This document shows positions 1-64,000 of a DNA stretch of 64,000 nt, one piece after another. Positions within the stretch are counted from its first letter, which is position 1, and each line of letters starts with the position of its first letter. This DNA comes from an uncultured Clostridium sp. GTDB lineage: Bacteria > Bacillota > Clostridia > TANB77 > CAG-508. The stretch is from contig CAYJGL010000002.1 of assembly GCA_964369695.1 (NCBI GenBank), positions 35 to 64,034 on the forward strand. The letters are read 5' to 3'. The position numbers were made by a program, and so were the translations under genes. The notes beneath the pieces were generated by a model. The model did not search any database and was not told the origin of the DNA. It worked only from the letters and a program-made list of their open reading frames with translations.

Positions 1-201
1 ATTGTTTTGTCAATACTTTTGTTCTATTTTAATAAAAAAATAAAGGTTATTTTTCAAACCTTTATTAAATATCTTTTATTCATAATCAAGTATTCCATCA
101 TCATATAATATTTTTCTTAATTTAGCTGTTATAGCATCATATGTTAAAGCTCTAGAATTATTGTTAATTATTTAATAATCAAATATCTCTTTTTTATAAT
201 T

Positions 202-801
202 TTAGTAAACTGTTGAGTTTTCTAATATTGTGTACATAACAGATGTTATTTTGTTATATGAATATTCGTCTAAAACCACTAATTGTTCGACGGGATGATT
301 TACTTTATGAGCATTCATCTGCGCTCCTGTTTCCATATTTAAAGCAGCTACTATAGATTCTGTATCACTACATTCCACCATTAAAACAGTTATTATATCA
401 CCATTTCTATCAGTAGCAAAAGCCGTATAAAATTTATAGTCTTCATCACCTACTATTATTCCTTCTGTTGTTCTATTCAATGGATCTTCTTCATATAGTG
501 GAATTTCTCTTATTACTCCTTCTGCAACCATCCTATTTTCAATATATGATCTTGACGAACTATTATTTTGTATATTATCAGTCCCTATATTTTCTATATT
601 AAGTGATGATATCATTAAATTCAAACTTTCTTCTAATTGTGCTTCTTTAGTTTCTTGTTCAGCTTTTGTAGCCATTGTTATAATTCCAGAATCTCCCAAC
701 AACATAGCTATTGAAATTCCTGCCAATATTAATAATACTATTATTGTGATTACTAGCGCAATTAAAGTTATACCCTTTTCTCCTTTTTGTATTTTTTTCA
801 T
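202..801 (-). CDS. prepilin-type N-terminal domain protein (type IV pilin / pseudopilin-like)
   Basis: The N-terminus MKKIQKGEKG/ITLIALVITIIVLLILAGISI has a short basic leader, a Gly, then ~20 hydrophobic residues, which is a class III prepilin-like signal. The +5 residue is Ala, not the canonical Glu. GGAGG lies upstream of the ATG. Confidence 0.55.
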   Translation of the reverse strand: MKKIQKGEKGITLIALVITIIVLLILAGISIAMLLGDSGIITMATKAEQETKEAQLEESLNLMISSLNIENIGTDNIQNNSSSRSYIENRMVAEGVIREIPLYEEDPLNRTTEGIIVGDEDYKFYTAFATDRNGDIITVLMVECSDTESIVAALNMETGAQMNAHKVNHPVEQLVVLDEYSYNKITSVMYTILENSTVY

Positions 802-863
802 ATTTTTTTCCTCCTATGTTTTATTTTTTTAATTAACTTTTAAAGTTAAATTTTAATAACAAA

Positions 864-2357
864 TTAATATACTATCATATATATAGTATTTTCTTTAAAT
901 ATTATTTGCTCTTCTAAAAATCTATCGTAATTCATCATATATTTTTCCATATAAATATCTATATCAAAAGATGTTCTTTCTAAATCTCTTTCAGTATAAT
1001 AATTTAATGTTTGCTTAATACTCCAAGGGCAAGATAATTTTCTTTCTGTCATTGAGCCTATAGGTTTTATACTCGGTGCATATTGCATTGGACTTAAGTC
1101 ATATATATATGCATATTTTTCTATTACATTTCCTGTTTCACTTTCATACTCATCCATTAATCTTTTAATAGTATACCCATTATTATGGTCAATCTTATTT
1201 GCTGCAATATGTTCAGTTATATTTTGCATTAAATAAATAGCATTAATTATGAATGAAATTATTATCAAAATATATGTTAATTTTTCAAATTTCTTGTTTT
1301 GTGTATTTAATGCTTGTACAAATAATATTATCAAAGATATTCCCCATACCATCGCAGCAGGATTATTAACTCGTCCAGCAGGGCCTGTGTCAAAAATAAA
1401 CATTGGCACAAAACATATTAATGCACATATAAATATAAATAATATATATTGAAGAACCATTTCTTTTTTTGTCTTCATAATTATTAATAATAGTATTGTC
1501 AAAATGACAATAAAATTATTCATATATTGCGGTAACATATTCATTGTCTTATTCCATATTTCTATAAAATATCTCCATATAGTTACAATTCTGACTTGAA
1601 AATCTTCTATATTTTCAATTGTTAATGTTCTATTTTGATTGCTTCCTAAAATATTTTTACTTAATTCCACTATACCATATACAATTCCTAATATCAATAT
1701 TACTATTAATATTATTTTAAATATATCTATAAATGCTTCTTTTTCTTTTATTTTATATTCTCTTACATCAATAAGTTGTTTTACTATATATAATAATATT
1801 ACTAACACTGGAAAAATGTTAATTGTTCCTTGATATGAAATACCAGCTAATAACAATAACACAAAACTTTTAATATATTTATATTTTTTATTTTCTATTA
1901 TTATTTTTGATGATATGACTACAAGTAACACACCTAAACACATAACTGCAGATTCTGGAAATAACAAGTATTCTAATGTAAACTGATTTAAAATCAATAC
2001 AAAACTGGCTAGTACAAGCATCGTCTCAATAACTATATTGTTTTTATTAATAATTTTCATTAATGTTTTACTGAACAAATATATTGATGTTGCTATAAAT
2101 ATAATACCTATAAAATCCATTCCAACTATATATATATTATATGGTATATTTAATATCCCTGCCAAATAACATACAATTGATGAAATCAGTCTACCATCTA
2201 GTAAAAAGTACTCTTGTGGATAGTTCATGTATCCTAAGTCAATTAATACATATGTATCTGAAGAATAATGCATTTGTAAAAAATTTTGACAAATTAATAA
2301 TGTTACTACAAATATTATTCCATATTTTATAAATTCCATTTTTTTTTGTTTTATCAT
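864..2357 (-). CDS. polytopic membrane protein, probable GT-C-type glycosyltransferase (GtrII-like); paralog of 21619..23106
   Basis: 497 aa with >10 hydrophobic segments. Long colinear identity to the second copy (FLQMHYSSDTYVL..GYMNYPQ.YFLLDGR.ISSIVC, NQFTLEYLLFPESAVMCLGVLL, FDTGPAGR.N, TERKLSC.WSI.Q). The family assignment is from memory of the GtrII/GT-C architecture only. Confidence 0.5.
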   Translation of the reverse strand: MIKQKKMEFIKYGIIFVVTLLICQNFLQMHYSSDTYVLIDLGYMNYPQEYFLLDGRLISSIVCYLAGILNIPYNIYIVGMDFIGIIFIATSIYLFSKTLMKIINKNNIVIETMLVLASFVLILNQFTLEYLLFPESAVMCLGVLLVVISSKIIIENKKYKYIKSFVLLLLAGISYQGTINIFPVLVILLYIVKQLIDVREYKIKEKEAFIDIFKIILIVILILGIVYGIVELSKNILGSNQNRTLTIENIEDFQVRIVTIWRYFIEIWNKTMNMLPQYMNNFIVILTILLLIIMKTKKEMVLQYILFIFICALICFVPMFIFDTGPAGRVNNPAAMVWGISLIILFVQALNTQNKKFEKLTYILIIISFIINAIYLMQNITEHIAANKIDHNNGYTIKRLMDEYESETGNVIEKYAYIYDLSPMQYAPSIKPIGSMTERKLSCPWSIKQTLNYYTERDLERTSFDIDIYMEKYMMNYDRFLEEQIIFKENTIYMIVY

Positions 2358-2392
2358 TTGAATTTTAACCTTTCTATTTATATAAATATTAT

Positions 2393-2881
2393 TTACTTTT
2401 TATTATATATAACAAAATCAAAATTATATTGACTTAAACCATCTTGATTACCTTGTTCTCTTGAAATTTCTTCCCAAATATCTAAATTGATTTTCGGAAA
2501 AAATGTATCTCCTTCAAACTCTTCGTCAATTTCTGTTATATACATTTTTTTAACATGTGGCATAAGTAAGTTATATATCATCGCTCCACCTATTACAAAA
2601 CATTCTTCTTTTGACTCAATGTATTCTTGGATTTCTAACATTGATGTTACAACTTTAACATTTTCATCTTTTATTATATAATCTCTATTTTGACTAAATA
2701 CTACATGTTTTCTATCTGGAAGTGTTTTTCCTAATGATTCAAATGTTTTTCTTCCCATAATTATTGTATGATTTTTCGTTAATTCTTTGAATCTTTTTAA
2801 ATCTTCTGGAATATTCCATACTACTTTATTTTCTTTTCCAATTATATTGTTTTTCCCTTTTGCTACTACTATACTTAACAT
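2393..2881 (-). CDS. folA: dihydrofolate reductase
   Basis: 162 aa. Matches the DHFR pattern: MLSIVVAKGKNNIIGKENKVVWNIPEDLKRFKELTKNHTIIMGRKTFESLGKTLPDRKHVVFS, then VIGGAMIY. Confidence 0.9.
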   Translation of the reverse strand: MLSIVVAKGKNNIIGKENKVVWNIPEDLKRFKELTKNHTIIMGRKTFESLGKTLPDRKHVVFSQNRDYIIKDENVKVVTSMLEIQEYIESKEECFVIGGAMIYNLLMPHVKKMYITEIDEEFEGDTFFPKINLDIWEEISREQGNQDGLSQYNFDFVIYNKK

Positions 2882-2904
2882 TATTTTCTCCTATATTTAT
2901 ACAT

Positions 2905-3576
2905 TTATTTTTTCTTTTTATTTTCATTTAATTCTTTTTGTTTTTTATTATCTTTTTCAAATTTCATTACTAATCCTAATACTGTCAACATGTATGTTAC
3001 CAATATATATGACAATGTAAACATTCCTACTGGAATTCTAGCAATAGCTATTATACTAAACATTAATAATTGTGCTACTCCTATTACTATTACAGAAGTT
3101 AGTATAACTTTAAATACATTTTGTTTCTTATATCTTATTCCCATATATACTAATATTAAAAGTGTCGATATAGCAAATGGTAACATATATGGTTTTAATA
3201 TGTCTCTTAATCTTGTATGTGGTATATCTGTTATATCAACTGACTCTGCTGTAATTTCCAAACCATATTTTTCGTTTACTTTTGTTATTGTATTATTTTT
3301 TTCTTCTTCTGTAATTTGTTCAGCTATTATATTCACAGTATCTTCAAAAACTTCTACTTTTTGTATTAATACTGATTTATTTGGTATAGTTTCATTTGTT
3401 ATTTGTTTTATATCATTTTCATTAAATTCTGTTTCTAAATATAATTGTATTTGATTTGTTTTTTCATATTCAAGTCCAAATTCAAATCCTGTTGTTGCTA
3501 TAATACTAATCCCTGCAATAATTACTAACAATATTACTACTAATAGTATTTTTATTTTATTTGATATTTTTTTCAT
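2905..3576 (-). CDS. SecF-like membrane protein (divergent, short)
   Basis: N-terminal TM, a ~110 aa extracytoplasmic domain, then about 3 TMs. Lies directly downstream of the SecD-like gene. The GG motif position reads GFEFGLEYEKT instead of GIDFTGG. At 223 aa it is shorter than typical SecF. Confidence 0.4.
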   Translation of the reverse strand: MKKISNKIKILLVVILLVIIAGISIIATTGFEFGLEYEKTNQIQLYLETEFNENDIKQITNETIPNKSVLIQKVEVFEDTVNIIAEQITEEEKNNTITKVNEKYGLEITAESVDITDIPHTRLRDILKPYMLPFAISTLLILVYMGIRYKKQNVFKVILTSVIVIGVAQLLMFSIIAIARIPVGMFTLSYILVTYMLTVLGLVMKFEKDNKKQKELNENKKKK

Positions 3577-3591
3577 TATTTTATACTCCTT

Positions 3592-5007
3592 CTATTTACC
3601 CATTTTTATTCTTATTAGAATATTTGTTATTGTAATATTATATACTGCAATTACAATTAATCCCCAAAACATTATCATTCCAAAACTACTAATAGGAATT
3701 AGACTCATAAAAGAAAAAGTAATACTTATAATAGCTATTGGTATCATAATAGTAAAAAATTCTTTGTATGTTTCTCTTATAGAAAGTTCTACATTATTTC
3801 CTTCTTTTATTTTTGTTAATAATTTATATATAAAATAAATTTGTAGAAGTAATATTATAATTATTGCAATTATACCTTCTATTGATAAAAGAACATTTGT
3901 ATATCTTATTATTAAAGTATATATACTTAATAAACCTATGATAGCAAGTGAACTTAGTAAACCATTAACTTTAAATTTAATTGTAAAAATAACTATTGTT
4001 ATTAATAATAGTGCTAATATTCCATATACTACATATATTAAAGTTTGTTCTGAAATATTTGATTTTATGAATTGATTTTCTGTAATATCATATTTTACAG
4101 GCATTTCACCATTTTTCATAACAGTTGCCATACTTGTAGCTTGTTTTACATTCTCACTAAGAACTTCTTGGTCTGCTGTTGCACTTCCCATAACAAGTGA
4201 TAATTCTCCAGTTTTTATAGGTTCTGTAAATTCTGTAGACATTATATCCGCATCATCTACTCTCATTGTAATGCTATTATCTACTGGTTCTTGCTCAATA
4301 GCTTCTTCAGGATTTTCTGCTTCTAGTGTTTCTGTATTTATTTCTTCTGGTATAGGTACATATTTATTTGTAATATCTTCTAATTTTTTAGTACCTTCAT
4401 TATCAAATTCTATTACTAAATACACTTCTGTTCCAGGAGCGGTATTACTTTGACTGGCTCCTTCCATAACAACAACATCTTTTATATCATTATTATCCAT
4501 TAAGACTTCTTCTGTATTTGTATCTACGATTTCAAAATTCCCCACTCCATACATATTTGATACAACAAAATCTGTATTTTCATATTCTGGTAGCTCAATA
4601 ACTATATCACCAGTTTGTTCATCTAATCGCACTATATAGTCGTTAACACTTAATTCCGATAATCTTTTTTCAATTATTTCTTTTGATTTCAAAAAGTTCT
4701 CTTGTGTTTTTTCTTCATCATTATTATATTTGAATTCTTCTTTAACATACCCATTTGCTGATATATCTTCATCAGTTAATGTTTCTGCATCTTTAATTAT
4801 ATTTCCTTCTGCATCTTTAACAACAGAATACGTTGAATCACTAACACTCAAACGAACTACTCTCTTACCTTCTAGATTTTTTGAATATTCATATCCATTT
4901 ATTTGATTTTTCATATAATTTAATTCTTGAGAATATATTCCAAAAAATCCAATCATTGTTATTAATACTATTACTAATATTACTGTTAATATTTTTACTA
5001 CTTTCAT
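3592..5007 (-). CDS. SecD-like membrane protein (divergent)
   Basis: 471 aa with SecD topology: N-terminal TM, a ~300 aa extracytoplasmic domain, and 5 C-terminal TMs. The usual LGLDL.GG motif is degenerate (NLEGKRVVRLSV). Confidence 0.45.
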   Translation of the reverse strand: MKVVKILTVILVIVLITMIGFFGIYSQELNYMKNQINGYEYSKNLEGKRVVRLSVSDSTYSVVKDAEGNIIKDAETLTDEDISANGYVKEEFKYNNDEEKTQENFLKSKEIIEKRLSELSVNDYIVRLDEQTGDIVIELPEYENTDFVVSNMYGVGNFEIVDTNTEEVLMDNNDIKDVVVMEGASQSNTAPGTEVYLVIEFDNEGTKKLEDITNKYVPIPEEINTETLEAENPEEAIEQEPVDNSITMRVDDADIMSTEFTEPIKTGELSLVMGSATADQEVLSENVKQATSMATVMKNGEMPVKYDITENQFIKSNISEQTLIYVVYGILALLLITIVIFTIKFKVNGLLSSLAIIGLLSIYTLIIRYTNVLLSIEGIIAIIIILLLQIYFIYKLLTKIKEGNNVELSIRETYKEFFTIMIPIAIISITFSFMSLIPISSFGMIMFWGLIVIAVYNITITNILIRIKMGK

Positions 5008-5041
5008 TATTTTTTCCTCTCATCTTTTAATATATTGTTTT

Positions 5042-5701
5042 TTATAATAACTTTGTTTCATTTATTTTTAGTTCAAACCATATTTTTAAATATTTAGCAG
5101 CATATTTACTCATCATTGTTCTATCCATAAATATCTCAAAATAATCTAACACAGGACACAAATTAGTGTCAATTTTTAAATCTAATAATATTTTTTTGGT
5201 ATCAGTATTTAATATTAGGTCAGAGTTAGTAACAGCATAATTAACTCTATCATGTATATCAAATGTAGATAAATTTGTATCTGTAACTCTTTTTCTATGA
5301 ACATCTGATTTATCTGCTAAAATAAGAGCTGCAGATATTTCACTTACTGCATTTCCTGTTTTTTCATCATGATTACCTATTGCCATCATTATTTTTGTTC
5401 TCTCTTCTATATTCATACCCATATCTTTTAATATTTGATTCGCCATAATAGCTCCTGTATGTGCATGGTCAATTCTATTTACACAATTCCCGATATCATG
5501 CATATATCCTGCTATTTCTGTTAATTCAACAGTTCTTTTATCATATCCTAAATCTCTCAAAATACCACTTGCTCTTTGTGATACAATAGTTATATGTCTA
5601 TGTCCATGTTCTGTATATCCTAGTGCTTTTAGCTGTGTTTGACTTCCATTTATTAAAGCTTCAATTTCTTGATTTTCTTTAACGTCTTTTAAAGTTATCA
5701 T
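5042..5701 (-). CDS. HD-domain phosphohydrolase
   Basis: Contains H..H and HD motifs: TEHGHRHITIVSQRA ... IAGYMHDIGN ... HAHTGA ... IGNHDE. Confidence 0.8.
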   Translation of the reverse strand: MITLKDVKENQEIEALINGSQTQLKALGYTEHGHRHITIVSQRASGILRDLGYDKRTVELTEIAGYMHDIGNCVNRIDHAHTGAIMANQILKDMGMNIEERTKIMMAIGNHDEKTGNAVSEISAALILADKSDVHRKRVTDTNLSTFDIHDRVNYAVTNSDLILNTDTKKILLDLKIDTNLCPVLDYFEIFMDRTMMSKYAAKYLKIWFELKINETKLL

Positions 5702-5823
5702 AATTGCCTCCTAGTTCAGACTTTTAAATTCTATATTAAAAAATAAAAAAATTCAACAGTTTTAACAAAATTTTTTTTTAATTTCTAGTATATTTTATCC
5801 ATTTTCAAACTTAATATTACAAT

Positions 5824-6387
5824 TTATTTATCTATTTGAATTACATTTAATTTAATTTCATAATTATATATTATTTCTTCAATTTCTTCTTGACTTTTAC
5901 CTTTTTTAACTAATTCTTTTTTAACTGTTTCTATTTCATCTTTATTATATTTTACTTCTAATCTAAAATAATTACTCTCTTTCTCTCCTGTTTTCAATTT
6001 AAAATATTCAGTCTTATCATTAATCACTTCTATTTCTATATCATCTATATATAATGTATATTCAGATACATTATCATATTTTCTTAATATTTCAATACTG
6101 TATTCTGCACTAATACTATTAATATTTTGATTTTCATCAAAATTTGAAACTTGAAATTTATAAATGTATATGTCTTCTATATTTATAATCTCAACCTTTT
6201 CATCTTCTAAAATAGATATTATTGGCTTTTCGATATTTCCTGAAATATTTATAATATTTTCTGCTATTCCTTTTGCAAAACTTGTATTAGAAAACAGCAG
6301 AATACATACACTTAAAATTATAACTAGAAAGTTTAATATTTTTGTTTTCTTAATTTTTTTAATTTTATTTTTTTCTTTATTTACCAT
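5824..6387 (-). CDS. small secreted hypothetical protein
   Basis: Basic N-terminus, a hydrophobic core and an AXA-like site (LLFSNTSFA/KG). No recognisable family. Confidence 0.6.
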   Translation of the reverse strand: MVNKEKNKIKKIKKTKILNFLVIILSVCILLFSNTSFAKGIAENIINISGNIEKPIISILEDEKVEIINIEDIYIYKFQVSNFDENQNINSISAEYSIEILRKYDNVSEYTLYIDDIEIEVINDKTEYFKLKTGEKESNYFRLEVKYNKDEIETVKKELVKKGKSQEEIEEIIYNYEIKLNVIQIDK

Positions 6388-6410
6388 GACCCACTCTCCT
6401 TTTTTGATAT

Positions 6411-6443
6411 ATAAAAATTAGGGTAAGAAAATCCCTACCCTAA
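6411..6443 (-). terminator. rho-independent terminator after 6659..7231
   Basis: A perfect 8-bp stem, ttagggta / taccctaa (6418-6425 / 6436-6443). On the minus strand it is followed by a U5 run (plus-strand aaaaa 6413-6417). Confidence 0.5.
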
Positions 6444-6658
6444 CTTTAGAATAAAACTTTAACACCACAGACCTATAATGGTATCAATTCATTTTTATTT
6501 ATATTAAATTATATATTATTCAACAAATTATTTTAACTTTACTTTTTAGATTATTAGGATATCTCTTTTTTGAACTATAAGTATTTATTACTTATTTCTT
6601 GATTTAAAACTTTTATATTAATATCTAAAAACATTTGATTTAAACTCTTTAACTTTGA

Positions 6659-7231
6659 TTATAATGACATTTGTGTTCCTGATACAATTATTTGAAATGA
6701 GTAGTTTGAAATATTTTGCATATCTTGAGTATCTATTAAATCATTTTGATATATTTCTTCATCAGTATTTCCTGTTTCATATCTCCACTCCCAGTTAATT
6801 GTAATTACTTTTGTTTTGTTTTCATTATCCATACTTATTGTATCTGATAATATTTCATCTAGTTCTGTTATTGAATTATATACTTTATCTTGATAAATAA
6901 ATTTTAGATTTCGGGGTTTATCTGTTTCATTTAAAAATCTAATATTATATTCAACACCAACTTCCGTACCTGTAGCATCTATGATTATATCAAAACTTCC
7001 ATTTGTTCCTGGTGCTATTTTTCCATTTTGCAATTCAGATTTCATATTAATTGTATGAACTTCATGTGATTGTCCATTTACTTTGAAATCCCATGTTGCT
7101 ATTTGCGCCATAACTTCACCACGTACGTCTTTTGCGTATCTTGCATATGATTGTCCACCAACAAATGATAGAATTATACTTATTAGTATTACTGATATAA
7201 TTATTATTTTTTTCTTTTTCCCTATAATCAT
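6659..7231 (-). CDS. secreted hypothetical protein (N-terminal signal/anchor)
   Basis: 190 aa. MIIGKKKKIIIISVILISIILSFVGGQSYARYAKD is followed by a beta-rich domain. The GG.SYA.Y junction is reminiscent of SipW-type/TasA-like signals, but I cannot confirm that. Driven by a perfect consensus promoter. Confidence 0.6.
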   Translation of the reverse strand: MIIGKKKKIIIISVILISIILSFVGGQSYARYAKDVRGEVMAQIATWDFKVNGQSHEVHTINMKSELQNGKIAPGTNGSFDIIIDATGTEVGVEYNIRFLNETDKPRNLKFIYQDKVYNSITELDEILSDTISMDNENKTKVITINWEWRYETGNTDEEIYQNDLIDTQDMQNISNYSFQIIVSGTQMSL

Positions 7232-7338
7232 CCCTCCTTATATATTTTATATTTGTTTTGAAATTTTTAAGATTAATTAGTCGAATTTAAAATTAATTTA
7301 GATTTAAATTTTGTTGAATTAATATATAATTTATATGT

Positions 7339-7367
7339 ATTATAGTTTAAGTTATTATCTTTGTCAA
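7339..7367 (-). promoter_or_regulatory. consensus sigmaA-type promoter for 6659..7231
   Basis: The minus strand reads TTGACA (7367..7362), a 17-nt spacer, then TATAAT (7344..7339). It lies about 108 nt upstream of the ATG at 7231. Confidence 0.65.
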
Positions 7368-7409
7368 ACACTTTTCATCGCAAATTCCAAGCTTTTTCGA
7401 CATATAGGA

Positions 7410-7438
7410 TAAAAATAGAGTATAATTAAATACTCTAT
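7410..7438 (-). terminator. rho-independent terminator downstream of hemW
   Basis: Stem atagagta / tactctat (7415-7422 / 7431-7438) with an 8-nt loop. On the minus strand it is followed by UUUUU (plus aaaaa 7410-7414). A second imperfect 12-bp hairpin lies at 7465..7509. Confidence 0.55.
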
Positions 7439-7651
7439 TAGATTTATATTTACAGATATAAAACAAAGTAGAAAACCAATTAATAAATTTATTTTCAGTT
7501 CTCTACTTTAGTTATAATATAATTATTTTTTTATGATAACCTTAATTTAAAATTGTTTATTAATTTCATTAAATATATTTAAATACTATATATATTTCTA
7601 AGTTGTTTGGATTATACAATATTTTAATTGATTTGTATGTATACTTATAAC

Positions 7652-8821
7652 TTAAACAAACTGTTCCCATACTAAATTAGCGAAGTCTAGTCCCTTATTT
7701 GAAAGTTTAATAATATCACCATCTATAATCAACAATTCTTGATTGACCAAATATTCTAATTCTTTTTTGAATATATATATTGGATTATCAATAAATTTTT
7801 CTTTGAATTTAGATATAGAAATCCCTTTTAACATCCTAAGACCTAATATCATATATTCTTTTTGCATATCAATCAGATTCTGTATTTCTTGAACTTCTTT
7901 TTCATAATTAATATTCTCTTTATTAACTCTAATATTAAAAAATCTTTTTTTATCAATATATGAATGTGCTCCTAGTCCAAATCCTATATATTCTTTTTGT
8001 TCCCAACAGTTAACATTGTGTTTAGACTCTTTTCCCTTTTTAGCAAAATTAGATATTTCGTAATGATTATATCCTATTAATTCTAGTTTGTTTTTTATAT
8101 ACCAATACATATTTCTTTCTATTTCTTCATCTAATTCTTTCAATTCTCCTGATAATATTTTTTTCTCTATTTTTGTATCTTCTTCGATTATCAAAGAATA
8201 TATACTTACATGATTAGGATTTAGCTTTTTTACAATATCTATCGTTTTAGATACATCTTCCATAGTTTGATTAGGAAGTCCTATTATTAAATCAAAATTA
8301 ATACTTTGAAATCCGATATTTATAGCCATATTATATACTTCTTCAAATTCTTTATATGTATGTATTCTTCCTATTTGTTTTAATAAATTATCATTAACAC
8401 TTTGAAGTCCAATACTTAATCTATTAATTCCTATTTCATAGTATTTTTTCAGTTTTTTGTTTGCAACTGTTCCTGGGTTTATTTCAATAGTAATTTCTAT
8501 ATCTTCAAACTTAGTGGTTTTACTCTCGTTTTGAATTTTATTTTTTAACCCCCCTATTATTTCTTCTATGTATTTTTCATCTATATATGATGGTGTTCCA
8601 CCTCCAATATATATTGTTGTTACTACATATTTAGAAAAATCAAAACTTTTTATTTCTAATATAACTTTTTCTATATACTTTTTTATTTCACTATTTAAAT
8701 CTTTATTTCCAATTTTATCTTTTACATTATCAAAAGATAAGAAATCGCAATAATCACATTTTTTCTTACAAAAAGGAATATGTATATATATTCCTAATTC
8801 GTTTTTCTCTTTTTCTTCCAT
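7652..8821 (-). CDS. hemW: radical SAM protein, HemW/HemN-like (heme chaperone / oxygen-independent coproporphyrinogen oxidase family)
   Basis: GIYIHIPFCKKKCDYCDF is the CxxxCxxC radical SAM motif in the HemN-like context. Also has GGGTPS, and the 389 aa length fits. Confidence 0.85.
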   Translation of the reverse strand: MEEKEKNELGIYIHIPFCKKKCDYCDFLSFDNVKDKIGNKDLNSEIKKYIEKVILEIKSFDFSKYVVTTIYIGGGTPSYIDEKYIEEIIGGLKNKIQNESKTTKFEDIEITIEINPGTVANKKLKKYYEIGINRLSIGLQSVNDNLLKQIGRIHTYKEFEEVYNMAINIGFQSINFDLIIGLPNQTMEDVSKTIDIVKKLNPNHVSIYSLIIEEDTKIEKKILSGELKELDEEIERNMYWYIKNKLELIGYNHYEISNFAKKGKESKHNVNCWEQKEYIGFGLGAHSYIDKKRFFNIRVNKENINYEKEVQEIQNLIDMQKEYMILGLRMLKGISISKFKEKFIDNPIYIFKKELEYLVNQELLIIDGDIIKLSNKGLDFANLVWEQFV

Positions 8822-8842
8822 ATCTATTCCTTTATTTTAGTA

Positions 8843-9739
8843 TTATATTTCATTTGCAAGCTCAATTATCTTCTTAAGCCTGTAATTAACACCTGATTTA
8901 CCAATTGGCTTTTCTAATTTATTCCCTAATTCTATTAATGAAAGATTAGGATTTTTTATCCTTAATTCTGCTAATTCTTTTAAATTATCGTCTAGTTTGT
9001 GTAAGTTACCGCTATTTTTTAATTTTTCAATTGCTGTTATTTGTTCTACTGATGCATTAATTATCTTATTCAAATTAGCTGTTTCGCAATTTACAATTCT
9101 ATTTATCTTTCCATTCATTTCTTTTTGAATTCTAATATCTTCAAACTTCATAACAGCTTTATTTGCACCTATTAATGCGAGTATTTTAGAAATTTCTTCG
9201 CCTTCTTTTATATATATCAAACATATATTTTCTGTTTCCATTATTTTAGCTTTAATCTCTAATTTTTCTAATATTTTCAATATATTTTCTGCATTTTTCT
9301 TATTTAAAAATTTCATTTCAAAATGATATTTTTTTTCTGGATTGTTTATAGATCCCGAACCCAAAAATGCTCCTTTTACTATATTTTTATAAATTTCTTC
9401 AATTAATTTTTCATTCAAAAAATTTTCTTTTATATATATACTATTATCGACAATATCAATATATTCTTTTGTTATATTTTCTAAATCTTTTGTTTTACAC
9501 TTAATATTAAATATTTTCCCATTTACGTCTATTTGATGATTTATATCTAAATTTGAAAGTATTTTTGAAAATCTATTAATATTGTAATCACTTTCTGTTC
9601 CAAATTTTATTTCATTTTTATTAATAAATGTTATATTATCTGTAATTAAATATCCTATTAATTCAAATGTCAATAATTTTTTATTAACTAAATTACTACT
9701 TTTATTTAATTCTTGCTTTATTTCTGAAGTAAATGACAT
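8843..9739 (-). CDS. whiA: DNA-binding protein WhiA
   Basis: Characteristic MSFTSEIKQEL N-terminus, LAGLIDADG-like middle region, and a C-terminal HTH (LSLIELGNKLEKPIGKSGVNYRLKKI). Confidence 0.85.
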   Translation of the reverse strand: MSFTSEIKQELNKSSNLVNKKLLTFELIGYLITDNITFINKNEIKFGTESDYNINRFSKILSNLDINHQIDVNGKIFNIKCKTKDLENITKEYIDIVDNSIYIKENFLNEKLIEEIYKNIVKGAFLGSGSINNPEKKYHFEMKFLNKKNAENILKILEKLEIKAKIMETENICLIYIKEGEEISKILALIGANKAVMKFEDIRIQKEMNGKINRIVNCETANLNKIINASVEQITAIEKLKNSGNLHKLDDNLKELAELRIKNPNLSLIELGNKLEKPIGKSGVNYRLKKIIELANEI

Positions 9740-9754
9740 TAAATTTCACACCCC

Positions 9755-10603
9755 TTATACAATTAATTTTGTTATTACTATTCTATCATTGTCATATAAA
9801 TCTTTTTTTGAATATGTTTGCACATATTTATCTTCATTATTAATCAAGTCTATAACATCTTCTTTTTGATCATACCCCATCTCTAAACACAAATACGACC
9901 CAGCTTTCATATATTCATAACTTTTAGATATTATCTTTCTATAGAAATCAAGTCCATCATATCCACCATCTAAAGCTATATTTGGTTCATTCTGCACTTG
10001 TTTATCTAATTTTTTGATTACATCTTTTTTAATATATGGTGGATTTGAAACAATTATATCATATTTTTCTTTTTTCAACTTAGAAAATAAGTCAGATTTT
10101 ACAAAAGTTATTTGATTTTCCACTTTATTTATTTTGGCATTTTTCTTTGCGACTTTTAGCGCTTCTTCACTTATGTCTACAACTGTTATTTCACTATTTT
10201 TTAAATATTTTGCAATTGATATACCGATAATACCACTACCTGTACATAAATCTAATATTTTTATAGCATTAATTCTTTTTCCTATATCTAATACTTCTTC
10301 AACTAATATTTCTGTATCTTGTCTTGGTATTAAAACATTTTCATTTACAAAAAAATTCATTTTCATAAACTCTTTAATATTAGTTATATATTCAATAGGT
10401 ATTCCTTTAATATGTATTTCAATAGCTTTAAAATATTTTTCTTCTTGTTCTATTGTTAAATCTTTATTGTCATAAACAATTAGATATTGTCTATCTTTTT
10501 TTAAAACATATTGCATTAATAATCGTGCTTTTATTTTACTGCTTTCTACATTATTGGTTTTTAACATTATTACTGCTTTATCTATGGCTTGTTTTATTTT
10601 CAT
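9755..10603 (-). CDS. prmC: peptide chain release factor N5-glutamine methyltransferase
   Basis: SAM-binding motif ILDLCTGSGIIGI and the NPPY motif (IVSNPPYI). The 282 aa length fits. Confidence 0.85.
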   Translation of the reverse strand: MKIKQAIDKAVIMLKTNNVESSKIKARLLMQYVLKKDRQYLIVYDNKDLTIEQEEKYFKAIEIHIKGIPIEYITNIKEFMKMNFFVNENVLIPRQDTEILVEEVLDIGKRINAIKILDLCTGSGIIGISIAKYLKNSEITVVDISEEALKVAKKNAKINKVENQITFVKSDLFSKLKKEKYDIIVSNPPYIKKDVIKKLDKQVQNEPNIALDGGYDGLDFYRKIISKSYEYMKAGSYLCLEMGYDQKEDVIDLINNEDKYVQTYSKKDLYDNDRIVITKLIV

Positions 10604-10691
10604 ATTACCACATCTTTCTTTTATATTTTCATATATATTATATTATATTTTTAATGTTTTTTAAATAAATTCTTTAAATTTGTTCAATATA

Positions 10692-10722
10692 TATACAAAT
10701 ATCCTACCAATAAAGGTAGGAT
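10692..10722 (-). terminator. rho-independent terminator after ftsH
   Basis: Perfect 8-bp stem atcctacc / ggtaggat (10701-10708 / 10715-10722), 8 nt after the ftsH stop. A U-rich tail follows on the minus strand. Confidence 0.5.
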
Positions 10723-10729
10723 TATTTAA

Positions 10730-12532
10730 TTATTCAAATATTCTTTTAAATTCTTGCTCGTTTATTTTTTCATTTTTTAATAGTTCATTTGCAATTATAT
10801 CTAATTTATCTCTGTACTGAACTAATAGTCTTTGAGCATCATTATATGCTATATCAATTAATTTTTTAACTTCTTTACCAATAGCATCATTTATATTTTC
10901 ACCAAATATTTGTAAATCGTGCGAATCTCTTACTTGCAAATCAATTGGTCCTAATGTATCGCTCATACCATATTTAGTAACCATATCTCTAGCAATACTT
11001 GTTGCAACTTCAATATCATTACTAGCACCAGTTGAAATATCATCTAAGACAAGCTTTTCAGCAGCTCTACCACCTAAAAGTGCTATTAATTTTTCTTGCA
11101 TTTCAGTTTTTGAAATATAGTATTTGTCTTCATCAGATTTGTACATAGTATATCCACCTGCAACACCTCTAGGTATTATAGAAACTTCTTTAACGTCTGT
11201 CTGTGTTTCTAAGTACTTACTAACAACAGCATGCCCTGCTTCATGATATGCTGTAAGCCTTCTGTCTTTTTCAGAAATTTCTCTACTTCTTTTTTCTAAA
11301 CCAACAGTAGTTTTTTTAACAGCTTCTTCTATATCGTCATTTTCAATACTTTCGTGGTCTTGTTTAGTTGCAATAATTGCTGCTTCATTTAAAATATTTG
11401 CAAGCTCTGCTCCAGTAAATCCTGCTGTATCTTCAGCAATACTTTCTAAATTAACATTTTCAGAAACTTCCTTATCTTTACTATGAATTTTAAGTATTTC
11501 TAATCTACCTTTTAAATCTGGTGTAGGTATTGTAATCTGCCTATCAAATCTTCCTGGTCTTAATAGTGCTTTATCTAACATTTCTGGTCTATTTGTAGCT
11601 GCTAATATTATTATTGTTTCTTCGGAGCTAAAACCATCCATTTCAACTAATAGCTGATTTAGTGTTTGATTATTTTCAGTTTCTGCTCCACTATTTGAAC
11701 TTCTTCTTGATCCTATTGCATCTATTTCATCTATAAATACTATACATGGAGATAATTTTCTAGCTTTTTCAAATAATCTTCTAACCCTTGATGCTCCTAA
11801 TCCAGCAAACATTTCAATAAACTCAGAACCACTCATTGATATAAATGGTACATTTGCTTCACCAGCAATAGCTTTTGCTATTAAGGTTTTACCTGTACCA
11901 GGTTTTCCATATAATAGAACTCCTTTAGGAATTTTAGCTCCCATTTTAGCAAATTTTTCTGGTTTTTTAAGAAAATCTACTATTTCTACTAATTCACCTT
12001 TTTCTTCATCTAATCCTGCTACATCTTCAAATTTTATTTTAGTTCTTCTTTCTGTATCATCGTATACTTTACCTTTTTCACCTAATCCTTGCATTTTAAA
12101 TATTAATATTAATAGTGCTAACATTATAAATGTTGGTAATAGACTAAATATTGTTGATGGTAGTTCTTGCCAAAAACTTCTTGGTTCTTGTATTAATTCT
12201 ATTTCATTACCTTCTGCTACTTTTGTTTGAATTAATGTTACAAAACTTTGAGTATCTGGAACTATCGCTGTTTTTTCTTCTTCTTGGTCTTTCATTTTTA
12301 CTTTAACAGTTGTACTTCCAACTTGCATTTCTACTTTTTCAACATTCCCATTTGATACTTCTTTTACTAAGTCCGTATATGCTAAAGTATTTTCATCTTC
12401 ATTACTATTTGTTGAAAAATATATGACTATTCCTATTGTTGCTGAGATAATTAATATAATTAATAATATTATACCAATCAATGAACCTTTATTTTTTTTG
12501 TTATTATCTTTTTCTTTTTTATCTTTTTTCAT
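10730..12532 (-). CDS. ftsH: ATP-dependent zinc metalloprotease FtsH
   Basis: AAA Walker A GKPGTGKTL, Walker B VFIDEIDA, the second region of homology, and the HEAGH zinc motif. Has N-terminal TMs. Confidence 0.95.
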   Translation of the reverse strand: MKKDKKEKDNNKKNKGSLIGIILLIILIISATIGIVIYFSTNSNEDENTLAYTDLVKEVSNGNVEKVEMQVGSTTVKVKMKDQEEEKTAIVPDTQSFVTLIQTKVAEGNEIELIQEPRSFWQELPSTIFSLLPTFIMLALLILIFKMQGLGEKGKVYDDTERRTKIKFEDVAGLDEEKGELVEIVDFLKKPEKFAKMGAKIPKGVLLYGKPGTGKTLIAKAIAGEANVPFISMSGSEFIEMFAGLGASRVRRLFEKARKLSPCIVFIDEIDAIGSRRSSNSGAETENNQTLNQLLVEMDGFSSEETIIILAATNRPEMLDKALLRPGRFDRQITIPTPDLKGRLEILKIHSKDKEVSENVNLESIAEDTAGFTGAELANILNEAAIIATKQDHESIENDDIEEAVKKTTVGLEKRSREISEKDRRLTAYHEAGHAVVSKYLETQTDVKEVSIIPRGVAGGYTMYKSDEDKYYISKTEMQEKLIALLGGRAAEKLVLDDISTGASNDIEVATSIARDMVTKYGMSDTLGPIDLQVRDSHDLQIFGENINDAIGKEVKKLIDIAYNDAQRLLVQYRDKLDIIANELLKNEKINEQEFKRIFE

Positions 12533-12557
12533 TATGCCTCCTAATATCTAATTATTT

Positions 12558-13628
12558 CTAAGCTTCATTTCCTTTTACTTCTTCTTTTAATTCATTATCT
12601 ACTTCTACTTCTTCTTCTTTTTTCTTCTCTTTATCTTTATCTTTTTCTTTATTTGTTTGTTCTTCTTTTTTATTTTCTTCCTGTGTTTCCATATCTTTTT
12701 TAACTTGCTCTTGTACTTCAATTATTTTCATTAATTCTATTTGTTTTTTTATAATGTCTGATTTTAACATAAATATTGCCGCTATTAAATAAATTGAAGC
12801 AACCGCTGTATACATTACTTGGAAATATTCTATATTAAAATCTACAAATATATTTATACCCACGTATATTGCATTTAGCAATATAGATAATGTTGTAGCA
12901 TATACTGACATATTAAATATTGCAATATATCTTATTTTTATTCTTGCTAATATTGTTGTAAAATATCCAACAATACTTAAGAAAAAGATATTTATTGTAT
13001 TTATTATTAGATATAGTATAAATGAGTATATACATAGAACTAAAAACATAGTTATATACATCCAAATAATTTGAGAACTATTTAAGTAGCTTAATATATC
13101 TTGTTTTGTAAATGTTTCAATTTCAAATGAACTAAATATATCTGTATATGTATATATTATCGGATCTTGCATAGTGGTATTATTAACCATAACTTTATCA
13201 TCTAATATTATTATTCCATTTGTATTATTGTTTTTTAAATCTTGAATGTATATATTTTCCTGATTTTCATCAATATCTTTTGTATCAATTATGGCTGTAC
13301 CTAATATTGAATTATCGTCATTCAAATATATTGGTTCTTCGCTTTTTATATCCATTTTACCATCACTGTATGATATATCTGGAAATTCATCTTCTAAATA
13401 AACTTTACCTTCATCTACAAATTTTACTATATCATATATTATACCTGATGAGAAAACTATTACTAATATAAAAACAAGTCCTGATAAATAGGTTAATGCT
13501 CTTTTTAATCCTTCTGCTACTATTAATGGGTATAATTCAATTTTGGTAATACTAATCCATATCTTTTTTAAAAAATTATTTTTGATAATTTTATCTTTTT
13601 CTACTTCTTTTGTGTTATTTTTTTCCAC
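12558..13628 (-). CDS. polytopic membrane protein, DUF1189-like
   Basis: The N-terminal FLKKIWISITK..YPLI...GLKRALTYL pattern and several TMs resemble the DUF1189 (MalA-like) family. The C-terminal tail is acidic and lysine-rich. Confidence 0.4.
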   Translation of the reverse strand: MEKNNTKEVEKDKIIKNNFLKKIWISITKIELYPLIVAEGLKRALTYLSGLVFILVIVFSSGIIYDIVKFVDEGKVYLEDEFPDISYSDGKMDIKSEEPIYLNDDNSILGTAIIDTKDIDENQENIYIQDLKNNNTNGIIILDDKVMVNNTTMQDPIIYTYTDIFSSFEIETFTKQDILSYLNSSQIIWMYITMFLVLCIYSFILYLIINTINIFFLSIVGYFTTILARIKIRYIAIFNMSVYATTLSILLNAIYVGINIFVDFNIEYFQVMYTAVASIYLIAAIFMLKSDIIKKQIELMKIIEVQEQVKKDMETQEENKKEEQTNKEKDKDKEKKKEEEVEVDNELKEEVKGNEA

Positions 13629-14740
13629 TATCTATACTCCCTTCTAATACTCGAATCAACAAATTTAGGGTGAATATTAATTTTTGCTATATCTCCTATT
13701 TTAATATCTTTCCCTGTTATATTGCATGTTAAATGATATGTGCCTATTTTCCCTAATATTCTGCATCTTTTTCCGTTTATTTCTATATACATATCGTTAT
13801 TTTTAAATATTCTTCTTACATCTTCCCATATATATCTTAATTTATCTACAAACCTAAACATATCCTTATCGTTTTTTACATTTAATCCATTCATGTAACC
13901 AACTGGTATTATAGCTATATCTGTTTCATTTTTTGTTTTATATATATTAGAATATCCTATATTAAATCCTTTGGGAAGTTTCTTAGTTTCTGTTACTCTT
14001 GATTCTAAGTGGCCTATTTTTTTTAGCCCCATTGTATTTATAAATGATAATCTGCCTAAAAAAGCTGAACCTATTCTAACTGCGTCCAAATGATATTCTT
14101 TTGATTTTAAAGCTGCTGATGAGTTACATATATGGAGCATTCCTGTACTTATATTATTTTGTTTTAAATATTCAATAACTTCCATAAATCTAATGTATTG
14201 CATTTTGGTATATTCATCATCATAAAAACTAATTGAAAAGTGTGAGTACGTTCCTATAATATTTATATTTTTAATTTTTTCTAATGCTACTTTCAATTTT
14301 TCTTTTTCTTGATATATAAATCCATATCTTCCAAAACCTGTGTCTATTTTAAGATGTGCATTAATCTTTTTGTTTAATTTATTACCGATATCTTCTACTA
14401 TCTCTATGTCTTCTTTTGAACTTATTGTTATTATTATATCATTCTTAATTAATTGCTCTATCTCTTCTTTAATTGCAGTTGCAGATAACATTAATATTTT
14501 TCCTTTAATATTATTTTTCCTTAACTCTATTGCTTCTTCTAATGTTGCTACTGCAAAATATGATATCCCATTTTCTATCAGTAATTTTACATATTGAATT
14601 AAGCCTAGTCCATAGCTATTTGCTTTTACTACTGCTATTATTTCAACTTTTTTATTGTTTTCATTATCTGAATTAACATATTTCTTAATTCTATCTATAT
14701 TGTGTTTTAAATCTTCTTCTATAACAACAAGTTCTGTCAT
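13628..14740 (-). CDS. alr: alanine racemase
   Basis: PLP-lysine motif AVVKANSYGLG. 370 aa. The stop overlaps the next start by 1 nt. Confidence 0.85.
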   Translation of the reverse strand: MTELVVIEEDLKHNIDRIKKYVNSDNENNKKVEIIAVVKANSYGLGLIQYVKLLIENGISYFAVATLEEAIELRKNNIKGKILMLSATAIKEEIEQLIKNDIIITISSKEDIEIVEDIGNKLNKKINAHLKIDTGFGRYGFIYQEKEKLKVALEKIKNINIIGTYSHFSISFYDDEYTKMQYIRFMEVIEYLKQNNISTGMLHICNSSAALKSKEYHLDAVRIGSAFLGRLSFINTMGLKKIGHLESRVTETKKLPKGFNIGYSNIYKTKNETDIAIIPVGYMNGLNVKNDKDMFRFVDKLRYIWEDVRRIFKNNDMYIEINGKRCRILGKIGTYHLTCNITGKDIKIGDIAKINIHPKFVDSSIRREYR

Positions 14741-14752
14741 TTTGCCTCCACA

Positions 14753-15811
14753 CTATTTATTTCTTATTTTTCTTTTCATTTGTCTTAATGTTCTAAAAGC
14801 TTTTTCAGAAAATTTATACATCCCATATCTAAATGGTTTAAACGGCAAATATATTTCACCTATAAACTCTGTAAAAGTTGCTCCAAAACCTTGTTTAAAT
14901 CTATATAATCCATATTGCGGATGTTTTTCGTCCACAACTCCTGATACACCTCTAAAGTCATATATATCATCTTTTCTCTTGATCGCCATTTTTATCATTT
15001 CCCATTGCAATAGGTAGTTTGGCATCAAATTTCTATGACTATTACTACTAGCCCCATATAAATACCATGTTTTATTTCCATAGAAAATTGGTATAACCCC
15101 TGATATTGGTTGTCCATCATGATATGCCATTAATAGTTTCATGTGTTCTTGTCCTAATTCATCATACATTTTTTCAAAATATGATAATGGTCTTATTATA
15201 AATCCATCTCTTTTTCCTGTTTCAATCATTATTTTATGAAAATCTTTTAAGTCTTCTCTTGTTCCTTCTTTGATTTCTACACCTTTTTTAGTAGCTACAC
15301 GTATATTATATCTCCATTTTTGCTTAAAACCTGCTAATATTTCTTCTTCTGTTTTATCTTTTATATCTAACCTAAATACAAATCTAGGTTGAATTTCATC
15401 TTTAAAATCTTTTGCGTCATCTTTTATTTTATACCCTAGTTCACTTACAACATCTCTAAAAACATTATCATCGTGATTAATATCTGGCTCAATTCTAAGT
15501 ACAATCGCTTTATATTTTTTTGCTAATTCTTTTGCTCCATCTGTTAATTGTTTCATTACATTTATATTATGGACATCACAAACTGGCCCCCTTGATGAAT
15601 ACATTATATTCCCAAATATAGGTATTTTTCTTATCCATACACATAAAGAACCTACTATTTTATTATTTTCTTCTGCTAAAATCACTTCTGCTTTCCAATT
15701 GTCTTTTTTTACATTTGCCCATTCTAATGATTGTTGAAAATTACATCTATTATGCTTTTCTAAAAACTCTTTATATTCTAATTTTGATTTTTCATCTGTT
15801 ACAAATCTCAT
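14753..15811 (-). CDS. FemAB-family peptidoglycan interpeptide-bridge aminoacyltransferase
   Basis: Typical FemX/MurM N-terminus (FLEKHNRCNFQQSLEWANVKK.NW) and the C-terminal YDFRG....GLYRFK.GFG motif. Confidence 0.8.
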   Translation of the reverse strand: MRFVTDEKSKLEYKEFLEKHNRCNFQQSLEWANVKKDNWKAEVILAEENNKIVGSLCVWIRKIPIFGNIMYSSRGPVCDVHNINVMKQLTDGAKELAKKYKAIVLRIEPDINHDDNVFRDVVSELGYKIKDDAKDFKDEIQPRFVFRLDIKDKTEEEILAGFKQKWRYNIRVATKKGVEIKEGTREDLKDFHKIMIETGKRDGFIIRPLSYFEKMYDELGQEHMKLLMAYHDGQPISGVIPIFYGNKTWYLYGASSNSHRNLMPNYLLQWEMIKMAIKRKDDIYDFRGVSGVVDEKHPQYGLYRFKQGFGATFTEFIGEIYLPFKPFRYGMYKFSEKAFRTLRQMKRKIRNK

Positions 15812-15918
15812 TTATTTTTGCCCCCAATTAATTATTTACAATTCTATCACATTTTACACTAAAACACTAAATATTACAAGGATTTTTATAAATTTCAGCT
15901 ACGTTTAAATGGTATTAC

Positions 15919-15954
15919 AAAAAAACAAGAGCTAAATTATATTTTTAACTCTTG
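15919..15954 (-). terminator. rho-independent terminator ending the glycolytic/DUF600 transcription unit
   Basis: Hairpin caagagc...aactcttg (15926..15954). On the minus strand it is followed by U7 (plus a7 at 15919-15925). Confidence 0.6.
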
Positions 15955-15990
15955 ATTTTTATTTATATAATATTACAAATATATTCTATC

Positions 15991-16674
15991 TTAGTTCATT
16001 TGTTTTTTAGACAATATCTCATTAACAATCTTATTTTCTTCTTGATGTTCTTCTTTAAAATTATTTTCTTTCTTTAAATCAACTTCATTTGTCGTATAAC
16101 CAATTATATTCTCAACATCATTTATATATGTGCCCATCTCAAACTTTTCTTTTCTTGCTATTGATTTTAAACCTGATATATATGATTGGAGAATTAATTT
16201 TTCTTCTTTATTTAATTGTTCTATTCCTATGCCTAAGTATTCATGCCTCCATATTACATGTCTTTGATAACTTGTTAAATAGTCTCTTTCTAAGTCTGTA
16301 TAATCATATTCTACTTTAAATTTAGAATTTTCAATTAAAATTGTTAAATTACTCCAAATCCCCTTTGGTTCACTTTTTTTGAATTCTTCTCTTAATTCCT
16401 TTACTTTATCATACAATATTTTTACAAGACTTAAATATTTACTTTCATCTAAATTAAATTTTGATGGTATTTCATATACATTTACCATCTTTTTTCTCAG
16501 AAAACCTTTAGGTAAATAATAGAAATATAGTTCACCAGTGTTGCCTTCTAGGTTTTCTTGATCTAATATTGAAGCATATAAATATAGTTTATCCCATTTT
16601 TCTGGTATCATATAATATATTTTTGTTTGAATATCTTGATATATACTTTGAATTTTTTTTGTATGTTTTAACAT
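15991..16674 (-). CDS. DUF600 / EsaG-YezG family immunity (antitoxin) protein
   Basis: Matches the staphylococcal DUF600 pattern remembered for EsaG/YezG along its whole length: IYQDIQTKIYYMIPEKWDKLYLYASI, ELYFYYLPKG, IPSKFNL, LYDKVKELREEF, WSNLTILIENSKFKVEYDYTDL. The start is 4 nt after the gpmI stop. Confidence 0.7.
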   Translation of the reverse strand: MLKHTKKIQSIYQDIQTKIYYMIPEKWDKLYLYASILDQENLEGNTGELYFYYLPKGFLRKKMVNVYEIPSKFNLDESKYLSLVKILYDKVKELREEFKKSEPKGIWSNLTILIENSKFKVEYDYTDLERDYLTSYQRHVIWRHEYLGIGIEQLNKEEKLILQSYISGLKSIARKEKFEMGTYINDVENIIGYTTNEVDLKKENNFKEEHQEENKIVNEILSKKQMN

Positions 16675-16678
16675 TTTT

Positions 16679-18238
16679 TTATTTCCTATCTAATAAACTT
16701 TCTCCTGTCATTTCTTCAGGTTTGTCTAAATTCATTAAATCAAGCATTGTTGGAGCTAAATCTGCTAATTTACCACCTTCTTTTAAGCATATCTTTTTAT
16801 CATCAGTTATTAATATAAGTGGTACTGGGTTTGTTGTGTGTGCTGTATATGGTTCTCCATTTACAGTGTCTACCATTATTTCAGCATTTCCATGATCTGC
16901 AGTTATTAAAATATTACCATCTTTTTGATTTACTAATTCTACTACTTTCCCAACACATTCATCAACTGTTTCTATAGCTTTTACTGCTGCTTCTAAATTG
17001 CCTGTGTGTCCTACCATATCAGGATTAGCATAATTTAATATTATACAGTCGTATTTTTCACTTTGAATAGCTTCTAATACTTTTTCTGTTACTTCATATG
17101 CACTCATTTCTGGTTTTAAATCATAAGTTTCAACTTTCGGAGATGGAACTAATATCCTATCTTCACCTTCATATTGTTTTTCTTCACCACCATTAAAGAA
17201 GAATGTAACATGTGCATATTTTTCAGTTTCTGCTATCCTAAGTTGAGATAATCCTTTTTGACTTATATATTCTCCAAAAGTATTTTGTAATTCTTGCTTT
17301 TCAAATGCTATTTGAACATTTGGTATTGTTTCATCATATTTTGTAAAACAAACAAAGTTTAATTCTAAATCTTTTTTTGTTTCAAATCCTGTAAAATTAG
17401 TATCTACTAAAGCTCGTGTTATTTCTCTAGCTCTATCTGGTCTAAAGTTAAAAAATATAACTGAGTCCTTTTTGTTTATTGTTATTAGTTTATCATCTGT
17501 AGTAGTTATTAGAGTAGGCTCTATAAATTCATCAAAAACATCTTTACAATATGAATCTTCTATTGCTTTTATTGCATTTCCTGATTTAACTCCTTCTCCT
17601 TTTACTATAGCATCATAGTACTTTTGAACTCTCTCCCATCTATTATCTCTATCCATAGCATAAAATCTACCTGAAACACTTGCTATTTTACCAACTTTTT
17701 TTTCATTTATTTTATCTTGTAAGTTTGATATATACATTTCGGCTGATGCTGGTGGTGTATCTCTACCATCTAATATACAATGAATATATACATTTTCAAA
17801 ATCTCTTCTTTTAGCTAATTCTAATATAGCATATAGATGTCTATCATGACTATGTACTCCACCATCTGATACTAACCCTAATATATGTAGATTTGTATTA
17901 TTTTTCTTACATTCTTCTATTGCCCAAATTAATTTTTCATTTGAAAAAAAATCTCCATCTTGTATTGATTTTGTTATTCTTGTTAATTCTTGATATACTA
18001 TTCTTCCTGCACCAATATTTGTATGTCCTACTTCGGAATTCCCCATTTGACCTTCTGGAAGCCCTACTTCCAATCCACTTGTATGTATTTTAGTTGTTTT
18101 GTATTTTTTCATTATGCTAGTTATATTAGGTATTTTTGCTAATTTGATTGCATTTCCTTCTTTATTTTCACTTATTCCATATCCGTCTAATATCATTAAC
18201 ATATTTAATTTTTTCTTCATTTCTACCTTCCTTTTCAA
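16679..18238 (-). CDS. gpmI: 2,3-bisphosphoglycerate-independent phosphoglycerate mutase
   Basis: ILDGYG, GNSEVGHTNIGAGR, SDGGVHSH and NYANPDMVGHTG motifs. 519 aa. Confidence 0.95.
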   Translation of the reverse strand: MKRKVEMKKKLNMLMILDGYGISENKEGNAIKLAKIPNITSIMKKYKTTKIHTSGLEVGLPEGQMGNSEVGHTNIGAGRIVYQELTRITKSIQDGDFFSNEKLIWAIEECKKNNTNLHILGLVSDGGVHSHDRHLYAILELAKRRDFENVYIHCILDGRDTPPASAEMYISNLQDKINEKKVGKIASVSGRFYAMDRDNRWERVQKYYDAIVKGEGVKSGNAIKAIEDSYCKDVFDEFIEPTLITTTDDKLITINKKDSVIFFNFRPDRAREITRALVDTNFTGFETKKDLELNFVCFTKYDETIPNVQIAFEKQELQNTFGEYISQKGLSQLRIAETEKYAHVTFFFNGGEEKQYEGEDRILVPSPKVETYDLKPEMSAYEVTEKVLEAIQSEKYDCIILNYANPDMVGHTGNLEAAVKAIETVDECVGKVVELVNQKDGNILITADHGNAEIMVDTVNGEPYTAHTTNPVPLILITDDKKICLKEGGKLADLAPTMLDLMNLDKPEEMTGESLLDRK

Positions 18239-18263
18239 GTAACTTGCTTATATAATTAATTTC

Positions 18264-19013
18264 TTATTTATAGTTTACTATTTTGCTAAATTCATCTACT
18301 TTTAAACTTGCTCCACCAACTAATCCACCATCTATATCTGACATTTCAAATAGTTCTTTGGCATTTGATGATTTAACACTTCCTCCATATAGTATAGAAA
18401 CTTTTTCTGATATTTCTTTTCCATATATTTTTGAAATTTCTTCTCTTATTGATTTTATTGAATTATTTGCATCTTCACTTGTAGCTGTTTTTCCTGTACC
18501 TATTGCCCAAATAGGCTCATACGCAACTATTGTAGATGCAACTTGCTCATTTGTCAACCCTTCTAGTCCTTTTTTTGTTTGGTTTGTTATTATTTCTTCT
18601 GTTTTTCCAGCTTCTCTTTCTTCTAAAGTTTCTCCAACACATAGTATTGGTTTTAATTCATTTTTATATGCTGACTTTATTTTTTTATTTACTGTTTCAT
18701 CTGTTTCATTATAGTATTGCCTTCTTTCTGAATGCCCTATTATTACATACTCTACATTTATTGACTTTAACATTGAACCTGATATTTCTCCAGTAAAAGC
18801 CCCTGTTTCTTCATAATGCATATTTTGCGCACCTACATTTATATTAGTTTCTTGTACTGTTAATAATGTATAAAATAGATCTGTGTATGGCACACATAAA
18901 ATAACTTCATTTTCACTATTTTTAACTAAAGGAGCTAACCCTTCTATATATGCTATTGCTTCATTTGGTAGCATATTCATTTTCCAATTTCCTGCTATTA
19001 TTTTTTTTCTCAT
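18264..19013 (-). CDS. tpiA: triose-phosphate isomerase
   Basis: AGNWKMN, IIGHSERR, AYEPIWAIGTG and YGGSV motifs. Confidence 0.95.
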   Translation of the reverse strand: MRKKIIAGNWKMNMLPNEAIAYIEGLAPLVKNSENEVILCVPYTDLFYTLLTVQETNINVGAQNMHYEETGAFTGEISGSMLKSINVEYVIIGHSERRQYYNETDETVNKKIKSAYKNELKPILCVGETLEEREAGKTEEIITNQTKKGLEGLTNEQVASTIVAYEPIWAIGTGKTATSEDANNSIKSIREEISKIYGKEISEKVSILYGGSVKSSNAKELFEMSDIDGGLVGGASLKVDEFSKIVNYK

Positions 19014-19068
19014 AAAAAATCCTCCTTATTTATTTATATATTCTATAAAGTTTGATTATATTCTATAA

Positions 19069-19103
19069 CAAAAAAGAATACTTTTCAAGCATTCTTTAAT
19101 TTA
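19069..19103 (-). terminator. hairpin + U-run between pgk and tpiA (second of two)
   Basis: The minus-strand RNA reads AAGAAUGC-UUGAAAA-GUAUUCUU followed by UUUUGU. It shares its stem sequence with 19151..19185 and 20446..20486. Confidence 0.45.
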
Positions 19104-19150
19104 TTGGCCGTATTTTTCAATTTATTTCAAATTCCAAACCAAATTTCTCT

Positions 19151-19185
19151 ATAAAAAAAGAATACTTTATTTAGTACTCTTTCAT
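19151..19185 (-). terminator. hairpin + U-run just after pgk stop
   Basis: The minus-strand RNA reads AAAGAGUACU-AAAU-AAAGUAUUCUUU followed by UUUUUUAU. Confidence 0.5.
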
Positions 19186-19209
19186 ATTCTTTATCTAATT
19201 ACTAATTTT

Positions 19210-20394
19210 TTATTTATTATTCAGACATTCAATCCCTGGTAGTTTTTTACCTTCTAAAAATTCTAAAGAAGCTCCACCACCTGTAGATATATGAGTCATT
19301 TTTTTCTCTAATCCTGCTATTTTAACTGCTGCTGCCGAATCTCCACCACCAATTATTGTTGTTGCATCTATTTCTGATAAAACTTTAGCTATAGCATTTG
19401 TCCCTATTGCAAATTGTGGAAATTCAAATAATCCAACTGGCCCATTCCAAATTACTGTTTTAGCGTTTTTAACTTCTTCTGAGAAAATTTTGATTGTTTC
19501 TTCTCCAATATCGAAACCTTCCCAATCACTAGGTATTTCTGTATATTTAACTGTCTTACTTTCAGTATTTACATCAAATTCTTTACCTACTCTTGTATCT
19601 ACTGGTAGCATAAATTTAACACCTTTTCTCTTTGCTTTTTCCATTAAATCTCTTGCTAACTCTAATTTATCTATTTCGCATATCGAATTACCAACTTCAT
19701 ATCCTTGGGCTTTGAAAAAAGTATATGCCATTCCACCACCAATTATCAATGTGTCAACTTTTTCTAATAAACTATCTATTACCCCTATTTTATCAGATAC
19801 TTTAGCTCCACCTAGTATTGCTACAAATGGTCTTTCTGGATTTTCTAGTGTTTTTCCTAAGAAATTTAATTCCTTTTCAATTAAAAAACCTGCTACTGCT
19901 GGTATAAATTTAGCAATACCTGCTGTTGAACTATGAGCTCTATGGGCTGCACCAAAAGCATCATTAACATATATATCCGCCATATTTGCTAATTCTTTTG
20001 CAAATACTTCATCATTATCTGTTTCTTCCCTATGAAATCTAACATTTTCAAGTAATAGTATTTCTCCTTGTTTTAAATTTTTAGCTTTTGTTTTTGCGTC
20101 TTCCCCTATAACATCACTTGCCATTATTATTTCTTTTTCTAATAATTTTGCCAGTTCTTTAGCCACTGGTTTTAGCGAATATTCTTCTTTAAATTCACCT
20201 TTAGGTCTTCCTAAATGCGATGCTAATATAATTGCACAATTATTTTCCAATAAATATTTTATTGTAGGCATAGCTCCTAATATTCTAGCATTGTCTGTGA
20301 TATTTTTATCTTCATCCATTGGTACATTAAAATCACATCTCACAAATACTTTTTTTCCTTTTAAATCTATATCTTTAATAGTTTTCTTATTCAT
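19210..20394 (-). CDS. pgk: phosphoglycerate kinase
   Basis: [19 protein letters not shown] and GGGDSA motifs. The ORF extends to 20412, but only the ATG at 20394 has an AAAGGAA Shine-Dalgarno sequence at correct spacing. Confidence 0.95.
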
Positions 20395-20445
20395 AAATTC
20401 AATTCCTTTCATTTTTTATTTTGTTTTTATTAATTAGAATTAATA

Positions 20446-20486
20446 TTAAAAAAGAATACTTATATATATGTAGTATTCTTTTTCAA
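20446..20486 (-). terminator. hairpin + U-run between gap and pgk
   Basis: Perfect 10-bp stem aagaatacta / tagtattctt with U-runs on both sides. Lies 8 nt after the gap stop. Confidence 0.55.
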
Positions 20487-20493
20487 CCTTTGT

Positions 20494-21507
<1,014 letters not shown>

Positions 21508-21553
21508 TTAAGATTTTTATTATATTATTTGCCTTTTTCTTTAAGACAATTCA

Positions 21554-21582
21554 ATTCTATAATATATTTTTTTACTTTTCAA
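21554..21582 (-). promoter_or_regulatory. sigmaA-type promoter for gap
   Basis: The minus strand reads TTGAAA (21582..21577), a 17-nt spacer, then TAGAAT (21559..21554). It lies ~55 nt upstream of the ATG. Confidence 0.5.
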
Positions 21583-21618
21583 GTATTATTTTAAAATTTC
21601 CCAATTTAATACTATATA

Positions 21619-23106
21619 TTAGTAAACTATTAAATGCATCTGATCTTCAAAAAATATAATTTGCTCATCTGTAAACTGTTTATAGTCTTTTTGTACTACA
21701 TCCCTAAAATATATATCTTCTGGTATAATTACTTTTTCAAAATGTCTATCACAATAGAAGTTTATGGCTTGTCTTATAGACCATGAACATGATAATTTTC
21801 TTTCAGTTAAAGATCCCATTTCTTTAATCCCATAAGCATATTGTTGTGGACTTATATCATATACATATCCAAACTTAGTAACAGTTATCCCTGTTTCTTT
21901 TTCGTACTCTTCTAGTTTATATCTTATAGTAGCTCCCATATTGTGTTCTACAGCATTTGAAGCCAGATGTTCTGATATATTTCTAACTGTGTATAGGCTA
22001 TTAATTATAAATGAAATTATAATCAATGAATATATATATTTCTTTTTTATTTCATTCTCAACTATAGTACTTTGTGCTAATAATATGAGTAATGACGCTC
22101 CCCACATTATCATAAGCGGGCTATTAGTTCTTCCTGCTGGTCCAGTATTAAATATATACATTGGTACTACACATATAGCAAACGATACTACTAAAAACAA
22201 TATATATTGCATTATTATTTCTTTTTTTGTTCTTAATAATATTAAAGATACAAAAGTAATTATTAATACTATAGGATTTATATAATATGGTAAAGTGTTC
22301 ATATTTTTTATCCATAATTCATTTAAATACTCTAATACTATTTCTCCACGTAATAAGAAGGCTTCAAAATCAATTAAATATATTCTTCTATCTTGATCAC
22401 TTTCAAAATAATTAATACCTATATCAACAACAAACATAGATATAAGTAAAATAACAATTACCATTATTGCAAATTTAATCATTTCAATAAAGAATTCTTT
22501 TTCATCTTGTTTATAATCATTTTTACTTACTATTTGCTTAACAATATATACTAATATTATATAAACTGGAAATATATTTAAAAGACCTTGGTAGCATAAT
22601 GTTGCAATTAGAAGAGTTATAAATACTTTTAAATATGAATGTTTTGGTTTCTCGATAGCAATTTTTGTGGCTATTACTATCAACAAAACACCTAAACACA
22701 TTACAGCTGACTCTGGAAATAATAAATATTCTAATGTAAATTGATTTAATACTAATACAAAAGATGCTAAAATAATTATATATTCAATTAACTTTTTCTC
22801 TGGCTTAATTATATTCTTAATTGTACTGCTCATTATATATATAGCAATTGATATAAAAATAACTCCTATAAAATTCATACCAACTATATATGTTTCAAAA
22901 GGAATCTTTAACATTCCTGCTAAAAAACATACTATCGATGATATTATCCTACCATCTAATAAAAAATATTGTTGTGGATAATTCATATATCCTATATCCC
23001 ATAATACATAAGTATCAGAAGAATAATGCATTTGTAAAAAACCCTGGCAAATTATTATTGTAAAACCTAATATTATTCCATATTTTATCCAATTTTCTTT
23101 TTTCAT
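21619..23106 (-). CDS. polytopic membrane protein, probable GT-C-type glycosyltransferase (GtrII-like); paralog of 864..2357
   Basis: Colinear with 864..2357 (see there). The ORF is open to 23178, but the paralog alignment and an AAAGGAA Shine-Dalgarno favour the MKKENW start at 23106. Confidence 0.5.
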   Translation of the reverse strand: MKKENWIKYGIILGFTIIICQGFLQMHYSSDTYVLWDIGYMNYPQQYFLLDGRIISSIVCFLAGMLKIPFETYIVGMNFIGVIFISIAIYIMSSTIKNIIKPEKKLIEYIIILASFVLVLNQFTLEYLLFPESAVMCLGVLLIVIATKIAIEKPKHSYLKVFITLLIATLCYQGLLNIFPVYIILVYIVKQIVSKNDYKQDEKEFFIEMIKFAIMVIVILLISMFVVDIGINYFESDQDRRIYLIDFEAFLLRGEIVLEYLNELWIKNMNTLPYYINPIVLIITFVSLILLRTKKEIIMQYILFLVVSFAICVVPMYIFNTGPAGRTNSPLMIMWGASLLILLAQSTIVENEIKKKYIYSLIIISFIINSLYTVRNISEHLASNAVEHNMGATIRYKLEEYEKETGITVTKFGYVYDISPQQYAYGIKEMGSLTERKLSCSWSIRQAINFYCDRHFEKVIIPEDIYFRDVVQKDYKQFTDEQIIFFEDQMHLIVY

Positions 23107-23324
23107 ATTTAATTTCATTCCTTTAATTTCATTTAATTTTACTCTACTAGTATATATTAATAAATATATTTTTACCATTACATTTCTGTTACGTTTATAT
23201 TACAAAGTAATTACGTTTTTCAGTCCTTTATATAATCTATATTATTTTCATTATTCCATTTATTTTATACATAATTAATAGAAAATAGTTAATACTAAAA
23301 ATAAAAAGGAAGGAATGATTTTAT

Positions 23325-23753
23325 ATGAATAATCCAGAATATATATTAAATCAATTAACAAAAGGTATAAAAATGGGAATGGATTCAATATCAACAATAA
23401 GTGAACAAATAAGTGATAAAGAATTAAAAAATGATTTAAAATTCCAATATGATGAATATAACAACATTTTAAATCAAGTTGACACAGAATTAAAAAACTA
23501 TGATGCGTTTCCAAAAGAATTAAACCCTATGCAAAAAGCAATGGGTTGGATGACTATAAAATGGTCCACACTTGATGATAAAAGTGACTCAAAAATAGCA
23601 GAAATGATGTTGCAAGGTCTGAATATGGGTATAATTGAAGGAGTAAAACTTTCAAATAACAATAAAAATGCTGAAGGAAATATACCAACAATATTAAACA
23701 ACTTTATTAATTTCCAAGAAAACAGCATACAAAAACTAAAAAAATATCTCTAA
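23325..23753 (+). CDS. small all-helical hypothetical protein (possibly four-helix-bundle, DUF2383-like)
   Basis: The only plus-strand gene. AAGGAAGGA lies upstream of the ATG. The composition is helical, and LNQLTKGIKMGMDSISTISEQI resembles ferritin-like DUF2383 N-termini (weak recall). Confidence 0.6.
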   Translation: MNNPEYILNQLTKGIKMGMDSISTISEQISDKELKNDLKFQYDEYNNILNQVDTELKNYDAFPKELNPMQKAMGWMTIKWSTLDDKSDSKIAEMMLQGLNMGIIEGVKLSNNNKNAEGNIPTILNNFINFQENSIQKLKKYL

Positions 23754-23761
23754 TTTAGAAG

Positions 23762-23839
23762 TAATAATGTCGCATTGGGGACTGTCCCTAAAACGACATG
23801 AATGTCGCGTCGGGGACTGTCCCCAATGCGACATTATTA
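23762..23839. repeat. GC-rich palindromic repeat, copy 1 (dimeric form)
   Basis: Perfect 20-bp terminal inverted repeats, taataatgtcgcattgggga / tccccaatgcgacattatta. They enclose a second inner palindrome (gtccctaaaacgacat / atgtcgcgtcggggac). It fills the convergent gap between 23325..23753 and apt and overlaps the apt stop codon. Confidence 0.9.
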
Positions 23840-24376
23840 TGTTTCCTTTATATCTATTAATGAGAATATGTTTTTTTGTGTATTTAAGTCTGGTATATTT
23901 ATTATTACTCCACTTCCTAATATCTCCCCACCTAACTTTTCTACTTCTTTTTTTATTGATTGTATTGTATTTCCTGTTGCATAGATGTCGTCTACTATGT
24001 AAAATTTTTTATTCCTATATTCTTGATTATCCAGTTTAGGTAATTCAAGATAATCTTTTCCATATTCTTTTTCATAACTAAAACAACTTTCAATGAAATC
24101 TGTAGGTATTTTTCCTTTTTTTCTTACTGCGACTACTCCAACACCTAGTTCTTTTGCAATTGCTGAACCTAACAAGAATCCCCTTGCTTCAGGAGCTAAA
24201 ATGTAATCAATATTATATTTAATAATTTCATCTACCATTTTATCTATTATTTCATTTAATATTTCTGCTTTCATAAATAGTGGTGTTATATCTATAAATT
24301 CAATTCCTTCTATAGGATAGTCTTTCTGAGTTCTCAAATTTAGTTTATTTTTTAGATTATTTTTTAATATTTCCAT
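23837..24376 (-). CDS. apt: adenine phosphoribosyltransferase
   Basis: IEFIDITPL, APEARGFLLGSAIA and the PRPP motif FYIVDDIYATGNT. Confidence 0.9.
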   Translation of the reverse strand: MEILKNNLKNKLNLRTQKDYPIEGIEFIDITPLFMKAEILNEIIDKMVDEIIKYNIDYILAPEARGFLLGSAIAKELGVGVVAVRKKGKIPTDFIESCFSYEKEYGKDYLELPKLDNQEYRNKKFYIVDDIYATGNTIQSIKKEVEKLGGEILGSGVIINIPDLNTQKNIFSLIDIKET

Positions 24377-24402
24377 TTTCTCTTTCTTCTTTCTGTTTAA
24401 AT

Positions 24403-25185
24403 TTAATCACTTTCTAAAAGTTCAAAAAACCTTTTTTCTTTTAATATACATTCACTCGAATCTATAAACTTTATTTTGGTATTTACTAATTCTTTTTGTT
24501 TTACTTCAAAATTATTAATTAATTTTTTATCCTTTAGAATAGTTTTAAGGTATTCTGCTATTTTTTTTGATCCTTCAAAAAAATCAACTTTTCCTAATAC
24601 TTCTATTATTTCATTTTTTATTAAAGGATAATGTGTACATCCCAACACTACATTTTGTACTTTTCCTGCATATCGTCCTATATTTTCTTCTAAATTATTT
24701 ATTATATCAATTTTATTTCCCGCTTCTATTGTATCTGCTAATCCTTCACATGATACTATTATCGTTTTTTTATTATTATATTTTTCAATTAACAAATTAA
24801 ATTTTCCACTTTCAACTGTCCCTTTTGTTGCCATTATTAAAGTTTCTTTATCAAATGAATTATCATAGACCATTTTATATGCTGGCTCTATTGCAATAAA
24901 TATTATATCTATATATTTTTTTCTTAGATATGATACTGCTTTTGCACTTGCTGTATTACACGCAATTACTACTACTTTACATTTCATATTTATTAGTTTT
25001 TTTGTTATCCTGTCACAAATTTCTATAATTTGTTCATTACTTTTATCTCCATACGGAAGATTTTCACTATCACTATAATATATATATTCTTCATTTGGTA
25101 ATATTTTTATAATCTCTTTTAGTACTGTAACTCCACCTATCCCAGAATCAAATACACCTATTCTACATTTCATTTTATACTCCAT
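24403..25185 (-). CDS. murI: glutamate racemase
   Basis: IGVFDSGIGGVTVL, IACNTASA and LGCTHYPL motifs. Confidence 0.9.
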   Translation of the reverse strand: MEYKMKCRIGVFDSGIGGVTVLKEIIKILPNEEYIYYSDSENLPYGDKSNEQIIEICDRITKKLINMKCKVVVIACNTASAKAVSYLRKKYIDIIFIAIEPAYKMVYDNSFDKETLIMATKGTVESGKFNLLIEKYNNKKTIIVSCEGLADTIEAGNKIDIINNLEENIGRYAGKVQNVVLGCTHYPLIKNEIIEVLGKVDFFEGSKKIAEYLKTILKDKKLINNFEVKQKELVNTKIKFIDSSECILKEKRFFELLESD

Positions 25186-25194
25186 CTATTTGTT

Positions 25195-25815
25195 TTATCT
25201 AATAAAGTTTGTTAATACAGGTGTTTCACTTTCAGGTAGGTTAACACCATTACTATTACCACATTCAATACATTTTAATAACCATGACATATTATTTCCT
25301 AAATGTCTCATGTTTTGCATACCTTCTTCATCTTTTTTAATCTCTTCTGGCGTATTCCCATGCACCATATTCCAATAACTTGATGATACTATTGGCATAT
25401 TGCTTATACTAAAATATTTATTAATTTCGTCTAGTGCTGCTGTTGTACCAGCTCTTCTACATGTTACAATTGATGCTCCTAATTTATTAGAAAAAATACT
25501 TTTTCTTTTAAAGAATACTCTATCCATAAAACAAGATAGAAATCCTGAACTTGCAGCAAAATGTACAGGTGAGCCAAATACAAACCCATCTGCTAATTTT
25601 GACTTTTCTAAAAACTTATTGACATTATCATCTATAAAACATTTTCCTGTTTTTACACATGCTTTACAACCAATACAACCTGATATTGCCTTATTTCCAA
25701 TCCAGAATATTTCAGTTTCAATTTCATTCTCTATTAATTTACTCTCTACTTCTTTTAAAGCTGTATATGTACAACCATATTGATTAGGACTACCATTTAT
25801 TAAAATAACTTTCAC
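25195..25815 (-). CDS. flavodoxin-fold NADPH-dependent FMN reductase / iron-sulfur flavoprotein-like
   Basis: MKVILINGSP..G.T N-terminus with a CIGCKACVKTGKC cysteine cluster. Confidence 0.7.
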   Translation of the reverse strand: MKVILINGSPNQYGCTYTALKEVESKLIENEIETEIFWIGNKAISGCIGCKACVKTGKCFIDDNVNKFLEKSKLADGFVFGSPVHFAASSGFLSCFMDRVFFKRKSIFSNKLGASIVTCRRAGTTAALDEINKYFSISNMPIVSSSYWNMVHGNTPEEIKKDEEGMQNMRHLGNNMSWLLKCIECGNSNGVNLPESETPVLTNFIR

Positions 25816-25883
25816 TTTAAAACCACCTTTATATTTATTATATAATTATTCTATTATATGTATAGTATTATTTCACTTGTTTT

Positions 25884-27869
25884 TTAGTTCTTATTTTCTT
25901 CTATTTCTTCTTTTTTGTGAAAAATACCTGTTTTATATTTATCCAAAATATATCCTAATTCTTTTGACAATTCTTTTAACACTACATTTTTAATTATTAT
26001 ATCTTTTCCTTTTAAATAATCATCAATTATATTTTTTAATTGCTTTATATTTTTCATCTCTGGTTCAATTTCAGTTTTATATTTATCAACTCTATTTACT
26101 AATTTTTCTTTTAATATTACTATATCTTCATTTGCTGCACATGATAATCTTTGGAATACTTGGAATGGATCATAGTATTTAAATATAGGAACTTTTAAAT
26201 ATTCATTATCAAACTCCTGATAAAACTTTTCCATTTTCATTGGAATATATTTAAATAACTCTGCTGCTTTTTCCTTATATTCTTTTTCTAATAATTGCTC
26301 ATTTAATGTATTAAAATATCTTACTATTTCTTCCATGTCTTCTGATACTTCATTTATAGCTACTTTTGCTAATTCTTCAGTTGTATTTCCACAATATGAC
26401 GATTTTAAAGAAGATACATTCATACCAGCAAAAAATATATTTTTAATTGTTGTTAAGTCTTCTTTTATTAAACCTTTTCGTGAAAAATAGCTAAAATATC
26501 CAAATAGTTTGACTACTTCAATCAATTCAATTTGTCCTGTTCTTACTTCTTCTAATACTGTTTTAGTTATCTCTTCAAATTTATCATCTTGTATTTTCCA
26601 GTACTCTTCAACTAAAATTCTTTTGTATGCAGGCAAATTATTCACATCTACTGTATTTAAAATCATTTCCATATCATCTTTAAATAGTTTCATATCAAAT
26701 ATTCTAGTTCTAATATAGTATTCTATAAATTTGAAAAAGCTATATTCTGTTTTAAAGTTATTATAATAATTGCTATCAAACTCTTTTATATAAAAATTTC
26801 GATTATCTATTAAAGTTCTTGAAGATACTAATATGGCTTTATACTCTTGATTGTCTTTAATATTCATAAACTTATCTTTAGTAATTTTCCCTGCCTTTAT
26901 TTCAAAAGATACTGCTATTGTAAATATTAACATAGTTTGAATTATTCTATTGCTTGTATTTGGATATGATTTATTTACCATTTCATATATTTTTTTAAAG
27001 TCATTTAATGCATGTTTTAATATACGCAAATTCCTTGTTCCGCTTCTATTAAATGTAGATATTATTAATCCTGTATTTTCTCTTAAGAATTTAATTAAAT
27101 CCGAATTAGTTTCATATCTCATTAATATACCATTTATTATATAGTTAAACTTAGGTGCATATTCAAAAGTCTCCCCAATTAACTTTTCTTTTATTCTTTC
27201 ATAATCATTTGCTTTATCAAATACATGTTCTATTTTATCTTGAATCTTTTCTACCATTGGTCTATCTGTCTTTGTAAGCTCATTTTGCTTATCTAAAAGA
27301 TATGTTGCAATAAATGTTTTCATTTCTATATTAGAACTTTTAAATTTAGTTGATAACTCTTTTTCGTTACATATTATAATTGTTTTAATATGATCATGTT
27401 CAACAAAATTATTAATATATCCTAGTATATCTATAACATCAACATTAGCTCTTTCTAAATCATCAAAACATAAAACTTTATCATCTGTCGAAAAGAAATC
27501 AGCATAATTTACTTTATCATTATTTTTAGTAACTCCAAATAAATTAGCCATATCAATACCTTTTTTAGCATATTCAGGAATTGTTGTTTGTTCATTAGAA
27601 TTCATGAATTTTTTTAAATTTTTATCCATTAATTGAGTAGTTTCTATAAATATTTTTTTACTAATTTCTTCTAAATTAGATATACCATATAACGACATAT
27701 ATATGGTAGTATATTTTTTCCCATTTAATTGTAATGATTCTATTTTTCTTCTAACTTTATTATTCCAAAAATGAGTCTTTCCAGCTCCCCATTCCCCATT
27801 TATCATAACAGCATAATCTGTATAATCTGAACGAATATAGTCTAATATACTTTCTACTAAATCTTCCAC
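25884..27869 (-). CDS. KAP-family P-loop NTPase
   Basis: INGEWGAGKTHFW Walker A in the typical KAP N-terminal context, with LCFDDLER as Walker B. 661 aa. Confidence 0.7.
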   Translation of the reverse strand: MEDLVESILDYIRSDYTDYAVMINGEWGAGKTHFWNNKVRRKIESLQLNGKKYTTIYMSLYGISNLEEISKKIFIETTQLMDKNLKKFMNSNEQTTIPEYAKKGIDMANLFGVTKNNDKVNYADFFSTDDKVLCFDDLERANVDVIDILGYINNFVEHDHIKTIIICNEKELSTKFKSSNIEMKTFIATYLLDKQNELTKTDRPMVEKIQDKIEHVFDKANDYERIKEKLIGETFEYAPKFNYIINGILMRYETNSDLIKFLRENTGLIISTFNRSGTRNLRILKHALNDFKKIYEMVNKSYPNTSNRIIQTMLIFTIAVSFEIKAGKITKDKFMNIKDNQEYKAILVSSRTLIDNRNFYIKEFDSNYYNNFKTEYSFFKFIEYYIRTRIFDMKLFKDDMEMILNTVDVNNLPAYKRILVEEYWKIQDDKFEEITKTVLEEVRTGQIELIEVVKLFGYFSYFSRKGLIKEDLTTIKNIFFAGMNVSSLKSSYCGNTTEELAKVAINEVSEDMEEIVRYFNTLNEQLLEKEYKEKAAELFKYIPMKMEKFYQEFDNEYLKVPIFKYYDPFQVFQRLSCAANEDIVILKEKLVNRVDKYKTEIEPEMKNIKQLKNIIDDYLKGKDIIIKNVVLKELSKELGYILDKYKTGIFHKKEEIEENKN

Positions 27870-27884
27870 AATAAAACCTCCTAC

Positions 27885-28571
27885 TTAATCTTTTGCAACT
27901 ACAAATATATCTATTTTTTCTACATCTAATTCATGTAAAACTCTACAACATTCTTTACATGTACTTCCTGTTGTATATATATCATCAATTAATAATATTT
28001 TTTTACCTTTGAATTTTTTATCTATTATATCTGTATTCTTTGATACTTGATATACATTCTTGATATTCTCTATTCTTTGTTCCTTATTTAAAGCACTCTG
28101 TTCTCTATTATCTTTTACTTTAATCAATATTGTATCATCATAATCAACCTGTAATTTTTCTGCTAAATATTTAGCAATTAATACAGTTTGATTATACCCT
28201 CTTTTCATTTTTCTAGTTTTGCTAATAGGAACTGGAATTATTGTATCATAAGATTTTAAAATTTTAAATATTTTTTTATTTTTTATACAAAAATTAACAA
28301 AACTTTTATAAAAAGATGTATTTTCATTAAACTTATATTTAATTAAATTAGCTCTTATATTACCTTCATACTTAAAACAATATATTAAATTTTCAAAATA
28401 GCTTGTAGTATATCCAAATTTTTCTTTCTTAACTTTTGCTAAATTTTTCAACTTCAATCTACATCTAGGACATAAAAAATCTTTATCCAATTTAGCGCAA
28501 AATCCACAAACAGGTGGATAGAATAGATTTTGTATGAACATACTTATATACTTAATTACCAAAATATTCAA
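27885..28571 (-). CDS. comFC: ComF-family phosphoribosyltransferase-domain protein (ComFC-like)
   Basis: N-terminal zinc-finger-like CGFC...CPRC and the C-terminal PRT motif ILLIDDIYTTGST. The start is uncertain: 28571 is a TTG abutting GGAG, and the next ATG is at 28541. Confidence 0.75.
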   Translation of the reverse strand: MNILVIKYISMFIQNLFYPPVCGFCAKLDKDFLCPRCRLKLKNLAKVKKEKFGYTTSYFENLIYCFKYEGNIRANLIKYKFNENTSFYKSFVNFCIKNKKIFKILKSYDTIIPVPISKTRKMKRGYNQTVLIAKYLAEKLQVDYDDTILIKVKDNREQSALNKEQRIENIKNVYQVSKNTDIIDKKFKGKKILLIDDIYTTGSTCKECCRVLHELDVEKIDIFVVAKD

Positions 28572-28598
28572 CTCCTAACTTAAAAAGACAAAATTAAA

Positions 28599-28654
28599 GG
28601 CCTGTCCCAAAAACGACATAAATGTCGCGTTGGGGACTGTCCCCAATGCGACAC
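28599..28654. repeat. GC-rich palindromic repeat, copy 2 (1.5-unit form); probable terminator of the giant operon
   Basis: Sequence ggcctgtcccaaaaacgacataaatgtcgcgttggggactgtccccaatgcgacac. It is a 54/56 reverse-complement match to copy 3. It lies 30 nt after the stop of the 3396-aa ORF. Confidence 0.9.
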
Positions 28655-28684
28655 TATTTTATTTTTTCTTTTCTTTTTATTATT

Positions 28685-31600
28685 TTATTTTTTATCTTTT
28701 ATCTTTTGTCTTTTTCCTTTAGAACTAGAACTTCCTGTTGTTTTTATATAATATCTTCTTAATATGAATAAACTTAATATTATTACTCCTATAATTATAT
28801 ATATATATATACTTCCAGTTTGTTCTATACTTTCTCTTGCATTTGAATAATAGTATTCATTTAATTGTGCTTGTTTTTGTATTTTACTTGTTTCTGATTC
28901 TGGTTCTTCTATTTCAGAATCCAATAATTCTGATTCCTTAAATACTTCATAATCATTTGTTTCTGGATTATATACAGTTACATATTCTCTATTCATTAGT
29001 TCTTCTTGATTTACTTCTGGTTTTTCACCGTTTTCGTCTGTTATTTCTAAATTATTCATTGCTACTTCTATTGGTATTTCTCTAAGTTGCTCTTCTATAT
29101 TAGTTGCAATTTGATATTTTTCTTCTTGTTCTTTGTCAATTTCATTTGAATTTCCAAATATGTTTATACTTGCTAAATTAAGTTGAGATGTAATAAAACT
29201 CAATAGACTTGTTTCTGCTGCTTGACTTTGATTAGTTTCCACCCCGTTAGAATCATATATAAGTTTTCCATCTGCATAATCAAAAACTATTACTTGCCCA
29301 TCTGAATACATTGATATTGCCTTAGTTAAATCTCCAAAACTATTTATATGAACAATATTGGAATTTTGATATCCTGTTGGGAAATATACTACATTTTTAT
29401 ACATTTGTATCATATTGTTATCATTCAATACTGCCTGATATACATATTCATTTTTTGTTCCAACTAATATATTGTTAATAATCATTTCATTAGCGTATCC
29501 TATCACTTGTAATAAATTGTTTTGCACTATATATATATATTCTTTATCTACTCCATCAACAGTACTATATGTTCCATATCTTTTTATTATTTGTCCATTA
29601 TATATATATTCTTCTAAGCTATTAACTGTTGATTTCAATATTGCTGATGTTTCTAAATTAGTAATTTGTCCATCATTTAAATTATATATTTCTCCATTAT
29701 CTCTTAATGCTTTTCCATTAAATATATTTAAATATTTATTTACATCATCTATAATTTCTTCTATCATTTTTTCTTCATATTTAACATATCCTTCACTATC
29801 AGTTATTTCCGTAATTTGTAAATACCCTTTTGCTAATGATGTTCCTTTTAAATAATAATAGTTATCTGTTATCTCTATATTATCTGGTAATGTATCTTGA
29901 TCAATTGGAATTACTTCAGTTCTGTTTCTAATACTATCTGCTGTAAATACTTTTTCATTTATAATCTTTCCAGCTGAATTAGTAATTTTTACAGTTATAT
30001 CTGAAATATAATCATATTTTAAAGTATATGTTTTTGATATAATACCTACATTTTCAACTTTCGTATTCCCATTATCATATTCATAAGAAAAAGTAAATCC
30101 ATTGCCAATTGTACTAAAATCTATATTTATCTCATCAATACCACTAGAATACAAATATATCTCTGGAGATATTTCATCTGGTTCAAATCTTTTTTCTATA
30201 ATATTCCCTGATATATCCTTCATTCTTATTAATATATATGTATTTCTATCAAAATCAAATATATATTTACTTGTATTCAAACTATTATTTAATAATTCAT
30301 TATTACCATTTATATAGTCAAATGTCATTCCATTTACTGTTGAACTAAATGTTACTTCTACTTGATTGTCTGATATAGGTAATATTGTAATTTCTGGAAA
30401 TCCTGTTTCATCTACAAATGGATCTTCTGGTATTGGTATTCCTAATTGCGGAAAACTATTTACACTTGCTTTTAATATTGGATATTTAGACATAGATGTA
30501 TTTGTTGTAGAATACTCAAATTTAGTATTTGATAATTTTATATCATTACTATATGTTGAACCTTTTATCAAATCATCATATAGTAAATAATTGTCTTCTA
30601 ATAGTCTATTTTCATCTGTTTGATATACATATTTACCATTTATTGTTGAATATTTATTTACATGTATATTATTAGAATTATTCAAAATATTTATTTTTTC
30701 ATTCCCCACTCTTACTGCTGCATATGCTGCATTTTGAGCCGTTATATCTACATCTACATAAATATTGATATATTTATCAGGTGTACTTAAAGTGTTGCTA
30801 ATAGTCCTTCCTATTATACCGCCTACATTGTCTATTCCTTCTATTTTAGCGCCTCCAATATAAACATTATCCATTACTGTATACGAATCTGTACTTCCCA
30901 TATGACCTACTATTCCACCTATTTCATCTCCGGATCCTTCTATATTTGCATTTGTATATACTCCAGATATTATTGTAGATGCTTCTATTTCTCCAGCTAT
31001 TCCACCAACTCTAACCACTCCTATTATATCTGTTCTATTAGAACTTTCAAAAAATGTATTATAAATTGTTGCCTTCATATCATTATTATAGTATTTAAAA
31101 TATCCCACTATTCCACCAACTCTAGCTTGACCTTTAATACTCGTATTAGTTACTCCACAACCTTCGATTTCAGCTAAACCATATCCGAATATTCCACCTA
31201 TTCCTTGGCTTCCTTCTATAGTTGTATTTTTTACATTACATGAATCTATTTTTCCATGTCCATATGCCAATATTCCTGCAACATTGTTTCTTCCTTTTAC
31301 AATACAGTTCTCAACATTAGAATTACTTATTTCAAAAAATCCTCTACCAGCAGATATTGCAGATACTTGGTTAGTTCCCGTTATTTCTGTATTTTTAACG
31401 CTAATATTTTGTAGATAATATTTATATTGATCTATATCACCATTAATATCTACATCTGGTGTATATCCTATAATACCACCAATATTAAACAATTCTCCTT
31501 TTATTATATTTTTTTCTAAATCCATAATATCTATATTGATATTATTTAATCTAGTACTCGTATTAGCCATTTGACCATAGATTCCACCAACGGCAACACT

Positions 31601-34600
31601 TCCTTCTATATTTATATCGTATAAATTTATATTCATTACCTCTTCTGGTATCCAAGAAGCATGACCTACCAGTCCACCTACCCCTGTATTACCTTTTATT
31701 ACAATATTTTTAATATCAATTGTTTTATTTATATCATCTGCTTTTAATGATACGCTTGATGCTGAACCTATGATTCCTCCTACATAGTTATTTCCTGTTA
31801 TATTTATATTATTTATTTCCATCTTTGAATTATCAATATTTGTTTTAAATATACAATCAACACGTTCAGAAAAGGCAAATAGTCCTCCAGTATAATCATT
31901 TCCTTTTATCGTTATATTATTAAGTGTTATATAATGAGCATCTTTTTGTGTAGTATTTTCATTAATAGCAATGGGTGCTACATAATCTATATTCGGAGCT
32001 TCAATATTTATATCTAGAAAATTTATATTCTTAATATTTCCTGTCATATATACTATTACCCCTGTATTTTCTCCATCTGTTGCACTATTGTTTATTATAA
32101 TATCCTCAAAACTAATTCCCTCAAGTTCTTTAGTAATCATTTTAATTAGACCTATATCTGACCCAGAAGCTAGTATGTTTACATTAGAAATGATCTTTAT
32201 TTCATTCACATCATTTGATTTAATTCTTCCTATCGTTACATTTTTAACTATATCATCTGATGATAAATCTTTAAAATCTAAATCAGCTGCTATATAGTAA
32301 TTTTGATATGTTCCAACATTATCTGGGTTACTAAACCATTGATTCCACCCTGTTATTCCATCACTAGAATCATAATCATTAACTCTATCTATAACTTTGT
32401 AGAATTTAGCATCTATTTTCAATTCTAAATTTTGAGTTCTAGTTTCATTTTCTTTTGTATATTCAATATTTGATACTCTATATGAATCATATGCTTTTGT
32501 TGTTGAATATTTAAGATTTATTTGTGTTTTATATATATCATCATATTCTACATCTAGAAAATGTTCTTTTAATTCTGGATTACTATTTATCTCACTGCTA
32601 CTTACTTTTACAGCTTCTTGAATTCTACTATCATCAGATAATTTCATATCATCTACAATTATATTTTGAATATCTATATCTTGTTTATGATATATGTTCA
32701 TATACATATTAACAGTAAATATTTCTCCTGTTGGTATATTATATGAAAAATCTTGTATAAATAAGTCTTCTAAATTATTCTCTATTTCATTGTCAATTTG
32801 ATATTTAACTAATTCTTCTTCATCTTTATTGTATACTTTAGGCAGTCTTGAAACATTGTCTATATTTTCAATTTTATATGCATTATTTCCATTTGTATTT
32901 AATATTTCATTATATATTTGTTCATTTGATATATCTGAATAAGATAATAGTTTACCTTGTGGGTTATTTAGATTCTTAGCACTAACACCATTTACTAATT
33001 GTTCTTCATATATATATATATCATTTACAGCTTCTATTGTTTGTTGGTTTCCTACTGCACTTCCTATATTATCTGTTACCATTGATGTATATACATTTCC
33101 AAATACTATATTATCGCGTATATGCATAGACTGATTTATTCCTATTAAACCACCTATATTTTCTGAATCTGATGTTATTTTAACATTTGAATACGAATTT
33201 TCTAATAAATCGATATTACCAGTTAAATTTCCTGCTATTCCACCTATTACTGATGTATTTGCATTTATTTCACCAATTACATAACAATTTTTTATACTTT
33301 GAAAATAAATTGGAGATGCAGAATCTGTACCAGATGTTTTACCTATTAAACCACCTATTCCTTCTGAATCAAATATATCTATTGCATTTATGTTAATATT
33401 ATGAACATAAGAATTTTCTATATCTGCTCTTGTTAAATCTGCAACCATCCCTCCAATAGTTATTGTTTGTGCAGAATTCACTTCTATTAAAACATTATTT
33501 ACAGAAGAATTTTTTATACCATTCCCATATGATACTTTCCCTACAAGAGCTGCTATTTCTATATCTCCTCTTGTATTATTACTATATATTTTTACATTTT
33601 TTATATGAACGTTTTCTATTAAACTTTGGTATGCAACTCGTATAAATGCATTGTAATCACTTGTGTTTCCATTATTAATTTCATATCCATCAATAATTAA
33701 ATTTCTTATTTCTCCACCATTCATATCATAAAATATATTTGATTGATTTAGTATATTTATATTTTTAATTACCTTATTATTTCCATCTAATTTCCCACTA
33801 TATGTTTTATTAATTACAATATCTATACTATTTTCATTATTAAAATCAATATCATTCATTAATATATAGTTTTCTGTTACTGCTGTATCATTTAAATCTA
33901 TATTTTTCCATTCTTCTTCAGTTGTTATAGGTTTATATAAGTCTATATTAATAACTTTTTGATCTTCATTATATTTCTTTATATCATTTACAAATCCATA
34001 TTCAATACTTTTTATATCATATTTTGATACATAGACACTTGGATTGAATAATCTAACTGTTAATTGTGTTAGTCCATCTGCTACCAGCTGATTTGTTTCT
34101 AGTATCTCTACTTTTCCAATGTTTTCTATTTCAATATTACCAATATACACATCACTTGGATTAGATATTGTTAATTTTATATCTGCTACAACTTTATCAT
34201 CAGGATACTGATTTATAATATCAGTATATTCAGATAAATCACCACCTATTGTAGTTGGTTTAGTATAATTATTTATTGTCTCTATTGTTGTAATTTCTGG
34301 TATTATTTTTTCTTCAACTATTGGTAATTTATTATACTCTTGTTTTGGCATACAATCTGGAAAGTCAAGATGTGGATAATATCCTGATGATATAAGTTCA
34401 TCTACAATAAATCCATTTGTACTATTTAATACCATATTTTGAAAGTTTATATCATTTAACTCTATAGGTGTTATTTTAGAATGAATTCCATTATCAAACC
34501 TATGTATATTAGAGTAAAAAATGTTTGCTATATTAGCATAATTATCAAGTATAACCGGTCCTGGATTATTTGTAATTGTGGGAACTCCTATTTTTCCGTC

Positions 34601-37600
34601 TATTATATATGAGTTTCCTAAATTAACACTATATATATTCTCAGCAGTTGAATAATGTGCATTTTCCCATACTAAACTATTACCCGATGTATTATTAATA
34701 TTGTTTGTAGTACTTTCTTCTATATCTATTAGTGTATATATATTTTTAATAATAGAATCAATTAGATTTTGTCTAATTATGAGATTAACTTCCAAAGTTT
34801 TTTCAGATTTTTGTATATTACTTCCATACATATATACATTTTCTATCTGTCCCCAGTTTTGCCTTGCTACTCCCGTAAAATTTTCATTTACTATAATCTT
34901 TGTTTCAATATTTATTGCTATATTCTTTATAGTTCCATAATTATAATTTGTAAGAATTCTATAACTTTCTATATTAATCATTTCATTTGGATTGCTTGAA
35001 CTAAGATTTATTTGTACATTTTCTATTATTCCATAATTTATTGATACAAAACTTGTGTAGACTTCTTGTTCTCTTCTATTATCAATTTCTATTTCAAAAA
35101 TAAGATTTTTCAAAACAGATTGTTTTGTTGTGTCTATAAATATATATTGTGTACTTTCATAGGTATTTTTTATAAGTTTTTTTCCATTAAAATCAATTAC
35201 ACCATCGAAAGGAATTCTTGTAGTATTACTATATCCAAAAGTAGATCTTCCTTCTAAATCTATATCATTTATAAATAAATAATTTCCTTTAGGTTGTATT
35301 TCTTTGTATTTCTCTAAATTAGATATACTTTTAATTTCAACTTCATTATCAGTATTAAATTCTATTTTATCTAAAGAATATTTTTGTGTATTTCCATCGT
35401 AATATGATATATTAACCCCTATTTCTACAATATAATCTGTATCTTTTATACAATTATATTGCTTTTCTTTGATTAGATTATATATTGATGAATTAGGTTT
35501 ATTTATAAATTCATCCGCTATATATACTGTTTCAGTTTCGTTAGTATCTTTATTTGTATAATTTAAATAAAATTCAATTTTAGGTTTATCTTGAGTTATT
35601 TCAGATATTGAATACATTTCATTATCATATTCTACTTCAAGTCCGTGTGTTAATTGATAGTTATATTTAAAAGGTTCATAATCTGTTGCTGTACTTCCTA
35701 ATTCAATTTGAAAATCTTTTAAATTTAACCAAGTCTCCATTAAATCGCTTGATTTCCCAGATACATATATACCTAATAGCCCTGTATCAGTTATTTGAGT
35801 CGTATATTCAAATCTTTTTGCATTATCTTCTGTAAAATATGTTTTATAGTCCGAATTATTTAGCAAATTAGTTTTACCAGATGTAGATAATCTATCAGTT
35901 ATATATACACTGTTTAAACTTGATGTATAACCTTTTACAGATGGTATAAACGAGATAGTTATATCTTGACCTATATATTGTTCCCAATCTTCACCTAATG
36001 ATTTTGATATATCATATAAATAGTATTGTTGAGAGTTTGATGTATAATCTCCTACTAATACAGATAATGTATTAGTATTTTTAATATATTCTTTTCCAAA
36101 TACATATCTATCTGTATAAGATGGCGCGCCGTAAAATACAGATCTCCAATTTATATCTGACTCTACGTTAGCCAAATTTTTACTATTATTATTTACTTTT
36201 TCTAACCCATGAAATTCTATATTCGCATTAATTGAATCAATTGTTTTAAATGTCTTTTTTTCTCCTAATTGCTCTTCTAATAATTCTTTATTTTCTTCAT
36301 ATCCAATTTGTTTATTAGTCAAATTATATGTCGGTGCTATTACATTTAATATATATATTTTATTATATTCTAAGTTTGAAAATTCTACTTGTACAAAATC
36401 TTGAGTATTTGTGTCTATTTGTATTATTTTCACTATCTCTCCTGTTTGTTCATTTACTAACTCTAAATTAACTTTTGAAGTTTGATTTATATTTCCATTT
36501 TCAATATCTTCTTTGTTTTGTATTGCATTATCTATATCTTCAAGTTTTATATCAAAAAATATTTTATCTTTAGTTACAAATTCATTTTTTATCAACACTA
36601 TAGGCTTTTCTTTTTGTGTTATAATTTGATTTTGTTCATTTGTCTCATCTAACTTAAATTCAACATACAATTCTTCTGTTATATTTCCTGTAATCACAGT
36701 TGCAACTACTTCAACATTATATATTGTGTTAGATGTTAAATTATCTACTGTTTTTTCTACATAATCAATTGTATTATTTTTTAAATTTTCTAATTCTTCA
36801 TCAGATAATCTATTTGATATTATTTCACCCGTAGTTATGTCTGTTAGTTTTATATCAATATATGAAATTAATTGTATAAGCTGTTCATTTGTTCTATCCG
36901 AATCAATTTTCATATCAAATTTAACAGAGTCAGATGAATTTTCTTTTTCATTAACATCCATATATATTTTTCCTAATGAAGATATATCTACAACTGTAAA
37001 TATGTTTTTATATAGCAAATTGTTTGTTTTTAGTCCTTTACCATCTTCAGTATCAAAATCGGCATATACTTGAATTGTATATATCTCACTTGCACTAAGA
37101 TCTTTAACTATTCTTTCTTCTTTTTTATCTTTCAAATTTTCTTTATATACTATTTCTCCATTTTGTTTTAAAATTTGAAAATAATAATTTTGTAATTCGA
37201 CATCATCTTGATTATCTTGTATAAATTCTAATTCTACAGCTGCTGGTGTTTCTGTTATTATTGTTACATCCACATTTGGTTCTGTTTTTGATGTTCTAGT
37301 TGCTCCTTTATTATTTTCTACTATTAATTGATTGAAAAATTTATCATATATTTTTATTTCATAATTAATTTCACTATCACTTTTTACTGTTTCTTCTGTC
37401 TGATAATTTATACTTTCTCCATTTAATAATTTATTTATATCTGATTTAGATATATTATATATTAATCCATTAACAGTTATTTCTATTTTGGCTATACCAT
37501 TTAATACTTCATCTGATAATTCGTTTTGAATTTTAAGATTTTTAAGTTCAATTTTATTTGAATATATATCTCCATTTTCATAAGTCATTTTTATGGTCTC

Positions 37601-38875
37601 TAATGCTGATAAGTCTTTTGTTTTTATTGTTCCATTATAGAATGTTTCTTTTTGTTTTATATTATTTTCATTTAAATATTCAAATTCCCCTATTATGCTA
37701 TATTCTGTATCAGGTTCTAATCCTGTAATTTTCAATTCGCCTGAACTATATACTCCAACTCTCAAATATGTTCTTTCTTCTTTTTTTAATGTATATGTAA
37801 TATTTGTTATTCTTGTAGTAGGATCTTTAATATCAACATTTCCTGTTGCTGTATATACATTTCCTACAAAATCAGTAGAGCTAATTTCTGGTTTAATATA
37901 TTCTTTTTCTTTATTATCTATGTCATTATTTTCATTTTCCCCTTGATTATTTGGTGTTATATTTGTTTGATTTGTAGTTTGACTTTCTGTTTCATTTACA
38001 ATGTTAGCTTCTTCATTGCTTTCAGTATCGTTCTCTTCTTCAACTTTTACTATATTCATTTTTATTAAAAATTCATAATATGACATTGTTTCTCCATTGA
38101 TTTCTATTTCTGAATAAAAATCAATATCATCTATTTTCTTATATTCTAATTTATGTTCATTAGGCTCATAATATATTATATAATCTTTTTTAAAATTAAT
38201 AATTGAATTTAATGGAATAGTATATTGGTTTAATACTGTTTTTACTTTTATTTCAGTTACATTTATGTACATATTATCTTTGTTTTTTAAAAATATATAT
38301 TCATTATTATCAGCTCTTGTTAAATCATGTCTATTGTACATCTTTTTCTCTGATAATATAAAATTTGAATATCCTTGAATTTCTTCATAATTAGATGTAA
38401 TTAATTTCATTTCTTCTGAAAGATTATATACTGCAATATTATCATTTTGATACATTGGATAATCTGAATTGATTTGAGTATTACTATCTGAATTTACAAA
38501 AAAACTATTTAACCTTTCAAATATAGTTGAATTTTCATCAATTTGCATTAACTCTACTGATTTTATTGCTCTTTCTTCATCTGTTATTGTTAAATTATCT
38601 GAAAAGTTCATGTCTGTTATAGCATAGCTTGTATTATCTACTATTGTATATGGATTTAATTTTATAAATATATTATAAATTATAATACTTATTAGTATAA
38701 CAAAAATTAAACCTATTAAAAGAAATAATGGTTTATTTTTTGATTTATTTTTTTTGTTAACATTATTTCTTTGAATAATATTTTTAGATTTTTTCATAGT
38801 TCTATCACTTTTAATTTTATTACTATTTATTTTTCTATTACTTTTTCTGTTATTGTCTTTGTTTTGGTTTTCCAT
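28685..38875 (-). CDS. giant (3396 aa) surface protein anchored at both ends: FN3/Ig-like arrays plus three GLUG-motif beta-helix modules
   Basis: - N-terminus: a ~50 aa Lys/Asn/Arg-rich tail, then TM LFLLIGLIFVILISIIIYNIFI.
- Repeated FN3-like units (for example GLEPDTEYSIIGEFEY).
- Three modules open with Y.(L/I)..DID(L/F) caps: YLFINDIDLEG ~35221..35280, YILMNDIDFNN ~33841..33880, YYIAADLDFKD ~32281..32310.
- Many GG(L/I)(I/V/A)G GLUG repeats follow, over ~30790..35300.
- C-terminus: TM IYIYIIIGVIILSLFIL plus a basic tail. No LPXTG. Confidence 0.85.
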   Translation of the reverse strand: MENQNKDNNRKSNRKINSNKIKSDRTMKKSKNIIQRNNVNKKNKSKNKPLFLLIGLIFVILISIIIYNIFIKLNPYTIVDNTSYAITDMNFSDNLTITDEERAIKSVELMQIDENSTIFERLNSFFVNSDSNTQINSDYPMYQNDNIAVYNLSEEMKLITSNYEEIQGYSNFILSEKKMYNRHDLTRADNNEYIFLKNKDNMYINVTEIKVKTVLNQYTIPLNSIINFKKDYIIYYEPNEHKLEYKKIDDIDFYSEIEINGETMSYYEFLIKMNIVKVEEENDTESNEEANIVNETESQTTNQTNITPNNQGENENNDIDNKEKEYIKPEISSTDFVGNVYTATGNVDIKDPTTRITNITYTLKKEERTYLRVGVYSSGELKITGLEPDTEYSIIGEFEYLNENNIKQKETFYNGTIKTKDLSALETIKMTYENGDIYSNKIELKNLKIQNELSDEVLNGIAKIEITVNGLIYNISKSDINKLLNGESINYQTEETVKSDSEINYEIKIYDKFFNQLIVENNKGATRTSKTEPNVDVTIITETPAAVELEFIQDNQDDVELQNYYFQILKQNGEIVYKENLKDKKEERIVKDLSASEIYTIQVYADFDTEDGKGLKTNNLLYKNIFTVVDISSLGKIYMDVNEKENSSDSVKFDMKIDSDRTNEQLIQLISYIDIKLTDITTGEIISNRLSDEELENLKNNTIDYVEKTVDNLTSNTIYNVEVVATVITGNITEELYVEFKLDETNEQNQIITQKEKPIVLIKNEFVTKDKIFFDIKLEDIDNAIQNKEDIENGNINQTSKVNLELVNEQTGEIVKIIQIDTNTQDFVQVEFSNLEYNKIYILNVIAPTYNLTNKQIGYEENKELLEEQLGEKKTFKTIDSINANIEFHGLEKVNNNSKNLANVESDINWRSVFYGAPSYTDRYVFGKEYIKNTNTLSVLVGDYTSNSQQYYLYDISKSLGEDWEQYIGQDITISFIPSVKGYTSSLNSVYITDRLSTSGKTNLLNNSDYKTYFTEDNAKRFEYTTQITDTGLLGIYVSGKSSDLMETWLNLKDFQIELGSTATDYEPFKYNYQLTHGLEVEYDNEMYSISEITQDKPKIEFYLNYTNKDTNETETVYIADEFINKPNSSIYNLIKEKQYNCIKDTDYIVEIGVNISYYDGNTQKYSLDKIEFNTDNEVEIKSISNLEKYKEIQPKGNYLFINDIDLEGRSTFGYSNTTRIPFDGVIDFNGKKLIKNTYESTQYIFIDTTKQSVLKNLIFEIEIDNRREQEVYTSFVSINYGIIENVQINLSSSNPNEMINIESYRILTNYNYGTIKNIAINIETKIIVNENFTGVARQNWGQIENVYMYGSNIQKSEKTLEVNLIIRQNLIDSIIKNIYTLIDIEESTTNNINNTSGNSLVWENAHYSTAENIYSVNLGNSYIIDGKIGVPTITNNPGPVILDNYANIANIFYSNIHRFDNGIHSKITPIELNDINFQNMVLNSTNGFIVDELISSGYYPHLDFPDCMPKQEYNKLPIVEEKIIPEITTIETINNYTKPTTIGGDLSEYTDIINQYPDDKVVADIKLTISNPSDVYIGNIEIENIGKVEILETNQLVADGLTQLTVRLFNPSVYVSKYDIKSIEYGFVNDIKKYNEDQKVINIDLYKPITTEEEWKNIDLNDTAVTENYILMNDIDFNNENSIDIVINKTYSGKLDGNNKVIKNINILNQSNIFYDMNGGEIRNLIIDGYEINNGNTSDYNAFIRVAYQSLIENVHIKNVKIYSNNTRGDIEIAALVGKVSYGNGIKNSSVNNVLIEVNSAQTITIGGMVADLTRADIENSYVHNININAIDIFDSEGIGGLIGKTSGTDSASPIYFQSIKNCYVIGEINANTSVIGGIAGNLTGNIDLLENSYSNVKITSDSENIGGLIGINQSMHIRDNIVFGNVYTSMVTDNIGSAVGNQQTIEAVNDIYIYEEQLVNGVSAKNLNNPQGKLLSYSDISNEQIYNEILNTNGNNAYKIENIDNVSRLPKVYNKDEEELVKYQIDNEIENNLEDLFIQDFSYNIPTGEIFTVNMYMNIYHKQDIDIQNIIVDDMKLSDDSRIQEAVKVSSSEINSNPELKEHFLDVEYDDIYKTQINLKYSTTKAYDSYRVSNIEYTKENETRTQNLELKIDAKFYKVIDRVNDYDSSDGITGWNQWFSNPDNVGTYQNYYIAADLDFKDLSSDDIVKNVTIGRIKSNDVNEIKIISNVNILASGSDIGLIKMITKELEGISFEDIIINNSATDGENTGVIVYMTGNIKNINFLDINIEAPNIDYVAPIAINENTTQKDAHYITLNNITIKGNDYTGGLFAFSERVDCIFKTNIDNSKMEINNINITGNNYVGGIIGSASSVSLKADDINKTIDIKNIVIKGNTGVGGLVGHASWIPEEVMNINLYDINIEGSVAVGGIYGQMANTSTRLNNINIDIMDLEKNIIKGELFNIGGIIGYTPDVDINGDIDQYKYYLQNISVKNTEITGTNQVSAISAGRGFFEISNSNVENCIVKGRNNVAGILAYGHGKIDSCNVKNTTIEGSQGIGGIFGYGLAEIEGCGVTNTSIKGQARVGGIVGYFKYYNNDMKATIYNTFFESSNRTDIIGVVRVGGIAGEIEASTIISGVYTNANIEGSGDEIGGIVGHMGSTDSYTVMDNVYIGGAKIEGIDNVGGIIGRTISNTLSTPDKYINIYVDVDITAQNAAYAAVRVGNEKINILNNSNNIHVNKYSTINGKYVYQTDENRLLEDNYLLYDDLIKGSTYSNDIKLSNTKFEYSTTNTSMSKYPILKASVNSFPQLGIPIPEDPFVDETGFPEITILPISDNQVEVTFSSTVNGMTFDYINGNNELLNNSLNTSKYIFDFDRNTYILIRMKDISGNIIEKRFEPDEISPEIYLYSSGIDEINIDFSTIGNGFTFSYEYDNGNTKVENVGIISKTYTLKYDYISDITVKITNSAGKIINEKVFTADSIRNRTEVIPIDQDTLPDNIEITDNYYYLKGTSLAKGYLQITEITDSEGYVKYEEKMIEEIIDDVNKYLNIFNGKALRDNGEIYNLNDGQITNLETSAILKSTVNSLEEYIYNGQIIKRYGTYSTVDGVDKEYIYIVQNNLLQVIGYANEMIINNILVGTKNEYVYQAVLNDNNMIQMYKNVVYFPTGYQNSNIVHINSFGDLTKAISMYSDGQVIVFDYADGKLIYDSNGVETNQSQAAETSLLSFITSQLNLASINIFGNSNEIDKEQEEKYQIATNIEEQLREIPIEVAMNNLEITDENGEKPEVNQEELMNREYVTVYNPETNDYEVFKESELLDSEIEEPESETSKIQKQAQLNEYYYSNARESIEQTGSIYIYIIIGVIILSLFILRRYYIKTTGSSSSKGKRQKIKDKK

Positions 38876-38904
38876 ATATTTTACTACCTTCCAAAATATT
38901 ATAT

Positions 38905-39699
38905 CTATTCATATATCTCTAAGCTATCTATTGTTTTTATTAATAACTGTTCTTTTGTTCCTGTTTTTAACGAATCTATTGACATATCTATTTCATAATT
39001 ACCTGTTTTAGCTATTACACTAGAGTCTTCGGTTATAATAACATTTCCTACATCTGATTTTTTATCATAAATTTCTACCATTTGCTTATATGACACATTA
39101 GCATACGACATAGGAGATACTACATATTCAATCTCATCAATTATTATAGTTGTTTCTTCTAAAAATACATATAGATCTTTTCCATTAAATAAAAAACTAT
39201 TTTCTATCTTTTTATCTTCTTTTCTACTATCTAAATATATACCATCTTCTTTTTCTTCTAAAACAGAAAATCTAGGTAATTTATTCATACTTCCGTTATT
39301 TAATGGCTGTACTAATGCCATATCATTGGAAAATAACATTTTAGGTTCATCTTTATAATATACTGGTGTAAAATCCAATTCAATATTTTCATTTTCTGTT
39401 TGTAATTCAGAAACCTCACCATTATATAGTATTTTCATAGCTCCTGTATATTCTACTTTTCCTTGTCCTATCCATTGATAAAAATCTTTTTCTTCTATAT
39501 TTTCTGTATTTAAATTAATTATAAAAAGAGCTACTATAACTAAAATTATTAGCAGTGTTAAAAAAATGACTATTTTCAATACATTATCTTTAAACCAATT
39601 TTCATTTTTTTTATTTTTCTTTTTTTTATTTTTTGAGTTTTTTATATCTTCTTTATAATTATCCGTAATCTTAGCTTTGGATTTATTATCATTATTCAT
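38905..39699 (-). CDS. bitopic membrane protein (basic tail-TM-extracytoplasmic domain), operon member
   Basis: 264 aa. Lys-rich N-tail (KNSKNKKKKNKKNE), one TM (IVIFLTLLIILVIVALFII), then a ~200 aa beta-rich domain. The gap to the next gene is 29 nt. Confidence 0.7.
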   Translation of the reverse strand: MNNDNKSKAKITDNYKEDIKNSKNKKKKNKKNENWFKDNVLKIVIFLTLLIILVIVALFIINLNTENIEEKDFYQWIGQGKVEYTGAMKILYNGEVSELQTENENIELDFTPVYYKDEPKMLFSNDMALVQPLNNGSMNKLPRFSVLEEKEDGIYLDSRKEDKKIENSFLFNGKDLYVFLEETTIIIDEIEYVVSPMSYANVSYKQMVEIYDKKSDVGNVIITEDSSVIAKTGNYEIDMSIDSLKTGTKEQLLIKTIDSLEIYE

Positions 39700-39743
39700 T
39701 TAAACTTAATCCTTTCATTTTGTTTTTAGATAGGTTTTATTTT

Positions 39744-40286
39744 TTATTTTTTGTTTTTTTGTTTATCTTCTAATTTCTTTTCCTGTATTTTTCTATCTGT
39801 TAATGTTTCTACAAAGTTTTTTAATAAGAAATATAGTACATATGTTATTAAAAATACTGTTAAAGCTATTTGAATTAAGAAAACATAATTTTCATCTGAT
39901 ACGTGTATTCTATATTCTTGTAATATATTAATAAAATATATCAAGAAAACTTGAGCTGTTATATTGAAAATTTCAAAAATACTTCTTTTTAAAATTATAA
40001 ATATTATGTCTGCAAATATAATCATAATTATAGTTGTAATTACATTTGTTTGATATATTATAACAGCATATACTATTAAAATTGTTCTTATTAGTATACT
40101 GCATAACATAGCTATTTGCTTACTTTTTAATGCTGAAATTAATCCAAAATATCTTGTTCCTTTTTTGTGTATATTTATTTTTTTTGTATTTAAATATATT
40201 AGTATACTACCTGCTAATATTATGATAAAAAAAACTAATGTCAACATTAAATAATTGGTTAAATTATACATTATATATTCAGACAT
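39744..40286 (-). CDS. small polytopic membrane protein (about 5 TMs) with intramembrane Arg and Asp
   Basis: 180 aa. Hydrophobic segments include CSILIRTILIVYAVIIY and IIMIIFADIIFIIL. Lys/Glu-rich C-tail. No family recognised. Confidence 0.65.
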   Translation of the reverse strand: MSEYIMYNLTNYLMLTLVFFIIILAGSILIYLNTKKINIHKKGTRYFGLISALKSKQIAMLCSILIRTILIVYAVIIYQTNVITTIIMIIFADIIFIILKRSIFEIFNITAQVFLIYFINILQEYRIHVSDENYVFLIQIALTVFLITYVLYFLLKNFVETLTDRKIQEKKLEDKQKNKK

Positions 40287-40346
40287 ATTTACTCCTTTTA
40301 TTTTCCATTTTAAATTTTATTTATTCTGCTTCACAATTTATCTATT

Positions 40347-40377
40347 AATTATCTATCAAAGTTTTTTTGATAGATAA

Positions 40378-40379
<2 letters not shown>
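40347..40379 (-). other. intra-operon stem-loop at the 3' end of the ATPase module
   Basis: Perfect 14-bp inverted repeat aattatctatcaaa / tttgatagataatt with a 5-nt loop. It overlaps the stop codon of the epsilon-like gene. No U-run follows on the minus strand. Confidence 0.45.
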
Positions 40380-42019
<1,640 letters not shown>

Positions 42020-42820
42020 TTATTCTTCCTTACTTTTTATTTTTACAAAATTTTCAACTACTTTTTTAAAGTTCATATTTTTAATTTTTTTTCTATTTTG
42101 TAAGTCTTTTTCTTCTTCGATTTCATCTATCTTTTTTAGTGAATCACTTGTAATTCTTTGTCTCATAATATTTTCAGATGCATAACTATTTTCAACAGCT
42201 ATCTTAATTTCATATGATATGTATAATGCAATTAAATTAACTAATATATTTTGTATATTTCCTTCAACAGTAAAATCTTCGTTATATTTAATTTTTGTCT
42301 TTTCTTTACTATCTTTATCAATCGGCAATACTTTTTTCTTAGTAAATTCAATATTACTTATATTGTGATAATGATTATATATAATGTTTATTTCACTATT
42401 TTTACCTTTTTGAATAATATCATATATACATTCTTCTATTTGAACATCGTTCTCTATGTATTCTTCTTTTGTCATTGACATTAATACATTATCTTTTTTT
42501 CCAATTATTTTTTTTCCAATTATTATTTTATCTGCATCTTTTTCTTTAATTGCTAAACTATTTACATTTGTATTAAATCCACCACAAAATCCTAAGTCAT
42601 TTCCTATATATATATTTAATGGTTTTGCTTTTTTATTTAGTTTAACTGTTTTTTGGTCTAATATTAGATTTTTATTATTCAATATATTATCCATAAAATC
42701 TGATATGCTTTTTTCATATTCGAAATATTTTTCTGCTGTTTTTTTCGAAGAGTCTACTCTTAATAATGCATGAAAATTCATAACTTTAATTACATTTTTA
42801 ATTTTCATTAATACCCTCAC
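42020..42820 (-). CDS. atpG: F1 ATPase gamma-like subunit
   Basis: 266 aa between the alpha and beta genes. The N-terminal IKNVIKVMNFHALLRVDSSKKTAEKY resembles the gamma N-helix (I.S..NT.KIT.AM..VA..K..+A), and the C-terminus is helical. It overlaps the alpha stop. Sequence similarity is weak. Confidence 0.55.
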   Translation of the reverse strand: MRVLMKIKNVIKVMNFHALLRVDSSKKTAEKYFEYEKSISDFMDNILNNKNLILDQKTVKLNKKAKPLNIYIGNDLGFCGGFNTNVNSLAIKEKDADKIIIGKKIIGKKDNVLMSMTKEEYIENDVQIEECIYDIIQKGKNSEINIIYNHYHNISNIEFTKKKVLPIDKDSKEKTKIKYNEDFTVEGNIQNILVNLIALYISYEIKIAVENSYASENIMRQRITSDSLKKIDEIEEEKDLQNRKKIKNMNFKKVVENFVKIKSKEE

Positions 42821-44129
42821 TTAGATTTTTAAATTTTTCTATTATATCTTCATTTGAAAGCGGTGAATATTTATGTTGTTTTAGTGCTTCTTGTATTTTT
42901 CTACCTTCAATCATTTTTGTTCTTAGTTCTTCACTCATTTCATCCATATTTGCTAATTCGTATACTTCTTTTGTTTCTAAATAACTTAAGAATTTTCTTC
43001 TTATATCTGCTCCTAATTTTTTAATTTCAGAAGATTGAACTGCTCCACCTAACCTAGATACTGATACACCATAATCTATTGCTGGTTTTTGTCCTTTACT
43101 AAATTGTTTTTCTGATAATACAATTTGCCCATCTGTAATCGATATTATATTTGTAGAAATATAGTCTGTTATATCTCCACCTTTTGTTTCTACTATTGGT
43201 AGTATTGTTATAGAACCACCATTTTTATGTTGACACCCTTTTTCTAGTAATCTTGAATGTGTATAGAATATGTCCGCTGGATATGCTTCTCTTCCTGGAG
43301 TTTTTCCAGATAATATACTTATTTCTCTGTATATTTCAGCATGTTTTTTCAAGTCATCTATTACAACTAAAACATCTCTTTTCATATTCAAATATTCTTC
43401 TGCTATAGATAACCCTACATAAGGTATTAGGCTAAGTACTGGTGCTGTATCTTCATTTGTTGCAACAACCATTGTTGTATATGAAGTAGCATTTTTTCTT
43501 GATAATTCATTATATATAGATTTTATTTCTTTTTTTGTTTTTCCTACTCCTATATATATACATATCATACCTTTGCCTTTTTGATTTACTATAGTATCTA
43601 AAGCTATTTGTGTTTTTCCTACTTTTTTGTCTCCTATTATTAATTGTCTTTGTCCTTTTCCTATTGGATATATTAGATCAATCCCTGATATACCTGTAAG
43701 CATTGGTCTTTTTACATCTGTTCTATCCATTATTGGAATTGTTTCATTTTCAATATTTATATATTTTACATCTTCAAAGGATTTTCCAACTAATAAATCT
43801 ACACCAAATAAGTTTGTTACTCTTCCTAGCGCTTCTTTTGCAAATATTGCCTTTAGGCTTTCACCTGTAGAATTTACTATATCTCCAACTTCTATAGGAA
43901 AATATTGTTTCACTAGTGCAACAGATACATAGTTTTCATTTATTTCGTTTACATATCCCATTCCTTTTTCCCATATATTAACTTTTTCAAAAAATTTAAC
44001 ATTTTCTAATCCTGATACATGTATTATGTAGTCTGTTACTCTTATTACTTTTCCTGAATCAAAAACATTTTCTTCATTTTTAATTTGTTCTATCTTTTTA
44101 TTTAATAAATTCTCTATATGTGTTGCCAT
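42798..44129 (-). CDS. atpA: F1 ATPase alpha-like subunit (short C-terminus)
   Basis: RQLIIGDKKVGKTQIALDTIVNQ (alpha Walker A context), VLVVIDDLKKHA, GREAYPADIFYTHSRLLE, GSITILPIVETKGGDITDYISTNIISITDGQIVL and PAIDYGVSVSR. At 443 aa it is shorter than the ~500 aa typical length. Confidence 0.9.
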   Translation of the reverse strand: MATHIENLLNKKIEQIKNEENVFDSGKVIRVTDYIIHVSGLENVKFFEKVNIWEKGMGYVNEINENYVSVALVKQYFPIEVGDIVNSTGESLKAIFAKEALGRVTNLFGVDLLVGKSFEDVKYINIENETIPIMDRTDVKRPMLTGISGIDLIYPIGKGQRQLIIGDKKVGKTQIALDTIVNQKGKGMICIYIGVGKTKKEIKSIYNELSRKNATSYTTMVVATNEDTAPVLSLIPYVGLSIAEEYLNMKRDVLVVIDDLKKHAEIYREISILSGKTPGREAYPADIFYTHSRLLEKGCQHKNGGSITILPIVETKGGDITDYISTNIISITDGQIVLSEKQFSKGQKPAIDYGVSVSRLGGAVQSSEIKKLGADIRRKFLSYLETKEVYELANMDEMSEELRTKMIEGRKIQEALKQHKYSPLSNEDIIEKFKNLSEGINEN

Positions 44130-44146
44130 ATTATTTTTCCTTTCGT

Positions 44147-45007
44147 TTATATACTATAATCATATATTTGACCTCTGTATATTATCATTACACCTTCTGA
44201 CATATTTTTATAAAAACATGTTTTAATATTTTCGTTTAAATGATCATAATTTAAATCTTTTATTCCTACGTATATATATATAGTTGGATCATATTGTTTA
44301 ATTATTCTTTCTAAATAATCTACTAATTTAGTTATAGTAAATTTGTTAATGTTTGAAAATTCCTTTTCTAAATCAACTATTTTTTGAACTTCTTTTGTTG
44401 TGACTTGTTTTACTAATTCATATTGCTCACTATTTGTAAATGTTAATAAGTCATATATTACTTTAGGCGAAAATTGATCCTTATATTTTTTTAATAATTC
44501 ATATTCTTTTGCCATTTTCACACTACCACGTTTTTTGGTTTTGTTTTCTAAAAAGTTTTCTATAACTTCTCTATTATCAATATTAAATTGTTTTTTTAAT
44601 TCTTTATAGTTATAGAAGAAACCTTCTTCTTTATATTTAGGTGATATGTTTTCGATTCCTAAATTATTTTCTTCTTTTTTTATAATAGCTTCTTTTACTC
44701 TTAACTTTTCCTTATATTCTTTCATTCTCACTAATTTATTCTCAATATCATTATCAAATAATAAATCAGTATCTTCTTTTTCTAGCATTTCAACTATTTT
44801 AGATTTTTCTTTTATTTTCTGCAATCTTTCTAAAATTTCATCATATTCTTTTTGCTTTTCATCTATTAAATAATTATATTCTTGTAATGTTCTAAGAAAA
44901 TATTTTTTTACATTTTGATCTATTCTTTTCACAAGATTTTTTAATATATAAAAACTGAATATGAACATTATACCTACTATTAATATTGCTTGAATTATTT
45001 CTTCCAT
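44147..45007 (-). CDS. peripheral-stalk-like protein (b-like N-terminus, possible b-delta fusion)
   Basis: One N-terminal TM (IIQAILIVGIMFIFSFYIL) and a long charged coiled-coil-like region. The C-terminus EGVMIIYRGQIYDYSI resembles the delta/OSCP end (..GG..I.VGD.V.DGS.). It occupies the atpF/atpH position. Confidence 0.45.
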   Translation of the reverse strand: MEEIIQAILIVGIMFIFSFYILKNLVKRIDQNVKKYFLRTLQEYNYLIDEKQKEYDEILERLQKIKEKSKIVEMLEKEDTDLLFDNDIENKLVRMKEYKEKLRVKEAIIKKEENNLGIENISPKYKEEGFFYNYKELKKQFNIDNREVIENFLENKTKKRGSVKMAKEYELLKKYKDQFSPKVIYDLLTFTNSEQYELVKQVTTKEVQKIVDLEKEFSNINKFTITKLVDYLERIIKQYDPTIYIYVGIKDLNYDHLNENIKTCFYKNMSEGVMIIYRGQIYDYSI

Positions 45008-45022
45008 ATTTCACCTACCACT

Positions 45023-45283
<261 letters not shown>

Positions 45284-45292
45284 TTATATTTA

Positions 45293-45328
45293 TTGTATGT
45301 GTAAATTTTTTACCATCTACACATACAA
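45293..45328 (-). other. intra-operon stem-loop at the 5' end of the ATPase module
   Basis: Perfect 11-bp inverted repeat ttgtatgtgta / tacacatacaa with a 14-nt loop. It lies between the stop of the 484-aa gene and the c-like gene. Confidence 0.45.
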
Positions 45329-45332
45329 TTTA

Positions 45333-46787
45333 TTAATATACTCTCACCATAGCACTTACATCTGGCGATATTTTTGTTCCGCTATAATACACATCTTCAA
45401 GTCTTACTTCTATAGTAGAACACACTTCTCTATCAAATGTATATACCCATCCATTATAGCTTGCTGCTTGTGAAATATTTACTTGCTGTTTATATGTTCT
45501 TTCACTTTCTGTTCCTTTATCTAATATCATTACAATATTTGCACTTTGATATATATATTTTTGATCTATTTTTAATGTTCCTGTTATATTGTTTACTCCT
45601 ACTTTATCGATTGTTACACTTGATGAATCATCTTTTGTTCTAATTACAATTACATCTTCTATATTCTCTTTTACTGTTCCATTTTCTTTAATTTCTTTAG
45701 AGTTTAATGAAACTGTGTATTCTTTATTTGGGTTTAAACCTGTTATTGTATATGATGTTTGGTTTTTATCTAGTGATATAGTATCATTTTTATCTCCAGA
45801 TAAGACTAAGTATACTGTTTGATACATGTTTTCAACATCTATTATAGAATAATCTACTGTAATTGTTGATGATGTTGATGATGAACCTCTTAAACTTATG
45901 CTTTTAGCAACTGGTGTTTGTGAATCAAAGTTTTGATTTCCTGAATTAGTTCCTGTTCCACCTGTATTTCCATTATTATTGCTATTGCCATTATTAATAT
46001 TTATGTCTGTATTATTGCTATTGTTGTTATTATAGTTATTACTATTATTATTTACTACTGATTGTCCTGTTTGCTCAGATTCATCATTCTCTTCTTCTGT
46101 ATTAGTACCTTCTACAACATCTACTTTTTCTATATATTCATTTGTACTTCCTATTATTTTTTTAAGATCTATTTCTCCATCACTATAAATTAATTTTTCA
46201 TTTGCTATATCAAATTCAAATGAATCTGTTATTATTGTCATCGGATTTATAATTTTTGTATTAACTTCATGATTTTGTAATAATGTATTTCCAGATCGAT
46301 CTATAGTTACTATTAAATAATTTTCAGTATTTAGTGTTCCTGTTGTATCAACAATCTCTGATGCTATTATTAAATACTTTCTATCTTCCAATTTATACAA
46401 TTGACTATCAGAATAATCTAATATTTCAGTTCTACCAGAATATTTTTCTACTTGTCCACCTAATGTTACTTTATATATTTCTCCAAATACGTCTAGAGTT
46501 ATAGCATTTTGATTTAAGACTATTGCATGTTCTCCTAATTTATATTCATTATTTTCTTCTTTTATATAATAATTATTATCCCACTTTCTTTCTATTTCGC
46601 TCTTAGCTTTTAATTCCATTGGATTATCTTCACTATCGTAGAAAAATGTATTTGATGATAATTGATACTTTGAATCCTCCCTATCTGAAATTATATATAA
46701 ATATGTTACTAATATTGCTATAATAAGTAGTATTATTATAAAAAACACTACAAAATTTTTCTTATTCCCATTTGATAATTTTCTCAA
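45333..46787 (-). CDS. bitopic surface protein (484 aa): tail-TM-juxtamembrane domain-Asn-rich linker-FN3-like domains
   Basis: TM FVVFFIIILLIIAILVTYLYII. Low-complexity linker NNNSNNYNNNNSNNTDININNGNSNNNGNTGGTGTNSGNQN (~45918..46106). FN3-like GLNPNKEYTVSL. Confidence 0.8.
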   Translation of the reverse strand: MRKLSNGNKKNFVVFFIIILLIIAILVTYLYIISDREDSKYQLSSNTFFYDSEDNPMELKAKSEIERKWDNNYYIKEENNEYKLGEHAIVLNQNAITLDVFGEIYKVTLGGQVEKYSGRTEILDYSDSQLYKLEDRKYLIIASEIVDTTGTLNTENYLIVTIDRSGNTLLQNHEVNTKIINPMTIITDSFEFDIANEKLIYSDGEIDLKKIIGSTNEYIEKVDVVEGTNTEEENDESEQTGQSVVNNNSNNYNNNNSNNTDININNGNSNNNGNTGGTGTNSGNQNFDSQTPVAKSISLRGSSSTSSTITVDYSIIDVENMYQTVYLVLSGDKNDTISLDKNQTSYTITGLNPNKEYTVSLNSKEIKENGTVKENIEDVIVIRTKDDSSSVTIDKVGVNNITGTLKIDQKYIYQSANIVMILDKGTESERTYKQQVNISQAASYNGWVYTFDREVCSTIEVRLEDVYYSGTKISPDVSAMVRVY

Positions 46788-46799
46788 TTATATCACCTC

Positions 46800-49700
46800 C
46801 TACCAATTTATTGTTATACTGTTATAAATCATTATTTCTTTTGTATCTGATTGATCTGCAGTCTCTTCATTTGGAATTTCCGTAAAACAAGCAATTGTAA
46901 TTTTATTATTTGTTTCTGGATATGGATCAGCTGATTCTAATAATAAATATTTCATAGCAGGATCATTTGGATCTACAATAAATGTTTTACCATTTTCCGA
47001 ATCTATTAATATCTCTGTAGAATCTTGAGTGTTTATTGTGTACGTAATTCTTGATATTTCTCCTAAATTTAAACTATTTTTAAATTCTAAGTATAAATTC
47101 CCATCTGCATGTTCAGTAATACTAATTTCTCCTATGTCTATGTTATTTTCATTTTCTATTGCTTTTAGAATTGAAGAACTGCTAATATACTCATTTTGAT
47201 CTATTTCCCCATCATTATTTTTATCAAAATCTATTCTCATAGATATTTCATAGTTCAAATTATTAGAATATATTCCTTTTGAATTATCTAATGTTATTCT
47301 TGATAACTGATTAGTAGTCATTTGTGTATTTTCTTCAAGTATTTTTGTATTTGTATTCATATTTTTTACAGTTAAGTTTAAGTTATTTCCAACAAAATTA
47401 TATTGTCCAGTAACCAAAGTTGGTGTTATTAAAATATCTGAATTTTCCATATTATTGCCATCCACTCTGACTGTAGTAATATTTATACTAGGTAACCCCG
47501 GATTAAATATAAATTCTTCATTGTAATCTATTCTACTTATTAAATTTCCACTTTTTGATTTTATTAAAAATGTAATTTTATATTTATGATCTGTATCAAA
47601 TATTATTCTACTATCGCCTTCTACAGTATTTACTTGTACTGAATTTTTAATATTAACACTTGTAGTAGGACTAATATATGGATTACCCGATTTTAGTTTT
47701 TCTTCTCCGTTTTCATACAATATATATTCTATATCATATCCTTGTGTTGTTCCACTAAGTATATCATATGATAAAGTTGCTGTTTCTAATCCATCATTTA
47801 GCCTAAAGCTTACATTTCCAAAATCTACAAGACCTAATGTCGCAAAAATATATATGTTACCTGATTTATTAAGATTCGAATCATAAATATACTCTACATT
47901 ACCTTCTTTTTTGTTATATATTCTTACTCCGTATCTTGTTCCTGGTTGAAGATTTTTTATTTCTGCTGTTACTTTTCCTGTGCTAGAATCATAAGTTGAT
48001 ATATTTAGTTCTGTCCATGTTTCATCTTCTATAACCCCACCACTTGAATCTACTTTTACATACTCTATATATATTTCATCTTTTTTTACAGCTTGTTCTA
48101 TTCCATTTTCAAACATACCTTCTATGTTAAAATTAAATGTGTATGAATCCATTAGAGTTGAATATTTATTATTATCCACAGAATTTATAGACATTGGGAT
48201 ATATGAGTTGTCTAATGCTATATTCTCATTTGTGATTGTTTTGTTCTTTATTTCTTTTGCATAAATAATATTGTTATTATACATTATTCCTTTATCTGTT
48301 ATTGATATAGGAAGTTTTATTTCATTTCCATTTTCATCATTTAAAGTCATTTCTGTATCTGATATTGATATAATTGAAAAGGTTGTTGCTTCTGTGACTA
48401 CTTCTGTTAATTCTAATCCATTTTTTCCACTATTATATTTATATAATTTACCATTTTCATTTTCTATTATTATAGGGTTATTTGAATTTTCTCTAAAATC
48501 AATTATTGATGAATCGTAATATATATTTGTTTCAATTTTCAAATCTGTAAGGTCTGCTGTTCCTATTAAATTAATTAATTCAATATAATTAACTAATAGT
48601 GTATTATTTGATAGTACATTAACATTTCCCATTATTTTTGTATTACCATCTTTTGTAATTGCTAACGATACATATGATATTGATTTTTTATGTTCTTCTG
48701 TTAATCCATTTATTTTTATTTCAAATCTATTTTCATCATATTCTCCAATATCTGTTGTTACAGATTCAAAATCTAAAACTCCTTTATAATCAAATTCAAT
48801 TAATTTTTGTTCTGTTGAAACGCTACTATCACTTAACTTATATTTGATAGCAAATTGTAAATTCCCAACTAATATATTATTTATTTTTAATTGCTGATAT
48901 ATGCTTATATTTTTATTTAAATCATATCTACTTACATTTCCTGCATTTGTCATAATCAATTCTTTATTTTGTTCTTCTATTATAGCATTATCAATATCAA
49001 TTACTTTATATTTTAATGTCAAATTAGAATCCACATCTAAATATTCTGGATACATATATGTATCTGGTAGTTGTTTAGGTACTACTCCTGCTACTGAAAA
49101 ATATTTTACACCTTCATCAATTTGTTCTTGAGATGGTAAAATGATTTCAAGTGTGCCATCTTCTCCACCTTCTAATACAATATTATATTCAAATTTATAT
49201 GATACTCCTCTTTTTAAAACATTAGCATCATTATAATTTCCTAATTCAAAATAAGCTGATAAAATTTCATCTTCTGTTTGTCCAACTTGTATCCTAGTAT
49301 TTATTGTATTCTCATCAATAGTTACTTCTTTAATTTCATTTAAAGGATTTCCATTACTATCTAAGTCATATACTCTATATGTAATACTTTTAACTGTAGA
49401 TACATCATAAGTATTTTTAGGATATATAGCAAACCCAACATTTGTACTTTCTAATAAACTATTGTAATCAGTAGTTGTATTTAAGCTTGCTGTGTATAAT
49501 AAACTCTCTTCTCTTTGTTTTTTAGTGATTTCTTGTATTTCTAATGCGTCATTAATTTCATCCCCTTGTGGTCCTACTGGCATAAGATAATTCGTTTCAT
49601 ATATTTCTATTTTATTATTTTGAAGACCTATTTTATTTCCAACATAGTCTCTAGCTTCAGAAATTTCAATTATATATTGATCATGTACAATATCATCATT

Positions 49701-52331
49701 AGTTAATTTTTTACTACTGTTAGTTGTACTCGTAAAACTACTAGGAATAATATTTAAAGTATTATTTTTAATATCTTCCGATATTGAACTTGTATAATAA
49801 TCACTGTTTTGATCTTGAATTTCAGCTACTCCTATTGCACTTCCTATTTTTTCCAAACTTTTACTTCCATCAGCATTATTCAATACATTAGCTCTATATA
49901 ATTCTACTTCTAAACTATTAAGTGTTTTCAATTCTAATTCGTTAATATTATTAAATAAACCTACTTGTATATTAAATTTATTTGTCAAATCACCTGCATT
50001 GTTAGTTAGAGAGAATTGTAAATCTTTTGGAATTTTAGTATTAACATATACAGATCCTAAATACACACTATCAGTTTTATTTTCCATCAATATCACTTCA
50101 AACTCGTATGTAGTATTTGATTTTAGATTGTTAATATCTATAGGTATTGCTGCTACTACATTTGAATTAATAGTTTTTTTATTTCCTAATCCATCTGAAT
50201 AGTTTACAATTATACTATCTGTTGTATCATCAATCATATTTGCAGGATCACTTATTTGTATTTCACCTTGAATTCTCTCAAATGTAACTAAACTATTACC
50301 ATCTATATCAAAACCTTCATTAAATTTTATAGTTGGAATCTGAAGTTTATCGAATTTCATTGTGGAACTTCTGTTGCTTGTCAATTCTTGATATTTTTCA
50401 TTATCATAAAATTCCACTATAACTTCAAAATAGTATTCAGTATTTCTGTTGATGTCCCCTTCTATTTTAACTGTTTCTCCATTATCTTTTATTTCTTCTT
50501 TATCCACTGTTATTACAGTTTCAGGTGTAGATGAATTTATCTCTACAACAGGCTTTTTATTTATATTTCCATAATCTTTTTCTTCATATACCATAAATGT
50601 ATATGACTGTATACCTTTATCTTTATCAGATATTCCATTTAATTTAAGGTTTACTTGATTGTTTCGTTCATCATATTGAAATTCTGGTGTTGAAGATATT
50701 GTAGGATATTGTTTTAATGTCACATGTTGCTGAGTATACGAAGTATTAGAGTATTTAACATTATCTATAATAACATCTTTTATATTCACTATATACGAAC
50801 TATTATTTACCAATCCATTAAAAGTAATTATTTTATCACTAGTTTGTGTTACTGTTTTTTGTTCTATATAATTTCCATTAATGTCTGTTAATTCAACAAC
50901 AGCACTTTGAACTCCTGTATCTTGTTGGAATTCCATTTCAAAAGAAAGTGAATTTGGTGTAAATACTTCTTTTTTAAGTTCAACTCCCATTATATTTGTT
51001 CTAAATATTTTATATACAAAAGTTTTATTATATGTAATATCTCCTACTTTATATTGTCCTTTAATCTCCAATGTATATTCATTATCTGGTTCTAAATTTT
51101 CATACGAAATTATACTTGTATATACCCCTTCTGGTATTTCGGAAGTATATACTTCTGAATTTGTATTGTTTTTTATTATTCTTACAGTTGATGAACCTGT
51201 TAAAACTAATTGTTCATCTATAATTTCTATTTCTGCTTGCATTTTTACTGAAGATGTTTCAAATCCTACAATTTTAAAAGTTGGCTCTGTAATTTGTAGA
51301 CTACTAACATCTACAGATGGTACAAAATTTGTGTCGCCTGTTGTCTCTCCTAAACCTGTATCTGTATTGTTTGTATTTCCCTGAATATTTGTATTTTGCG
51401 AATTATCATTATTAGTACTGCTGCTAGTTTGTCCGTTTTGTGTAGAACTTTGATTATTTTCTTCTGAAATAGTTTGATTTTCTGTCTCGTTTAATTCTTC
51501 TACATTTTCTTCTGCATCTTCAACTTCATAGCTAGCTAAATCTACAATATCAATGTTATCATCAGAATCTAAAACCATATTCTCCATACTTAACAAAGGA
51601 ACATTTGCTTTTGATATTATTTTATTTGATAAGTCTACTTTTACATCTCCAGGTATTTGTATATTTACATTTGAAGCAATTGTTTGATAACTTAACTCTT
51701 GATTATATATTTTAATAATTTCGTTATCGATATATTCTATTTCTAAGTATCCATTTATTTCTTTTGTTTCTGCACCATTGTCCAATGTTAATGTTATCTG
51801 ATTTGAAGCTATTAAATATTTATTTTCGCTTATTTTAAGTATTAAATTCGTAAATTCAAGCTCATCATTCAAATTCATAACAGTATATTTATCTTGATTT
51901 TTTAGTAGAGTTTTATTCACTGGTAATGTATAATATACAATTGTTTCTTTCTCTATTTCATCCAAATTTAATAGTACTGCATTTTTAAAAACTCCTATAG
52001 AACCATCTCCATAGTGAATGAAATCGTCTTGTTCTATAGTGGTAGGATTACCTTGAACATCTTCAAATTCTATTTGTTCCATATAATTTTCTGTATATTC
52101 TTGTTCTTTATCAAAATATATCCTGTTTATATCTGTATTTTCTTGCGAGTTGCTTGCTTGTAATATATATCCAGATTCATCAAATGTTTTAATTTTAGAG
52201 TTTTGATTTTCAATTGTTATATATATCAAAAAAGAAATCAAAATAATAATTGTAATCAGTATTACTCCTAGTTTCCACCATCTTAAAAAAAAGTTAACTT
52301 TTTTATCTGTTTTTCTTGTATTTTTTTCCAT
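46800..52331 (-). CDS. giant (~1843 aa) N-terminally anchored surface protein with FN3/Ig-like repeat array
   Basis: The ORF is open to 52367, but GGAGG-N5-ATG supports the MEKNTRK start at 52331. TM LGVILITIIILISFLIYITI, an acidic/Asn/Thr/Gln-rich linker, then many FN3-like units (LEPDNEYTLEIKG, NRNTEYYFEVIV, LKSNTTYEFEV, LQPGTRYGVRIY). No C-terminal TM. Confidence 0.85.
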   Translation of the reverse strand: MEKNTRKTDKKVNFFLRWWKLGVILITIIILISFLIYITIENQNSKIKTFDESGYILQASNSQENTDINRIYFDKEQEYTENYMEQIEFEDVQGNPTTIEQDDFIHYGDGSIGVFKNAVLLNLDEIEKETIVYYTLPVNKTLLKNQDKYTVMNLNDELEFTNLILKISENKYLIASNQITLTLDNGAETKEINGYLEIEYIDNEIIKIYNQELSYQTIASNVNIQIPGDVKVDLSNKIISKANVPLLSMENMVLDSDDNIDIVDLASYEVEDAEENVEELNETENQTISEENNQSSTQNGQTSSSTNNDNSQNTNIQGNTNNTDTGLGETTGDTNFVPSVDVSSLQITEPTFKIVGFETSSVKMQAEIEIIDEQLVLTGSSTVRIIKNNTNSEVYTSEIPEGVYTSIISYENLEPDNEYTLEIKGQYKVGDITYNKTFVYKIFRTNIMGVELKKEVFTPNSLSFEMEFQQDTGVQSAVVELTDINGNYIEQKTVTQTSDKIITFNGLVNNSSYIVNIKDVIIDNVKYSNTSYTQQHVTLKQYPTISSTPEFQYDERNNQVNLKLNGISDKDKGIQSYTFMVYEEKDYGNINKKPVVEINSSTPETVITVDKEEIKDNGETVKIEGDINRNTEYYFEVIVEFYDNEKYQELTSNRSSTMKFDKLQIPTIKFNEGFDIDGNSLVTFERIQGEIQISDPANMIDDTTDSIIVNYSDGLGNKKTINSNVVAAIPIDINNLKSNTTYEFEVILMENKTDSVYLGSVYVNTKIPKDLQFSLTNNAGDLTNKFNIQVGLFNNINELELKTLNSLEVELYRANVLNNADGSKSLEKIGSAIGVAEIQDQNSDYYTSSISEDIKNNTLNIIPSSFTSTTNSSKKLTNDDIVHDQYIIEISEARDYVGNKIGLQNNKIEIYETNYLMPVGPQGDEINDALEIQEITKKQREESLLYTASLNTTTDYNSLLESTNVGFAIYPKNTYDVSTVKSITYRVYDLDSNGNPLNEIKEVTIDENTINTRIQVGQTEDEILSAYFELGNYNDANVLKRGVSYKFEYNIVLEGGEDGTLEIILPSQEQIDEGVKYFSVAGVVPKQLPDTYMYPEYLDVDSNLTLKYKVIDIDNAIIEEQNKELIMTNAGNVSRYDLNKNISIYQQLKINNILVGNLQFAIKYKLSDSSVSTEQKLIEFDYKGVLDFESVTTDIGEYDENRFEIKINGLTEEHKKSISYVSLAITKDGNTKIMGNVNVLSNNTLLVNYIELINLIGTADLTDLKIETNIYYDSSIIDFRENSNNPIIIENENGKLYKYNSGKNGLELTEVVTEATTFSIISISDTEMTLNDENGNEIKLPISITDKGIMYNNNIIYAKEIKNKTITNENIALDNSYIPMSINSVDNNKYSTLMDSYTFNFNIEGMFENGIEQAVKKDEIYIEYVKVDSSGGVIEDETWTELNISTYDSSTGKVTAEIKNLQPGTRYGVRIYNKKEGNVEYIYDSNLNKSGNIYIFATLGLVDFGNVSFRLNDGLETATLSYDILSGTTQGYDIEYILYENGEEKLKSGNPYISPTTSVNIKNSVQVNTVEGDSRIIFDTDHKYKITFLIKSKSGNLISRIDYNEEFIFNPGLPSINITTVRVDGNNMENSDILITPTLVTGQYNFVGNNLNLTVKNMNTNTKILEENTQMTTNQLSRITLDNSKGIYSNNLNYEISMRIDFDKNNDGEIDQNEYISSSSILKAIENENNIDIGEISITEHADGNLYLEFKNSLNLGEISRITYTINTQDSTEILIDSENGKTFIVDPNDPAMKYLLLESADPYPETNNKITIACFTEIPNEETADQSDTKEIMIYNSITINW

Positions 52332-52418
52332 ATTTCCTCCAACAAATTCTAGTTGTATTTTATACATTTTTTATACACATAATTCTAAATATATTATATA
52401 CTATTTGTGTGTGTTTTT

Positions 52419-52480
52419 CTACAAAAATTGTAGTTTTAAATATTACATTTATATTACAGTTGTATTACAGTTGTATTACA
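52419..52480 (-). promoter_or_regulatory. candidate operator region of the giant operon: four phased TGTAATA heptamers plus a 6-3-6 palindrome
   Basis: The plus strand has TATTACA at 52441, 52452, 52463 and 52474, spaced exactly 11 bp apart. The palindrome ctacaa-aaa-ttgtag lies at 52419..52433. A TATAAT (minus strand) lies at 52398..52393. Confidence 0.4.
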
Positions 52481-52526
52481 TTTACAATATACAAAAAAGC
52501 AAACTTTTATATCTAACTTTTAATAT

Positions 52527-52566
52527 AAAAATAACAAGAATATTCCCAAAACATTCTTGTTATTTT
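52527..52566 (-). terminator. rho-independent terminator after greA
   Basis: Perfect 14-bp stem aaaataacaagaat / attcttgttatttt with an 11-nt loop, 5 nt after the greA stop. A U-rich tail follows on the minus strand. Confidence 0.7.
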
Positions 52567-52570
52567 TATA

Positions 52571-53047
52571 TTATTTTTCTATCGAAAGTATTTTATATTT
52601 AGATGTCCCTGCTGGCGCTTTAACTTCAACCATATCATTTTTTCTAGCACCTAATAACGCTGCACCAAGTGGTGATTCATTTGATATTTTATTTTCTGCC
52701 AAATTCACTTCTGTTGTACCTACTATTGTATATTCTATTTTTTCATTAAATTCTTTATCATGAACTTTAACAATATTTCCTATTTGAACAGTTTCAGTAT
52801 CAATTTCTTTTTCATCTATTATTTTAGCATGTCTTAATTTATTTTCAAGTTCCGCTATTTTTATTTCATTATCTGCTTGAGCATTTTTGGCCTCATCATA
52901 TTCAGAATTTTCAGATAAGTCACCAAATCCTAATGCAACTTTTATTCTTTCTGCAATTTCTCCTCTTTTTTCAGTTCTTAAATGTTCTAATTCTTTTTCT
53001 AATTTTTCATAACCTTCTTTTGTTAATATAACATCTTTTTCTTCCAT
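52571..53047 (-). CDS. greA: transcription elongation factor GreA
   Basis: 158 aa with an N-terminal coiled coil (LT.EG...L..EL..L......I...I..A...GDLSENSEYDEAK) and a C-terminal globular domain (ISNESPLGAALLG). Confidence 0.9.
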   Translation of the reverse strand: MEEKDVILTKEGYEKLEKELEHLRTEKRGEIAERIKVALGFGDLSENSEYDEAKNAQADNEIKIAELENKLRHAKIIDEKEIDTETVQIGNIVKVHDKEFNEKIEYTIVGTTEVNLAENKISNESPLGAALLGARKNDMVEVKAPAGTSKYKILSIEK

Positions 53048-53065
53048 GTCATTTCCTCCTTTAAT

Positions 53066-53093
53066 AAAAAAACTAATGCAAGTTTTTGCATTA
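53066..53093 (-). terminator. hairpin + U7 inside the greA leader (attenuator-like), also distal terminator for ackA
   Basis: Stem taatgcaa / ttgcatta (53074-53081 / 53086-53093) with a 4-nt loop. On the minus strand it is followed by U7 (plus a7 at 53066-53072). It lies between the predicted greA promoter and the greA Shine-Dalgarno. Confidence 0.55.
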
Positions 53094-53121
53094 CTGTTTT
53101 TTATCTTAATAAATCTTATAT

Positions 53122-53150
53122 ATATTACGTTAAAAAATAATTTTTGTCAA
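53122..53150 (-). promoter_or_regulatory. sigmaA-type promoter for greA
   Basis: The minus strand reads TTGACA (53150..53145), a 17-nt spacer, then TAATAT (53127..53122). Confidence 0.5.
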
Positions 53151-53168
53151 GATATATTTAGTATTATT

Positions 53169-54371
53169 TTATAATTTATCAAATTTTATTAAATTAACTG
53201 TTTCTCTAGCTATAACTAATTCTTCATTAGTTGGAACAACAAGAACTCCTACTTTAGAATCTATAGCTGAAATTTTTTGTTCTTCGCTTTTAACAGTATT
53301 TTTTTCGTCATCAATTTTTACTCCAGCAAAACTTAAACTTTCACATACTGCTTCTCTAACTTCACCTTGATTTTCTCCAATACCACCTGTGAATACTATA
53401 TAGTCTGCTCCATTTAATGCAACCATATACTTAGCAATATATCCTGATATAGAATATACAAAGTTATTAAAAGCTAATTGTGCTTTTTCATTTCCATTTT
53501 TCGTTTCTTTACATATTTCTCTAAAATCAGGAACTAAATTAGACATACCTGATAATCCTGATTTTTTATTTAATATATCTTCCATTTGTTGTGCTGAAAT
53601 ATTATCTTTTTTCATTATATATGTTAAAACAGATGGATCAATATCTCCTGATCTTGTTATCATTGATAATCCTGCAAGTGGAGTAAGTCCCATACTTGTA
53701 TCTACTGATTTACCAGCATTTATCGCACAAATACTTGCACCTTGACCAATATGACAACTTATTATTTTTAAATCTTTTATATCTTTTCCTATAATTTCTG
53801 CCAATCTATTTGAAACATACATATGTGATGTCCCATGAAAACCATATTTTCTTATTCCATCCTTTTCATAATATTTATATTCAATAGGATATAAATATTT
53901 ATCTTTTTCAATTGATTGATGGAAAGTAGTGTCAAATACAGCAACCATTGGTTTATTTGACATTATTTCTTTACAAGCTTCAATTCCTAGTATTGCTGCC
54001 GGATTATGTAATGGTGCAAATTTATTACATTCTTTTATTTTTTCTATTACTTCATCAGTTATAATTACAGAGCTTTTAAAGAACTCTCCACCATGAACAA
54101 CTCTATGTCCTATAGCTGAAATTTCTTCTAATGTATCCACAACCTTATATTCTGGATTTATCAATTCATTCAAAGTAAAATCTATAGCTTCTGTATGATT
54201 CATTGCTGATTTATCAGTTCTTATTTTCTTTCCATGAACTTTATGTTCTATGAATGCTTCTTTTTCTCCTATTCTCTCATATTTCCCCATTGCTAACACT
54301 GTATTATCATCCATATTAATTAATTGATATTTAAGTGATGAACTCCCACAATTTAAAACTAAAACTTTCAT
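53169..54371 (-). CDS. ackA: acetate kinase
   Basis: MKVLVLNCGSSSLKYQL, GHRVVHGG, FHGTSH and TGGIGEN motifs. Confidence 0.95.
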   Translation of the reverse strand: MKVLVLNCGSSSLKYQLINMDDNTVLAMGKYERIGEKEAFIEHKVHGKKIRTDKSAMNHTEAIDFTLNELINPEYKVVDTLEEISAIGHRVVHGGEFFKSSVIITDEVIEKIKECNKFAPLHNPAAILGIEACKEIMSNKPMVAVFDTTFHQSIEKDKYLYPIEYKYYEKDGIRKYGFHGTSHMYVSNRLAEIIGKDIKDLKIISCHIGQGASICAINAGKSVDTSMGLTPLAGLSMITRSGDIDPSVLTYIMKKDNISAQQMEDILNKKSGLSGMSNLVPDFREICKETKNGNEKAQLAFNNFVYSISGYIAKYMVALNGADYIVFTGGIGENQGEVREAVCESLSFAGVKIDDEKNTVKSEEQKISAIDSKVGVLVVPTNEELVIARETVNLIKFDKL

Positions 54372-54403
54372 TTATACCTCCAAATATTTTTATTTTTTAT
54401 TTA

Positions 54404-55411
54404 TTAATCTATATCCTGTGCTTGAACAGCAGTTATTGCTACAACACCTGCTATATCATTACTACTGCACCCTCTTGACAAATCATTTACAGGTCTTGCA
54501 ATACCTTGGCAAAGGGGTCCATACGCTTCTGCTTTTGCTAGTCTTTGTGTTAATTTATATCCTATATTCCCAGAATTCAAATCTGGAAATATTAATACAT
54601 TCGCATTTCCTTTAAGCGGACTGTTTGGTGCTTTAAATTCTGCTATTTCAGGAACTATAGCTGCATCTAATTGTAATTCTCCATCAACTGTTAATTCTGG
54701 CATCTTTGTTTTTACTATATCTGTTGCTTTTTTCACTTTATCAATAGATTTAGAATTTGCACTTCCATTTGTAGAATACGAAAGCATTGCTACTTTAGGT
54801 TCTTTCTCAACTAATTGCTTAAAACTTTTACTAGATGACATAGCTATTTCTGCAAGCGCCAATGACCCTGGATCTTCATTTAGTCCACAATCTCCAAATA
54901 TAAATGTTCCATTTTCGCCATAATCACAATTTGGTACAACCATTATGAAGAATGCTGATACTAATTTAGTTCCTGGTGCTGTTTTAAGTATTTGTAATGC
55001 TGGTCTTAATGTATCTGCTGTTGAATGAATAGCTCCTGATACCAAACCATCTGCTTTTGAATTTTGGTCTTTTACCATTAACATTCCAAAATATACAGAA
55101 TCCTGTGCTAATTTTTTAGCTTCTTCTAATGTCATACCTTTTTCTTTCCTTAATTCGTACAGCACTTTTGTATATTCTTCTAATTTATCACTTTTCAAAG
55201 GGTTTACTATTTGTGTATCTTTAATATCTAGATTATTTTTTTTAACATCTTCTAATATTTTTTCTTCATCACCTATTAGTATAACTTTAGCGTAACCTTC
55301 TTTTAATATCTTATCTGTAGCTTTTAAAATACGAATATCTTCTGCTTCTGGTAATACTATTGTTTTTATTTCTTTTTTTGCTCTATTTTTAATTTGTTCT
55401 ATAAACTGCAT
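54404..55411 (-). CDS. pta: phosphate acetyltransferase
   Basis: 335 aa short-form Pta. Has IVLPE.ED.R.L.A, GLVSGA.HSTADTLRPALQI and the SRG.S...I C-terminus. It lies 32 nt upstream of ackA. Confidence 0.9.
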   Translation of the reverse strand: MQFIEQIKNRAKKEIKTIVLPEAEDIRILKATDKILKEGYAKVILIGDEEKILEDVKKNNLDIKDTQIVNPLKSDKLEEYTKVLYELRKEKGMTLEEAKKLAQDSVYFGMLMVKDQNSKADGLVSGAIHSTADTLRPALQILKTAPGTKLVSAFFIMVVPNCDYGENGTFIFGDCGLNEDPGSLALAEIAMSSSKSFKQLVEKEPKVAMLSYSTNGSANSKSIDKVKKATDIVKTKMPELTVDGELQLDAAIVPEIAEFKAPNSPLKGNANVLIFPDLNSGNIGYKLTQRLAKAEAYGPLCQGIARPVNDLSRGCSSNDIAGVVAITAVQAQDID

Positions 55412-55438
55412 TTATTCCTCCTTGTTTTTTACATTTAT

Positions 55439-55467
55439 TTTATACCATATTTTATTTATATTTGCAA
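55439..55467 (-). promoter_or_regulatory. sigmaA-type promoter (extended -10) for pta-ackA
   Basis: The minus strand reads TTGCAA (55467..55462), a 17-nt spacer ending in TGg, then TATAAA (55444..55439). Confidence 0.5.
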
Positions 55468-55537
55468 TAAGTGTTTTATAGAATAATAAAGTACAAGAAA
55501 AAACAAAGTATTTTATAACACTTCATTTTATCCTAAT

Positions 55538-56230
55538 CTATTTTTCAGTATATCCTTCTGGTAATTCAAATGTGGCTTTGCTAATGTCATCTGAAATTTC
55601 TACTTTTACTATCTCTTGATTATCTCCTAGTATAGTTTTTATATATACTAATTCCCCATCATCAAAATAGAATCTAGTTTTAATATTTTCATCATATTTA
55701 TCTATATCTCTATTGTATATCCAGTCAGTTGAGCCATTATATTCTTGATATTCATAATTTTTATTTTCTATCTTTTCTTTACCTTCTATATACTCAGAGT
55801 TTTCAAACTCACCAAGCTGATTCGTGAATTTCCTTAGCTCAGTTACATTATTTTGATATTTGTAATATGCTTCTTCTTCATCTCTTATTAAATAGGTATT
55901 TCCATCTTTAATTAAATCTTCACGTTCGTCTACTCCATCTATTTGTGTTACTATATATGCTGAATTATCTAATTTAGCATAATATTCACTTGTCCCATTT
56001 TCTGTTGATGTAGCTGTTACAGAATATTGAGATTTATTTTCATATTCTGATAATATATTATTCAGGTCATTTATACCATTTGTTTTATTTAATAAATAAT
56101 TAGTTAATATTATTCCACCATATATTACACCTATAGTAAGTAGTATTATTAAAACACATATTATTGTCCTTTTAATTATTCTTTTTCTTTTTTCACTATT
56201 TATTTCTTTATTTTCTTTTTCTAAATTCAT
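55538..56230 (-). CDS. membrane-anchored hypothetical protein (possibly LolA-like fold)
   Basis: Basic N-tail, one TM (IICVLIILLTIGVIYGGIIL), and a beta-rich domain ending in FELPEGYTEK. The family call is a weak impression only. Confidence 0.55.
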   Translation of the reverse strand: MNLEKENKEINSEKRKRIIKRTIICVLIILLTIGVIYGGIILTNYLLNKTNGINDLNNILSEYENKSQYSVTATSTENGTSEYYAKLDNSAYIVTQIDGVDEREDLIKDGNTYLIRDEEEAYYKYQNNVTELRKFTNQLGEFENSEYIEGKEKIENKNYEYQEYNGSTDWIYNRDIDKYDENIKTRFYFDDGELVYIKTILGDNQEIVKVEISDDISKATFELPEGYTEK

Positions 56231-56249
56231 ATTTACCTCTTTCTTTTGT

Positions 56250-57395
56250 TTAGTCTCCTAAATTTATTCCTATTTCTCGTGCTGTTTTAACTAAATCATG
56301 ATCCATAGTTACTTTTCTGATATTACTTTCTTGTGTATTACCTGAAACTGCTCCAATTTCTGTATTATTACCTACAACTTCATCTAATGTCACAGAATCC
56401 AACTTTCCATCTTTTAATACTGCTAAAGTTCCAAATTTACCTTCTAATGCAAGTCTCATAGCTTGTACACCGTATTTTGTTGATAAAACTCTATCAAATG
56501 CTGTTGGTGTTCCACCTCTTTGCATATATCCCAATGTAGTATTTCTTGCTTCTAGTCCAGTAAGCGATTCTAGTTGTTTTGCAACTTTATCTCCTATACC
56601 ACCTAATTTTGTATTATCTACACCTTTTCCATTATCACGTGTATTTACCACTTCAATTTCTCCATCTCTTGGCATAGCTCCTTCTGCTACTACTACTACA
56701 CTAAATTGTTTTCCTTCTTTTTTTCTTTCTTCTACTTTTTGAGCTACTTTTTGAATATCAAATGGAATTTCTGGAATTAACGCAACATCTGCTCCACCTG
56801 CAATTGCTGATTCTAAAGCTATCCAACCAGCATATCTTCCCATAACTTCTAATACCATTATTCTATGATGTGTTTCCCCAGTTGTATGAAGTCTATCAAG
56901 TGCTTCTGCAGCTACTGAAACTGCAGTATTATATCCAAAAGTTATGTCAGTACATGCAACATCATTGTCAATTGTTTTTGGAACTCCAATTACATTAACA
57001 CCTTTTGTTGCAAAATCTCTAGCTGATTTCTGTGTTCCATCTCCACCTAATGTAAATATACAATCAAATCCGAATTCTTTTATATTTTCTATACATTCAC
57101 TAGATAAATCTTTATATTCAACTGTACCGTCTTCTTTAGTTACTTTATAATCAAATACATTTGCATTTGTTGATGATCCTATTATAGATCCACCTTTATG
57201 CAATATACCTGTAGCTTCACCTTCTTGGTCAGTTGTTAATTTTACAAAATCTTTTTTTAGTAATCCCCTGTATCCTTCTATTATCCCATAACATTCTATA
57301 TTATGGCTTTCAGCTGTTTTTACTATTGCTCTTATTACTGCATTAAATCCCGAAACATCTCCACCATTTGCTAAAATACCTACTTTTTTCAACAT
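56250..57395 (-). CDS. pfk: 6-phosphofructokinase (phosphoryl donor not assignable by eye)
   Basis: GGDVSGFNAVIRA, TLGGDGT, PKTIDND and VMGRYAGWIA motifs. 381 aa. Confidence 0.9.
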   Translation of the reverse strand: MLKKVGILANGGDVSGFNAVIRAIVKTAESHNIECYGIIEGYRGLLKKDFVKLTTDQEGEATGILHKGGSIIGSSTNANVFDYKVTKEDGTVEYKDLSSECIENIKEFGFDCIFTLGGDGTQKSARDFATKGVNVIGVPKTIDNDVACTDITFGYNTAVSVAAEALDRLHTTGETHHRIMVLEVMGRYAGWIALESAIAGGADVALIPEIPFDIQKVAQKVEERKKEGKQFSVVVVAEGAMPRDGEIEVVNTRDNGKGVDNTKLGGIGDKVAKQLESLTGLEARNTTLGYMQRGGTPTAFDRVLSTKYGVQAMRLALEGKFGTLAVLKDGKLDSVTLDEVVGNNTEIGAVSGNTQESNIRKVTMDHDLVKTAREIGINLGD

Positions 57396-57434
57396 ATTTC
57401 CCTCCTGTTTTTTCTTGTTTTATTTTCTATCAAT

Positions 57435-57462
57435 ATTATACCAATAATATATTTTTTTACAA
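57435..57462 (-). promoter_or_regulatory. sigmaA-type promoter (extended -10) for pfk
   Basis: The minus strand reads TTGTAA (57462..57457), a 16-nt spacer ending in TGg, then TATAAT (57440..57435). It lies ~40 nt upstream of the ATG. Confidence 0.5.
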
Positions 57463-57660
57463 CAGTTTTTATATAAATTTTTTGATATTTTTTGGATTTA
57501 AAATTTATTAAGCTATACTATTACTCCAAAATTATTTTAATATCTTGCTTAATTTTTGATTAAAAACTTTTAGAAAATATATTTATTATCTCTATGCTTC
57601 GTATTATACATACCTAATTTACTCTTGTCTATATTTTGATATATATTTATTACTTACATG

Positions 57661-57694
57661 AAATAAAAACTAACTATCTTTTGAATAGCTAGTT
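57661..57694 (-). terminator. rho-independent terminator after spoIIIAH
   Basis: Stem aactaactat / atagctagtt (one mismatch) at 57668..57694. A U-rich tail follows on the minus strand. Confidence 0.5.
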
Positions 57695-57702
57695 AATTAA
57701 TT

Positions 57703-58404
57703 TTAATTTTTCATAGTTATATGTATATTTTCGATTTCTGTTTGCATTTCTCGTGAAATAATATTTTGAATTTGAGCTATTTCTTCTGCTTCCAACTTTT
57801 CAGCCCCAACTATAACGTTTATACTGTTATCATTCACAAATATTACATTATTAGTAAAACCTTTTATACTTATTAAATTTTCACAAATCATAATTTTATT
57901 TTTAGTATCATTTATTTTTTTTATTTCTTCTGTAGCTGACTGTTTTTGTGTTTCAGATGAATTAGATGAGTTAAGAACATTTTCGTATGTTTCTATCATT
58001 TGAGAATACATTTGATCTCTATCTAACTTTGATTTTATAAAATACTCATTAGTAACAGTTGTATTTGTTTCAATTGTCTCTTCTTTATCTTGTTCTTGTT
58101 CTTTTTCTTCTACAACAGTTTCATTTTCATCTTCTATAATATTTTTATTGATATTTTCTTCATCTAAGTTTTCTGATGAATTACCTTCGTCTTCTACTAC
58201 AACATCATTACTACTAACAAGTGTAGCATCCCCAATATCTGCAATTTGTGTATCATCTCTTGATTCAATTTGCATACTTGTTTGTACTGCCATATCTGAT
58301 TGTTCTTGTATCTCGCTATTAGCTGCAAAATTTAAATATCCTGCTGTCATTAACATAAGTATAAAAACATAAATAATTACTTGATTCTTTTTTAATAATT
58401 TCAT
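57703..58404 (-). CDS. spoIIIAH: stage III sporulation protein AH
   Basis: Last gene of the spoIIIA operon. N-terminal TM (MKLLKKNQVIIYVFILMLMTAGYLNF), an acidic linker, and a C-terminal YscJ/FliF-like domain region. Confidence 0.75.
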   Translation of the reverse strand: MKLLKKNQVIIYVFILMLMTAGYLNFAANSEIQEQSDMAVQTSMQIESRDDTQIADIGDATLVSSNDVVVEDEGNSSENLDEENINKNIIEDENETVVEEKEQEQDKEETIETNTTVTNEYFIKSKLDRDQMYSQMIETYENVLNSSNSSETQKQSATEEIKKINDTKNKIMICENLISIKGFTNNVIFVNDNSINVIVGAEKLEAEEIAQIQNIISREMQTEIENIHITMKN

Positions 58405-58421
58405 ATAATCTCTCCTTCATT

Positions 58422-59063
58422 TTAATTCATTTCAAAAACTTGTATTTTATGAGTTGGCAATCCTGTAACAGCTTCTACGGCTTGAATTATATTGGTTTTC
58501 ACAAGACTATTCCCTGCTCCTTTTGCTGTTATAATTGCTCCTTCAATTTTAGGTTCAATAACCTTTTGGGTTACTGGTATTTTTTCTCCAGAATCTTCTT
58601 GAAAAACAACATCTTTTTGCAAATCAGTTTCTTCAATTTTTCTAACTCCACCAGAATCATCTGTTTCTTCTGTTGTGCTTACGCTTGATGTTTCATTATA
58701 CATTGCAATAACTTCACTTGTTTCAGAATAACTTATATATACATCTAATTCGCCAACACCATTAATTTTACCTAATATTACTTTTAAATCTTCTTCTATC
58801 TCAGAATTTTTATTTTCTGTATCTTCTTTATTATCTATTATATTAGTAGCTTGAGAATTTGCTATTTCTTTATTTGTGGTTTCATCTTCTGTATTTGAAA
58901 AAAATCCACCGTCCCATATCATATTAATAGCAAATACTGTTATTATAGCTATTATTATAAAAAAAACTAAATTTTCAATTTTCTTTTTATTTTTACTCTC
59001 TTTCTTTTTTTCTTCTTTTGTATTTGAATTTGATAACATTTTTTTTAATTTATCTCCAAACAT
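58422..59063 (-). CDS. spoIIIAG: stage III sporulation protein AG
   Basis: Operon position, an N-terminal TM, and the C-terminus P.IEGAIITAKGAGNSLVKTNIIQAVEAVTGLPTHKIQVF, which is typical of SpoIIIAG. Confidence 0.8.
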   Translation of the reverse strand: MFGDKLKKMLSNSNTKEEKKKESKNKKKIENLVFFIIIAIITVFAINMIWDGGFFSNTEDETTNKEIANSQATNIIDNKEDTENKNSEIEEDLKVILGKINGVGELDVYISYSETSEVIAMYNETSSVSTTEETDDSGGVRKIEETDLQKDVVFQEDSGEKIPVTQKVIEPKIEGAIITAKGAGNSLVKTNIIQAVEAVTGLPTHKIQVFEMN

Positions 59064-59692
59064 TTTTCACTCACCCCATATTCATCAATTAAAATTTTTT
59101 TTATATTTTGTATATCTGATGTTGTAATTCTACTATTTTGATTTGTGCTTGTGTCAGTATTTTCCTGTGTTTTTCCATCAGTCGTAGATATATCAACTTG
59201 CTTAATTTTTTCTATTTCATCTATAATTTTCTCTTCAATTTCTATATTTTTTTCTAAATCTTCACTAGTATTAATAGGCTTTTCAATTGTTAAATCTACT
59301 TTAGTAATTCTACTTTCTTCTTCACTATTTTGAATATTCGCTTCAACAGATATACTTTTGACAATATATCCTTGTTCTTCAATTTTCTCCTTCATATCTT
59401 GCTCTACTTCTTCAACATATAGTTTTTCTATTTTTTCATCCATTGAAGTTTGATCTATTTCTACAGAATAGTCTTCACTTTGGTTTGTATATTCTTCTAA
59501 GTTAAAATTAGAAACTGCAAATATTTCTTTATTACTAACAAATGGTGAAATTATACTAAACATTACATATATTCCCATTACCATTCGTATATATTTTTTA
59601 CTTTTGTTATTAGGAAGTAACATTTCTAATATTGACACTATTACAATTGCAAGACCTAATCCTTTTGCCCATGTACTTAAAAACTCAATCAT
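59045..59692 (-). CDS. spoIIIAF: stage III sporulation protein AF
   Basis: MIEFLSTWAKGLGLAIVIVSILEMLLPNNKSKKYIRMVMGI matches the characteristic SpoIIIAF N-terminus. Confidence 0.8.
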   Translation of the reverse strand: MIEFLSTWAKGLGLAIVIVSILEMLLPNNKSKKYIRMVMGIYVMFSIISPFVSNKEIFAVSNFNLEEYTNQSEDYSVEIDQTSMDEKIEKLYVEEVEQDMKEKIEEQGYIVKSISVEANIQNSEEESRITKVDLTIEKPINTSEDLEKNIEIEEKIIDEIEKIKQVDISTTDGKTQENTDTSTNQNSRITTSDIQNIKKILIDEYGVSEKCLEIN

Positions 59693-59716
59693 TTTTCCCC
59701 TTTTCTTTTATATCTA

Positions 59717-60892
59717 TCATCGATACATCATTCCAGTATTAGAAATTTTAAGTGTTAATGCTGTTCCTATTATTAATAGGAATGACAATGCACTTAAAAT
59801 TGCAAGTAAAATTTTAAATATATCTCCAACTTGTCCTAATAGTTTTGTTATTTTTTCATCTGCAATTGGTTCAACTATTGCTCCTAATACTGAATATGTA
59901 AAACTAAGTAGTGCTAATTTAATTATAGGGATTATTGATATTCCTAAAACTATTATCACACCAACAAAACCTACTGCATTTTTTAATATTATTCCTGACC
60001 CTAAGACAGAATCAATTACATCACCTAATATTTTGCCTACTACTGGAACTGCTGAGCTTACAATTGACTTTGTCGCTTTTGCTGTTAGTCCATCAACACC
60101 ACTGGACAAAGTTCCTTCTAACGAAACTATGGTAACAAAAACTGTTAATATTATTCCAAAAAACCATATTATTCCAGATTTAAGAAATTTAGATAATTTT
60201 TCAACTTGTATTTGATCTGATAATTTAGATATTATAATAAGTGCTGTAAATATTAGTGTTAACGGGAGAATTATAAATTGTATTGTATTTCCTACAAAAT
60301 TTATAACAAACAATAATATTGGTTGTATCATTCCACTTGTGACAATACTTCCTGTATATAGCATTAATGTTATAAGTAGTGGAACTAATAAATTCATAAA
60401 TGCTACCAATTCTATAACAGTATCTTCCACCATTTTTATTATATCTGTAAAACTTGCCATTACTACAGTTACTATTAATATATATTGAACATAATATATC
60501 ATCTTAGAAATGCCTTCATTTTCTAAACTTTCACTTATAGACTTTAAAATACTATGTATTATTATTATAACTAAAATTGTAGTAATCATTTGCAGTGTTG
60601 ATAAAAATTCAGGACCTATAACTTCTAAAATTCTTTCAAATATTTTAGCATTATCAGTTTTTCCAGATATAGCATCATTAAAAATATCACCAATATCTTC
60701 ATCTTGAAAAAAATCTTCTGCATATTTATTTGCTTCTGAAATAAAATCTTCAATCCCAAAATCTTCTTGATTTATTGAAAGTTCACTATTTGTAGTAGTT
60801 GTAGTATTTGCATAAACTTTTGGAGATAAGTATAAAATAGTTAGAACTGTCAAAAATATGTATATTAATAAAAATATTTTTCTTTTTATCAT
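59717..60892 (-). CDS. spoIIIAE: stage III sporulation protein AE
   Basis: Signal-like N-terminus plus ~7 TMs, in the right operon position. The ORF is open to 60910, but GGGGGAG precedes the ATG at 60892. Confidence 0.85.
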   Translation of the reverse strand: MIKRKIFLLIYIFLTVLTILYLSPKVYANTTTTTNSELSINQEDFGIEDFISEANKYAEDFFQDEDIGDIFNDAISGKTDNAKIFERILEVIGPEFLSTLQMITTILVIIIIHSILKSISESLENEGISKMIYYVQYILIVTVVMASFTDIIKMVEDTVIELVAFMNLLVPLLITLMLYTGSIVTSGMIQPILLFVINFVGNTIQFIILPLTLIFTALIIISKLSDQIQVEKLSKFLKSGIIWFFGIILTVFVTIVSLEGTLSSGVDGLTAKATKSIVSSAVPVVGKILGDVIDSVLGSGIILKNAVGFVGVIIVLGISIIPIIKLALLSFTYSVLGAIVEPIADEKITKLLGQVGDIFKILLAILSALSFLLIIGTALTLKISNTGMMYR

Positions 60893-60912
60893 TTCTCCCC
60901 CTATTCTCAAGA

Positions 60913-61299
60913 TTATGGTAATATTTTTAATATTATTTCAAGTAATCCTGATATTATAGGAATTGATATTGATATTATAATTATTTTACTACCCATTTCA
61001 ATTTTACTTGCTATAGCTGTTTCCTCAGCATCTTTACATATACTTACTGCAAATTCTGCCAAAAAAGCGATCCCAGTTATTTTGAGTAATATATTTATAA
61101 AATTACTATTAATATTAGAACTACTTGCTATTGAATCTATCAAGTTAATTATTCCTGTTAACTCATCCATTACTAACAATAATATTAGCATTCCTGTTAA
61201 CAAGCTAATATAGAGAGCAAACTCTGGCTTATATTGTTTCATCAAAATTATAATAACAAGAGCTATAATTCCAATACCAATAATTTTAATTATTTCCAT
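60913..61299 (-). CDS. spoIIIAD: stage III sporulation protein AD
   Basis: 128 aa, 4 TMs, with LAEFAVSICKDAEE...ASKIE as the SpoIIIAD signature region. Confidence 0.85.
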   Translation of the reverse strand: MEIIKIIGIGIIALVIIILMKQYKPEFALYISLLTGMLILLLVMDELTGIINLIDSIASSSNINSNFINILLKITGIAFLAEFAVSICKDAEETAIASKIEMGSKIIIISISIPIISGLLEIILKILP

Positions 61300-61349
61300 A
61301 GCTACATCACTCTCCTTTATATGTATCTGTATATGAAAAAATTATATAT

Positions 61350-61544
61350 TTATAAATTAAATATAGTTCTAACAGTATCAAATAACACACTAATTTCTTT
61401 AATTACCATCGTAAGCACAATTATTAAACCAGCTAAAGTTGTCATCATAGCTTGATCTTCACGTCCCGCTCTTACTAATACTTGATGAAGTACAGCTACT
61501 AATATACCAATTGCTGCAATTCTAAATAATAAATCTATATCCAT
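61350..61544 (-). CDS. spoIIIAC: stage III sporulation protein AC
   Basis: 64 aa, two TMs, with IAAIGILVAVLHQVLVRAGREDQA. Confidence 0.85.
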   Translation of the reverse strand: MDIDLLFRIAAIGILVAVLHQVLVRAGREDQAMMTTLAGLIIVLTMVIKEISVLFDTVRTIFNL

Positions 61545-61552
61545 AAATCCCC

Positions 61553-62068
61553 CTATATTAATAAAATAACTAACATTAACCCAGCAACAACGCCTAATTT
61601 ACTATATAATTTTTCATTCTTATCTTTTTCTAAAATAGCACTTTTAATCTGCTTATCCAAAAACTCATTAGTAACTTTAATTTGAGCAACTTGTCCTTCT
61701 ATATCAGTTTGTCCCAAAAGTTTCGAAAGATTTTTAATAGCAATAATATCGTCTTTTGTTAATTCCAATTCGATTTCATTGATAGCAAAACTCCATGCTT
61801 CAGATGCAGTCATAGACTTCATACTAGCACTAGCTAATCTAAACATTTCAGCAACACTTTCATTAAACTCATTATTTGAAATCTGTAAAAAAATTTCTGG
61901 TAATGGCTCATACGTAAATTTTACTTTTGTTTCAAAAACAGATAAAGCAGACTTAAAATCTTCCAAAACCTTTACTCTTAAAACAAACCTTCTAGAAATT
62001 AACCTACCTAAAAATACACAAGAACAAAAAAGTAAAGCTATAACAAAATACTTAATAAACATAATCAT
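61553..62068 (-). CDS. spoIIIAB: stage III sporulation protein AB
   Basis: 171 aa with N- and C-terminal TMs, in the right operon position. The ATG at 62068 lies inside repeat copy 3. The ATG at 62062 (MFIKYF) looks like the ancestral start. Confidence 0.8.
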   Translation of the reverse strand: MIMFIKYFVIALLFCSCVFLGRLISRRFVLRVKVLEDFKSALSVFETKVKFTYEPLPEIFLQISNNEFNESVAEMFRLASASMKSMTASEAWSFAINEIELELTKDDIIAIKNLSKLLGQTDIEGQVAQIKVTNEFLDKQIKSAILEKDKNEKLYSKLGVVAGLMLVILLI

Positions 62069-62122
62069 GTCGCATTAGGGACAGTCCCCAACGCGACATT
62101 TATGTCGTTTTTGGGACAGGCC
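62067..62122. repeat. GC-rich palindromic repeat, copy 3 (inverted relative to copy 2), inserted between the spoIIIAB Shine-Dalgarno and start codon
   Basis: Sequence atgtcgcattagggacagtccccaacgcgacatttatgtcgtttttgggacaggcc. It is flanked on the minus strand by GGAGGtaa (5') and gattATG (3'). Confidence 0.9.
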
Positions 62123-62304
62123 TTACCTCCTTTTCTTTTTTATTTTCTTTTTTATTTTATTTTATTTTATTTTTATTTTTATTTCTTTTTTTATTCATTT
62201 ATTTTTTATTCATTTTGCTTTATTACATTATTATATGCTTTCCATTTTTTTTTAGAACTTTTTTAGACTTTTAATTTTAAACATTATAAATAATCAAATT
62301 ATAT

Positions 62305-63171
62305 TTATAAAAATATTATTTTTTCGATTTGCTTTGTTTCTATTAAATAGTTTATTTGCAAATTACTTTTTATATCTTCCATTGTTCTTCCGTGCATAGT
62401 AAATATTCCTTTTATACCTGCTGAAATAGCTTCTTGAATTGCTTCTACATCTTCTTTTGTCCCTATTTCATCACAAGCAATTATTTCAGGAGCCATACTT
62501 CTTATTAACATTTTCATACCTTTTGATTTAGATATATTTTCTATAACATCTGTACGTATTCCTAAATCATTTTGTAATATTCCCCTGTGAGATGCTGCTA
62601 ACTCACCTCTTTCATCAACAACCCCACATGTTTTCCCTTTGAAATTTATATTATCAATACCATTACTTAGCTTTCTTATTATATCTCTTAGCATTGTAGT
62701 TTTTCCTTTCCCCGGTGGTGATACTAATACTGTTGTATATATTTGATTGTTCTTTCTATCAATGATTTCTTTAATTATTTTATTACTACAATCTATAACT
62801 TGTCTTGCTATTCTAAAATTCAAACTTGTTATATATTTCATATTTATAACTTTATTTTCTTCGATAACAGCTGTTCCTGTTATACCTATTCTATGGCCAC
62901 CTTGTATTGTAATGTATCCATTACAAATTTGACTTTTATATGCATATATAGAATTTTCACATAATTTTTCTAACGTTTGTAATATTTCAGATGTTGTTAC
63001 ATTATATTCAATAACAATGTCTGCATCTCGCGTTTTTAATATTATTGGCTTGTTTATTCTTACTCGTATTTCTTCTAATTTACTTTCCAACTTACTATTC
63101 TTTATTAAAGCATTTCTGATTAACATATATATGCTGTTAGGAAAATATTCTAATACTTGCTGTAATAGCAT
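62305..63171 (-). CDS. spoIIIAA: stage III sporulation protein AA (ATPase)
   Basis: EEIRVRINKPI, Walker A VSPPGKGKTTMLRD, and VVDERGELA. Confidence 0.9.
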   Translation of the reverse strand: MLLQQVLEYFPNSIYMLIRNALIKNSKLESKLEEIRVRINKPIILKTRDADIVIEYNVTTSEILQTLEKLCENSIYAYKSQICNGYITIQGGHRIGITGTAVIEENKVINMKYITSLNFRIARQVIDCSNKIIKEIIDRKNNQIYTTVLVSPPGKGKTTMLRDIIRKLSNGIDNINFKGKTCGVVDERGELAASHRGILQNDLGIRTDVIENISKSKGMKMLIRSMAPEIIACDEIGTKEDVEAIQEAISAGIKGIFTMHGRTMEDIKSNLQINYLIETKQIEKIIFL

Positions 63172-63341
63172 AACTCTCTCTCCTTTAATTTCAATATATT
63201 TTACTTTTATATTTTAATATGCTTTACTATATGCTTATTTTTTATTTTTAGAACTATAATTAAAAGTTACTTAGTTATTAAATCTATCTATTCAAAATAA
63301 ATATACTAATATTTATTATTCAAAAATTTCTAAAACAATAT

Positions 63342-63377
63342 AAATGTCGTATTGAGATAATTCCCAATACGACATTT
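63342..63377. repeat. degenerate (AT-decayed) single-unit copy 4 of the palindromic repeat; terminator-like
   Basis: Perfect 13-bp arms aaatgtcgtattg / caatacgacattt. They align to the ATGTCGCATTGGGGA arm of copies 1-3 with G/C to A/T changes. It lies 24 nt after the stop of 63401..64000. Confidence 0.7.
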
Positions 63378-63400
63378 GTTATTATTTTATTGTTCTTTTA

Positions 63401-64000
63401 TTATTCTTTTATTATTATTACTCTATTAATTATTCCTAATTCTGATTTTTCAAATTCTATTTTATATGTTGCTGCCGGTTCTATTTGTTCTGTAATTACA
63501 ACTATATTTTCTTGTGTTGCTTCATATTCTTGACCATTAAAGTTTATACCTTCAATCTTATAACTTTGGTCTTCTTTTGCTATATTTACCGATATTGTTG
63601 TCATTAACCCTTTTACTGTTACTCCTTGCATATTTGTACCTTGATATCTCTCAAACTGACTATTATTCGCAGCTATTAGTACTCCATTCATTGATTCTTG
63701 CACACCATCAATATATGAATCTTCATCTTGTTCAGCACCATCTTCTTGATCTTCTGTATCTACTTCTTCTCTTTGATTGTTATTTACTGTATTCTCCGAA
63801 TTAATTTCATTTCTAAAAAACATATAGTTTAATGGATTATCTTTTTCATCAATTCCCAATTCATTCATTTGATTCTTATTTAGTTCTAGTAATTTTTGTT
63901 CTACATCTTCCAAAAATATTTTTCTCACATTACTACTTGGTTCACTTAAATACATTGTATTCTCATCATTAAACTCTTCTATAGTGGTATTTTCTATAAA
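63401..64000 (-). CDS. hypothetical protein, 5'-partial (the reading frame stays open to the window edge)
   Basis: There is no stop codon between 63955 and 64000 in frame. It has an acidic low-complexity middle (EEVDTEDQEDGAEQDEDS) and no recognised family. Confidence 0.5.
   Translation of the reverse strand, partial: FIENTTIEEFNDENTMYLSEPSSNVRKIFLEDVEQKLLELNKNQMNELGIDEKDNPLNYMFFRNEINSENTVNNNQREEVDTEDQEDGAEQDEDSYIDGVQESMNGVLIAANNSQFERYQGTNMQGVTVKGLMTTISVNIAKEDQSYKIEGINFNGQEYEATQENIVVITEQIEPAATYKIEFEKSELGIINRVIIIKE

What the first reader, a model, noticed from the sequence alone, without database searches (positions are those of the whole stretch)
23762..23839. Family of GC-rich nested palindromic repeats (REP/MITE-like) in an AT-rich genome
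There are four copies in 64 kb: 23762..23839, 28599..28654, 62067..62122, and a decayed copy at 63342..63377. The core unit is ATGTCGCATTGGGGAC-(1-3 nt)-GTCCCCAATGCGACAT, with 16-bp arms that stand out as GC-rich islands.

- Copy 1 is a dimer with perfect 20-bp outer arms. It can fold either as two tandem hairpins or as one long nested hairpin.
- Copies 2 and 3 are 1.5 units.
- Copy 4 is one unit with G/C to A/T decay but retains compensatory arm symmetry.

All four lie in intergenic positions right after stop codons, or in one case before a start codon. They probably serve as terminators or stabilisers, but the high copy-to-copy identity (54/56 between copies 2 and 3) implies recent spread or concerted evolution. 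No transposase or RAYT-like gene is in the window.
Basis: seen in the sequence. Interest (0 to 1): 0.6.

Follow-up and report, generated by a model that had tools for sequence, protein, structure and literature searches.

The report
REP-like repeats with tyrosine transposase
The GC-rich palindromes are real copies of a small hairpin-forming DNA repeat that this uncultured gut Clostridia genome carries at about 29 sites, and its matching single-copy tyrosine transposase gene sits on another contig; this is a known kind of element in a poorly documented host group.

Summary
The window holds 11 half-sites in four loci (0.06 expected by chance). The 1.99-Mb draft genome holds 31 hairpins at 29 intergenic loci.

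The canonical unit is about 58 nt. It has a 16-bp-arm hairpin, a 3-nt spacer, a degenerate third arm and an AGGCCT tail. Eighteen such copies average 92% pairwise identity.

The genome has one Y1/HUH transposase gene (274 aa), closest to E. coli TnpA-REP in sequence and in predicted fold, with a repeat copy abutting it.

In at least 21 species of the genus the orthologous gene lies at the same place, between a 134-aa gene and radA. Where both flanks were read (10 loci), it lies between inverted copies of that species' own repeat variant. The outer stem of the repeat co-varies between species around an invariant GGGGAC core. Genomes with no transposase hit lack the repeats, with one exception.

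This matches the TIRtron/TIRYT system of Di Nocera et al. 2013, equated with TnpA-Y1 subclass 2.1 and RAYT group 1. It is therefore a new member of a known kind.

Mobility itself is inferred, not shown. Any terminator role is secondary at best.

The parts
23762..23839 (.). Copy 1, a dimer. It has two tandem hairpins (23767-23799 and 23802-23834) with 21-bp perfect outer arms. It lies between convergent genes: a 142-aa gene on + ending at 23753, and a 179-aa gene on - whose stop codon (23837-23839) lies inside the outer arm.
28598..28654 (-). Copy 2, a canonical three-arm unit read on the - strand: hairpin, TTA spacer, third arm TGTCGTTTTTGGGAC, AGGCCT tail. It lies between the stop of the 3396-aa gene and the start of the 228-aa gene, both on -. 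In 7 related species this same intergenic site holds a second transposase paralog.
62067..62123 (+). Copy 3, a canonical three-arm unit on the + strand. Its first two bases are part of the start codon (read on -) of a 171-aa ORF at 61553-62068. An SD-like GGAGGT lies on the far side of the repeat.
63344..63375 (.). Copy 4, a decayed hairpin-only copy: ATGTCGTATTGAGATAATTCCCAATACGACAT. The 11-bp outer stem is kept through one compensatory change.

Best explanation
The repeats are a REP-type family of non-autonomous, hairpin-forming DNA elements. They belong to a single-copy HUH/Y1 tyrosine transposase of the RAYT/TIRYT kind. In this genome that gene is on contig C5, immediately upstream of radA.

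**Proposed mechanism, inferred by analogy with E. coli TnpA-REP and IS200/IS605 TnpA.** The enzyme recognises the folded repeat on single-stranded DNA, for example at replication forks. It cuts and rejoins next to the hairpin and so copies or moves the repeat into intergenic DNA. Selection then keeps copies only where they are tolerated, mostly at gene ends.

**Species specificity.** Each species of the genus has its own variant of the repeat. The variable outer stem is kept by compensatory changes, around an invariant GGGGAC core that is probably the contact site of the enzyme. In this genome the second arm has become an almost perfect complement of the first, giving an unusually stable GC-rich palindrome.

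**Shown**
- The repeat family and its anatomy.
- The transposase gene and its class.
- The flanking arrangement.
- Synteny across species and co-occurrence of enzyme and repeats.
- Stem covariation.

**Inferred**
- Catalysis on these repeats.
- Current mobility.
- Any terminator or RNA-stabilising side effect.
For: **Repeat family**
- 29 loci, all intergenic or touching gene ends, in a genome that is about 89% coding.
- 18 full 58-nt copies average 91.7% identity, including the spacer, third arm and tail, which a plain terminator would not need to conserve.

**Transposase**
- There is one PF01797 hit in the whole genome.
- NCBIfam scores it 58 bits for REP-associated tyrosine transposase against 22 bits for IS200.
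- The HUH and Y-x-H-x-N-P motifs are invariant in 12 orthologs.
- The only PDB sequence match is 4ER8, TnpA-REP. The best fold match is also 4ER8 (model pLDDT 81.6).

**Arrangement**
- A canonical repeat lies 209 nt after the gene's stop and abuts radA.
- In relatives the ortholog is flanked on both sides by inverted copies of that species' repeat.
- The location between the 134-aa gene and radA is shared by at least 21 species.

**Co-occurrence**
- The relatives' core TGGGGACGKTTC occurs 15-96 times in 11 genus members. The reversed-pattern control gave one match in the genus and two outside, and genomes outside the genus have at most 1 copy.
- 9 of the 10 genus genomes without a transposase hit have no repeat family. 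Fisher p = 0.028.

**Covariation**
- Outer-stem positions 3-8 switch between GC, CG, AT and TA pairs across species.
- G.T wobbles occur on one strand only.

**Wider distribution.** 44 of 72 loci of the wider protein family have flanking inverted repeats; many that contain GGGAC share GGGGACGGTTC-like cores. These loci come from Bacillota and a few other phyla.

**Literature.** TIRtrons and TIRYTs with a GGGGWSAS motif and moderately abundant TIR families are described in PMC3733652. They are equated with subclass 2.1 in PMC6006769, which also places 291 of 292 RAYT group 1 sequences of PMC5581495 in subclass 2.1.
Against: - No direct evidence of mobility.
- In this genome only one side of the transposase gene carries a repeat.
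- The protein scores below the NCBIfam equivalog cut-off (58 against 80 bits).
- There is no GTAG tag as in classical REPs.
- Copies show no orientation bias relative to GC skew, about 11 against 10. A strictly lagging-strand-specific mechanism might produce such a bias.
- 13 genus genomes have a transposase homolog but not these two repeat patterns. They may carry other variants; this was not checked.
- The co-occurrence test is not corrected for phylogeny.
Confidence: 0.85

Rival explanations
1. The hairpins are primarily intrinsic terminators or mRNA-stabilising stem-loops. Selection at the RNA level or gene conversion keeps them similar, no transposase is involved, and the neighbouring Y1 gene is coincidental.
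For: - Copies are enriched between convergent genes, 9 of 29 against 8.6% expected.
- The stems are very stable, -23 to -29 kcal/mol as RNA.
- In canonical orientation the hairpin is followed by a U-rich stretch, UUUAUGUCGUUUUU.
- One copy passes the terminator scan.
Against: - Both orientations relative to transcription are about equally common among tandem-gene sites.
- Two copies lie between divergent genes. Several sit just 5' of an SD sequence or against a start codon.
- Non-stem positions (spacer, third arm, AGGCCT tail) are conserved.
- The one scan hit is on the strand with no gene ending there.
- Each species' repeat variant flanks that species' transposase gene.
- Repeats are absent from nearly all genomes that have no transposase hit.
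Confidence: 0.06
2. The repeats are MITEs left by a conventional (DDE-type) insertion sequence that is now lost or unassembled. The Y1 gene merely sits in a repeat-rich spot.
For: - The draft assembly has 175 contigs and is 94.7% complete, so an insertion sequence could be missing.
- The dimer copies look superficially like two joined inverted ends.
Against: - No target-site duplication is visible at the ends of the aligned copies (by inspection only).
- The units are single 33-58-nt hairpins, not pairs of ends around an internal segment.
- The flanking arrangement around the Y1 gene recurs where both flanks were read, and the gene's position is shared by at least 21 species.
- The same arrangement occurs across distant Bacillota with the same GGGGACGGTTC core.
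Confidence: 0.04
3. The unit is a strand-specific structured RNA, either a cis-regulatory leader or a small RNA, present in multiple copies.
For: - The three-arm design allows two mutually exclusive hairpins, arms 1:2 or arms 2:3. Copy 3 folds in the alternative form.
- Several copies lie in 5' leaders.
Against: - There is no Rfam match at gathering score. Only generic long-hairpin sub-threshold hits appear, and on both strands.
- There is no orientation preference relative to neighbouring genes.
- The neighbouring genes are functionally unrelated.
Confidence: 0.03

Closest known systems
TIRtrons and TIRYTs (TIR-associated tyrosine transposases; Di Nocera, De Gregorio & Rocco 2013, PMC3733652). 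Quentin et al. 2018 (PMC6006769) equate these with TnpA-Y1 subclass 2.1. Bertels et al. 2017 (PMC5581495) call the corresponding proteins RAYT group 1.
   Same: - A long (255-275 aa) RAYT-like Y1 protein with a C-terminal helical, HTH-like extension.
- The gene is flanked by terminal inverted repeats that carry a GGGGAC-type motif. The published consensus is GGGGWSAS. Here it is GGGGACAG in copies with an A at the apex, and GGGGACGK in relatives.
- The repeats also occur as a moderately abundant dispersed family of single and dimeric units.
- Group 1 was already noted in Clostridia.
   Different: - The published examples contain no Firmicutes repeat family: 'Firmicutes' and 'Clostridi' do not occur in PMC3733652.
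- Quentin et al. report finding no REP-like secondary structures next to subclass 2.1 genes. Here the flanking repeats are hairpins with stem covariation.
- In this genome the hairpin has become a near-perfect 16-bp-arm palindrome with a third arm.
- Placement of this protein inside subclass 2.1 was not tested by phylogeny.
Classical REP/BIME/REPIN elements with RAYT (TnpA-REP; E. coli YafM, PDB 4ER8; Pseudomonas REPINs, PMC3116915)
   Same: - Short intergenic palindromes.
- A single-copy, syntenic, apparently vertically inherited Y1 transposase flanked by inverted repeats.
- Species-specific pairing of repeat and enzyme.
- Monomer, dimer and cluster forms.
- The best sequence and fold match of the enzyme is 4ER8.
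   Different: - No GTAG tag.
- The enzyme is about 100 aa longer, with an extra C-terminal domain.
- Copy number is tens, not hundreds.
- The host is a 26% GC Clostridia lineage.
- The enzyme scores below the NCBIfam REP_Tyr_transpos cut-off.
IS200/IS605 family (IS608, ISDra2 TnpA)
   Same: An HUH/Y1 fold. Imperfect hairpins are presumably recognised on one DNA strand. No target duplication is evident.
   Different: - The gene is single-copy and at a fixed chromosomal position.
- The repeats are not left and right ends of a mobile gene cassette.
- No tnpB gene lies next to the gene among the ORFs listed.
- The IS200 model scores only 22 bits.

Membership tests
REP/RAYT system (REPtron) | Many dispersed, short, intergenic palindromic repeats | tested here: met
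   31 hairpins at 29 intergenic loci in 1.99 Mb. Window count is 11 half-sites against 0.06 expected.
REP/RAYT system (REPtron) | Y1/HUH transposase of the RAYT class (HUH motif; Y-x-x-x-N-P motif) | tested here: met
   PF01797 at 53.6 bits. NHxH and YxHxNP are invariant in 12 orthologs. The PDB sequence and fold best hit is 4ER8.
REP/RAYT system (REPtron) | Score at or above the NCBIfam NF047646 (REP_Tyr_transpos, equivalog) cut-off | tested here: not met
   58.4 bits against a cut-off of 80. It is still far above IS200, at 22.1 bits.
REP/RAYT system (REPtron) | Transposase gene flanked by the repeats in inverted orientation | tested here: met
   Both sides carry inverted copies in L004-L009 and further relatives. 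In this genome only the radA side is kept.
REP/RAYT system (REPtron) | Conserved GTAG (or CGTC) tag at one end of the repeat | tested here: not met
   The ends are ATGTCG... and ...AGGCCT. No GTAG or CGTC is seen in the consensus.
REP/RAYT system (REPtron) | Single-copy gene at a conserved chromosomal position (vertical inheritance) | tested here: met
   One copy in this genome. It lies between the 134-aa gene and radA in at least 21 species.
TIRtron/TIRYT = TnpA-Y1 subclass 2.1 | Long protein with a C-terminal HTH-type extension (Bac_DnaA_C, HTH_23 or HTH_28) | tested here: inconclusive
   The proteins are 255-277 aa. The model has an all-helical C-terminal half. Pfam hits are only sub-threshold: HTH_23 in 3 of 12 members and HTH_28 in 1 of 12. 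A sigma-70 region-4-like hit has E = 0.008.
TIRtron/TIRYT = TnpA-Y1 subclass 2.1 | Flanking inverted repeats carrying GGGGWSAS | tested here: inconclusive
   GGGGACAG fits in copies with an A apex (6 of 18). GGGGACTG, and the relatives' GGGGACGK, differ at position 7. The exact motif was seen in 5 of 44 flanking repeats of the wider family.
TIRtron/TIRYT = TnpA-Y1 subclass 2.1 | Phylogenetic placement within subclass 2.1 / RAYT group 1 | not tested
Intrinsic (Rho-independent) terminator | GC-rich stem directly followed by a T-run, on the strand of the gene that ends there | tested here: not met
   The scan flags only copy 2, on the + strand, while both neighbouring genes are on -. Orientation relative to genes is mixed.
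Any Rfam RNA family | Match at the family's gathering score | tested here: not met
   No match in the window at gathering score. Permissive searches give only generic hairpin hits far below cut-off, on both strands.
MITE of a DDE-type insertion sequence | Two terminal inverted repeats around an internal segment, with target-site duplication | tested here: inconclusive
   No duplication was seen by eye in the aligned flanks, but the AT-rich flanks give little power. No formal test was run.

The most novel reading that the evidence does not exclude
The repeat next to the transposase gene may be part of how radA is expressed, and not just a passenger. In 14 of 21 species the repeat ends exactly at radA's ATG. 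No SD sequence lies in the 20 nt before that ATG, and an SD-like purine run sits on the far side of the ~50-nt repeat. The transposase gene lies directly upstream on the same strand. The same layout recurs at a second gene in this window (copy 3). On this reading the folded repeat, alone or bound by the Y1-HTH protein, would control translation of a DNA-repair operon (radA-disA). That would tie a domesticated single-strand-DNA enzyme to the repair response.
Probability: 0.08. Interest if true: 0.6.

Novelty: new member of a known kind. Interest (0 to 1): 0.3.

Why it matters
REP/RAYT-type systems are described almost entirely from Proteobacteria. The HTH-bearing subclass was reported to have no REP-like structures nearby.

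This case adds to several others in the same scan. It shows that the subclass maintains hairpin repeat families in small, AT-rich genomes of uncultured gut Clostridia. The enzyme gene is fixed at one locus beside radA across a whole genus.

Practically, these GC-rich palindromes should be masked or annotated. They are not genes, terminators or RNA genes by default. They may also break assemblies.

The genus offers a natural series of co-varying enzyme and repeat pairs for studying recognition specificity.

Tried and rejected
- **Exact-pattern scans of public collections found nothing.** The genome collection and JGI metagenome contigs both gave no hits. This species, or at least its repeat, is not otherwise represented there (records of the window's own genome may also be left out of these scans), so strain polymorphism could not be tested.
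- **Exact-protein look-ups** for the two genes flanking copy 1 found no other contigs.
- **Rfam.** There was nothing at gathering score. Permissive hits are microRNA-precursor-like hairpin matches on both strands and were rejected.
- **Orientation bias.** None was found relative to replication (local GC skew) or to transcription, so no strand-specific RNA role or lagging-strand signature can be claimed.
- **Hairpin bridging of SD and start codon.** I considered that the folded repeat could bring the SD sequence and radA's AUG together, as in phage T4 gene 38. The predicted folds leave about 18-24 nt between them, so this is not supported as stated.
- **Upstream ORF.** A short ORF starting in the repeat exists in some species but is not conserved: it is absent in this genome and stops after 3 codons in L008.
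- **C79:4995-5010.** This is a lone 3-mismatch half-site inside a gene and was treated as a chance match.

Full report
**1. Observation**

The four loci are present as described. The half-site ATGTCGCRTTGGGGAC, with up to 3 mismatches, occurs 11 times in the window. Dinucleotide-preserving shuffles give 0.06 on average and at most 1.

The window is 22-28% GC with strong negative GC skew, so these roughly 58% GC units stand out.

- Copy 1 (23762-23839) is two tandem hairpins with 21-bp perfect outer arms. As single-stranded DNA it folds into one long nested hairpin: -34.2 kcal/mol, z -9.9.
- Copies 2 and 3 are the same 57-nt unit in opposite orientation, 54/56 identical.
- Copy 4 (63344-63375) is a decayed hairpin that keeps an 11-bp outer stem through a compensatory C:G to T:A change.

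**2. Genome-wide anatomy**

The window is C2:35-64034 of a 1.99-Mb, 175-contig, 25.7% GC assembly. That assembly has 79 half-sites (3 or fewer mismatches) in 31 clusters. This amounts to 31 hairpins at 29 real loci, including two dimers.

The canonical unit is ATGTCGCATTGGGGAC-[T/A]-GTCCCCAA[C/T]GCGACAT-TTA-TGTCGTTTTTGGGAC-AGGCCT.

- Eighteen such 58-nt copies have a mean pairwise identity of 91.7% (range 84.5-100%). The spacer, third arm and tail are as conserved as the stem.
- A smaller subfamily has a different tail, ...GGGACAGTCCTTATGG.
- Other copies are the 33-nt hairpin alone.
- Most hairpins carry an A8/C26 mismatch on the canonical strand, which is a G.T wobble on the other strand. 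Together with the third arm this gives the unit polarity.
- The third arm can pair with the second arm instead of the first. In copy 3, where arm 1 carries a G-to-A change, this alternative fold is the predicted optimum.

None of the loci is on C1. Earlier notes of this scan identify that 264-kb contig as a jumbo phage.

**3. Context**

I used a crude ORF-based gene map (1906 ORFs, 89% coverage). All 29 loci are intergenic or overlap a gene end by a base or two.

| Setting | Loci |
|---|---|
| Between convergent genes | 9 |
| Between divergent genes | 2 |
| Between tandem genes | 18 |

Convergent spacers make up only 8.6% of intergenic length, so the enrichment there is significant (p = 5e-4).

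Among the tandem cases both orientations relative to transcription are about equally frequent. Orientation relative to local GC skew is also even, about 11 against 10.

Several copies end exactly at a stop codon (C46, C17, C31). Some end exactly at a start codon (radA on C5; the 171-aa ORF next to window copy 3). Others sit just 5' of an SD sequence (C30, C34, C13).

The terminator scan flags only copy 2, and on the strand on which no gene ends.

Rfam gives nothing at gathering score. In permissive mode it gives only generic long-hairpin hits on both strands.

**4. The transposase**

The genome has exactly one match to Pfam Y1_Tnp, at C5:32173-32997 on the - strand, an intact 274-aa ORF.

- NCBIfam scores it 58.4 bits for REP-associated tyrosine transposase. 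This is below the equivalog cut-off of 80. The IS200 model scores 22.1 bits.
- An alignment with 11 orthologs keeps the HUH motif (N-H-x-H), the Y-x-H-x-N-P motif and a Y-x-W-S-S motif invariant.
- A profile of that alignment finds a single solved structure, 4ER8, E. coli TnpA-REP.
- The AlphaFold model (pLDDT 81.6) has 4ER8 as its best fold match, followed by the IS608 and ISDra2 transposases. Its C-terminal half is all-helical.
- The C-terminal half has only sub-threshold HTH hits: HTH_23, HTH_28 and sigma-70 region 4.
- A canonical repeat lies 209 nt downstream of the gene and abuts the radA start codon. The upstream side has no copy in this genome.

**5. Relatives**

Thirty-six other species genomes of the same genus were searched.

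- Transposase homologs (28-43% identical) occur in 26 of the 36.
- Half-site variants (ATGTCCAATTGGGGAC, ATGTCTCATTGGGGAC, ATTTCGCATTGGGGAC) occur in about a dozen.
- The relatives' core TGGGGACGKTTC occurs 15-96 times in 11 of them. The reversed-pattern control gave at most one match per genome (three in all), and genomes outside the genus have at most one copy.
- Nine of the ten genus genomes without a transposase hit lack the repeats. The exception is a 79%-complete genome. Fisher's test gives p = 0.028, not corrected for phylogeny.

In the loci fetched around the orthologs, the gene is flanked on both sides by inverted copies of that species' own repeat. In at least 21 species it lies between the same two genes, a 134-aa gene and radA.

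RadA is 70-85% identical between these species. The transposase of this genome is only 35-44% identical to the others. This genome's enzyme and its repeat are therefore both outliers.

**6. Structure conservation**

Twenty-one flanking hairpins from 13 loci keep GGGGAC invariant. Outer-stem positions 3-8 change through compensatory pairs, for example ATGTCGCA/..CGACAT, ATGTCCAA/TTGGACAT, ATGTGAAA/TTTCACAT, GTGGTAATT/AATTACCAC and TTCCCTAA/TTAGGGAA.

Positions 11-14 pair as G-C or G.T on the strand as written. On the complement they are A.C mismatches. That asymmetry is what one expects if one single strand is the recognised form.

The relatives' hairpins are weak as DNA (-1 to -9 kcal/mol). 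This genome's are -14 to -16 kcal/mol.

**7. Wider family and literature**

The full-length protein family is widespread in Bacillota, including Clostridia, Bacilli, Negativicutes and Desulfotomaculia, and occurs in a few other phyla. In 44 of 72 such loci the gene has flanking inverted repeats, many sharing GGGGACGGTTC-like cores.

- Di Nocera et al. 2013 (PMC3733652) described 'TIRtrons'. These are RAYT-like 'TIRYT' genes flanked by inverted repeats that share GGGGWSAS. Some of the repeats form moderately abundant families of single, dimeric or clustered units.
- Quentin et al. 2018 (PMC6006769) equate TIRYTs with their subclass 2.1: long proteins with a C-terminal HTH. They state that they found no REP-like structures next to these genes. 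They also place 291 of 292 RAYT group 1 sequences of Bertels et al. in subclass 2.1.
- Bertels et al. 2017 (PMC5581495) note group 1 in Clostridia, with flanking 16-mers at about 12 copies.

The present family fits this description. It adds hairpin structure with covariation and a Clostridia host.

Earlier notes of this scan report the same kind of system in other uncultured gut Clostridia genomes. I read them after reaching this reading, and they are not independent evidence.

**8. Mechanism**

*Shown:* the family, its anatomy, the cognate gene, the flanking arrangement, synteny, co-occurrence and covariation.

*Inferred:* the rest is by analogy with TnpA-REP and IS200/IS605 TnpA, which is established biochemistry for 4ER8 and IS608. 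On this view the enzyme binds the folded repeat on single-stranded DNA and cuts and rejoins beside it. The repeat population is thereby generated and maintained, while the enzyme gene itself stays put.

A terminator or stabiliser effect on some transcripts is possible, given the convergent-gene enrichment, but it is not the defining property.

**9. What could not be done**

Strain-level presence/absence and read-level excision joints could not be tested.

**10. Verdict**

The feature is real and was correctly interpreted. It is a new member of the TIRtron / REP-RAYT kind, of modest interest.

The most unusual aspect is the repeat sitting exactly against SD-less start codons, at radA in 14 of 21 species and at a second gene in this window. 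This remains unexplained.

Noticed in passing
G000 C5:31930-31990 (L002 2430-2490); relatives L004-L031: In 14 of 21 species the repeat downstream of the transposase gene ends in ...GACAT|G, so radA's ATG overlaps the repeat end. No SD sequence lies in the 20 nt before the ATG. An SD-like purine run lies 5' of the ~50-nt repeat. The other 7 species have a normal SD between the repeat and the ATG. How radA is translated in the 14 is unexplained.
   Followed up: partly
window 61553-62123: The 171-aa ORF on the - strand begins MIMFIKYFVIALLFCSC, which looks like a lipoprotein signal peptide. It starts at the very end of repeat copy 3. The only SD-like sequence (GGAGGT) lies on the far side of the 57-nt repeat. 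This is the same layout as at radA.
   Followed up: no
L097, L098, L102, L103, L111, L114, L118 (relatives); window 28572-28684: A second Y1 transposase paralog (245-257 aa) has its own inverted repeats, ATGAGACA..TTGGGACAGTCC..TGTCTCAT. In 7 related species it lies between the giant surface-protein gene and the 228-aa gene. That is the same intergenic site that holds repeat copy 2 in this genome. Its downstream repeat lies inside the first ~20 codons of the 228-aa gene.
   Followed up: partly
G000 contig C1 (264 kb): No repeat copy lies on this contig, which earlier notes identify as a jumbo phage. About 4 would be expected if copies were spread evenly. This is consistent with the contig being foreign to the chromosome.
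   Followed up: no
G000 C5:8474, C23:19656, C44:7236 versus C31:5346, C46:3280, C145:918: The apex variants GGGGTCTGTCCCC and GGGGACAGACCCC are reverse complements of each other within otherwise co-oriented units. It looks as if a mutation was copied from one arm to the other, or the apex was flipped.
   Followed up: no
L002 2490-2650 (G000 C5:31990-32150): An A-rich 15-16-nt tandem repeat (AAAGTAAAAAATATA, about 5 copies) lies between the transposase stop codon and the repeat next to radA. Similar T-rich low-complexity runs border window copies 2 and 3.
   Followed up: no
L004-L012 upstream of the transposase gene: A conserved hairpin, GTATAGC(A)...(T)GCTATAC followed by a T-run, lies between the upstream repeat and the transposase gene in most species. 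It is probably the terminator of the 134-aa gene. The transposase gene would then start a transcription unit that continues into radA.
   Followed up: no

Follow-up and report, generated by a model that had tools for sequence, protein, structure and literature searches.

An F-type ATPase module conserved with giant surface proteins in gut and rumen bacteria is probably an ATP-driven surface machine

Eleven genes between positions 28685 and 52331 of the window (the whole stretch of DNA analysed, 64,000 nucleotides from a contig of an uncultured Clostridium sp.) form a compact minus-strand unit in which an F1-like ATPase is embedded between membrane-anchored surface proteins of up to 3396 residues. 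We favour the reading that the product of this unit is a dedicated offshoot of the F-type ATPase which is not chemiosmotic and which is linked, in function as well as physically, to the giant proteins at the cell surface. As its c ring is unable to bind ions and its genes are linked to those of giant surface proteins, the module probably serves as a surface machine driven by ATP; machines of this kind have so far been described only in wall-less mycoplasmas, and there in a different form. Support comes from the conserved catalytic residues, the ion-blind c subunit, the retained stator elements, the conserved operon and the fusions of the 5-TM and 264-aa genes, as well as from tight packing, overlapping stop and start codons, and terminator-like hairpins at both ends. 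The counterpoints are the membrane-embedded R/K and E/D residues of the 5-TM protein, one c-like protein with an Asp, giant 2 genes that are not adjacent, modest Foldseek E-values and a sub-threshold epsilon. A literature search found no paper describing the module, in keeping with the original prediction that the arrangement was undescribed.

Organisation of the unit

All 11 open reading frames were confirmed in place, and they are given here in gene order together with the signals at either end.

52393..52421, minus strand: promoter-like site TAGAAA-17-TATAAT, located after the greA hairpin and ahead of the first gene (10/12 matches)
46800..52331, minus strand: giant 1, 1843 aa, start set by a GGAGG ribosome-binding site
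45333..46787, minus strand: 484-aa anchored protein with an N-terminal TM, a membrane-proximal domain common with giant 1, and FN3
45023..45265, minus strand: c-like proteolipid, 80 aa, no ion-binding residues, presumed rotor ring (PF00137, 7.7e-8)
44147..45007, minus strand: b-delta fusion peripheral stalk, 286 aa (AF2 model and Foldseek)
42798..44129, minus strand: alpha-like subunit, 443 aa (PF00006, 6.9e-73)
42020..42808, minus strand: gamma-like subunit, 262 aa from a conserved ATG, maximal ORF start 42820 (PF00231, 7.6e-26)
40652..42016, minus strand: beta-like catalytic subunit, 454 aa (PF00006, 6.3e-69)
40378..40662, minus strand: short epsilon-like subunit of 94 aa that comprises the beta-sandwich part alone (position after beta and weak profile matches)
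39744..40286, minus strand: 180-aa membrane protein with 5 TM, candidate for a membrane stator, in a place where one might look for an a subunit
38905..39699, minus strand: 264-aa anchored protein with a basic cytoplasmic tail, one TM and an extracellular domain
28685..38875, minus strand: giant 2, 3396 aa, with N- and C-terminal TM anchors and FN3 and GLUG beta-helix modules
28623..28653, no strand: GC-rich 31-nt palindrome with a T-rich tail, terminator-like unit end, member of a dispersed repeat

The unit was predicted to be tightly packed with gaps of 12 to 91 nt; the packing stands, but the spacing within the unit actually runs from -11 to 91 nt, with overlaps of 11 nt at both alpha/gamma and beta/epsilon and only 3 nt between gamma and beta. 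The boundaries are as anticipated. Upstream, greA (52571-53047) is followed by an AT-rich hairpin that lies ahead of the promoter-like site and giant 1, although in this AT-rich window matches of that kind are no commoner than in shuffled sequence and the site is weak evidence. A GGAGG ribosome-binding site 6 nt ahead of the ATG at 52331 sets the length of giant 1 at 1843 aa, where the maximal ORF would give 1855 aa. Downstream, just past the last stop codon, lies the second copy of the GC-rich palindrome, of which three copies occur within the window against none expected by chance.

The ATPase subunits

The ATPase genes keep the canonical order and the catalytic motifs, as originally claimed, the motifs being all present in beta, DELSEED included. 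Across the family, GGAGVGKT was found in 81/83 and GERSREG in 83/83 beta sequences, and the arginine-finger motif SVSRLG in all 75 alpha sequences. Alpha retains its N-terminal stalk-binding region (aligning from residue 3) and lacks ~70 C-terminal residues relative to canonical subunits; its reading frame is split in six loci (L005, L024, L038, L040, L048 and L068). Scored on NCBIfam models, alpha is below the atpA cut-offs (404.6 vs 484.45 and 443.9 vs 554), gamma reaches 62 bits on TIGR01146 against a cut-off of 194, and beta is narrowly above the atpD cut-off (466.9 vs 462.85). Beta identity is 72-90% within the closest 120 clusters and ~41% to the nearest non-family representatives. Beta and alpha form a clade of their own, to which the canonical F1 of Firmicutes is nearest, and both fall short of the NCBIfam cut-offs for Mollicutes type 2, type 3 and N-ATPase; in the neighbour-joining tree, beta is separate from G1-beta.

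The 94-aa protein is probably the epsilon-like subunit. Three of its seven profile matches were to ATP synthase epsilon or mitochondrial delta chains (E = 0.29-1.4), and PF02823 was the sole recurring Pfam family, in 2 of 25 members with a sub-threshold best E of 0.0035. This length and these weak but recurrent signals of the epsilon N-domain agree with the proposal of an epsilon without inhibitory helices. Taken alone, a short epsilon is a weak argument against a chemiosmotic enzyme, because the epsilon subunits of Chlorobi and Bacteroidetes are also without the C-terminal half (PMC4154653).

For the c-like proteolipid, the best PDB matches were Acetobacterium woodii c1 and c2/3, and residue-level alignment with c2/3 shows the ion-binding Glu replaced by Ala and the helix-1 Gln by Met. 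The missing carboxylate, predicted from this window, is a trait of the family, with no acidic residue in helix 2 in 76/77 species; the one exception carries an Asp near the canonical c site. We know of no F or V rotor that works without a carboxylate site in its c ring. The GRNPETK loop, which corresponds to the c-subunit loop that contacts gamma and epsilon in canonical enzymes, is present in 77/77 c-like proteins.

The 286-aa protein had no Pfam match and no PDB sequence match, and its AF2 model (pLDDT 81.6) has a TM and long helix followed by a helical bundle resembling that of delta/OSCP and by a small beta-sheet. In Foldseek searches with this model the top 32 matches, and 35 of the first 39, were delta/OSCP chains or mycobacterial b-delta fusions (probability up to 0.99 over 140-170 aligned columns, with modest E-values of 4e-3 to about 1), which upholds the b/delta-like stalk. 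None of the unit's ORFs matches ATP-synt_A in Pfam or NCBIfam, and none of 26 proteins from the 5-TM family gave such a signal either, as expected if the unit encodes no a subunit. The 5-TM protein itself has five predicted helices, a low-confidence structure model and no PDB match. It has a membrane-embedded R/K at position 67 in 63/68 sequences (Lys in 20 of them) and E/D at position 105 in 54/68, residues that could hint at an unconventional ion path, and its gene is fused to that of the 264-aa family in eight loci.

Surface proteins and conservation across genomes

Giant 1 has a short basic cytoplasmic tail, one N-terminal TM window and a large, fast-evolving extracellular part. Giant 2 is anchored at both ends (TM windows at 47-56 and 3353-3355), each anchor with a basic cytoplasmic tail, and the C-terminal TM is kept in a complete 2720-aa ortholog (L088). 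Whole-protein Pfam scans of the giants gave no matches. The FN3 and GLUG labels of the original prediction are borne out in part: fn3 reaches the cut-off in the 484-aa protein (26.9 bits), and giant 2 has one fn3 (25.1 bits) and one Glug (23.3 bits) above cut-off, but the fn3 score of giant 1 is sub-threshold (19.5 bits). Giant 2 also contains 13 GG[ILVM][ILVAF][GA] motifs and matches PDB 3n6z, a 'putative IgA1 protease' domain (E = 2.9e-4). The 484-aa protein had been called a paralog of giant 1; BLASTP detects no similarity between the two, but profile-profile alignment with the giant-1 N-terminal region (hhalign) gives 97.9% probability and E = 3e-13 over 214 columns. The membrane-proximal domains of the giants also show a weak relation to the extracellular domain of the 264-aa protein (hhalign: giant-2 N-terminus 88%, giant-1 68%). 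By profile comparison, then, two of the anchored proteins appear clearly linked through their membrane-proximal domains and the other two more weakly. All four have basic cytoplasmic tails, which in some orthologs are long and K/E-rich.

In order to follow the module across genomes, 80 species-level loci were examined, with ~10 kb either side of each match, out of the at least 278 species-level genomes of gut and rumen bacteria in which the module gamma was found. Gene order is the same in 80/80 loci, and the layout recurs in the most divergent branches of the family. The 484-aa gene is present in 71 and the 264-aa gene in 76 of the 80 loci. Giant 1 is adjacent to the ATPase core in 62/64 informative loci and giant 2 in 42/59; as the latter is not adjacent in the other 17, it is regarded as accessory. 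The co-occurrence with giant surface proteins that had been proposed is therefore conserved, and the opposite outcome, relatives whose modules are never linked to surface-protein genes, gives way to near-universal linkage; such synteny speaks for co-inheritance, not physical interaction. Both giants are collinear orthologs (giant 1 in 63 loci at ~29% identity, giant 2 in 50 loci at ~30%) that evolve much faster than beta, with ~30% identity compared to 72-76% in the closest relatives.

Genomes with the module span 22-61% GC, and its composition is roughly host-like. The host of the window was described as a walled spore former, and spoIIIAA/AE/AH, alr and FemAB were indeed found, together with ackA-pta and glycolysis genes that mark it as a fermenter. 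The host range is far wider than that, and contigs bearing the module include ones whose record titles name Bifidobacterium colobi LC6 (an isolate), Roseburia and Butyrivibrio. These genera have ordinary ATP synthases and, to judge by the record titles, the module there would be an extra system. No second copy of alpha or beta was seen in any flank of the fetched loci (~10 kb either side).

Mechanism, alternatives and comparison with known ATPases

From sequence, we infer the following function, assembly, rotation and coupling. An alpha3beta3 head would hydrolyse ATP and turn gamma-epsilon and the c-ring against a stator formed by the b-delta stalk together with the 5-TM protein and the 264-aa protein. 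As no ion would be carried, torque or cyclic strain would instead be transmitted across the membrane to the three anchored proteins of 484, 1843 and 3396 aa, whose adhesin-like extracellular parts, with FN3 and GLUG beta-helix modules, may be moved or reset by spending ATP. Possible uses include catch-and-release adhesion, surface movement and removal of bound host molecules.

Alternatively, the F1-like hexamer and its b-delta (FliH-like) stalk could energise the secretion, membrane insertion or wall-crossing of the giants without moving them later, in parallel to FliI-FliH-FliJ in type III export. The F1 ATPase is a homolog of the T3SS ATPases (beta reaches 224 bits on FliI models), giants of this length would be cargo of unusual size for the envelope of a Gram-positive cell, and the basic tails of the four anchored proteins are possible docking sites. 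However, an alpha/beta heterohexamer, a gamma, a delta-like cap and a c-ring whose F1-binding loop is intact are the parts of rotary coupling and not of a translocase, Pfam and NCBIfam show no FlhA/FlhB-like export-gate homolog in the unit, and the ordinary signal-anchor N-termini of the anchored proteins would suit Sec/YidC. Such an export or assembly engine is accordingly thought unlikely.

We consider it quite improbable that the unit is the highly diverged housekeeping F-type ATPase or synthase of its host, with the 5-TM protein as an unrecognisable a subunit, a non-canonical ion route and the giants as mere neighbours. The canonical E-F/H-A-G-D-C order, the narrow passage of beta over the atpD cut-off, the frequent R/K of the 5-TM protein and the single alpha/beta copy in every flank are all compatible with this view, and a fermenting host would still need to maintain its membrane potential. 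Against it, the c ring has lost its carboxylate in 76/77 species and the helix-1 Gln as well, the basic residue of the 5-TM protein is Lys in 20/68 sequences where canonical enzymes have an invariant Arg in their a subunit, ATP-synt_A signal is absent from the 26 5-TM members, and alpha is under all atpA cut-offs. Furthermore, the same fast-evolving giants remain linked across 22-61% GC, and the module appears in contigs whose labels name genera in which a standard atp operon is the rule. Finally, a decaying operon remnant that lost atpB and the c carboxylate and lies beside large surface genes by chance would account for the missing a subunit, the truncated alpha and epsilon and the six split alpha frames, but is effectively refuted by catalytic motifs almost invariant across 75-83 sequences, by subunit length and order conserved over 80 species or more that span 40 points of GC, and by the 72-90% identity of beta.

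The proposed surface ATPase can be set beside four known systems. Canonical F1Fo enzymes, of which those of Firmicutes are closest (Bacillus PS3 F1 and the A. woodii Na+ c-ring), agree with it in the order of their genes and in having a catalytic pair of alpha3beta3 type, a gamma, the N-domain of epsilon, the delta fold, a b-like helix, and a c hairpin that carries an RNPE loop and has LLF(Y/A)NP(L/F) at its C-terminus; a b-delta fusion also exists in mycobacteria, and one hairpin of A. woodii c1 has Gln in place of the ion-binding Glu. The module differs in having no a subunit, a sole c gene without the carboxylate, an alpha ~70 residues shorter at the C-terminus and below the NCBIfam cut-offs, a gamma far below its own, and a position between giant surface-protein genes. 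The N-ATPase, a Na+-translocating alternate F1Fo, is likewise a second divergent F-type operon beside the standard one in some genomes. It has atpR, atpQ and a functional ion-binding c and is without delta (PMC4154653), whereas a delta-like domain is present in the module; with beta and alpha also below the N-ATPase cut-offs (412 vs 752 and 368 vs 750.5), membership was rejected.

Membership of the Mollicutes type 2 or type 3 systems was also rejected, given the separate clade and the low NCBIfam scores, and the arrangement, with c and b-delta retained, differs from both precedents as first proposed. The type 3 'F1-like X0' ATPase is linked to MIB-MIP, and the Walker A lysine of its beta is required for antibody removal (PMC12994834). 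In type 3 as in the module, the genes of an F1-like ATPase are linked to those of surface proteins, and the idea of a surface system energised by ATP is the same. The type 3 cluster has seven genes, including one for a 12-TM protein but none for c or b/delta, occurs in Mollicutes only and always with MIB-MIP, and has unrelated partners, as Pfam names only fn3 and Glug domains in those of the module; on MSC_0618 the module's beta reaches 404.5 against a cut-off of 570, and on MSC_0619 its alpha reaches 307.3 against 520. The type 2 F1-like ATPase is the G1-ATPase that serves gliding in Mycoplasma mobile (MMOB1610-1670 with Gli123/Gli349/Gli521). It is considered to hydrolyse ATP and so to transmit force through the membrane to giant surface proteins that are anchored there (PMC11864180, PMC12994834). 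Both systems have an F1-derived alpha/beta/gamma/epsilon-like set with intact catalytic sites, and the module's giants are of similar size, also with terminal TM anchors. Type 2, however, has no c subunit, no peripheral stalk and no N-terminal H1 helix in alpha, where the module keeps c, b-delta and the alpha N-terminus, and its gene order (12-TM, small cytoplasmic, gamma, epsilon, large SP+2TM, alpha, beta) departs from the canonical order of the module. Its beta has a ~300-aa N-terminal extension, whereas extensions in the module, where present, are C-terminal and acidic. On the MMOB1670 model, module beta reaches 390 against a cut-off of 850, G1-beta is its lowest-ranked PDB beta match (317 bits vs 376-393 for Bacillus-type beta), the two fall in separate clades of the neighbour-joining tree, and the hosts of the module include walled bacteria. 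By analogy, the module would follow the principle of type 2 gliding and type 3 MIB-MIP, but as an independently built machine that has kept its ring and stalk.

Organization of the operon and its anchored surface proteins

Eleven tightly packed genes on the minus strand, running from 52331 down to 28685, combine F1-like ATPase genes with the genes for four anchored surface proteins, two of them giants. We refer to this operon and its relatives as the module.

Genes of the module in the window, in order along the minus strand
46800-52331, minus strand: giant 1, 1843 aa, one N-terminal transmembrane (TM) helix
45333-46787, minus strand: p484, anchored protein of 484 aa, N-terminal TM helix
45023-45265, minus strand: c-like protein, 80 aa
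44147-45007, minus strand: stalk protein, 286 aa, N-terminal TM helix
42798-44129, minus strand: alpha, 443 aa
42020-42808, minus strand: gamma, 262 aa
40652-42016, minus strand: beta, 454 aa
40378-40662, minus strand: epsilon-like protein, 94 aa
39744-40286, minus strand: 5-TM protein, 180 aa, five helices
38905-39699, minus strand: p264, anchored protein of 264 aa, N-terminal TM helix
28685-38875, minus strand: giant 2, 3396 aa, N- and C-terminal TM helices

With 11 ORFs found, the gene set, order and strand of the original prediction stand, and only small details required correction, such as the intergenic gaps, which range from -11 to 91 nt. Upstream, greA and a hairpin are followed by a promoter-like site and a GGAGG ribosome-binding site; promoter scans of the window were uninformative at 25% GC. 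A GC-rich palindrome and, after it, a T-rich tail lie just past the last stop codon. This palindrome (core GCGTTGGGGACTGTCCCCAATGC, up to 31 nt) is present in three copies in the window, at 23807-23829, 28627-28649 (the copy past the operon) and 62072-62094, where none would be expected by chance, and it resembles a REP-like or terminator repeat. The window, at ~25% GC, also carries spoIIIAA/AE/AH, alr, FemAB, ftsH, ackA-pta, pfk, pgk and iPGM around the operon, and these genes identify the host as a walled, fermentative Firmicute with sporulation genes. Two GtrII-like glucosyltransferases (864-2357 and 21619-23178) and a 661-aa KAP-family P-loop NTPase (25884-27869) are encoded as well, with no link to the operon seen. 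PADLOC returned no matches for the unit, which is thus not a known defence system.

All four anchored proteins begin with a basic cytoplasmic tail followed by a single TM helix. Giant 2 has an additional C-terminal TM helix and basic tail, a second anchor that the most divergent family member also has in its complete ortholog of 2720 aa. Whole-protein Pfam scans of both giants yielded nothing, and fn3 and Glug domains were recovered only when the giants were scanned in pieces; fn3 scored 26.9 bits in p484 and 25.1 bits in giant 2, and Glug 23.3 bits in giant 2. Residues 1737-1923 of giant 2 match a solved 'putative IgA1 protease' domain (E = 2.9e-4), and 13 GG[ILVM][ILVAF][GA] motifs are found from residue 1808 to 2685. 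Neither HExxH (protease) nor LPxTG (sortase) motifs were detected in the anchored proteins. BLASTP found no similarity among the four, and profile-profile comparison matched the N-terminal TM-plus-proximal regions of giant 1 and p484 (97.9%, E = 3e-13), with weaker matches to p264 from giant 2 (88%) and giant 1 (68%), pointing to paralogy that is visible at the profile level only.

Catalytic head, predicted stalk and presumed rotor ring

Alpha, gamma, beta and c were all recognised by Pfam and NCBIfam, and the catalytic alpha/beta pair carries Walker A, the catalytic Glu and the arginine finger, as in canonical F1Fo. These motifs are kept across the family, with GGAGVGKT in 81 of 83 and GERSREG in all 83 beta sequences, and the arginine-finger SVSRLG in all 75 alpha sequences. 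The closest solved structures are canonical Bacillus-type F1 (beta 376-393 bits, alpha ~330 bits), and the G1-beta of Mycoplasma mobile is the weakest structural match of beta at 317 bits. By NCBIfam equivalog models, beta passes the atpD cut-off marginally (466.9 vs 462.85), alpha falls below both atpA cut-offs (404.6 vs 484.45 and 443.9 vs 554) and gamma falls below that of atpG (62.4 vs 194.45). As the alpha alignment begins at residue 3, the peripheral-stalk-binding region is retained, while ~70 C-terminal residues are absent. For the 94-aa epsilon-like protein, three of seven PDB profile matches were to epsilon or mitochondrial delta chains and ATP-synt_DE_N was the only Pfam family to recur among members, both weak signals of what is probably an epsilon cut down to its beta-sandwich.

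Several relatives depart from this layout in individual subunits. Long C-terminal extensions are present on alpha (up to 1090 aa; loci L039, L053, L056, L058 and L067) and on beta (up to 712 aa; L005, L024 and L026); of those on beta, the one read, in L024, is an acidic low-complexity stretch. M. mobile G1-beta differs in carrying its extension at the N-terminus. Alpha is split into two ORFs (~92-245 and ~147-310 aa) at six loci from different assemblies (L005, L024, L038, L040, L048 and L068), and L040 has a split beta as well. The split alpha could result from a frameshift that recurs, from a programmed event or from faulty assembly.

The 286-aa stalk protein had no sequence-level match in Pfam or the PDB. 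In its AlphaFold2 model (pLDDT 81.6), a TM-plus-stalk helix of 76 residues and another long helix accompany a helical bundle and a small sheet. Foldseek matched this model to ATP synthase delta/OSCP chains or mycobacterial b-delta fusions in the best 32 matches, and in 35 of the first 39, with probabilities up to 0.99 over 140-170 columns and modest E-values (4e-3 to ~1). We read the protein from this model as a b-delta fusion, by whose fold the canonical peripheral stalk (b plus delta) would be present as a single chain.

The c-like protein aligns best with the c subunits of the Acetobacterium woodii Na+ F-ATPase, with the ion-binding Glu of A. woodii c2/3 (AVAETTG) replaced by Ala and the helix-1 Gln (GIGQG) replaced by Met. 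Helix 2 contains no acidic residue in 76 of 77 members, bearing out the prediction of a c subunit without its carboxylate; the c-like gene of locus L039 (6327-6569) is the exception, having an Asp in helix 2 ('IVDTV') near the canonical ion-binding position. The GRNPETK loop is kept in 77 of 77. Loops of this RNPE type contact gamma and epsilon in canonical enzymes. Because the loop is kept and the ion-binding residues are lost, the ring should still be grippable by the rotor and, judging from these residues, would be unable to carry H+ or Na+. The invariant C-terminal LLF[YF]NP motif was considered as a new extracellular coupling site and rejected, since canonical c subunits end in LLFANPF.

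That no a subunit is encoded was likewise upheld, with no ATP-synt_A match among the ORFs of the unit by Pfam or NCBIfam and no such signal in 26 scanned members of the 5-TM family. Profile searches of the PDB found no relatives of the stalk, 5-TM or p264 families, and AF2 modelling of the 5-TM protein from five homologs gave an unusable structure (pLDDT 46), so that a very remote relationship to the a subunit is conceivable. Of 68 5-TM sequences, 63 have a membrane-embedded Arg/Lys and 54 are acidic at position 105.

Conservation, linkage and host range

At 72-90% identity, beta is represented by more than 120 database clusters, none of which bears a name. When one genome per species was scanned with gamma motifs specific to the family, the module was detected in at least 278 species-level genomes, from which 80 loci were fetched. 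Gene order is identical in all 80, and the deepest family branches have the same layout. The proposed linkage to surface-protein genes extends to these relatives, as giant 1 adjoins the core in 62 of the 64 loci with enough flank (the two exceptions have split ORFs) and giant 2 in 42 of 59. The giants are collinear orthologs (giant 1 in 63 loci, giant 2 in 50) at ~30% identity, whereas beta identity drops from 72-76% in the nearest relatives to no lower than ~60% in those furthest away; a slowly changing beta beside fast-changing giants is a pattern typical of exposed surface proteins.

The 5-TM protein and p264 are fused into one protein of ~400 aa in eight loci (seven labelled Lachnospiraceae, one Clostridia), a fusion that ties the membrane partner of the ATPase to the anchored-protein family. 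Separately, p264 homologs of one subclade have a ~230-aa K/E-rich cytoplasmic tail (L016, 12974-14395). Long p264-type ORFs in L009, L012, L015-L017, L019 and L020, initially candidates for further fusions, were attributed to such tails; in L016, the only one of these loci read, the 5-TM gene lies in another frame.

Hosts are mostly uncultured gut and rumen MAGs labelled Clostridia and Bacilli, with some higher-GC lineages, and record titles include Clostridia, Clostridium sp. CAG:354, Ca. Merdicola, Bacilli, Lachnospiraceae, Oscillospiraceae and Family XIII. Module loci span 22-61% GC, and eight of them (L043, L049, L050, L061, L070, L077, L079 and L080) lie in contigs of 52-61% GC labelled Bacillota, Family XIII or Oscillospiraceae. 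Module composition roughly follows that of each host, an indication that the module has resided there for long and was not transferred recently. The taxon labels of some contigs suggest that the same hosts may also have a conventional ATPase. One full 11-gene module at 59.8% GC (L074, NZ_JAFEJU010000010.1, 27141-47932) is found in a RefSeq isolate that its record title names Bifidobacterium colobi strain LC6. If genuine, this record would place the module in a different phylum, implying horizontal spread, and would provide a culturable host in which to test it. Two almost identical modules at 26% GC, labelled Muribaculaceae (L057) and Ignavibacteriales (L071), are probably mis-binned or mislabelled MAG contigs.

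A candidate surface machine and its relation to known ATPase systems

The catalytic sites are intact, c keeps its rotor-binding loop and the stator is retained, all of which suggests a working rotary engine; against ion transport or ATP synthesis stand the ion-blind ring and the lack of an a subunit. That the output goes to the anchored surface proteins is argued by the fixed linkage, by the fusions and by the membrane-proximal domains that these proteins share. As a class of explanation we therefore favour, as reasonably probable, a motor that hydrolyses ATP to move or reset giant, adhesin-like proteins; the observations that bear on a surface role for ATP hydrolysis are genomic linkage, gene fusions and the loss of ion-coupling residues, and any specific output is proposed with less confidence than the class.

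One such output, offered tentatively as less likely than not yet far from negligible, is that walled bacteria have a true rotary motor at their surface, in which an ATP-driven gamma-epsilon-c-ring rotor, freed from ion transport, would mechanically drive the giants across the Gram-positive envelope. The giants would perhaps be literally turned or cranked, their single TM helices docking on or in the ring. If true, this would be a third route, besides the flagellum and archaellum, for rotary work outside a prokaryotic cell, and a likely model for how two mycoplasma systems arose from F1Fo, namely type 2 (the G1-ATPase of M. mobile gliding) and type 3 (the Mollicutes F1-like X0 ATPase linked to MIB-MIP).

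An export or assembly engine is unlikely; FliI/SctN export ATPases are homohexameric, whereas the module has separate alpha and beta genes and a best score of 224 bits against cut-offs of at least 380. It is also improbable that the module is a very odd housekeeping ATPase, since canonical F1Fo has a c subunit with a membrane Glu/Asp and an a subunit with an essential Arg, and neither was found here. A decaying operon is scarcely credible beside intact catalytic sites.

Under the favoured reading of a motor acting on surface proteins, F1-like ATPases that power the cell surface, so far regarded as a mycoplasma peculiarity, would be widespread in gut and rumen bacteria. As this form retains ring and stalk, the rotary logic is legible directly from the genes, and the module would constitute a natural experiment in which ion coupling has been removed from an F-type rotor. 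It also suggests what some of the largest surface proteins still lacking annotation might do in abundant, uncultured gut clades, among them TANB77, which has been linked to cancer immunotherapy response (PMC11680825). Literature searches on TANB77 with ATP synthase or ATPase returned nothing relevant, and a detailed TANB77 genome paper makes no mention of the module. The module is real and widespread, and apparently undescribed.

An exhaustive beta search of 1.84 billion representatives recovered the family as four clusters at 562-763 bits, with the next matches at ~383 bits. A rough neighbour-joining tree separates the family, by a long stem, from the G1-beta-like clade and gives it other divergent betas as neighbours. 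For these nearest beta clades outside the family, L087 (2383-8281) and L095 (3051-9068) offered enough contig to show the gene context, the contigs of two other neighbours being too short. Both loci have a different, atypical F-type operon encoding two unannotated ~255-aa proteins, a ~155-aa OSCP-like (delta) protein, alpha, gamma, beta and an 80-84-aa epsilon, with no c gene called and no giants. Their betas score below or near the atpD cut-off, and housekeeping genes flank the L095 operon.

The N-ATPases lack delta and have atpR/atpQ, whereas the module has a delta-like domain and scores 412.2 vs a cut-off of 752 and 368.2 vs 750.5 with the alt_F1F0 models. In the mycoplasma type 2 and type 3 clusters, the genes are arranged differently, a 12-TM protein takes the place of c, and a stalk is absent (PMC12994834, PMC11864180). 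The module scores well below the type 2 models MMOB1670/MMOB1660 (389.8 vs 850 and 375.5 vs 600), lacks the N-terminal beta extension of type 2, and has a stalk and a different gene set. From type 3, a seven-gene cluster with MIB-MIP, it is set apart by NCBIfam scores (404.5 vs 570 and 307.3 vs 520 with MSC_0618/MSC_0619), by gene set, and by partners in which Pfam found only fn3 and Glug. Judged by its genes, the module would share its working principle with the F1-like systems of mycoplasmas while standing outside those families.

Follow-up and report, generated by a model that had tools for sequence, protein, structure and literature searches.

The locus examined here, part of a 64,000-nucleotide stretch of DNA (the window), raises the question of why an operon for an F1-like ATPase should end in a gene for an enormous surface protein, and of how such a protein might be held at the cell envelope and put to work. 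The protein, P0001 (referred to below as the giant), is encoded by a single unbroken ORF (table 11) at 28685..38875 on the minus strand, and comprises 3396 aa plus a stop; all of the other genes and protein features described below lie on the same strand. A Shine-Dalgarno-like GAAGG is found 11 nt ahead of the first ATG, no such site was seen before the internal Met27, and the ORF is a real gene. Our best reading, to which we assign a probability of about 0.5, is that the giant serves as the principal working component, on the outside, of an accessory surface machine driven by ATP.

An operon shared with an atypical ATPase

The giant is the last gene of its operon. Only 29 nt, containing the Shine-Dalgarno-like site, separate it from the preceding gene, and a GC-rich palindromic hairpin with a 14-bp stem (28623..28653), located 32 nt past the stop codon, likely marks the end of the operon. 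The preceding gene (38905..39699) specifies a 264-aa single-pass partner protein; in both of the operon arrangements observed it sits immediately upstream of the ATPase-linked giant. The outer domain of this partner exhibits a weak profile similarity to the N-terminal domain of the giant (E 1e-3, probability 20%). Next comes the F1-like ATPase module (39744..45265), which was recognized with Pfam and encodes a c-like subunit of 80 aa, a stalk-like protein of 286 aa, and alpha-like, gamma and beta-like subunits of 443, 266 and 454 aa, together with a 94-aa protein and a 180-aa multi-pass membrane protein. The c-like subunit is carboxylate-free and the operon contains no a subunit. Beyond the module (45333..52367) are two further surface proteins, of 484 aa and 1855 aa, each with an anchor at the N terminus and none at the C terminus, whose N-terminal domains are homologous. 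The idea of a single "blueprint" N-domain in all surface proteins of the operon was rejected, since phmmer, hmmsearch and hhalign detected no relation between the N-terminal domain of the giant and those of the 484-aa and 1855-aa proteins.

The initial annotation had tied the giant to the F1-like ATPase, and this connection can now be placed on a much stronger basis. The ATPase genes adjoin a giant in 25 of 66 related loci, and three more loci carry the 264-aa partner; the identical operon order is kept at only 23% identity, and in the second operon arrangement the giant is still adjacent to the ATPase genes. When 151 genomes of the same order were sampled, the profile of the giant's N-terminal domain was detected in 7, and the atypical beta subunit, counted at 72% identity or more, in exactly those 7 (a co-occurrence of 7/7 vs 0/144). 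At least 20 genomes of the same genus lack both the giant and the atypical beta subunit, which means that the giant-ATPase system is accessory. The cluster is located elsewhere in the relatives that carry the system, and a search for the empty site yielded no insertion boundaries that could be drawn, with the genes that flank the cluster, greA and comFC, residing on different contigs in all 11 relatives in which the two were detected; comFC was not found in the genome G130. In our reading, the giant would be linked to the ATPase physically as well.

A different view of the same locus would be that the giant is a passive adhesin or surface-coat protein, which binds host or dietary glycans or cells, and that the ATPase either aids its export or assembly or is unrelated to it. 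The FN3-like array, CBM4-like domain and GLUG beta-helices of the giant (described below) are the usual set of parts of a Gram-positive adhesin, many genomes contain additional giants located well away from any ATPase genes, and neither the tails nor the membrane helices show a conserved contact surface. We regard this view as unlikely, although it deserves to be taken seriously, in light of the strict co-occurrence, the persistence of adjacency in distant relatives, a fixed domain order and even conservation that are unlike those of fast-evolving adhesins, and the conservation of both anchors and of a membrane-proximal motif. As for a role in export, rotary F1-type enzymes are not known to serve as protein exporters.

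Membrane anchors and predicted topology of the giant

A Kyte-Doolittle scan of the giant detects only two strongly hydrophobic 19-residue windows, at residues 49-67 (38675..38731; mean 2.96) and 3354-3372 (28760..28816; mean 2.60). The first of these, a segment of the signal-anchor type, follows a basic tail (residues 1-48; 38732..38875) with a net charge of +14, and the second, which is helical in an AlphaFold2 model of the C-terminal part, precedes a basic tail (residues 3373-3396; 28688..28759) with a net charge of +9; the flanks facing the loop are mildly acidic (-2 and -3). Both segments are present in 40 of the 45 members of the giant's family, at identities of 22-33%, and four of the five members that depart from this two-anchor pattern are visibly truncated. 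If P0034 and P0036 are counted in addition to those 40, segment 2 occurs in 42 of the 45 relatives. The pattern in these 40 members, two membrane helices with positive-inside flanks, is that of a bitopic protein with both termini inside. Hydropathy, the positive-inside rule, the predicted helix through segment 2 and, above all, the conservation of the anchors down to 22% identity all fit the proposal in the initial annotation of a transmembrane segment at each end of a large extracytoplasmic loop. A signal-anchor at the N terminus and a stop-transfer helix at the C terminus would leave ~3,286 residues exposed outside the membrane as one loop.

Such a topology would imply that the N-terminal anchor is retained in the mature protein, as it may well be. 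If segment 1 were instead a cleaved Sec signal peptide, the mature giant would be held by its C-terminal helix only and there would be no closed loop. The distant relatives lend some credence to this idea, since their segment is preceded by just 3-5 residues (MKK-type) and has a lower hydrophobicity (2.1-2.7), and a conserved G-Y-A lies ~15 residues past segment 1. However, the hydrophobic run of the giant and its closer relatives extends over 19-23 residues with a mean near 3.0-3.4, exceeding the usual length of a signal-peptide core, and is preceded by a tail of up to 48 residues; in addition, the G-Y-A is too distant from the hydrophobic core and falls within a confidently folded beta domain. 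The stretch right after segment 1 consists of strands of this confidently modelled domain (pLDDT ~90), which argues against its loss by cleavage, and altogether we consider the cleavage of segment 1 rather improbable.

The suggestion that the two tails of the giant meet the F1-like ATPase in the cytoplasm fared less well. The tails are short (0-48 aa at the N terminus and 4-24 aa at the C terminus), neither their length nor their sequence is conserved in the family, and nothing about them suggests docking on F1. The residues of both membrane helices are also not conserved across the family, and because this is true of tails and helices alike, no contact surface for the ATPase is visible on the giant. 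Coupling to F1, if any, would more likely involve the membrane helices, or the conserved outer domains close to the membrane, than the tails. The double anchor nevertheless constitutes a concrete, testable feature that narrows the range of possible mechanisms.

Motif and Pfam scans of the giant agree with the initial annotation in detecting no wall-anchoring signals: LPXTG was not found in a scan of sequence motifs, and 500-residue slices of the protein gave no Pfam match to SLH or choline/cell-wall-binding domains at E values up to 10. The giant does have the sequence IEQTG immediately ahead of its C-terminal hydrophobic segment. A comparable motif is absent at this position in the ~40 relatives compared, and we attribute the IEQTG to chance because none of these homologs has it. 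The source genome contains 9 sortase genes, and likely sortase substrates encoded elsewhere in it show LPxTG, LPNAG or IPPTG; despite this number of sortases, we rejected the giant as a sortase substrate because its IEQTG is not conserved.

Domains between the two anchors

The membrane-proximal N-terminal domain of the giant (residues 68-285; 38021..38674) is an all-beta domain that constitutes the signature of the family and is modelled by AlphaFold2 with a pLDDT of 88 and a pTM of 0.84. A fold search with it returned no match in the PDB or among viral models, and we regard the domain as novel. It occurs in 401 clusters at 50% identity and is N-terminal in all of the 150 listed. A low-complexity linker rich in acidic residues, Asn and Thr (residues 286-326; 37898..38020), which was recognized by reading the sequence and has the lowest conservation in this half of the protein, leads to five FN3/Ig-like domains (residues 327-875; 36251..37897). 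These five units are related to one another by hhalign (probability 84-95%), and the FN3 domains that had been noted initially do appear in Pfam, where fn3 barely reaches its gathering score (25.1 bits vs 25, a borderline match) at residues 534-605 in the slice 501-1000. The jelly-roll domain that follows (residues 876-1070; 35666..36250) is putatively CBM4/9-like on the basis of a profile match to PDB 1gui chain A, the CBM4 of a laminarinase (E 1.5e-4); of 10 family members, 3 contain Pfam CBM_4_9, with E 8e-4 at best, and it is not found in the giant itself, for which the assignment is weak. A spacer of ~110 residues (1071-1180; 35336..35665), defined by position and length and conserved in all members, is Ig-like by position only; hhalign related it to none of the other Ig-like units with a probability reaching 50%.

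The central part of the protein had been described as three modules, each composed of a cap, an F.G..DGN.K.I.N-type segment and GLUG repeats that numbered dozens in total. Three capped modules are indeed present, at residues ~1181-1515 (34331..35335), 1649-2020 (32816..33931) and 2161-2805 (30461..32395), each bounded by an N-cap (..Y.L..DID[LF]) and a C-cap (..YP.L / LPK), and profile-profile comparisons with hhalign indicate that they are mutually homologous (99% and E 9e-18 for modules 1 and 2, 100% and E 9e-42 for modules 2 and 3, 94% and E 1e-7 for modules 1 and 3). The remaining particulars require revision: the segment is degenerate in module 3, and the G-G-[ILV]-x-G rungs listed by motif amount to ~15 (residues 1808-2690; 30806..33454 of the window) rather than dozens, of which 4 are in module 2, ~11 in module 3 and none in module 1. 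Module 1 has the N-cap, N-Y-G-x-I-x-N rungs and the C-cap GYYP.L..P.CMP.Q, and the G-G-x-x-G motif is absent from it; it is a GLUG-less relative of modules 2 and 3, related to them at the profile level only.

The GLUG assignment itself passes the Pfam test that had been recommended for it. Glug (PF07581) exceeds its gathering score in residues 1501-2000 (23.3 bits vs 20.5), weaker matches occur in the next two 500-residue slices, and a scan with the whole length of the giant gave no Glug match when E was limited to 0.01. Among solved structures, the profile of the family picks out 7uvl chain P of the PDB (an IgA1 protease of Gemella) at E 5e-16 and 3n6z at E 2.6e-10, and module 2 alone matches 3n6z_A (E 1.7e-4), thereby bearing out at the sequence level the likeness to beta-helices of the IgA1-protease type that the initial annotation had perceived. 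Single-sequence searches of the PDB yielded nothing useful for modules 1 and 3, for the CBM-like region or for the C-terminal part; only profiles gave matches.

Module 1 is followed by an Ig-like domain (residues 1516-1648; 33932..34330) that is homologous to the one after module 2 (residues 2021-2160; 32396..32815), with an hhalign probability of 97.8%. Module 3 is followed by a linker and two small Ig-like units (residues 2806-3005; 29861..30460), a stretch found in about half of the family (alignment coverage 0.53). Then come an all-beta domain with propeller-blade-like meanders (residues 3006-3210; 29246..29860; AlphaFold2 pLDDT ~80), for which local Foldseek matches to WD40 and BamB have E values of ~1e-4 and a TM-score of only ~0.2, and a poorly conserved linker, helical and of low complexity (residues 3211-3295; 28991..29245). 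The loop ends in a conserved membrane-proximal motif (residues 3296-3353; 28817..28990) with invariant Y3298, Y3309 and Y3342, which is modelled as a beta-hairpin, Y-V-T-V-Y-N-P-E-T-x-x-Y-E-V, and a helix that runs into membrane segment 2. The order of the domains is the same across the family and pairwise identity is even, at 30-49%, along all of them; judging from these alignments, the giant is in both respects unlike the adhesins that shuffle repeats.

The possibility that the giant is a protease was rejected on the grounds that it has neither HExxH nor a protease domain: no HExxH or HxxEH occurs anywhere in the protein, and Peptidase_M26 gave no Pfam match to it. NCBIfam scans covering all slices of the giant found no family. 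The modules might still capture gut IgA or a similar host molecule, with the ATPase powering its release or removal, as could be imagined from the fact that their nearest solved relatives are beta-helices of IgA1 proteases, in which these parts gate the IgA1 substrate, from the requirement for a Type 3 ATPase in MIB-MIP function (see below) and from the origin of all relatives of the giant in vertebrate gut samples. We think this very unlikely, given that the giant has no protease domain or HExxH of its own, that a Pfam scan of eight neighbouring proteins of the operon likewise brought up no protease domain, that no MIP-type (DUF31) domain was detected by Pfam, and that GLUG beta-helices are found in many unrelated surface proteins. 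Lastly, although the source genome is a fragmented, metagenome-type assembly (175 contigs, 5.4% contamination), the concern raised at the outset that the ORF might be a chimera of collapsed repeats can be set aside as negligible, because the gene has no internal DNA repeats longer than 53 nt at 74% identity, the protein has no internal self-hit, colinear full-length relatives, aligned over 97-99% of the query, occur in dozens of assemblies made independently, one of them a long-read chromosome, and most of the 150 listed clusters with the N-terminal domain are proteins of 2,800-4,300 aa, the shorter ones probably being contig fragments.

A putative surface machine and its known counterparts

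The giant belongs to a wall-bearing, low-GC gut Firmicute. If it is the outer part of an ATP-driven machine, its loop might be pictured as having two arms and a distal part. The ascending arm would consist of the novel N-terminal all-beta domain, the linker, the five FN3-like domains and the CBM4-like domain, the distal part of three rigid beta-helix modules (two with GLUG rungs) with Ig-like domains between them, and the descending arm of the propeller-like beta domain, a linker and the conserved hairpin-and-helix stretch that joins the second membrane helix. ATP hydrolysis inside the cell might then act, by way of the membrane part, on those ends of the loop that lie next to the membrane, and so reposition the adhesive distal part (beta-helices and CBM-like domain) or change its tension, by analogy with the mycoplasma F1-like ATPases that act on Gli349/Gli521 or MIB-MIP. 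Any movement or binding by the giant is something that we infer. A more detailed version of this scheme, which we offer as quite speculative and improbable, would place the two helices of the giant on different parts of the motor, with one riding on a turning, ion-blind c-ring and its counterpart resting on the stator side, to which the stalk protein, the 264-aa partner and the 180-aa membrane protein would belong; the whole would form a rotary-to-linear surface actuator in a walled bacterium. ATP-driven rotation could in that event wind, pull or cyclically strain the ~3,300-residue loop, which would extend through the cell wall, for purposes such as gliding-type movement, grip-and-release adhesion or the stripping of bound host molecules.

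Should the coupling between ATPase and giant prove true, it would widen the known uses of rotary ATPases, provide a larger and richer system for asking how internal torque becomes external work, and point to an unexplored surface activity (adhesion, movement or the handling of host molecules) in common uncultured gut bacteria.

One class of proteins with which the giant can be compared is that of the sortase-anchored or C-terminally membrane-anchored giant adhesins of Gram-positive bacteria, e.g., those of the Ebh type. It resembles them in its size, in its arrays of Ig/FN3-like spacers and in having a C-terminal hydrophobic segment with a basic tail. Unlike them, it has no conserved sorting motif and no long, near-identical repeats, its domain order is fixed, its second anchor is N-terminal and its gene is linked to an ATPase. 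The GLUG-type right-handed beta-helix is shared by the giant with the M26 IgA1 metalloproteases of Streptococcus and Gemella (PDB 7UVL; PMC7695701, PMC9637739) and with a "putative IgA1 protease" of Bacteroides (PDB 3N6Z). In contrast to the M26 proteases, the giant has neither the M26 catalytic domain nor HExxH, contains three beta-helix modules vs one, and relies on membrane helices, not on an LPXTG signal, for its attachment.

Precedents for F1-like ATPases that work with surface proteins come from the wall-less mycoplasmas, where such enzymes power gliding and antibody cleavage instead of ATP synthesis (PMC3369863, PMC12994834). Both of these papers state that no equivalent is known outside the mycoplasmas, and our own search of the literature found no description of a comparable F1-like ATPase/surface-protein system beyond that group. 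The Type 3 "F1-like X0" ATPase and the MIB-MIP antibody-cleavage system (PMC3369863, PMC12994834) offer an analogy in that an atypical F-type ATPase cluster, in mycoplasmas required for the work of the surface proteins, has a patchy distribution, and in that an ATP-driven conformational change across the membrane has been proposed and might apply here as well. The differences are that no MIB- or MIP-type domains were detected here by Pfam, that the surface partners are multi-domain giants ~4x larger, and that the hosts are walled gut Firmicutes.

In the gliding machinery of Mycoplasma mobile, a Type 2 F1-like (G1) ATPase operates together with two giant surface proteins, Gli349 and Gli521 (PMC8406192, PMC12994834). 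Common to this machinery and the system described here are very large surface proteins, terminal membrane-helix anchors, an F1-derived ATPase that is not the normal ATP synthase, and the character of an accessory system with a conserved set of genes. The giant gave no Pfam match to DUF31 or any mycoplasma family, the comparison with Gli349 and Gli521 being one of Pfam families only. Unlike the Gli machinery, the system described here has its giants encoded within the ATPase operon, belongs to a host cell with a wall and sortases, keeps a c-like subunit in its cluster and includes a giant that is anchored at both ends. The giant is the defining outer component of a comparable, as yet unnamed system in walled gut Firmicutes.

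Genomic linkage of the giant to the ATPase operon

In the window (G+C ~24%, almost all genes on the minus strand), the 3396-residue giant surface protein (28685..38875, minus strand, open under table 11) is preceded on the same strand, in 5' to 3' order, by genes for an 1855-aa surface protein (46800-52367), a 484-aa surface protein (45333-46787), a c-like subunit whose second helix carries no carboxylate, a 286-aa stalk-like protein, the alpha-like, gamma and beta-like subunits of the F1-like ATPase, a 94-aa protein, a 180-aa multi-pass membrane protein and a 264-aa single-pass protein. Only 29 nt separate the last of these from the giant, and a GC-rich hairpin with a 14-bp stem (28623-28653) lies 3' of the giant's stop codon, so that the giant is likely the terminal gene of a long operon. 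Its sequence is perfectly palindromic and GC-rich, although the genome is AT-rich.

The identical order occurs beside a relative of only 23% identity, and a second common arrangement runs 264-aa, giant, 1855-type, 484-type, then ATPase. ATPase-operon genes adjoin the giant in 25 of 66 related loci and the 264-aa partner does so in 3 more; the remaining loci are either short contigs or additional copies in genomes that have several. One locus (L009, GCA_964261755.1) has three giant copies in tandem, none of them seen adjoining an ATPase; one MAG has nine or more loci, and one long-read chromosome has six copies. Across L009 and loci L014-L038, at most one copy per multi-copy genome was found to be ATPase-adjacent (one in two of these genomes), and multiple giants may represent a variable repertoire serving a single motor.

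In a census of 151 sampled genomes of the same order, the profile of the giant's N-terminal domain matched 7 genomes, exactly those that encode the atypical beta subunit (72-100% identity); ten others had only an ordinary F1 beta (44-45% identity), and at least 20 genomes of the same genus had neither giant nor atypical beta. Ordinary F1 beta, V-type subunit I and flagellin were not found in the genome that carries the window, and the atypical ATPase is apparently the sole rotary ATPase there. From this strict co-occurrence, the genomes without either component and the gene content of the host genome, the operon's ATPase is not the energy-conserving ATPase of the cell, and the giant and ATPase form an accessory system whose components are inherited or lost together. 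In most genomes sampled from the order, no F-type beta passes E 1e-60.

We read the giant as this ATPase system's conserved outer component and regard it as rather doubtful that it is a passive adhesin. It differs from repeat-shuffling adhesins in that its domain order is identical across all aligned relatives (residues 2806-3005 being present in about half) and its pairwise identity is even over its parts (30-49%).

Gene integrity and membrane anchors

The longest DNA repeat within the ORF is 53 nt at 74% identity, the protein gives zero internal hits against itself, and colinear relatives exist in dozens of independent gut assemblies, one of them a long-read chromosome, which together rule out an assembly artefact. 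A Shine-Dalgarno-like GAAGG lies 11 nt 5' of the first ATG and no such site precedes the internal Met27, which upholds the 48-residue basic N-terminal tail. In the long-read MAG chromosome OZ006978.1 (L017:9851-10150), a stop codon lies shortly 5' of the ATPase-linked giant copy, with no ATG, GTG or TTG ahead of the first hydrophobic segment, inside which the earliest ATG falls; the cause may be a non-standard start codon, an error in sequencing or decay of the N terminus.

A Kyte-Doolittle scan of the giant found only two strongly hydrophobic windows, at residues 49-67 (2.96) and 3354-3372 (2.60), the second of which lies within a long helix in an AlphaFold2 model of residues 2995-3396. The tails are basic (N +14, C +9) and the flanks toward the long middle part slightly acidic, which by the positive-inside rule fits an orientation with both tails inside and ~3,286 residues outside. 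Exactly two end segments are present in 40 of the 45 family members (22-33% identity, coverage up to 99%); four of the five exceptions are visibly truncated, and in the fifth (P0036, 3271 aa) no hydrophobic segment was found at the annotated start. Hydropathy, charge and relatives thus bear out the two hydrophobic ends with basic tails proposed in the initial annotation. Since tail lengths vary widely in the family (N 0-48 aa, C 4-24 aa) and neither the tails nor the membrane-helix residues are conserved, the anchors appear to be kept as anchors rather than as specific docking sites.

Cleavage of the N-terminal segment as a signal peptide seems rather unlikely: although the segment resembles an ordinary signal peptide more in distant relatives, its hydrophobic run is long (19-23 residues), no small-x-small site follows shortly after it, and the residues immediately past it are strands of the next domain, whose model is confident.

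Nine sortase genes are present in the genome, and motifs of the LPxTG, LPNAG or IPPTG type occur in their likely substrates; the unusual motifs IKTGG, LITGQG, IPPTGAN, VPDTG and LPNAG were seen beside classical LPKTG at the C-termini of large ORFs on its contigs C28, C27, C18, C20, C5 and C39. An IEQTG abuts the giant's C-terminal hydrophobic segment and is taken as chance rather than a sorting signal, because no relative has anything comparable at this position. The giant has no SLH or CWB domain, as had been annotated.

Domains between the anchors

The membrane-proximal domain (residues 68-285, window 38021-38674) is all-beta with many short hairpins in a confident AlphaFold2 model (pLDDT 88, pTM 0.84). 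Neither the PDB nor viral models yielded a significant structural match for it, the nearest weak matches being single-layer beta-sheet proteins, and as modelled it is possibly a new fold. Its profile retrieves 401 clusters (50% identity); in all 150 of the matches listed it immediately follows the N-terminal segment, mostly in proteins of 2,800-4,300 residues, and shorter carriers are probably contig fragments. It serves as the signature of the giant's family. Homology links the N-terminal outer domain of the 484-aa protein to that of the 1855-aa protein (hhalign 96.5%, E 8e-10) but is not detectable between these two and the giant's domain, and both of these proteins lack a C-terminal anchor; an N-terminal blueprint common to all operon surface proteins is not upheld for the giant.

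Farther along are five FN3-like units (residues 327-875; one at Pfam score, mutually related by hhalign), a domain resembling CBM4 (876-1070; match to 1gui at E 1.5e-4, and Pfam CBM_4_9 hits for 3 of 10 relatives), three beta-helix modules (~1181-1515, ~1649-2020 and ~2161-2805), beta meanders (3006-3210) with local propeller-blade matches and poor global fit and, just outside the second membrane segment, a conserved hairpin YVTVYNPETNDYEVF plus helix.

In each module a series of short repeats stands between an N-cap (..Y.L..DID[LF]) and a C-cap (..YP.L or LPK). Profile-profile comparison of regions of the family alignment (modules 1/2 99%, E 9e-18; 2/3 100%, E 9e-42; 1/3 94%, E 1e-7) shows homology of all three. 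The Ig-like domains following modules 1 and 2 are also homologous (hhalign 97.8%), which implies duplication of a beta-helix plus Ig unit. Of the three GLUG modules originally described, the homologous capped architecture stands, but the rungs of module 1 are N-Y-G-x-I-x-N with no G-G-x-x-G; the "dozens" of GLUG repeats come down to ~15, four in module 2 and eleven in module 3, and Pfam Glug exceeds its cut-off only in sliced scans.

The proposed likeness to IgA1-protease-type beta-helices is sustained by family-profile matches to the IgA1 protease chain from Gemella in PDB 7UVL (E 5e-16) and to the beta-helix of 3N6Z from Bacteroides (E 2.6e-10), the latter also matched by module 2 by itself. 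In M26 IgA1 proteases this beta-helix is a gating domain before the active site (PMC9637739). The giant shares the scaffold but has neither HExxH nor a protease domain, and a role in an IgA-handling machine is highly improbable.

Comparison with ATPases proposed to transmit force

We infer the pairing of domains with ligands, the closure of the loop and the route by which force would reach it. Our literature searches turned up no account of this system, and no equivalent outside the mycoplasmas is known according to two papers (PMC3369863, PMC12994834). Among systems already described, the closest are the mycoplasma Type 2 (gliding) and Type 3 (MIB-MIP) systems, in which an F1-like ATPase is thought to transmit force across the membrane to surface proteins (PMC3369863, PMC12994834).
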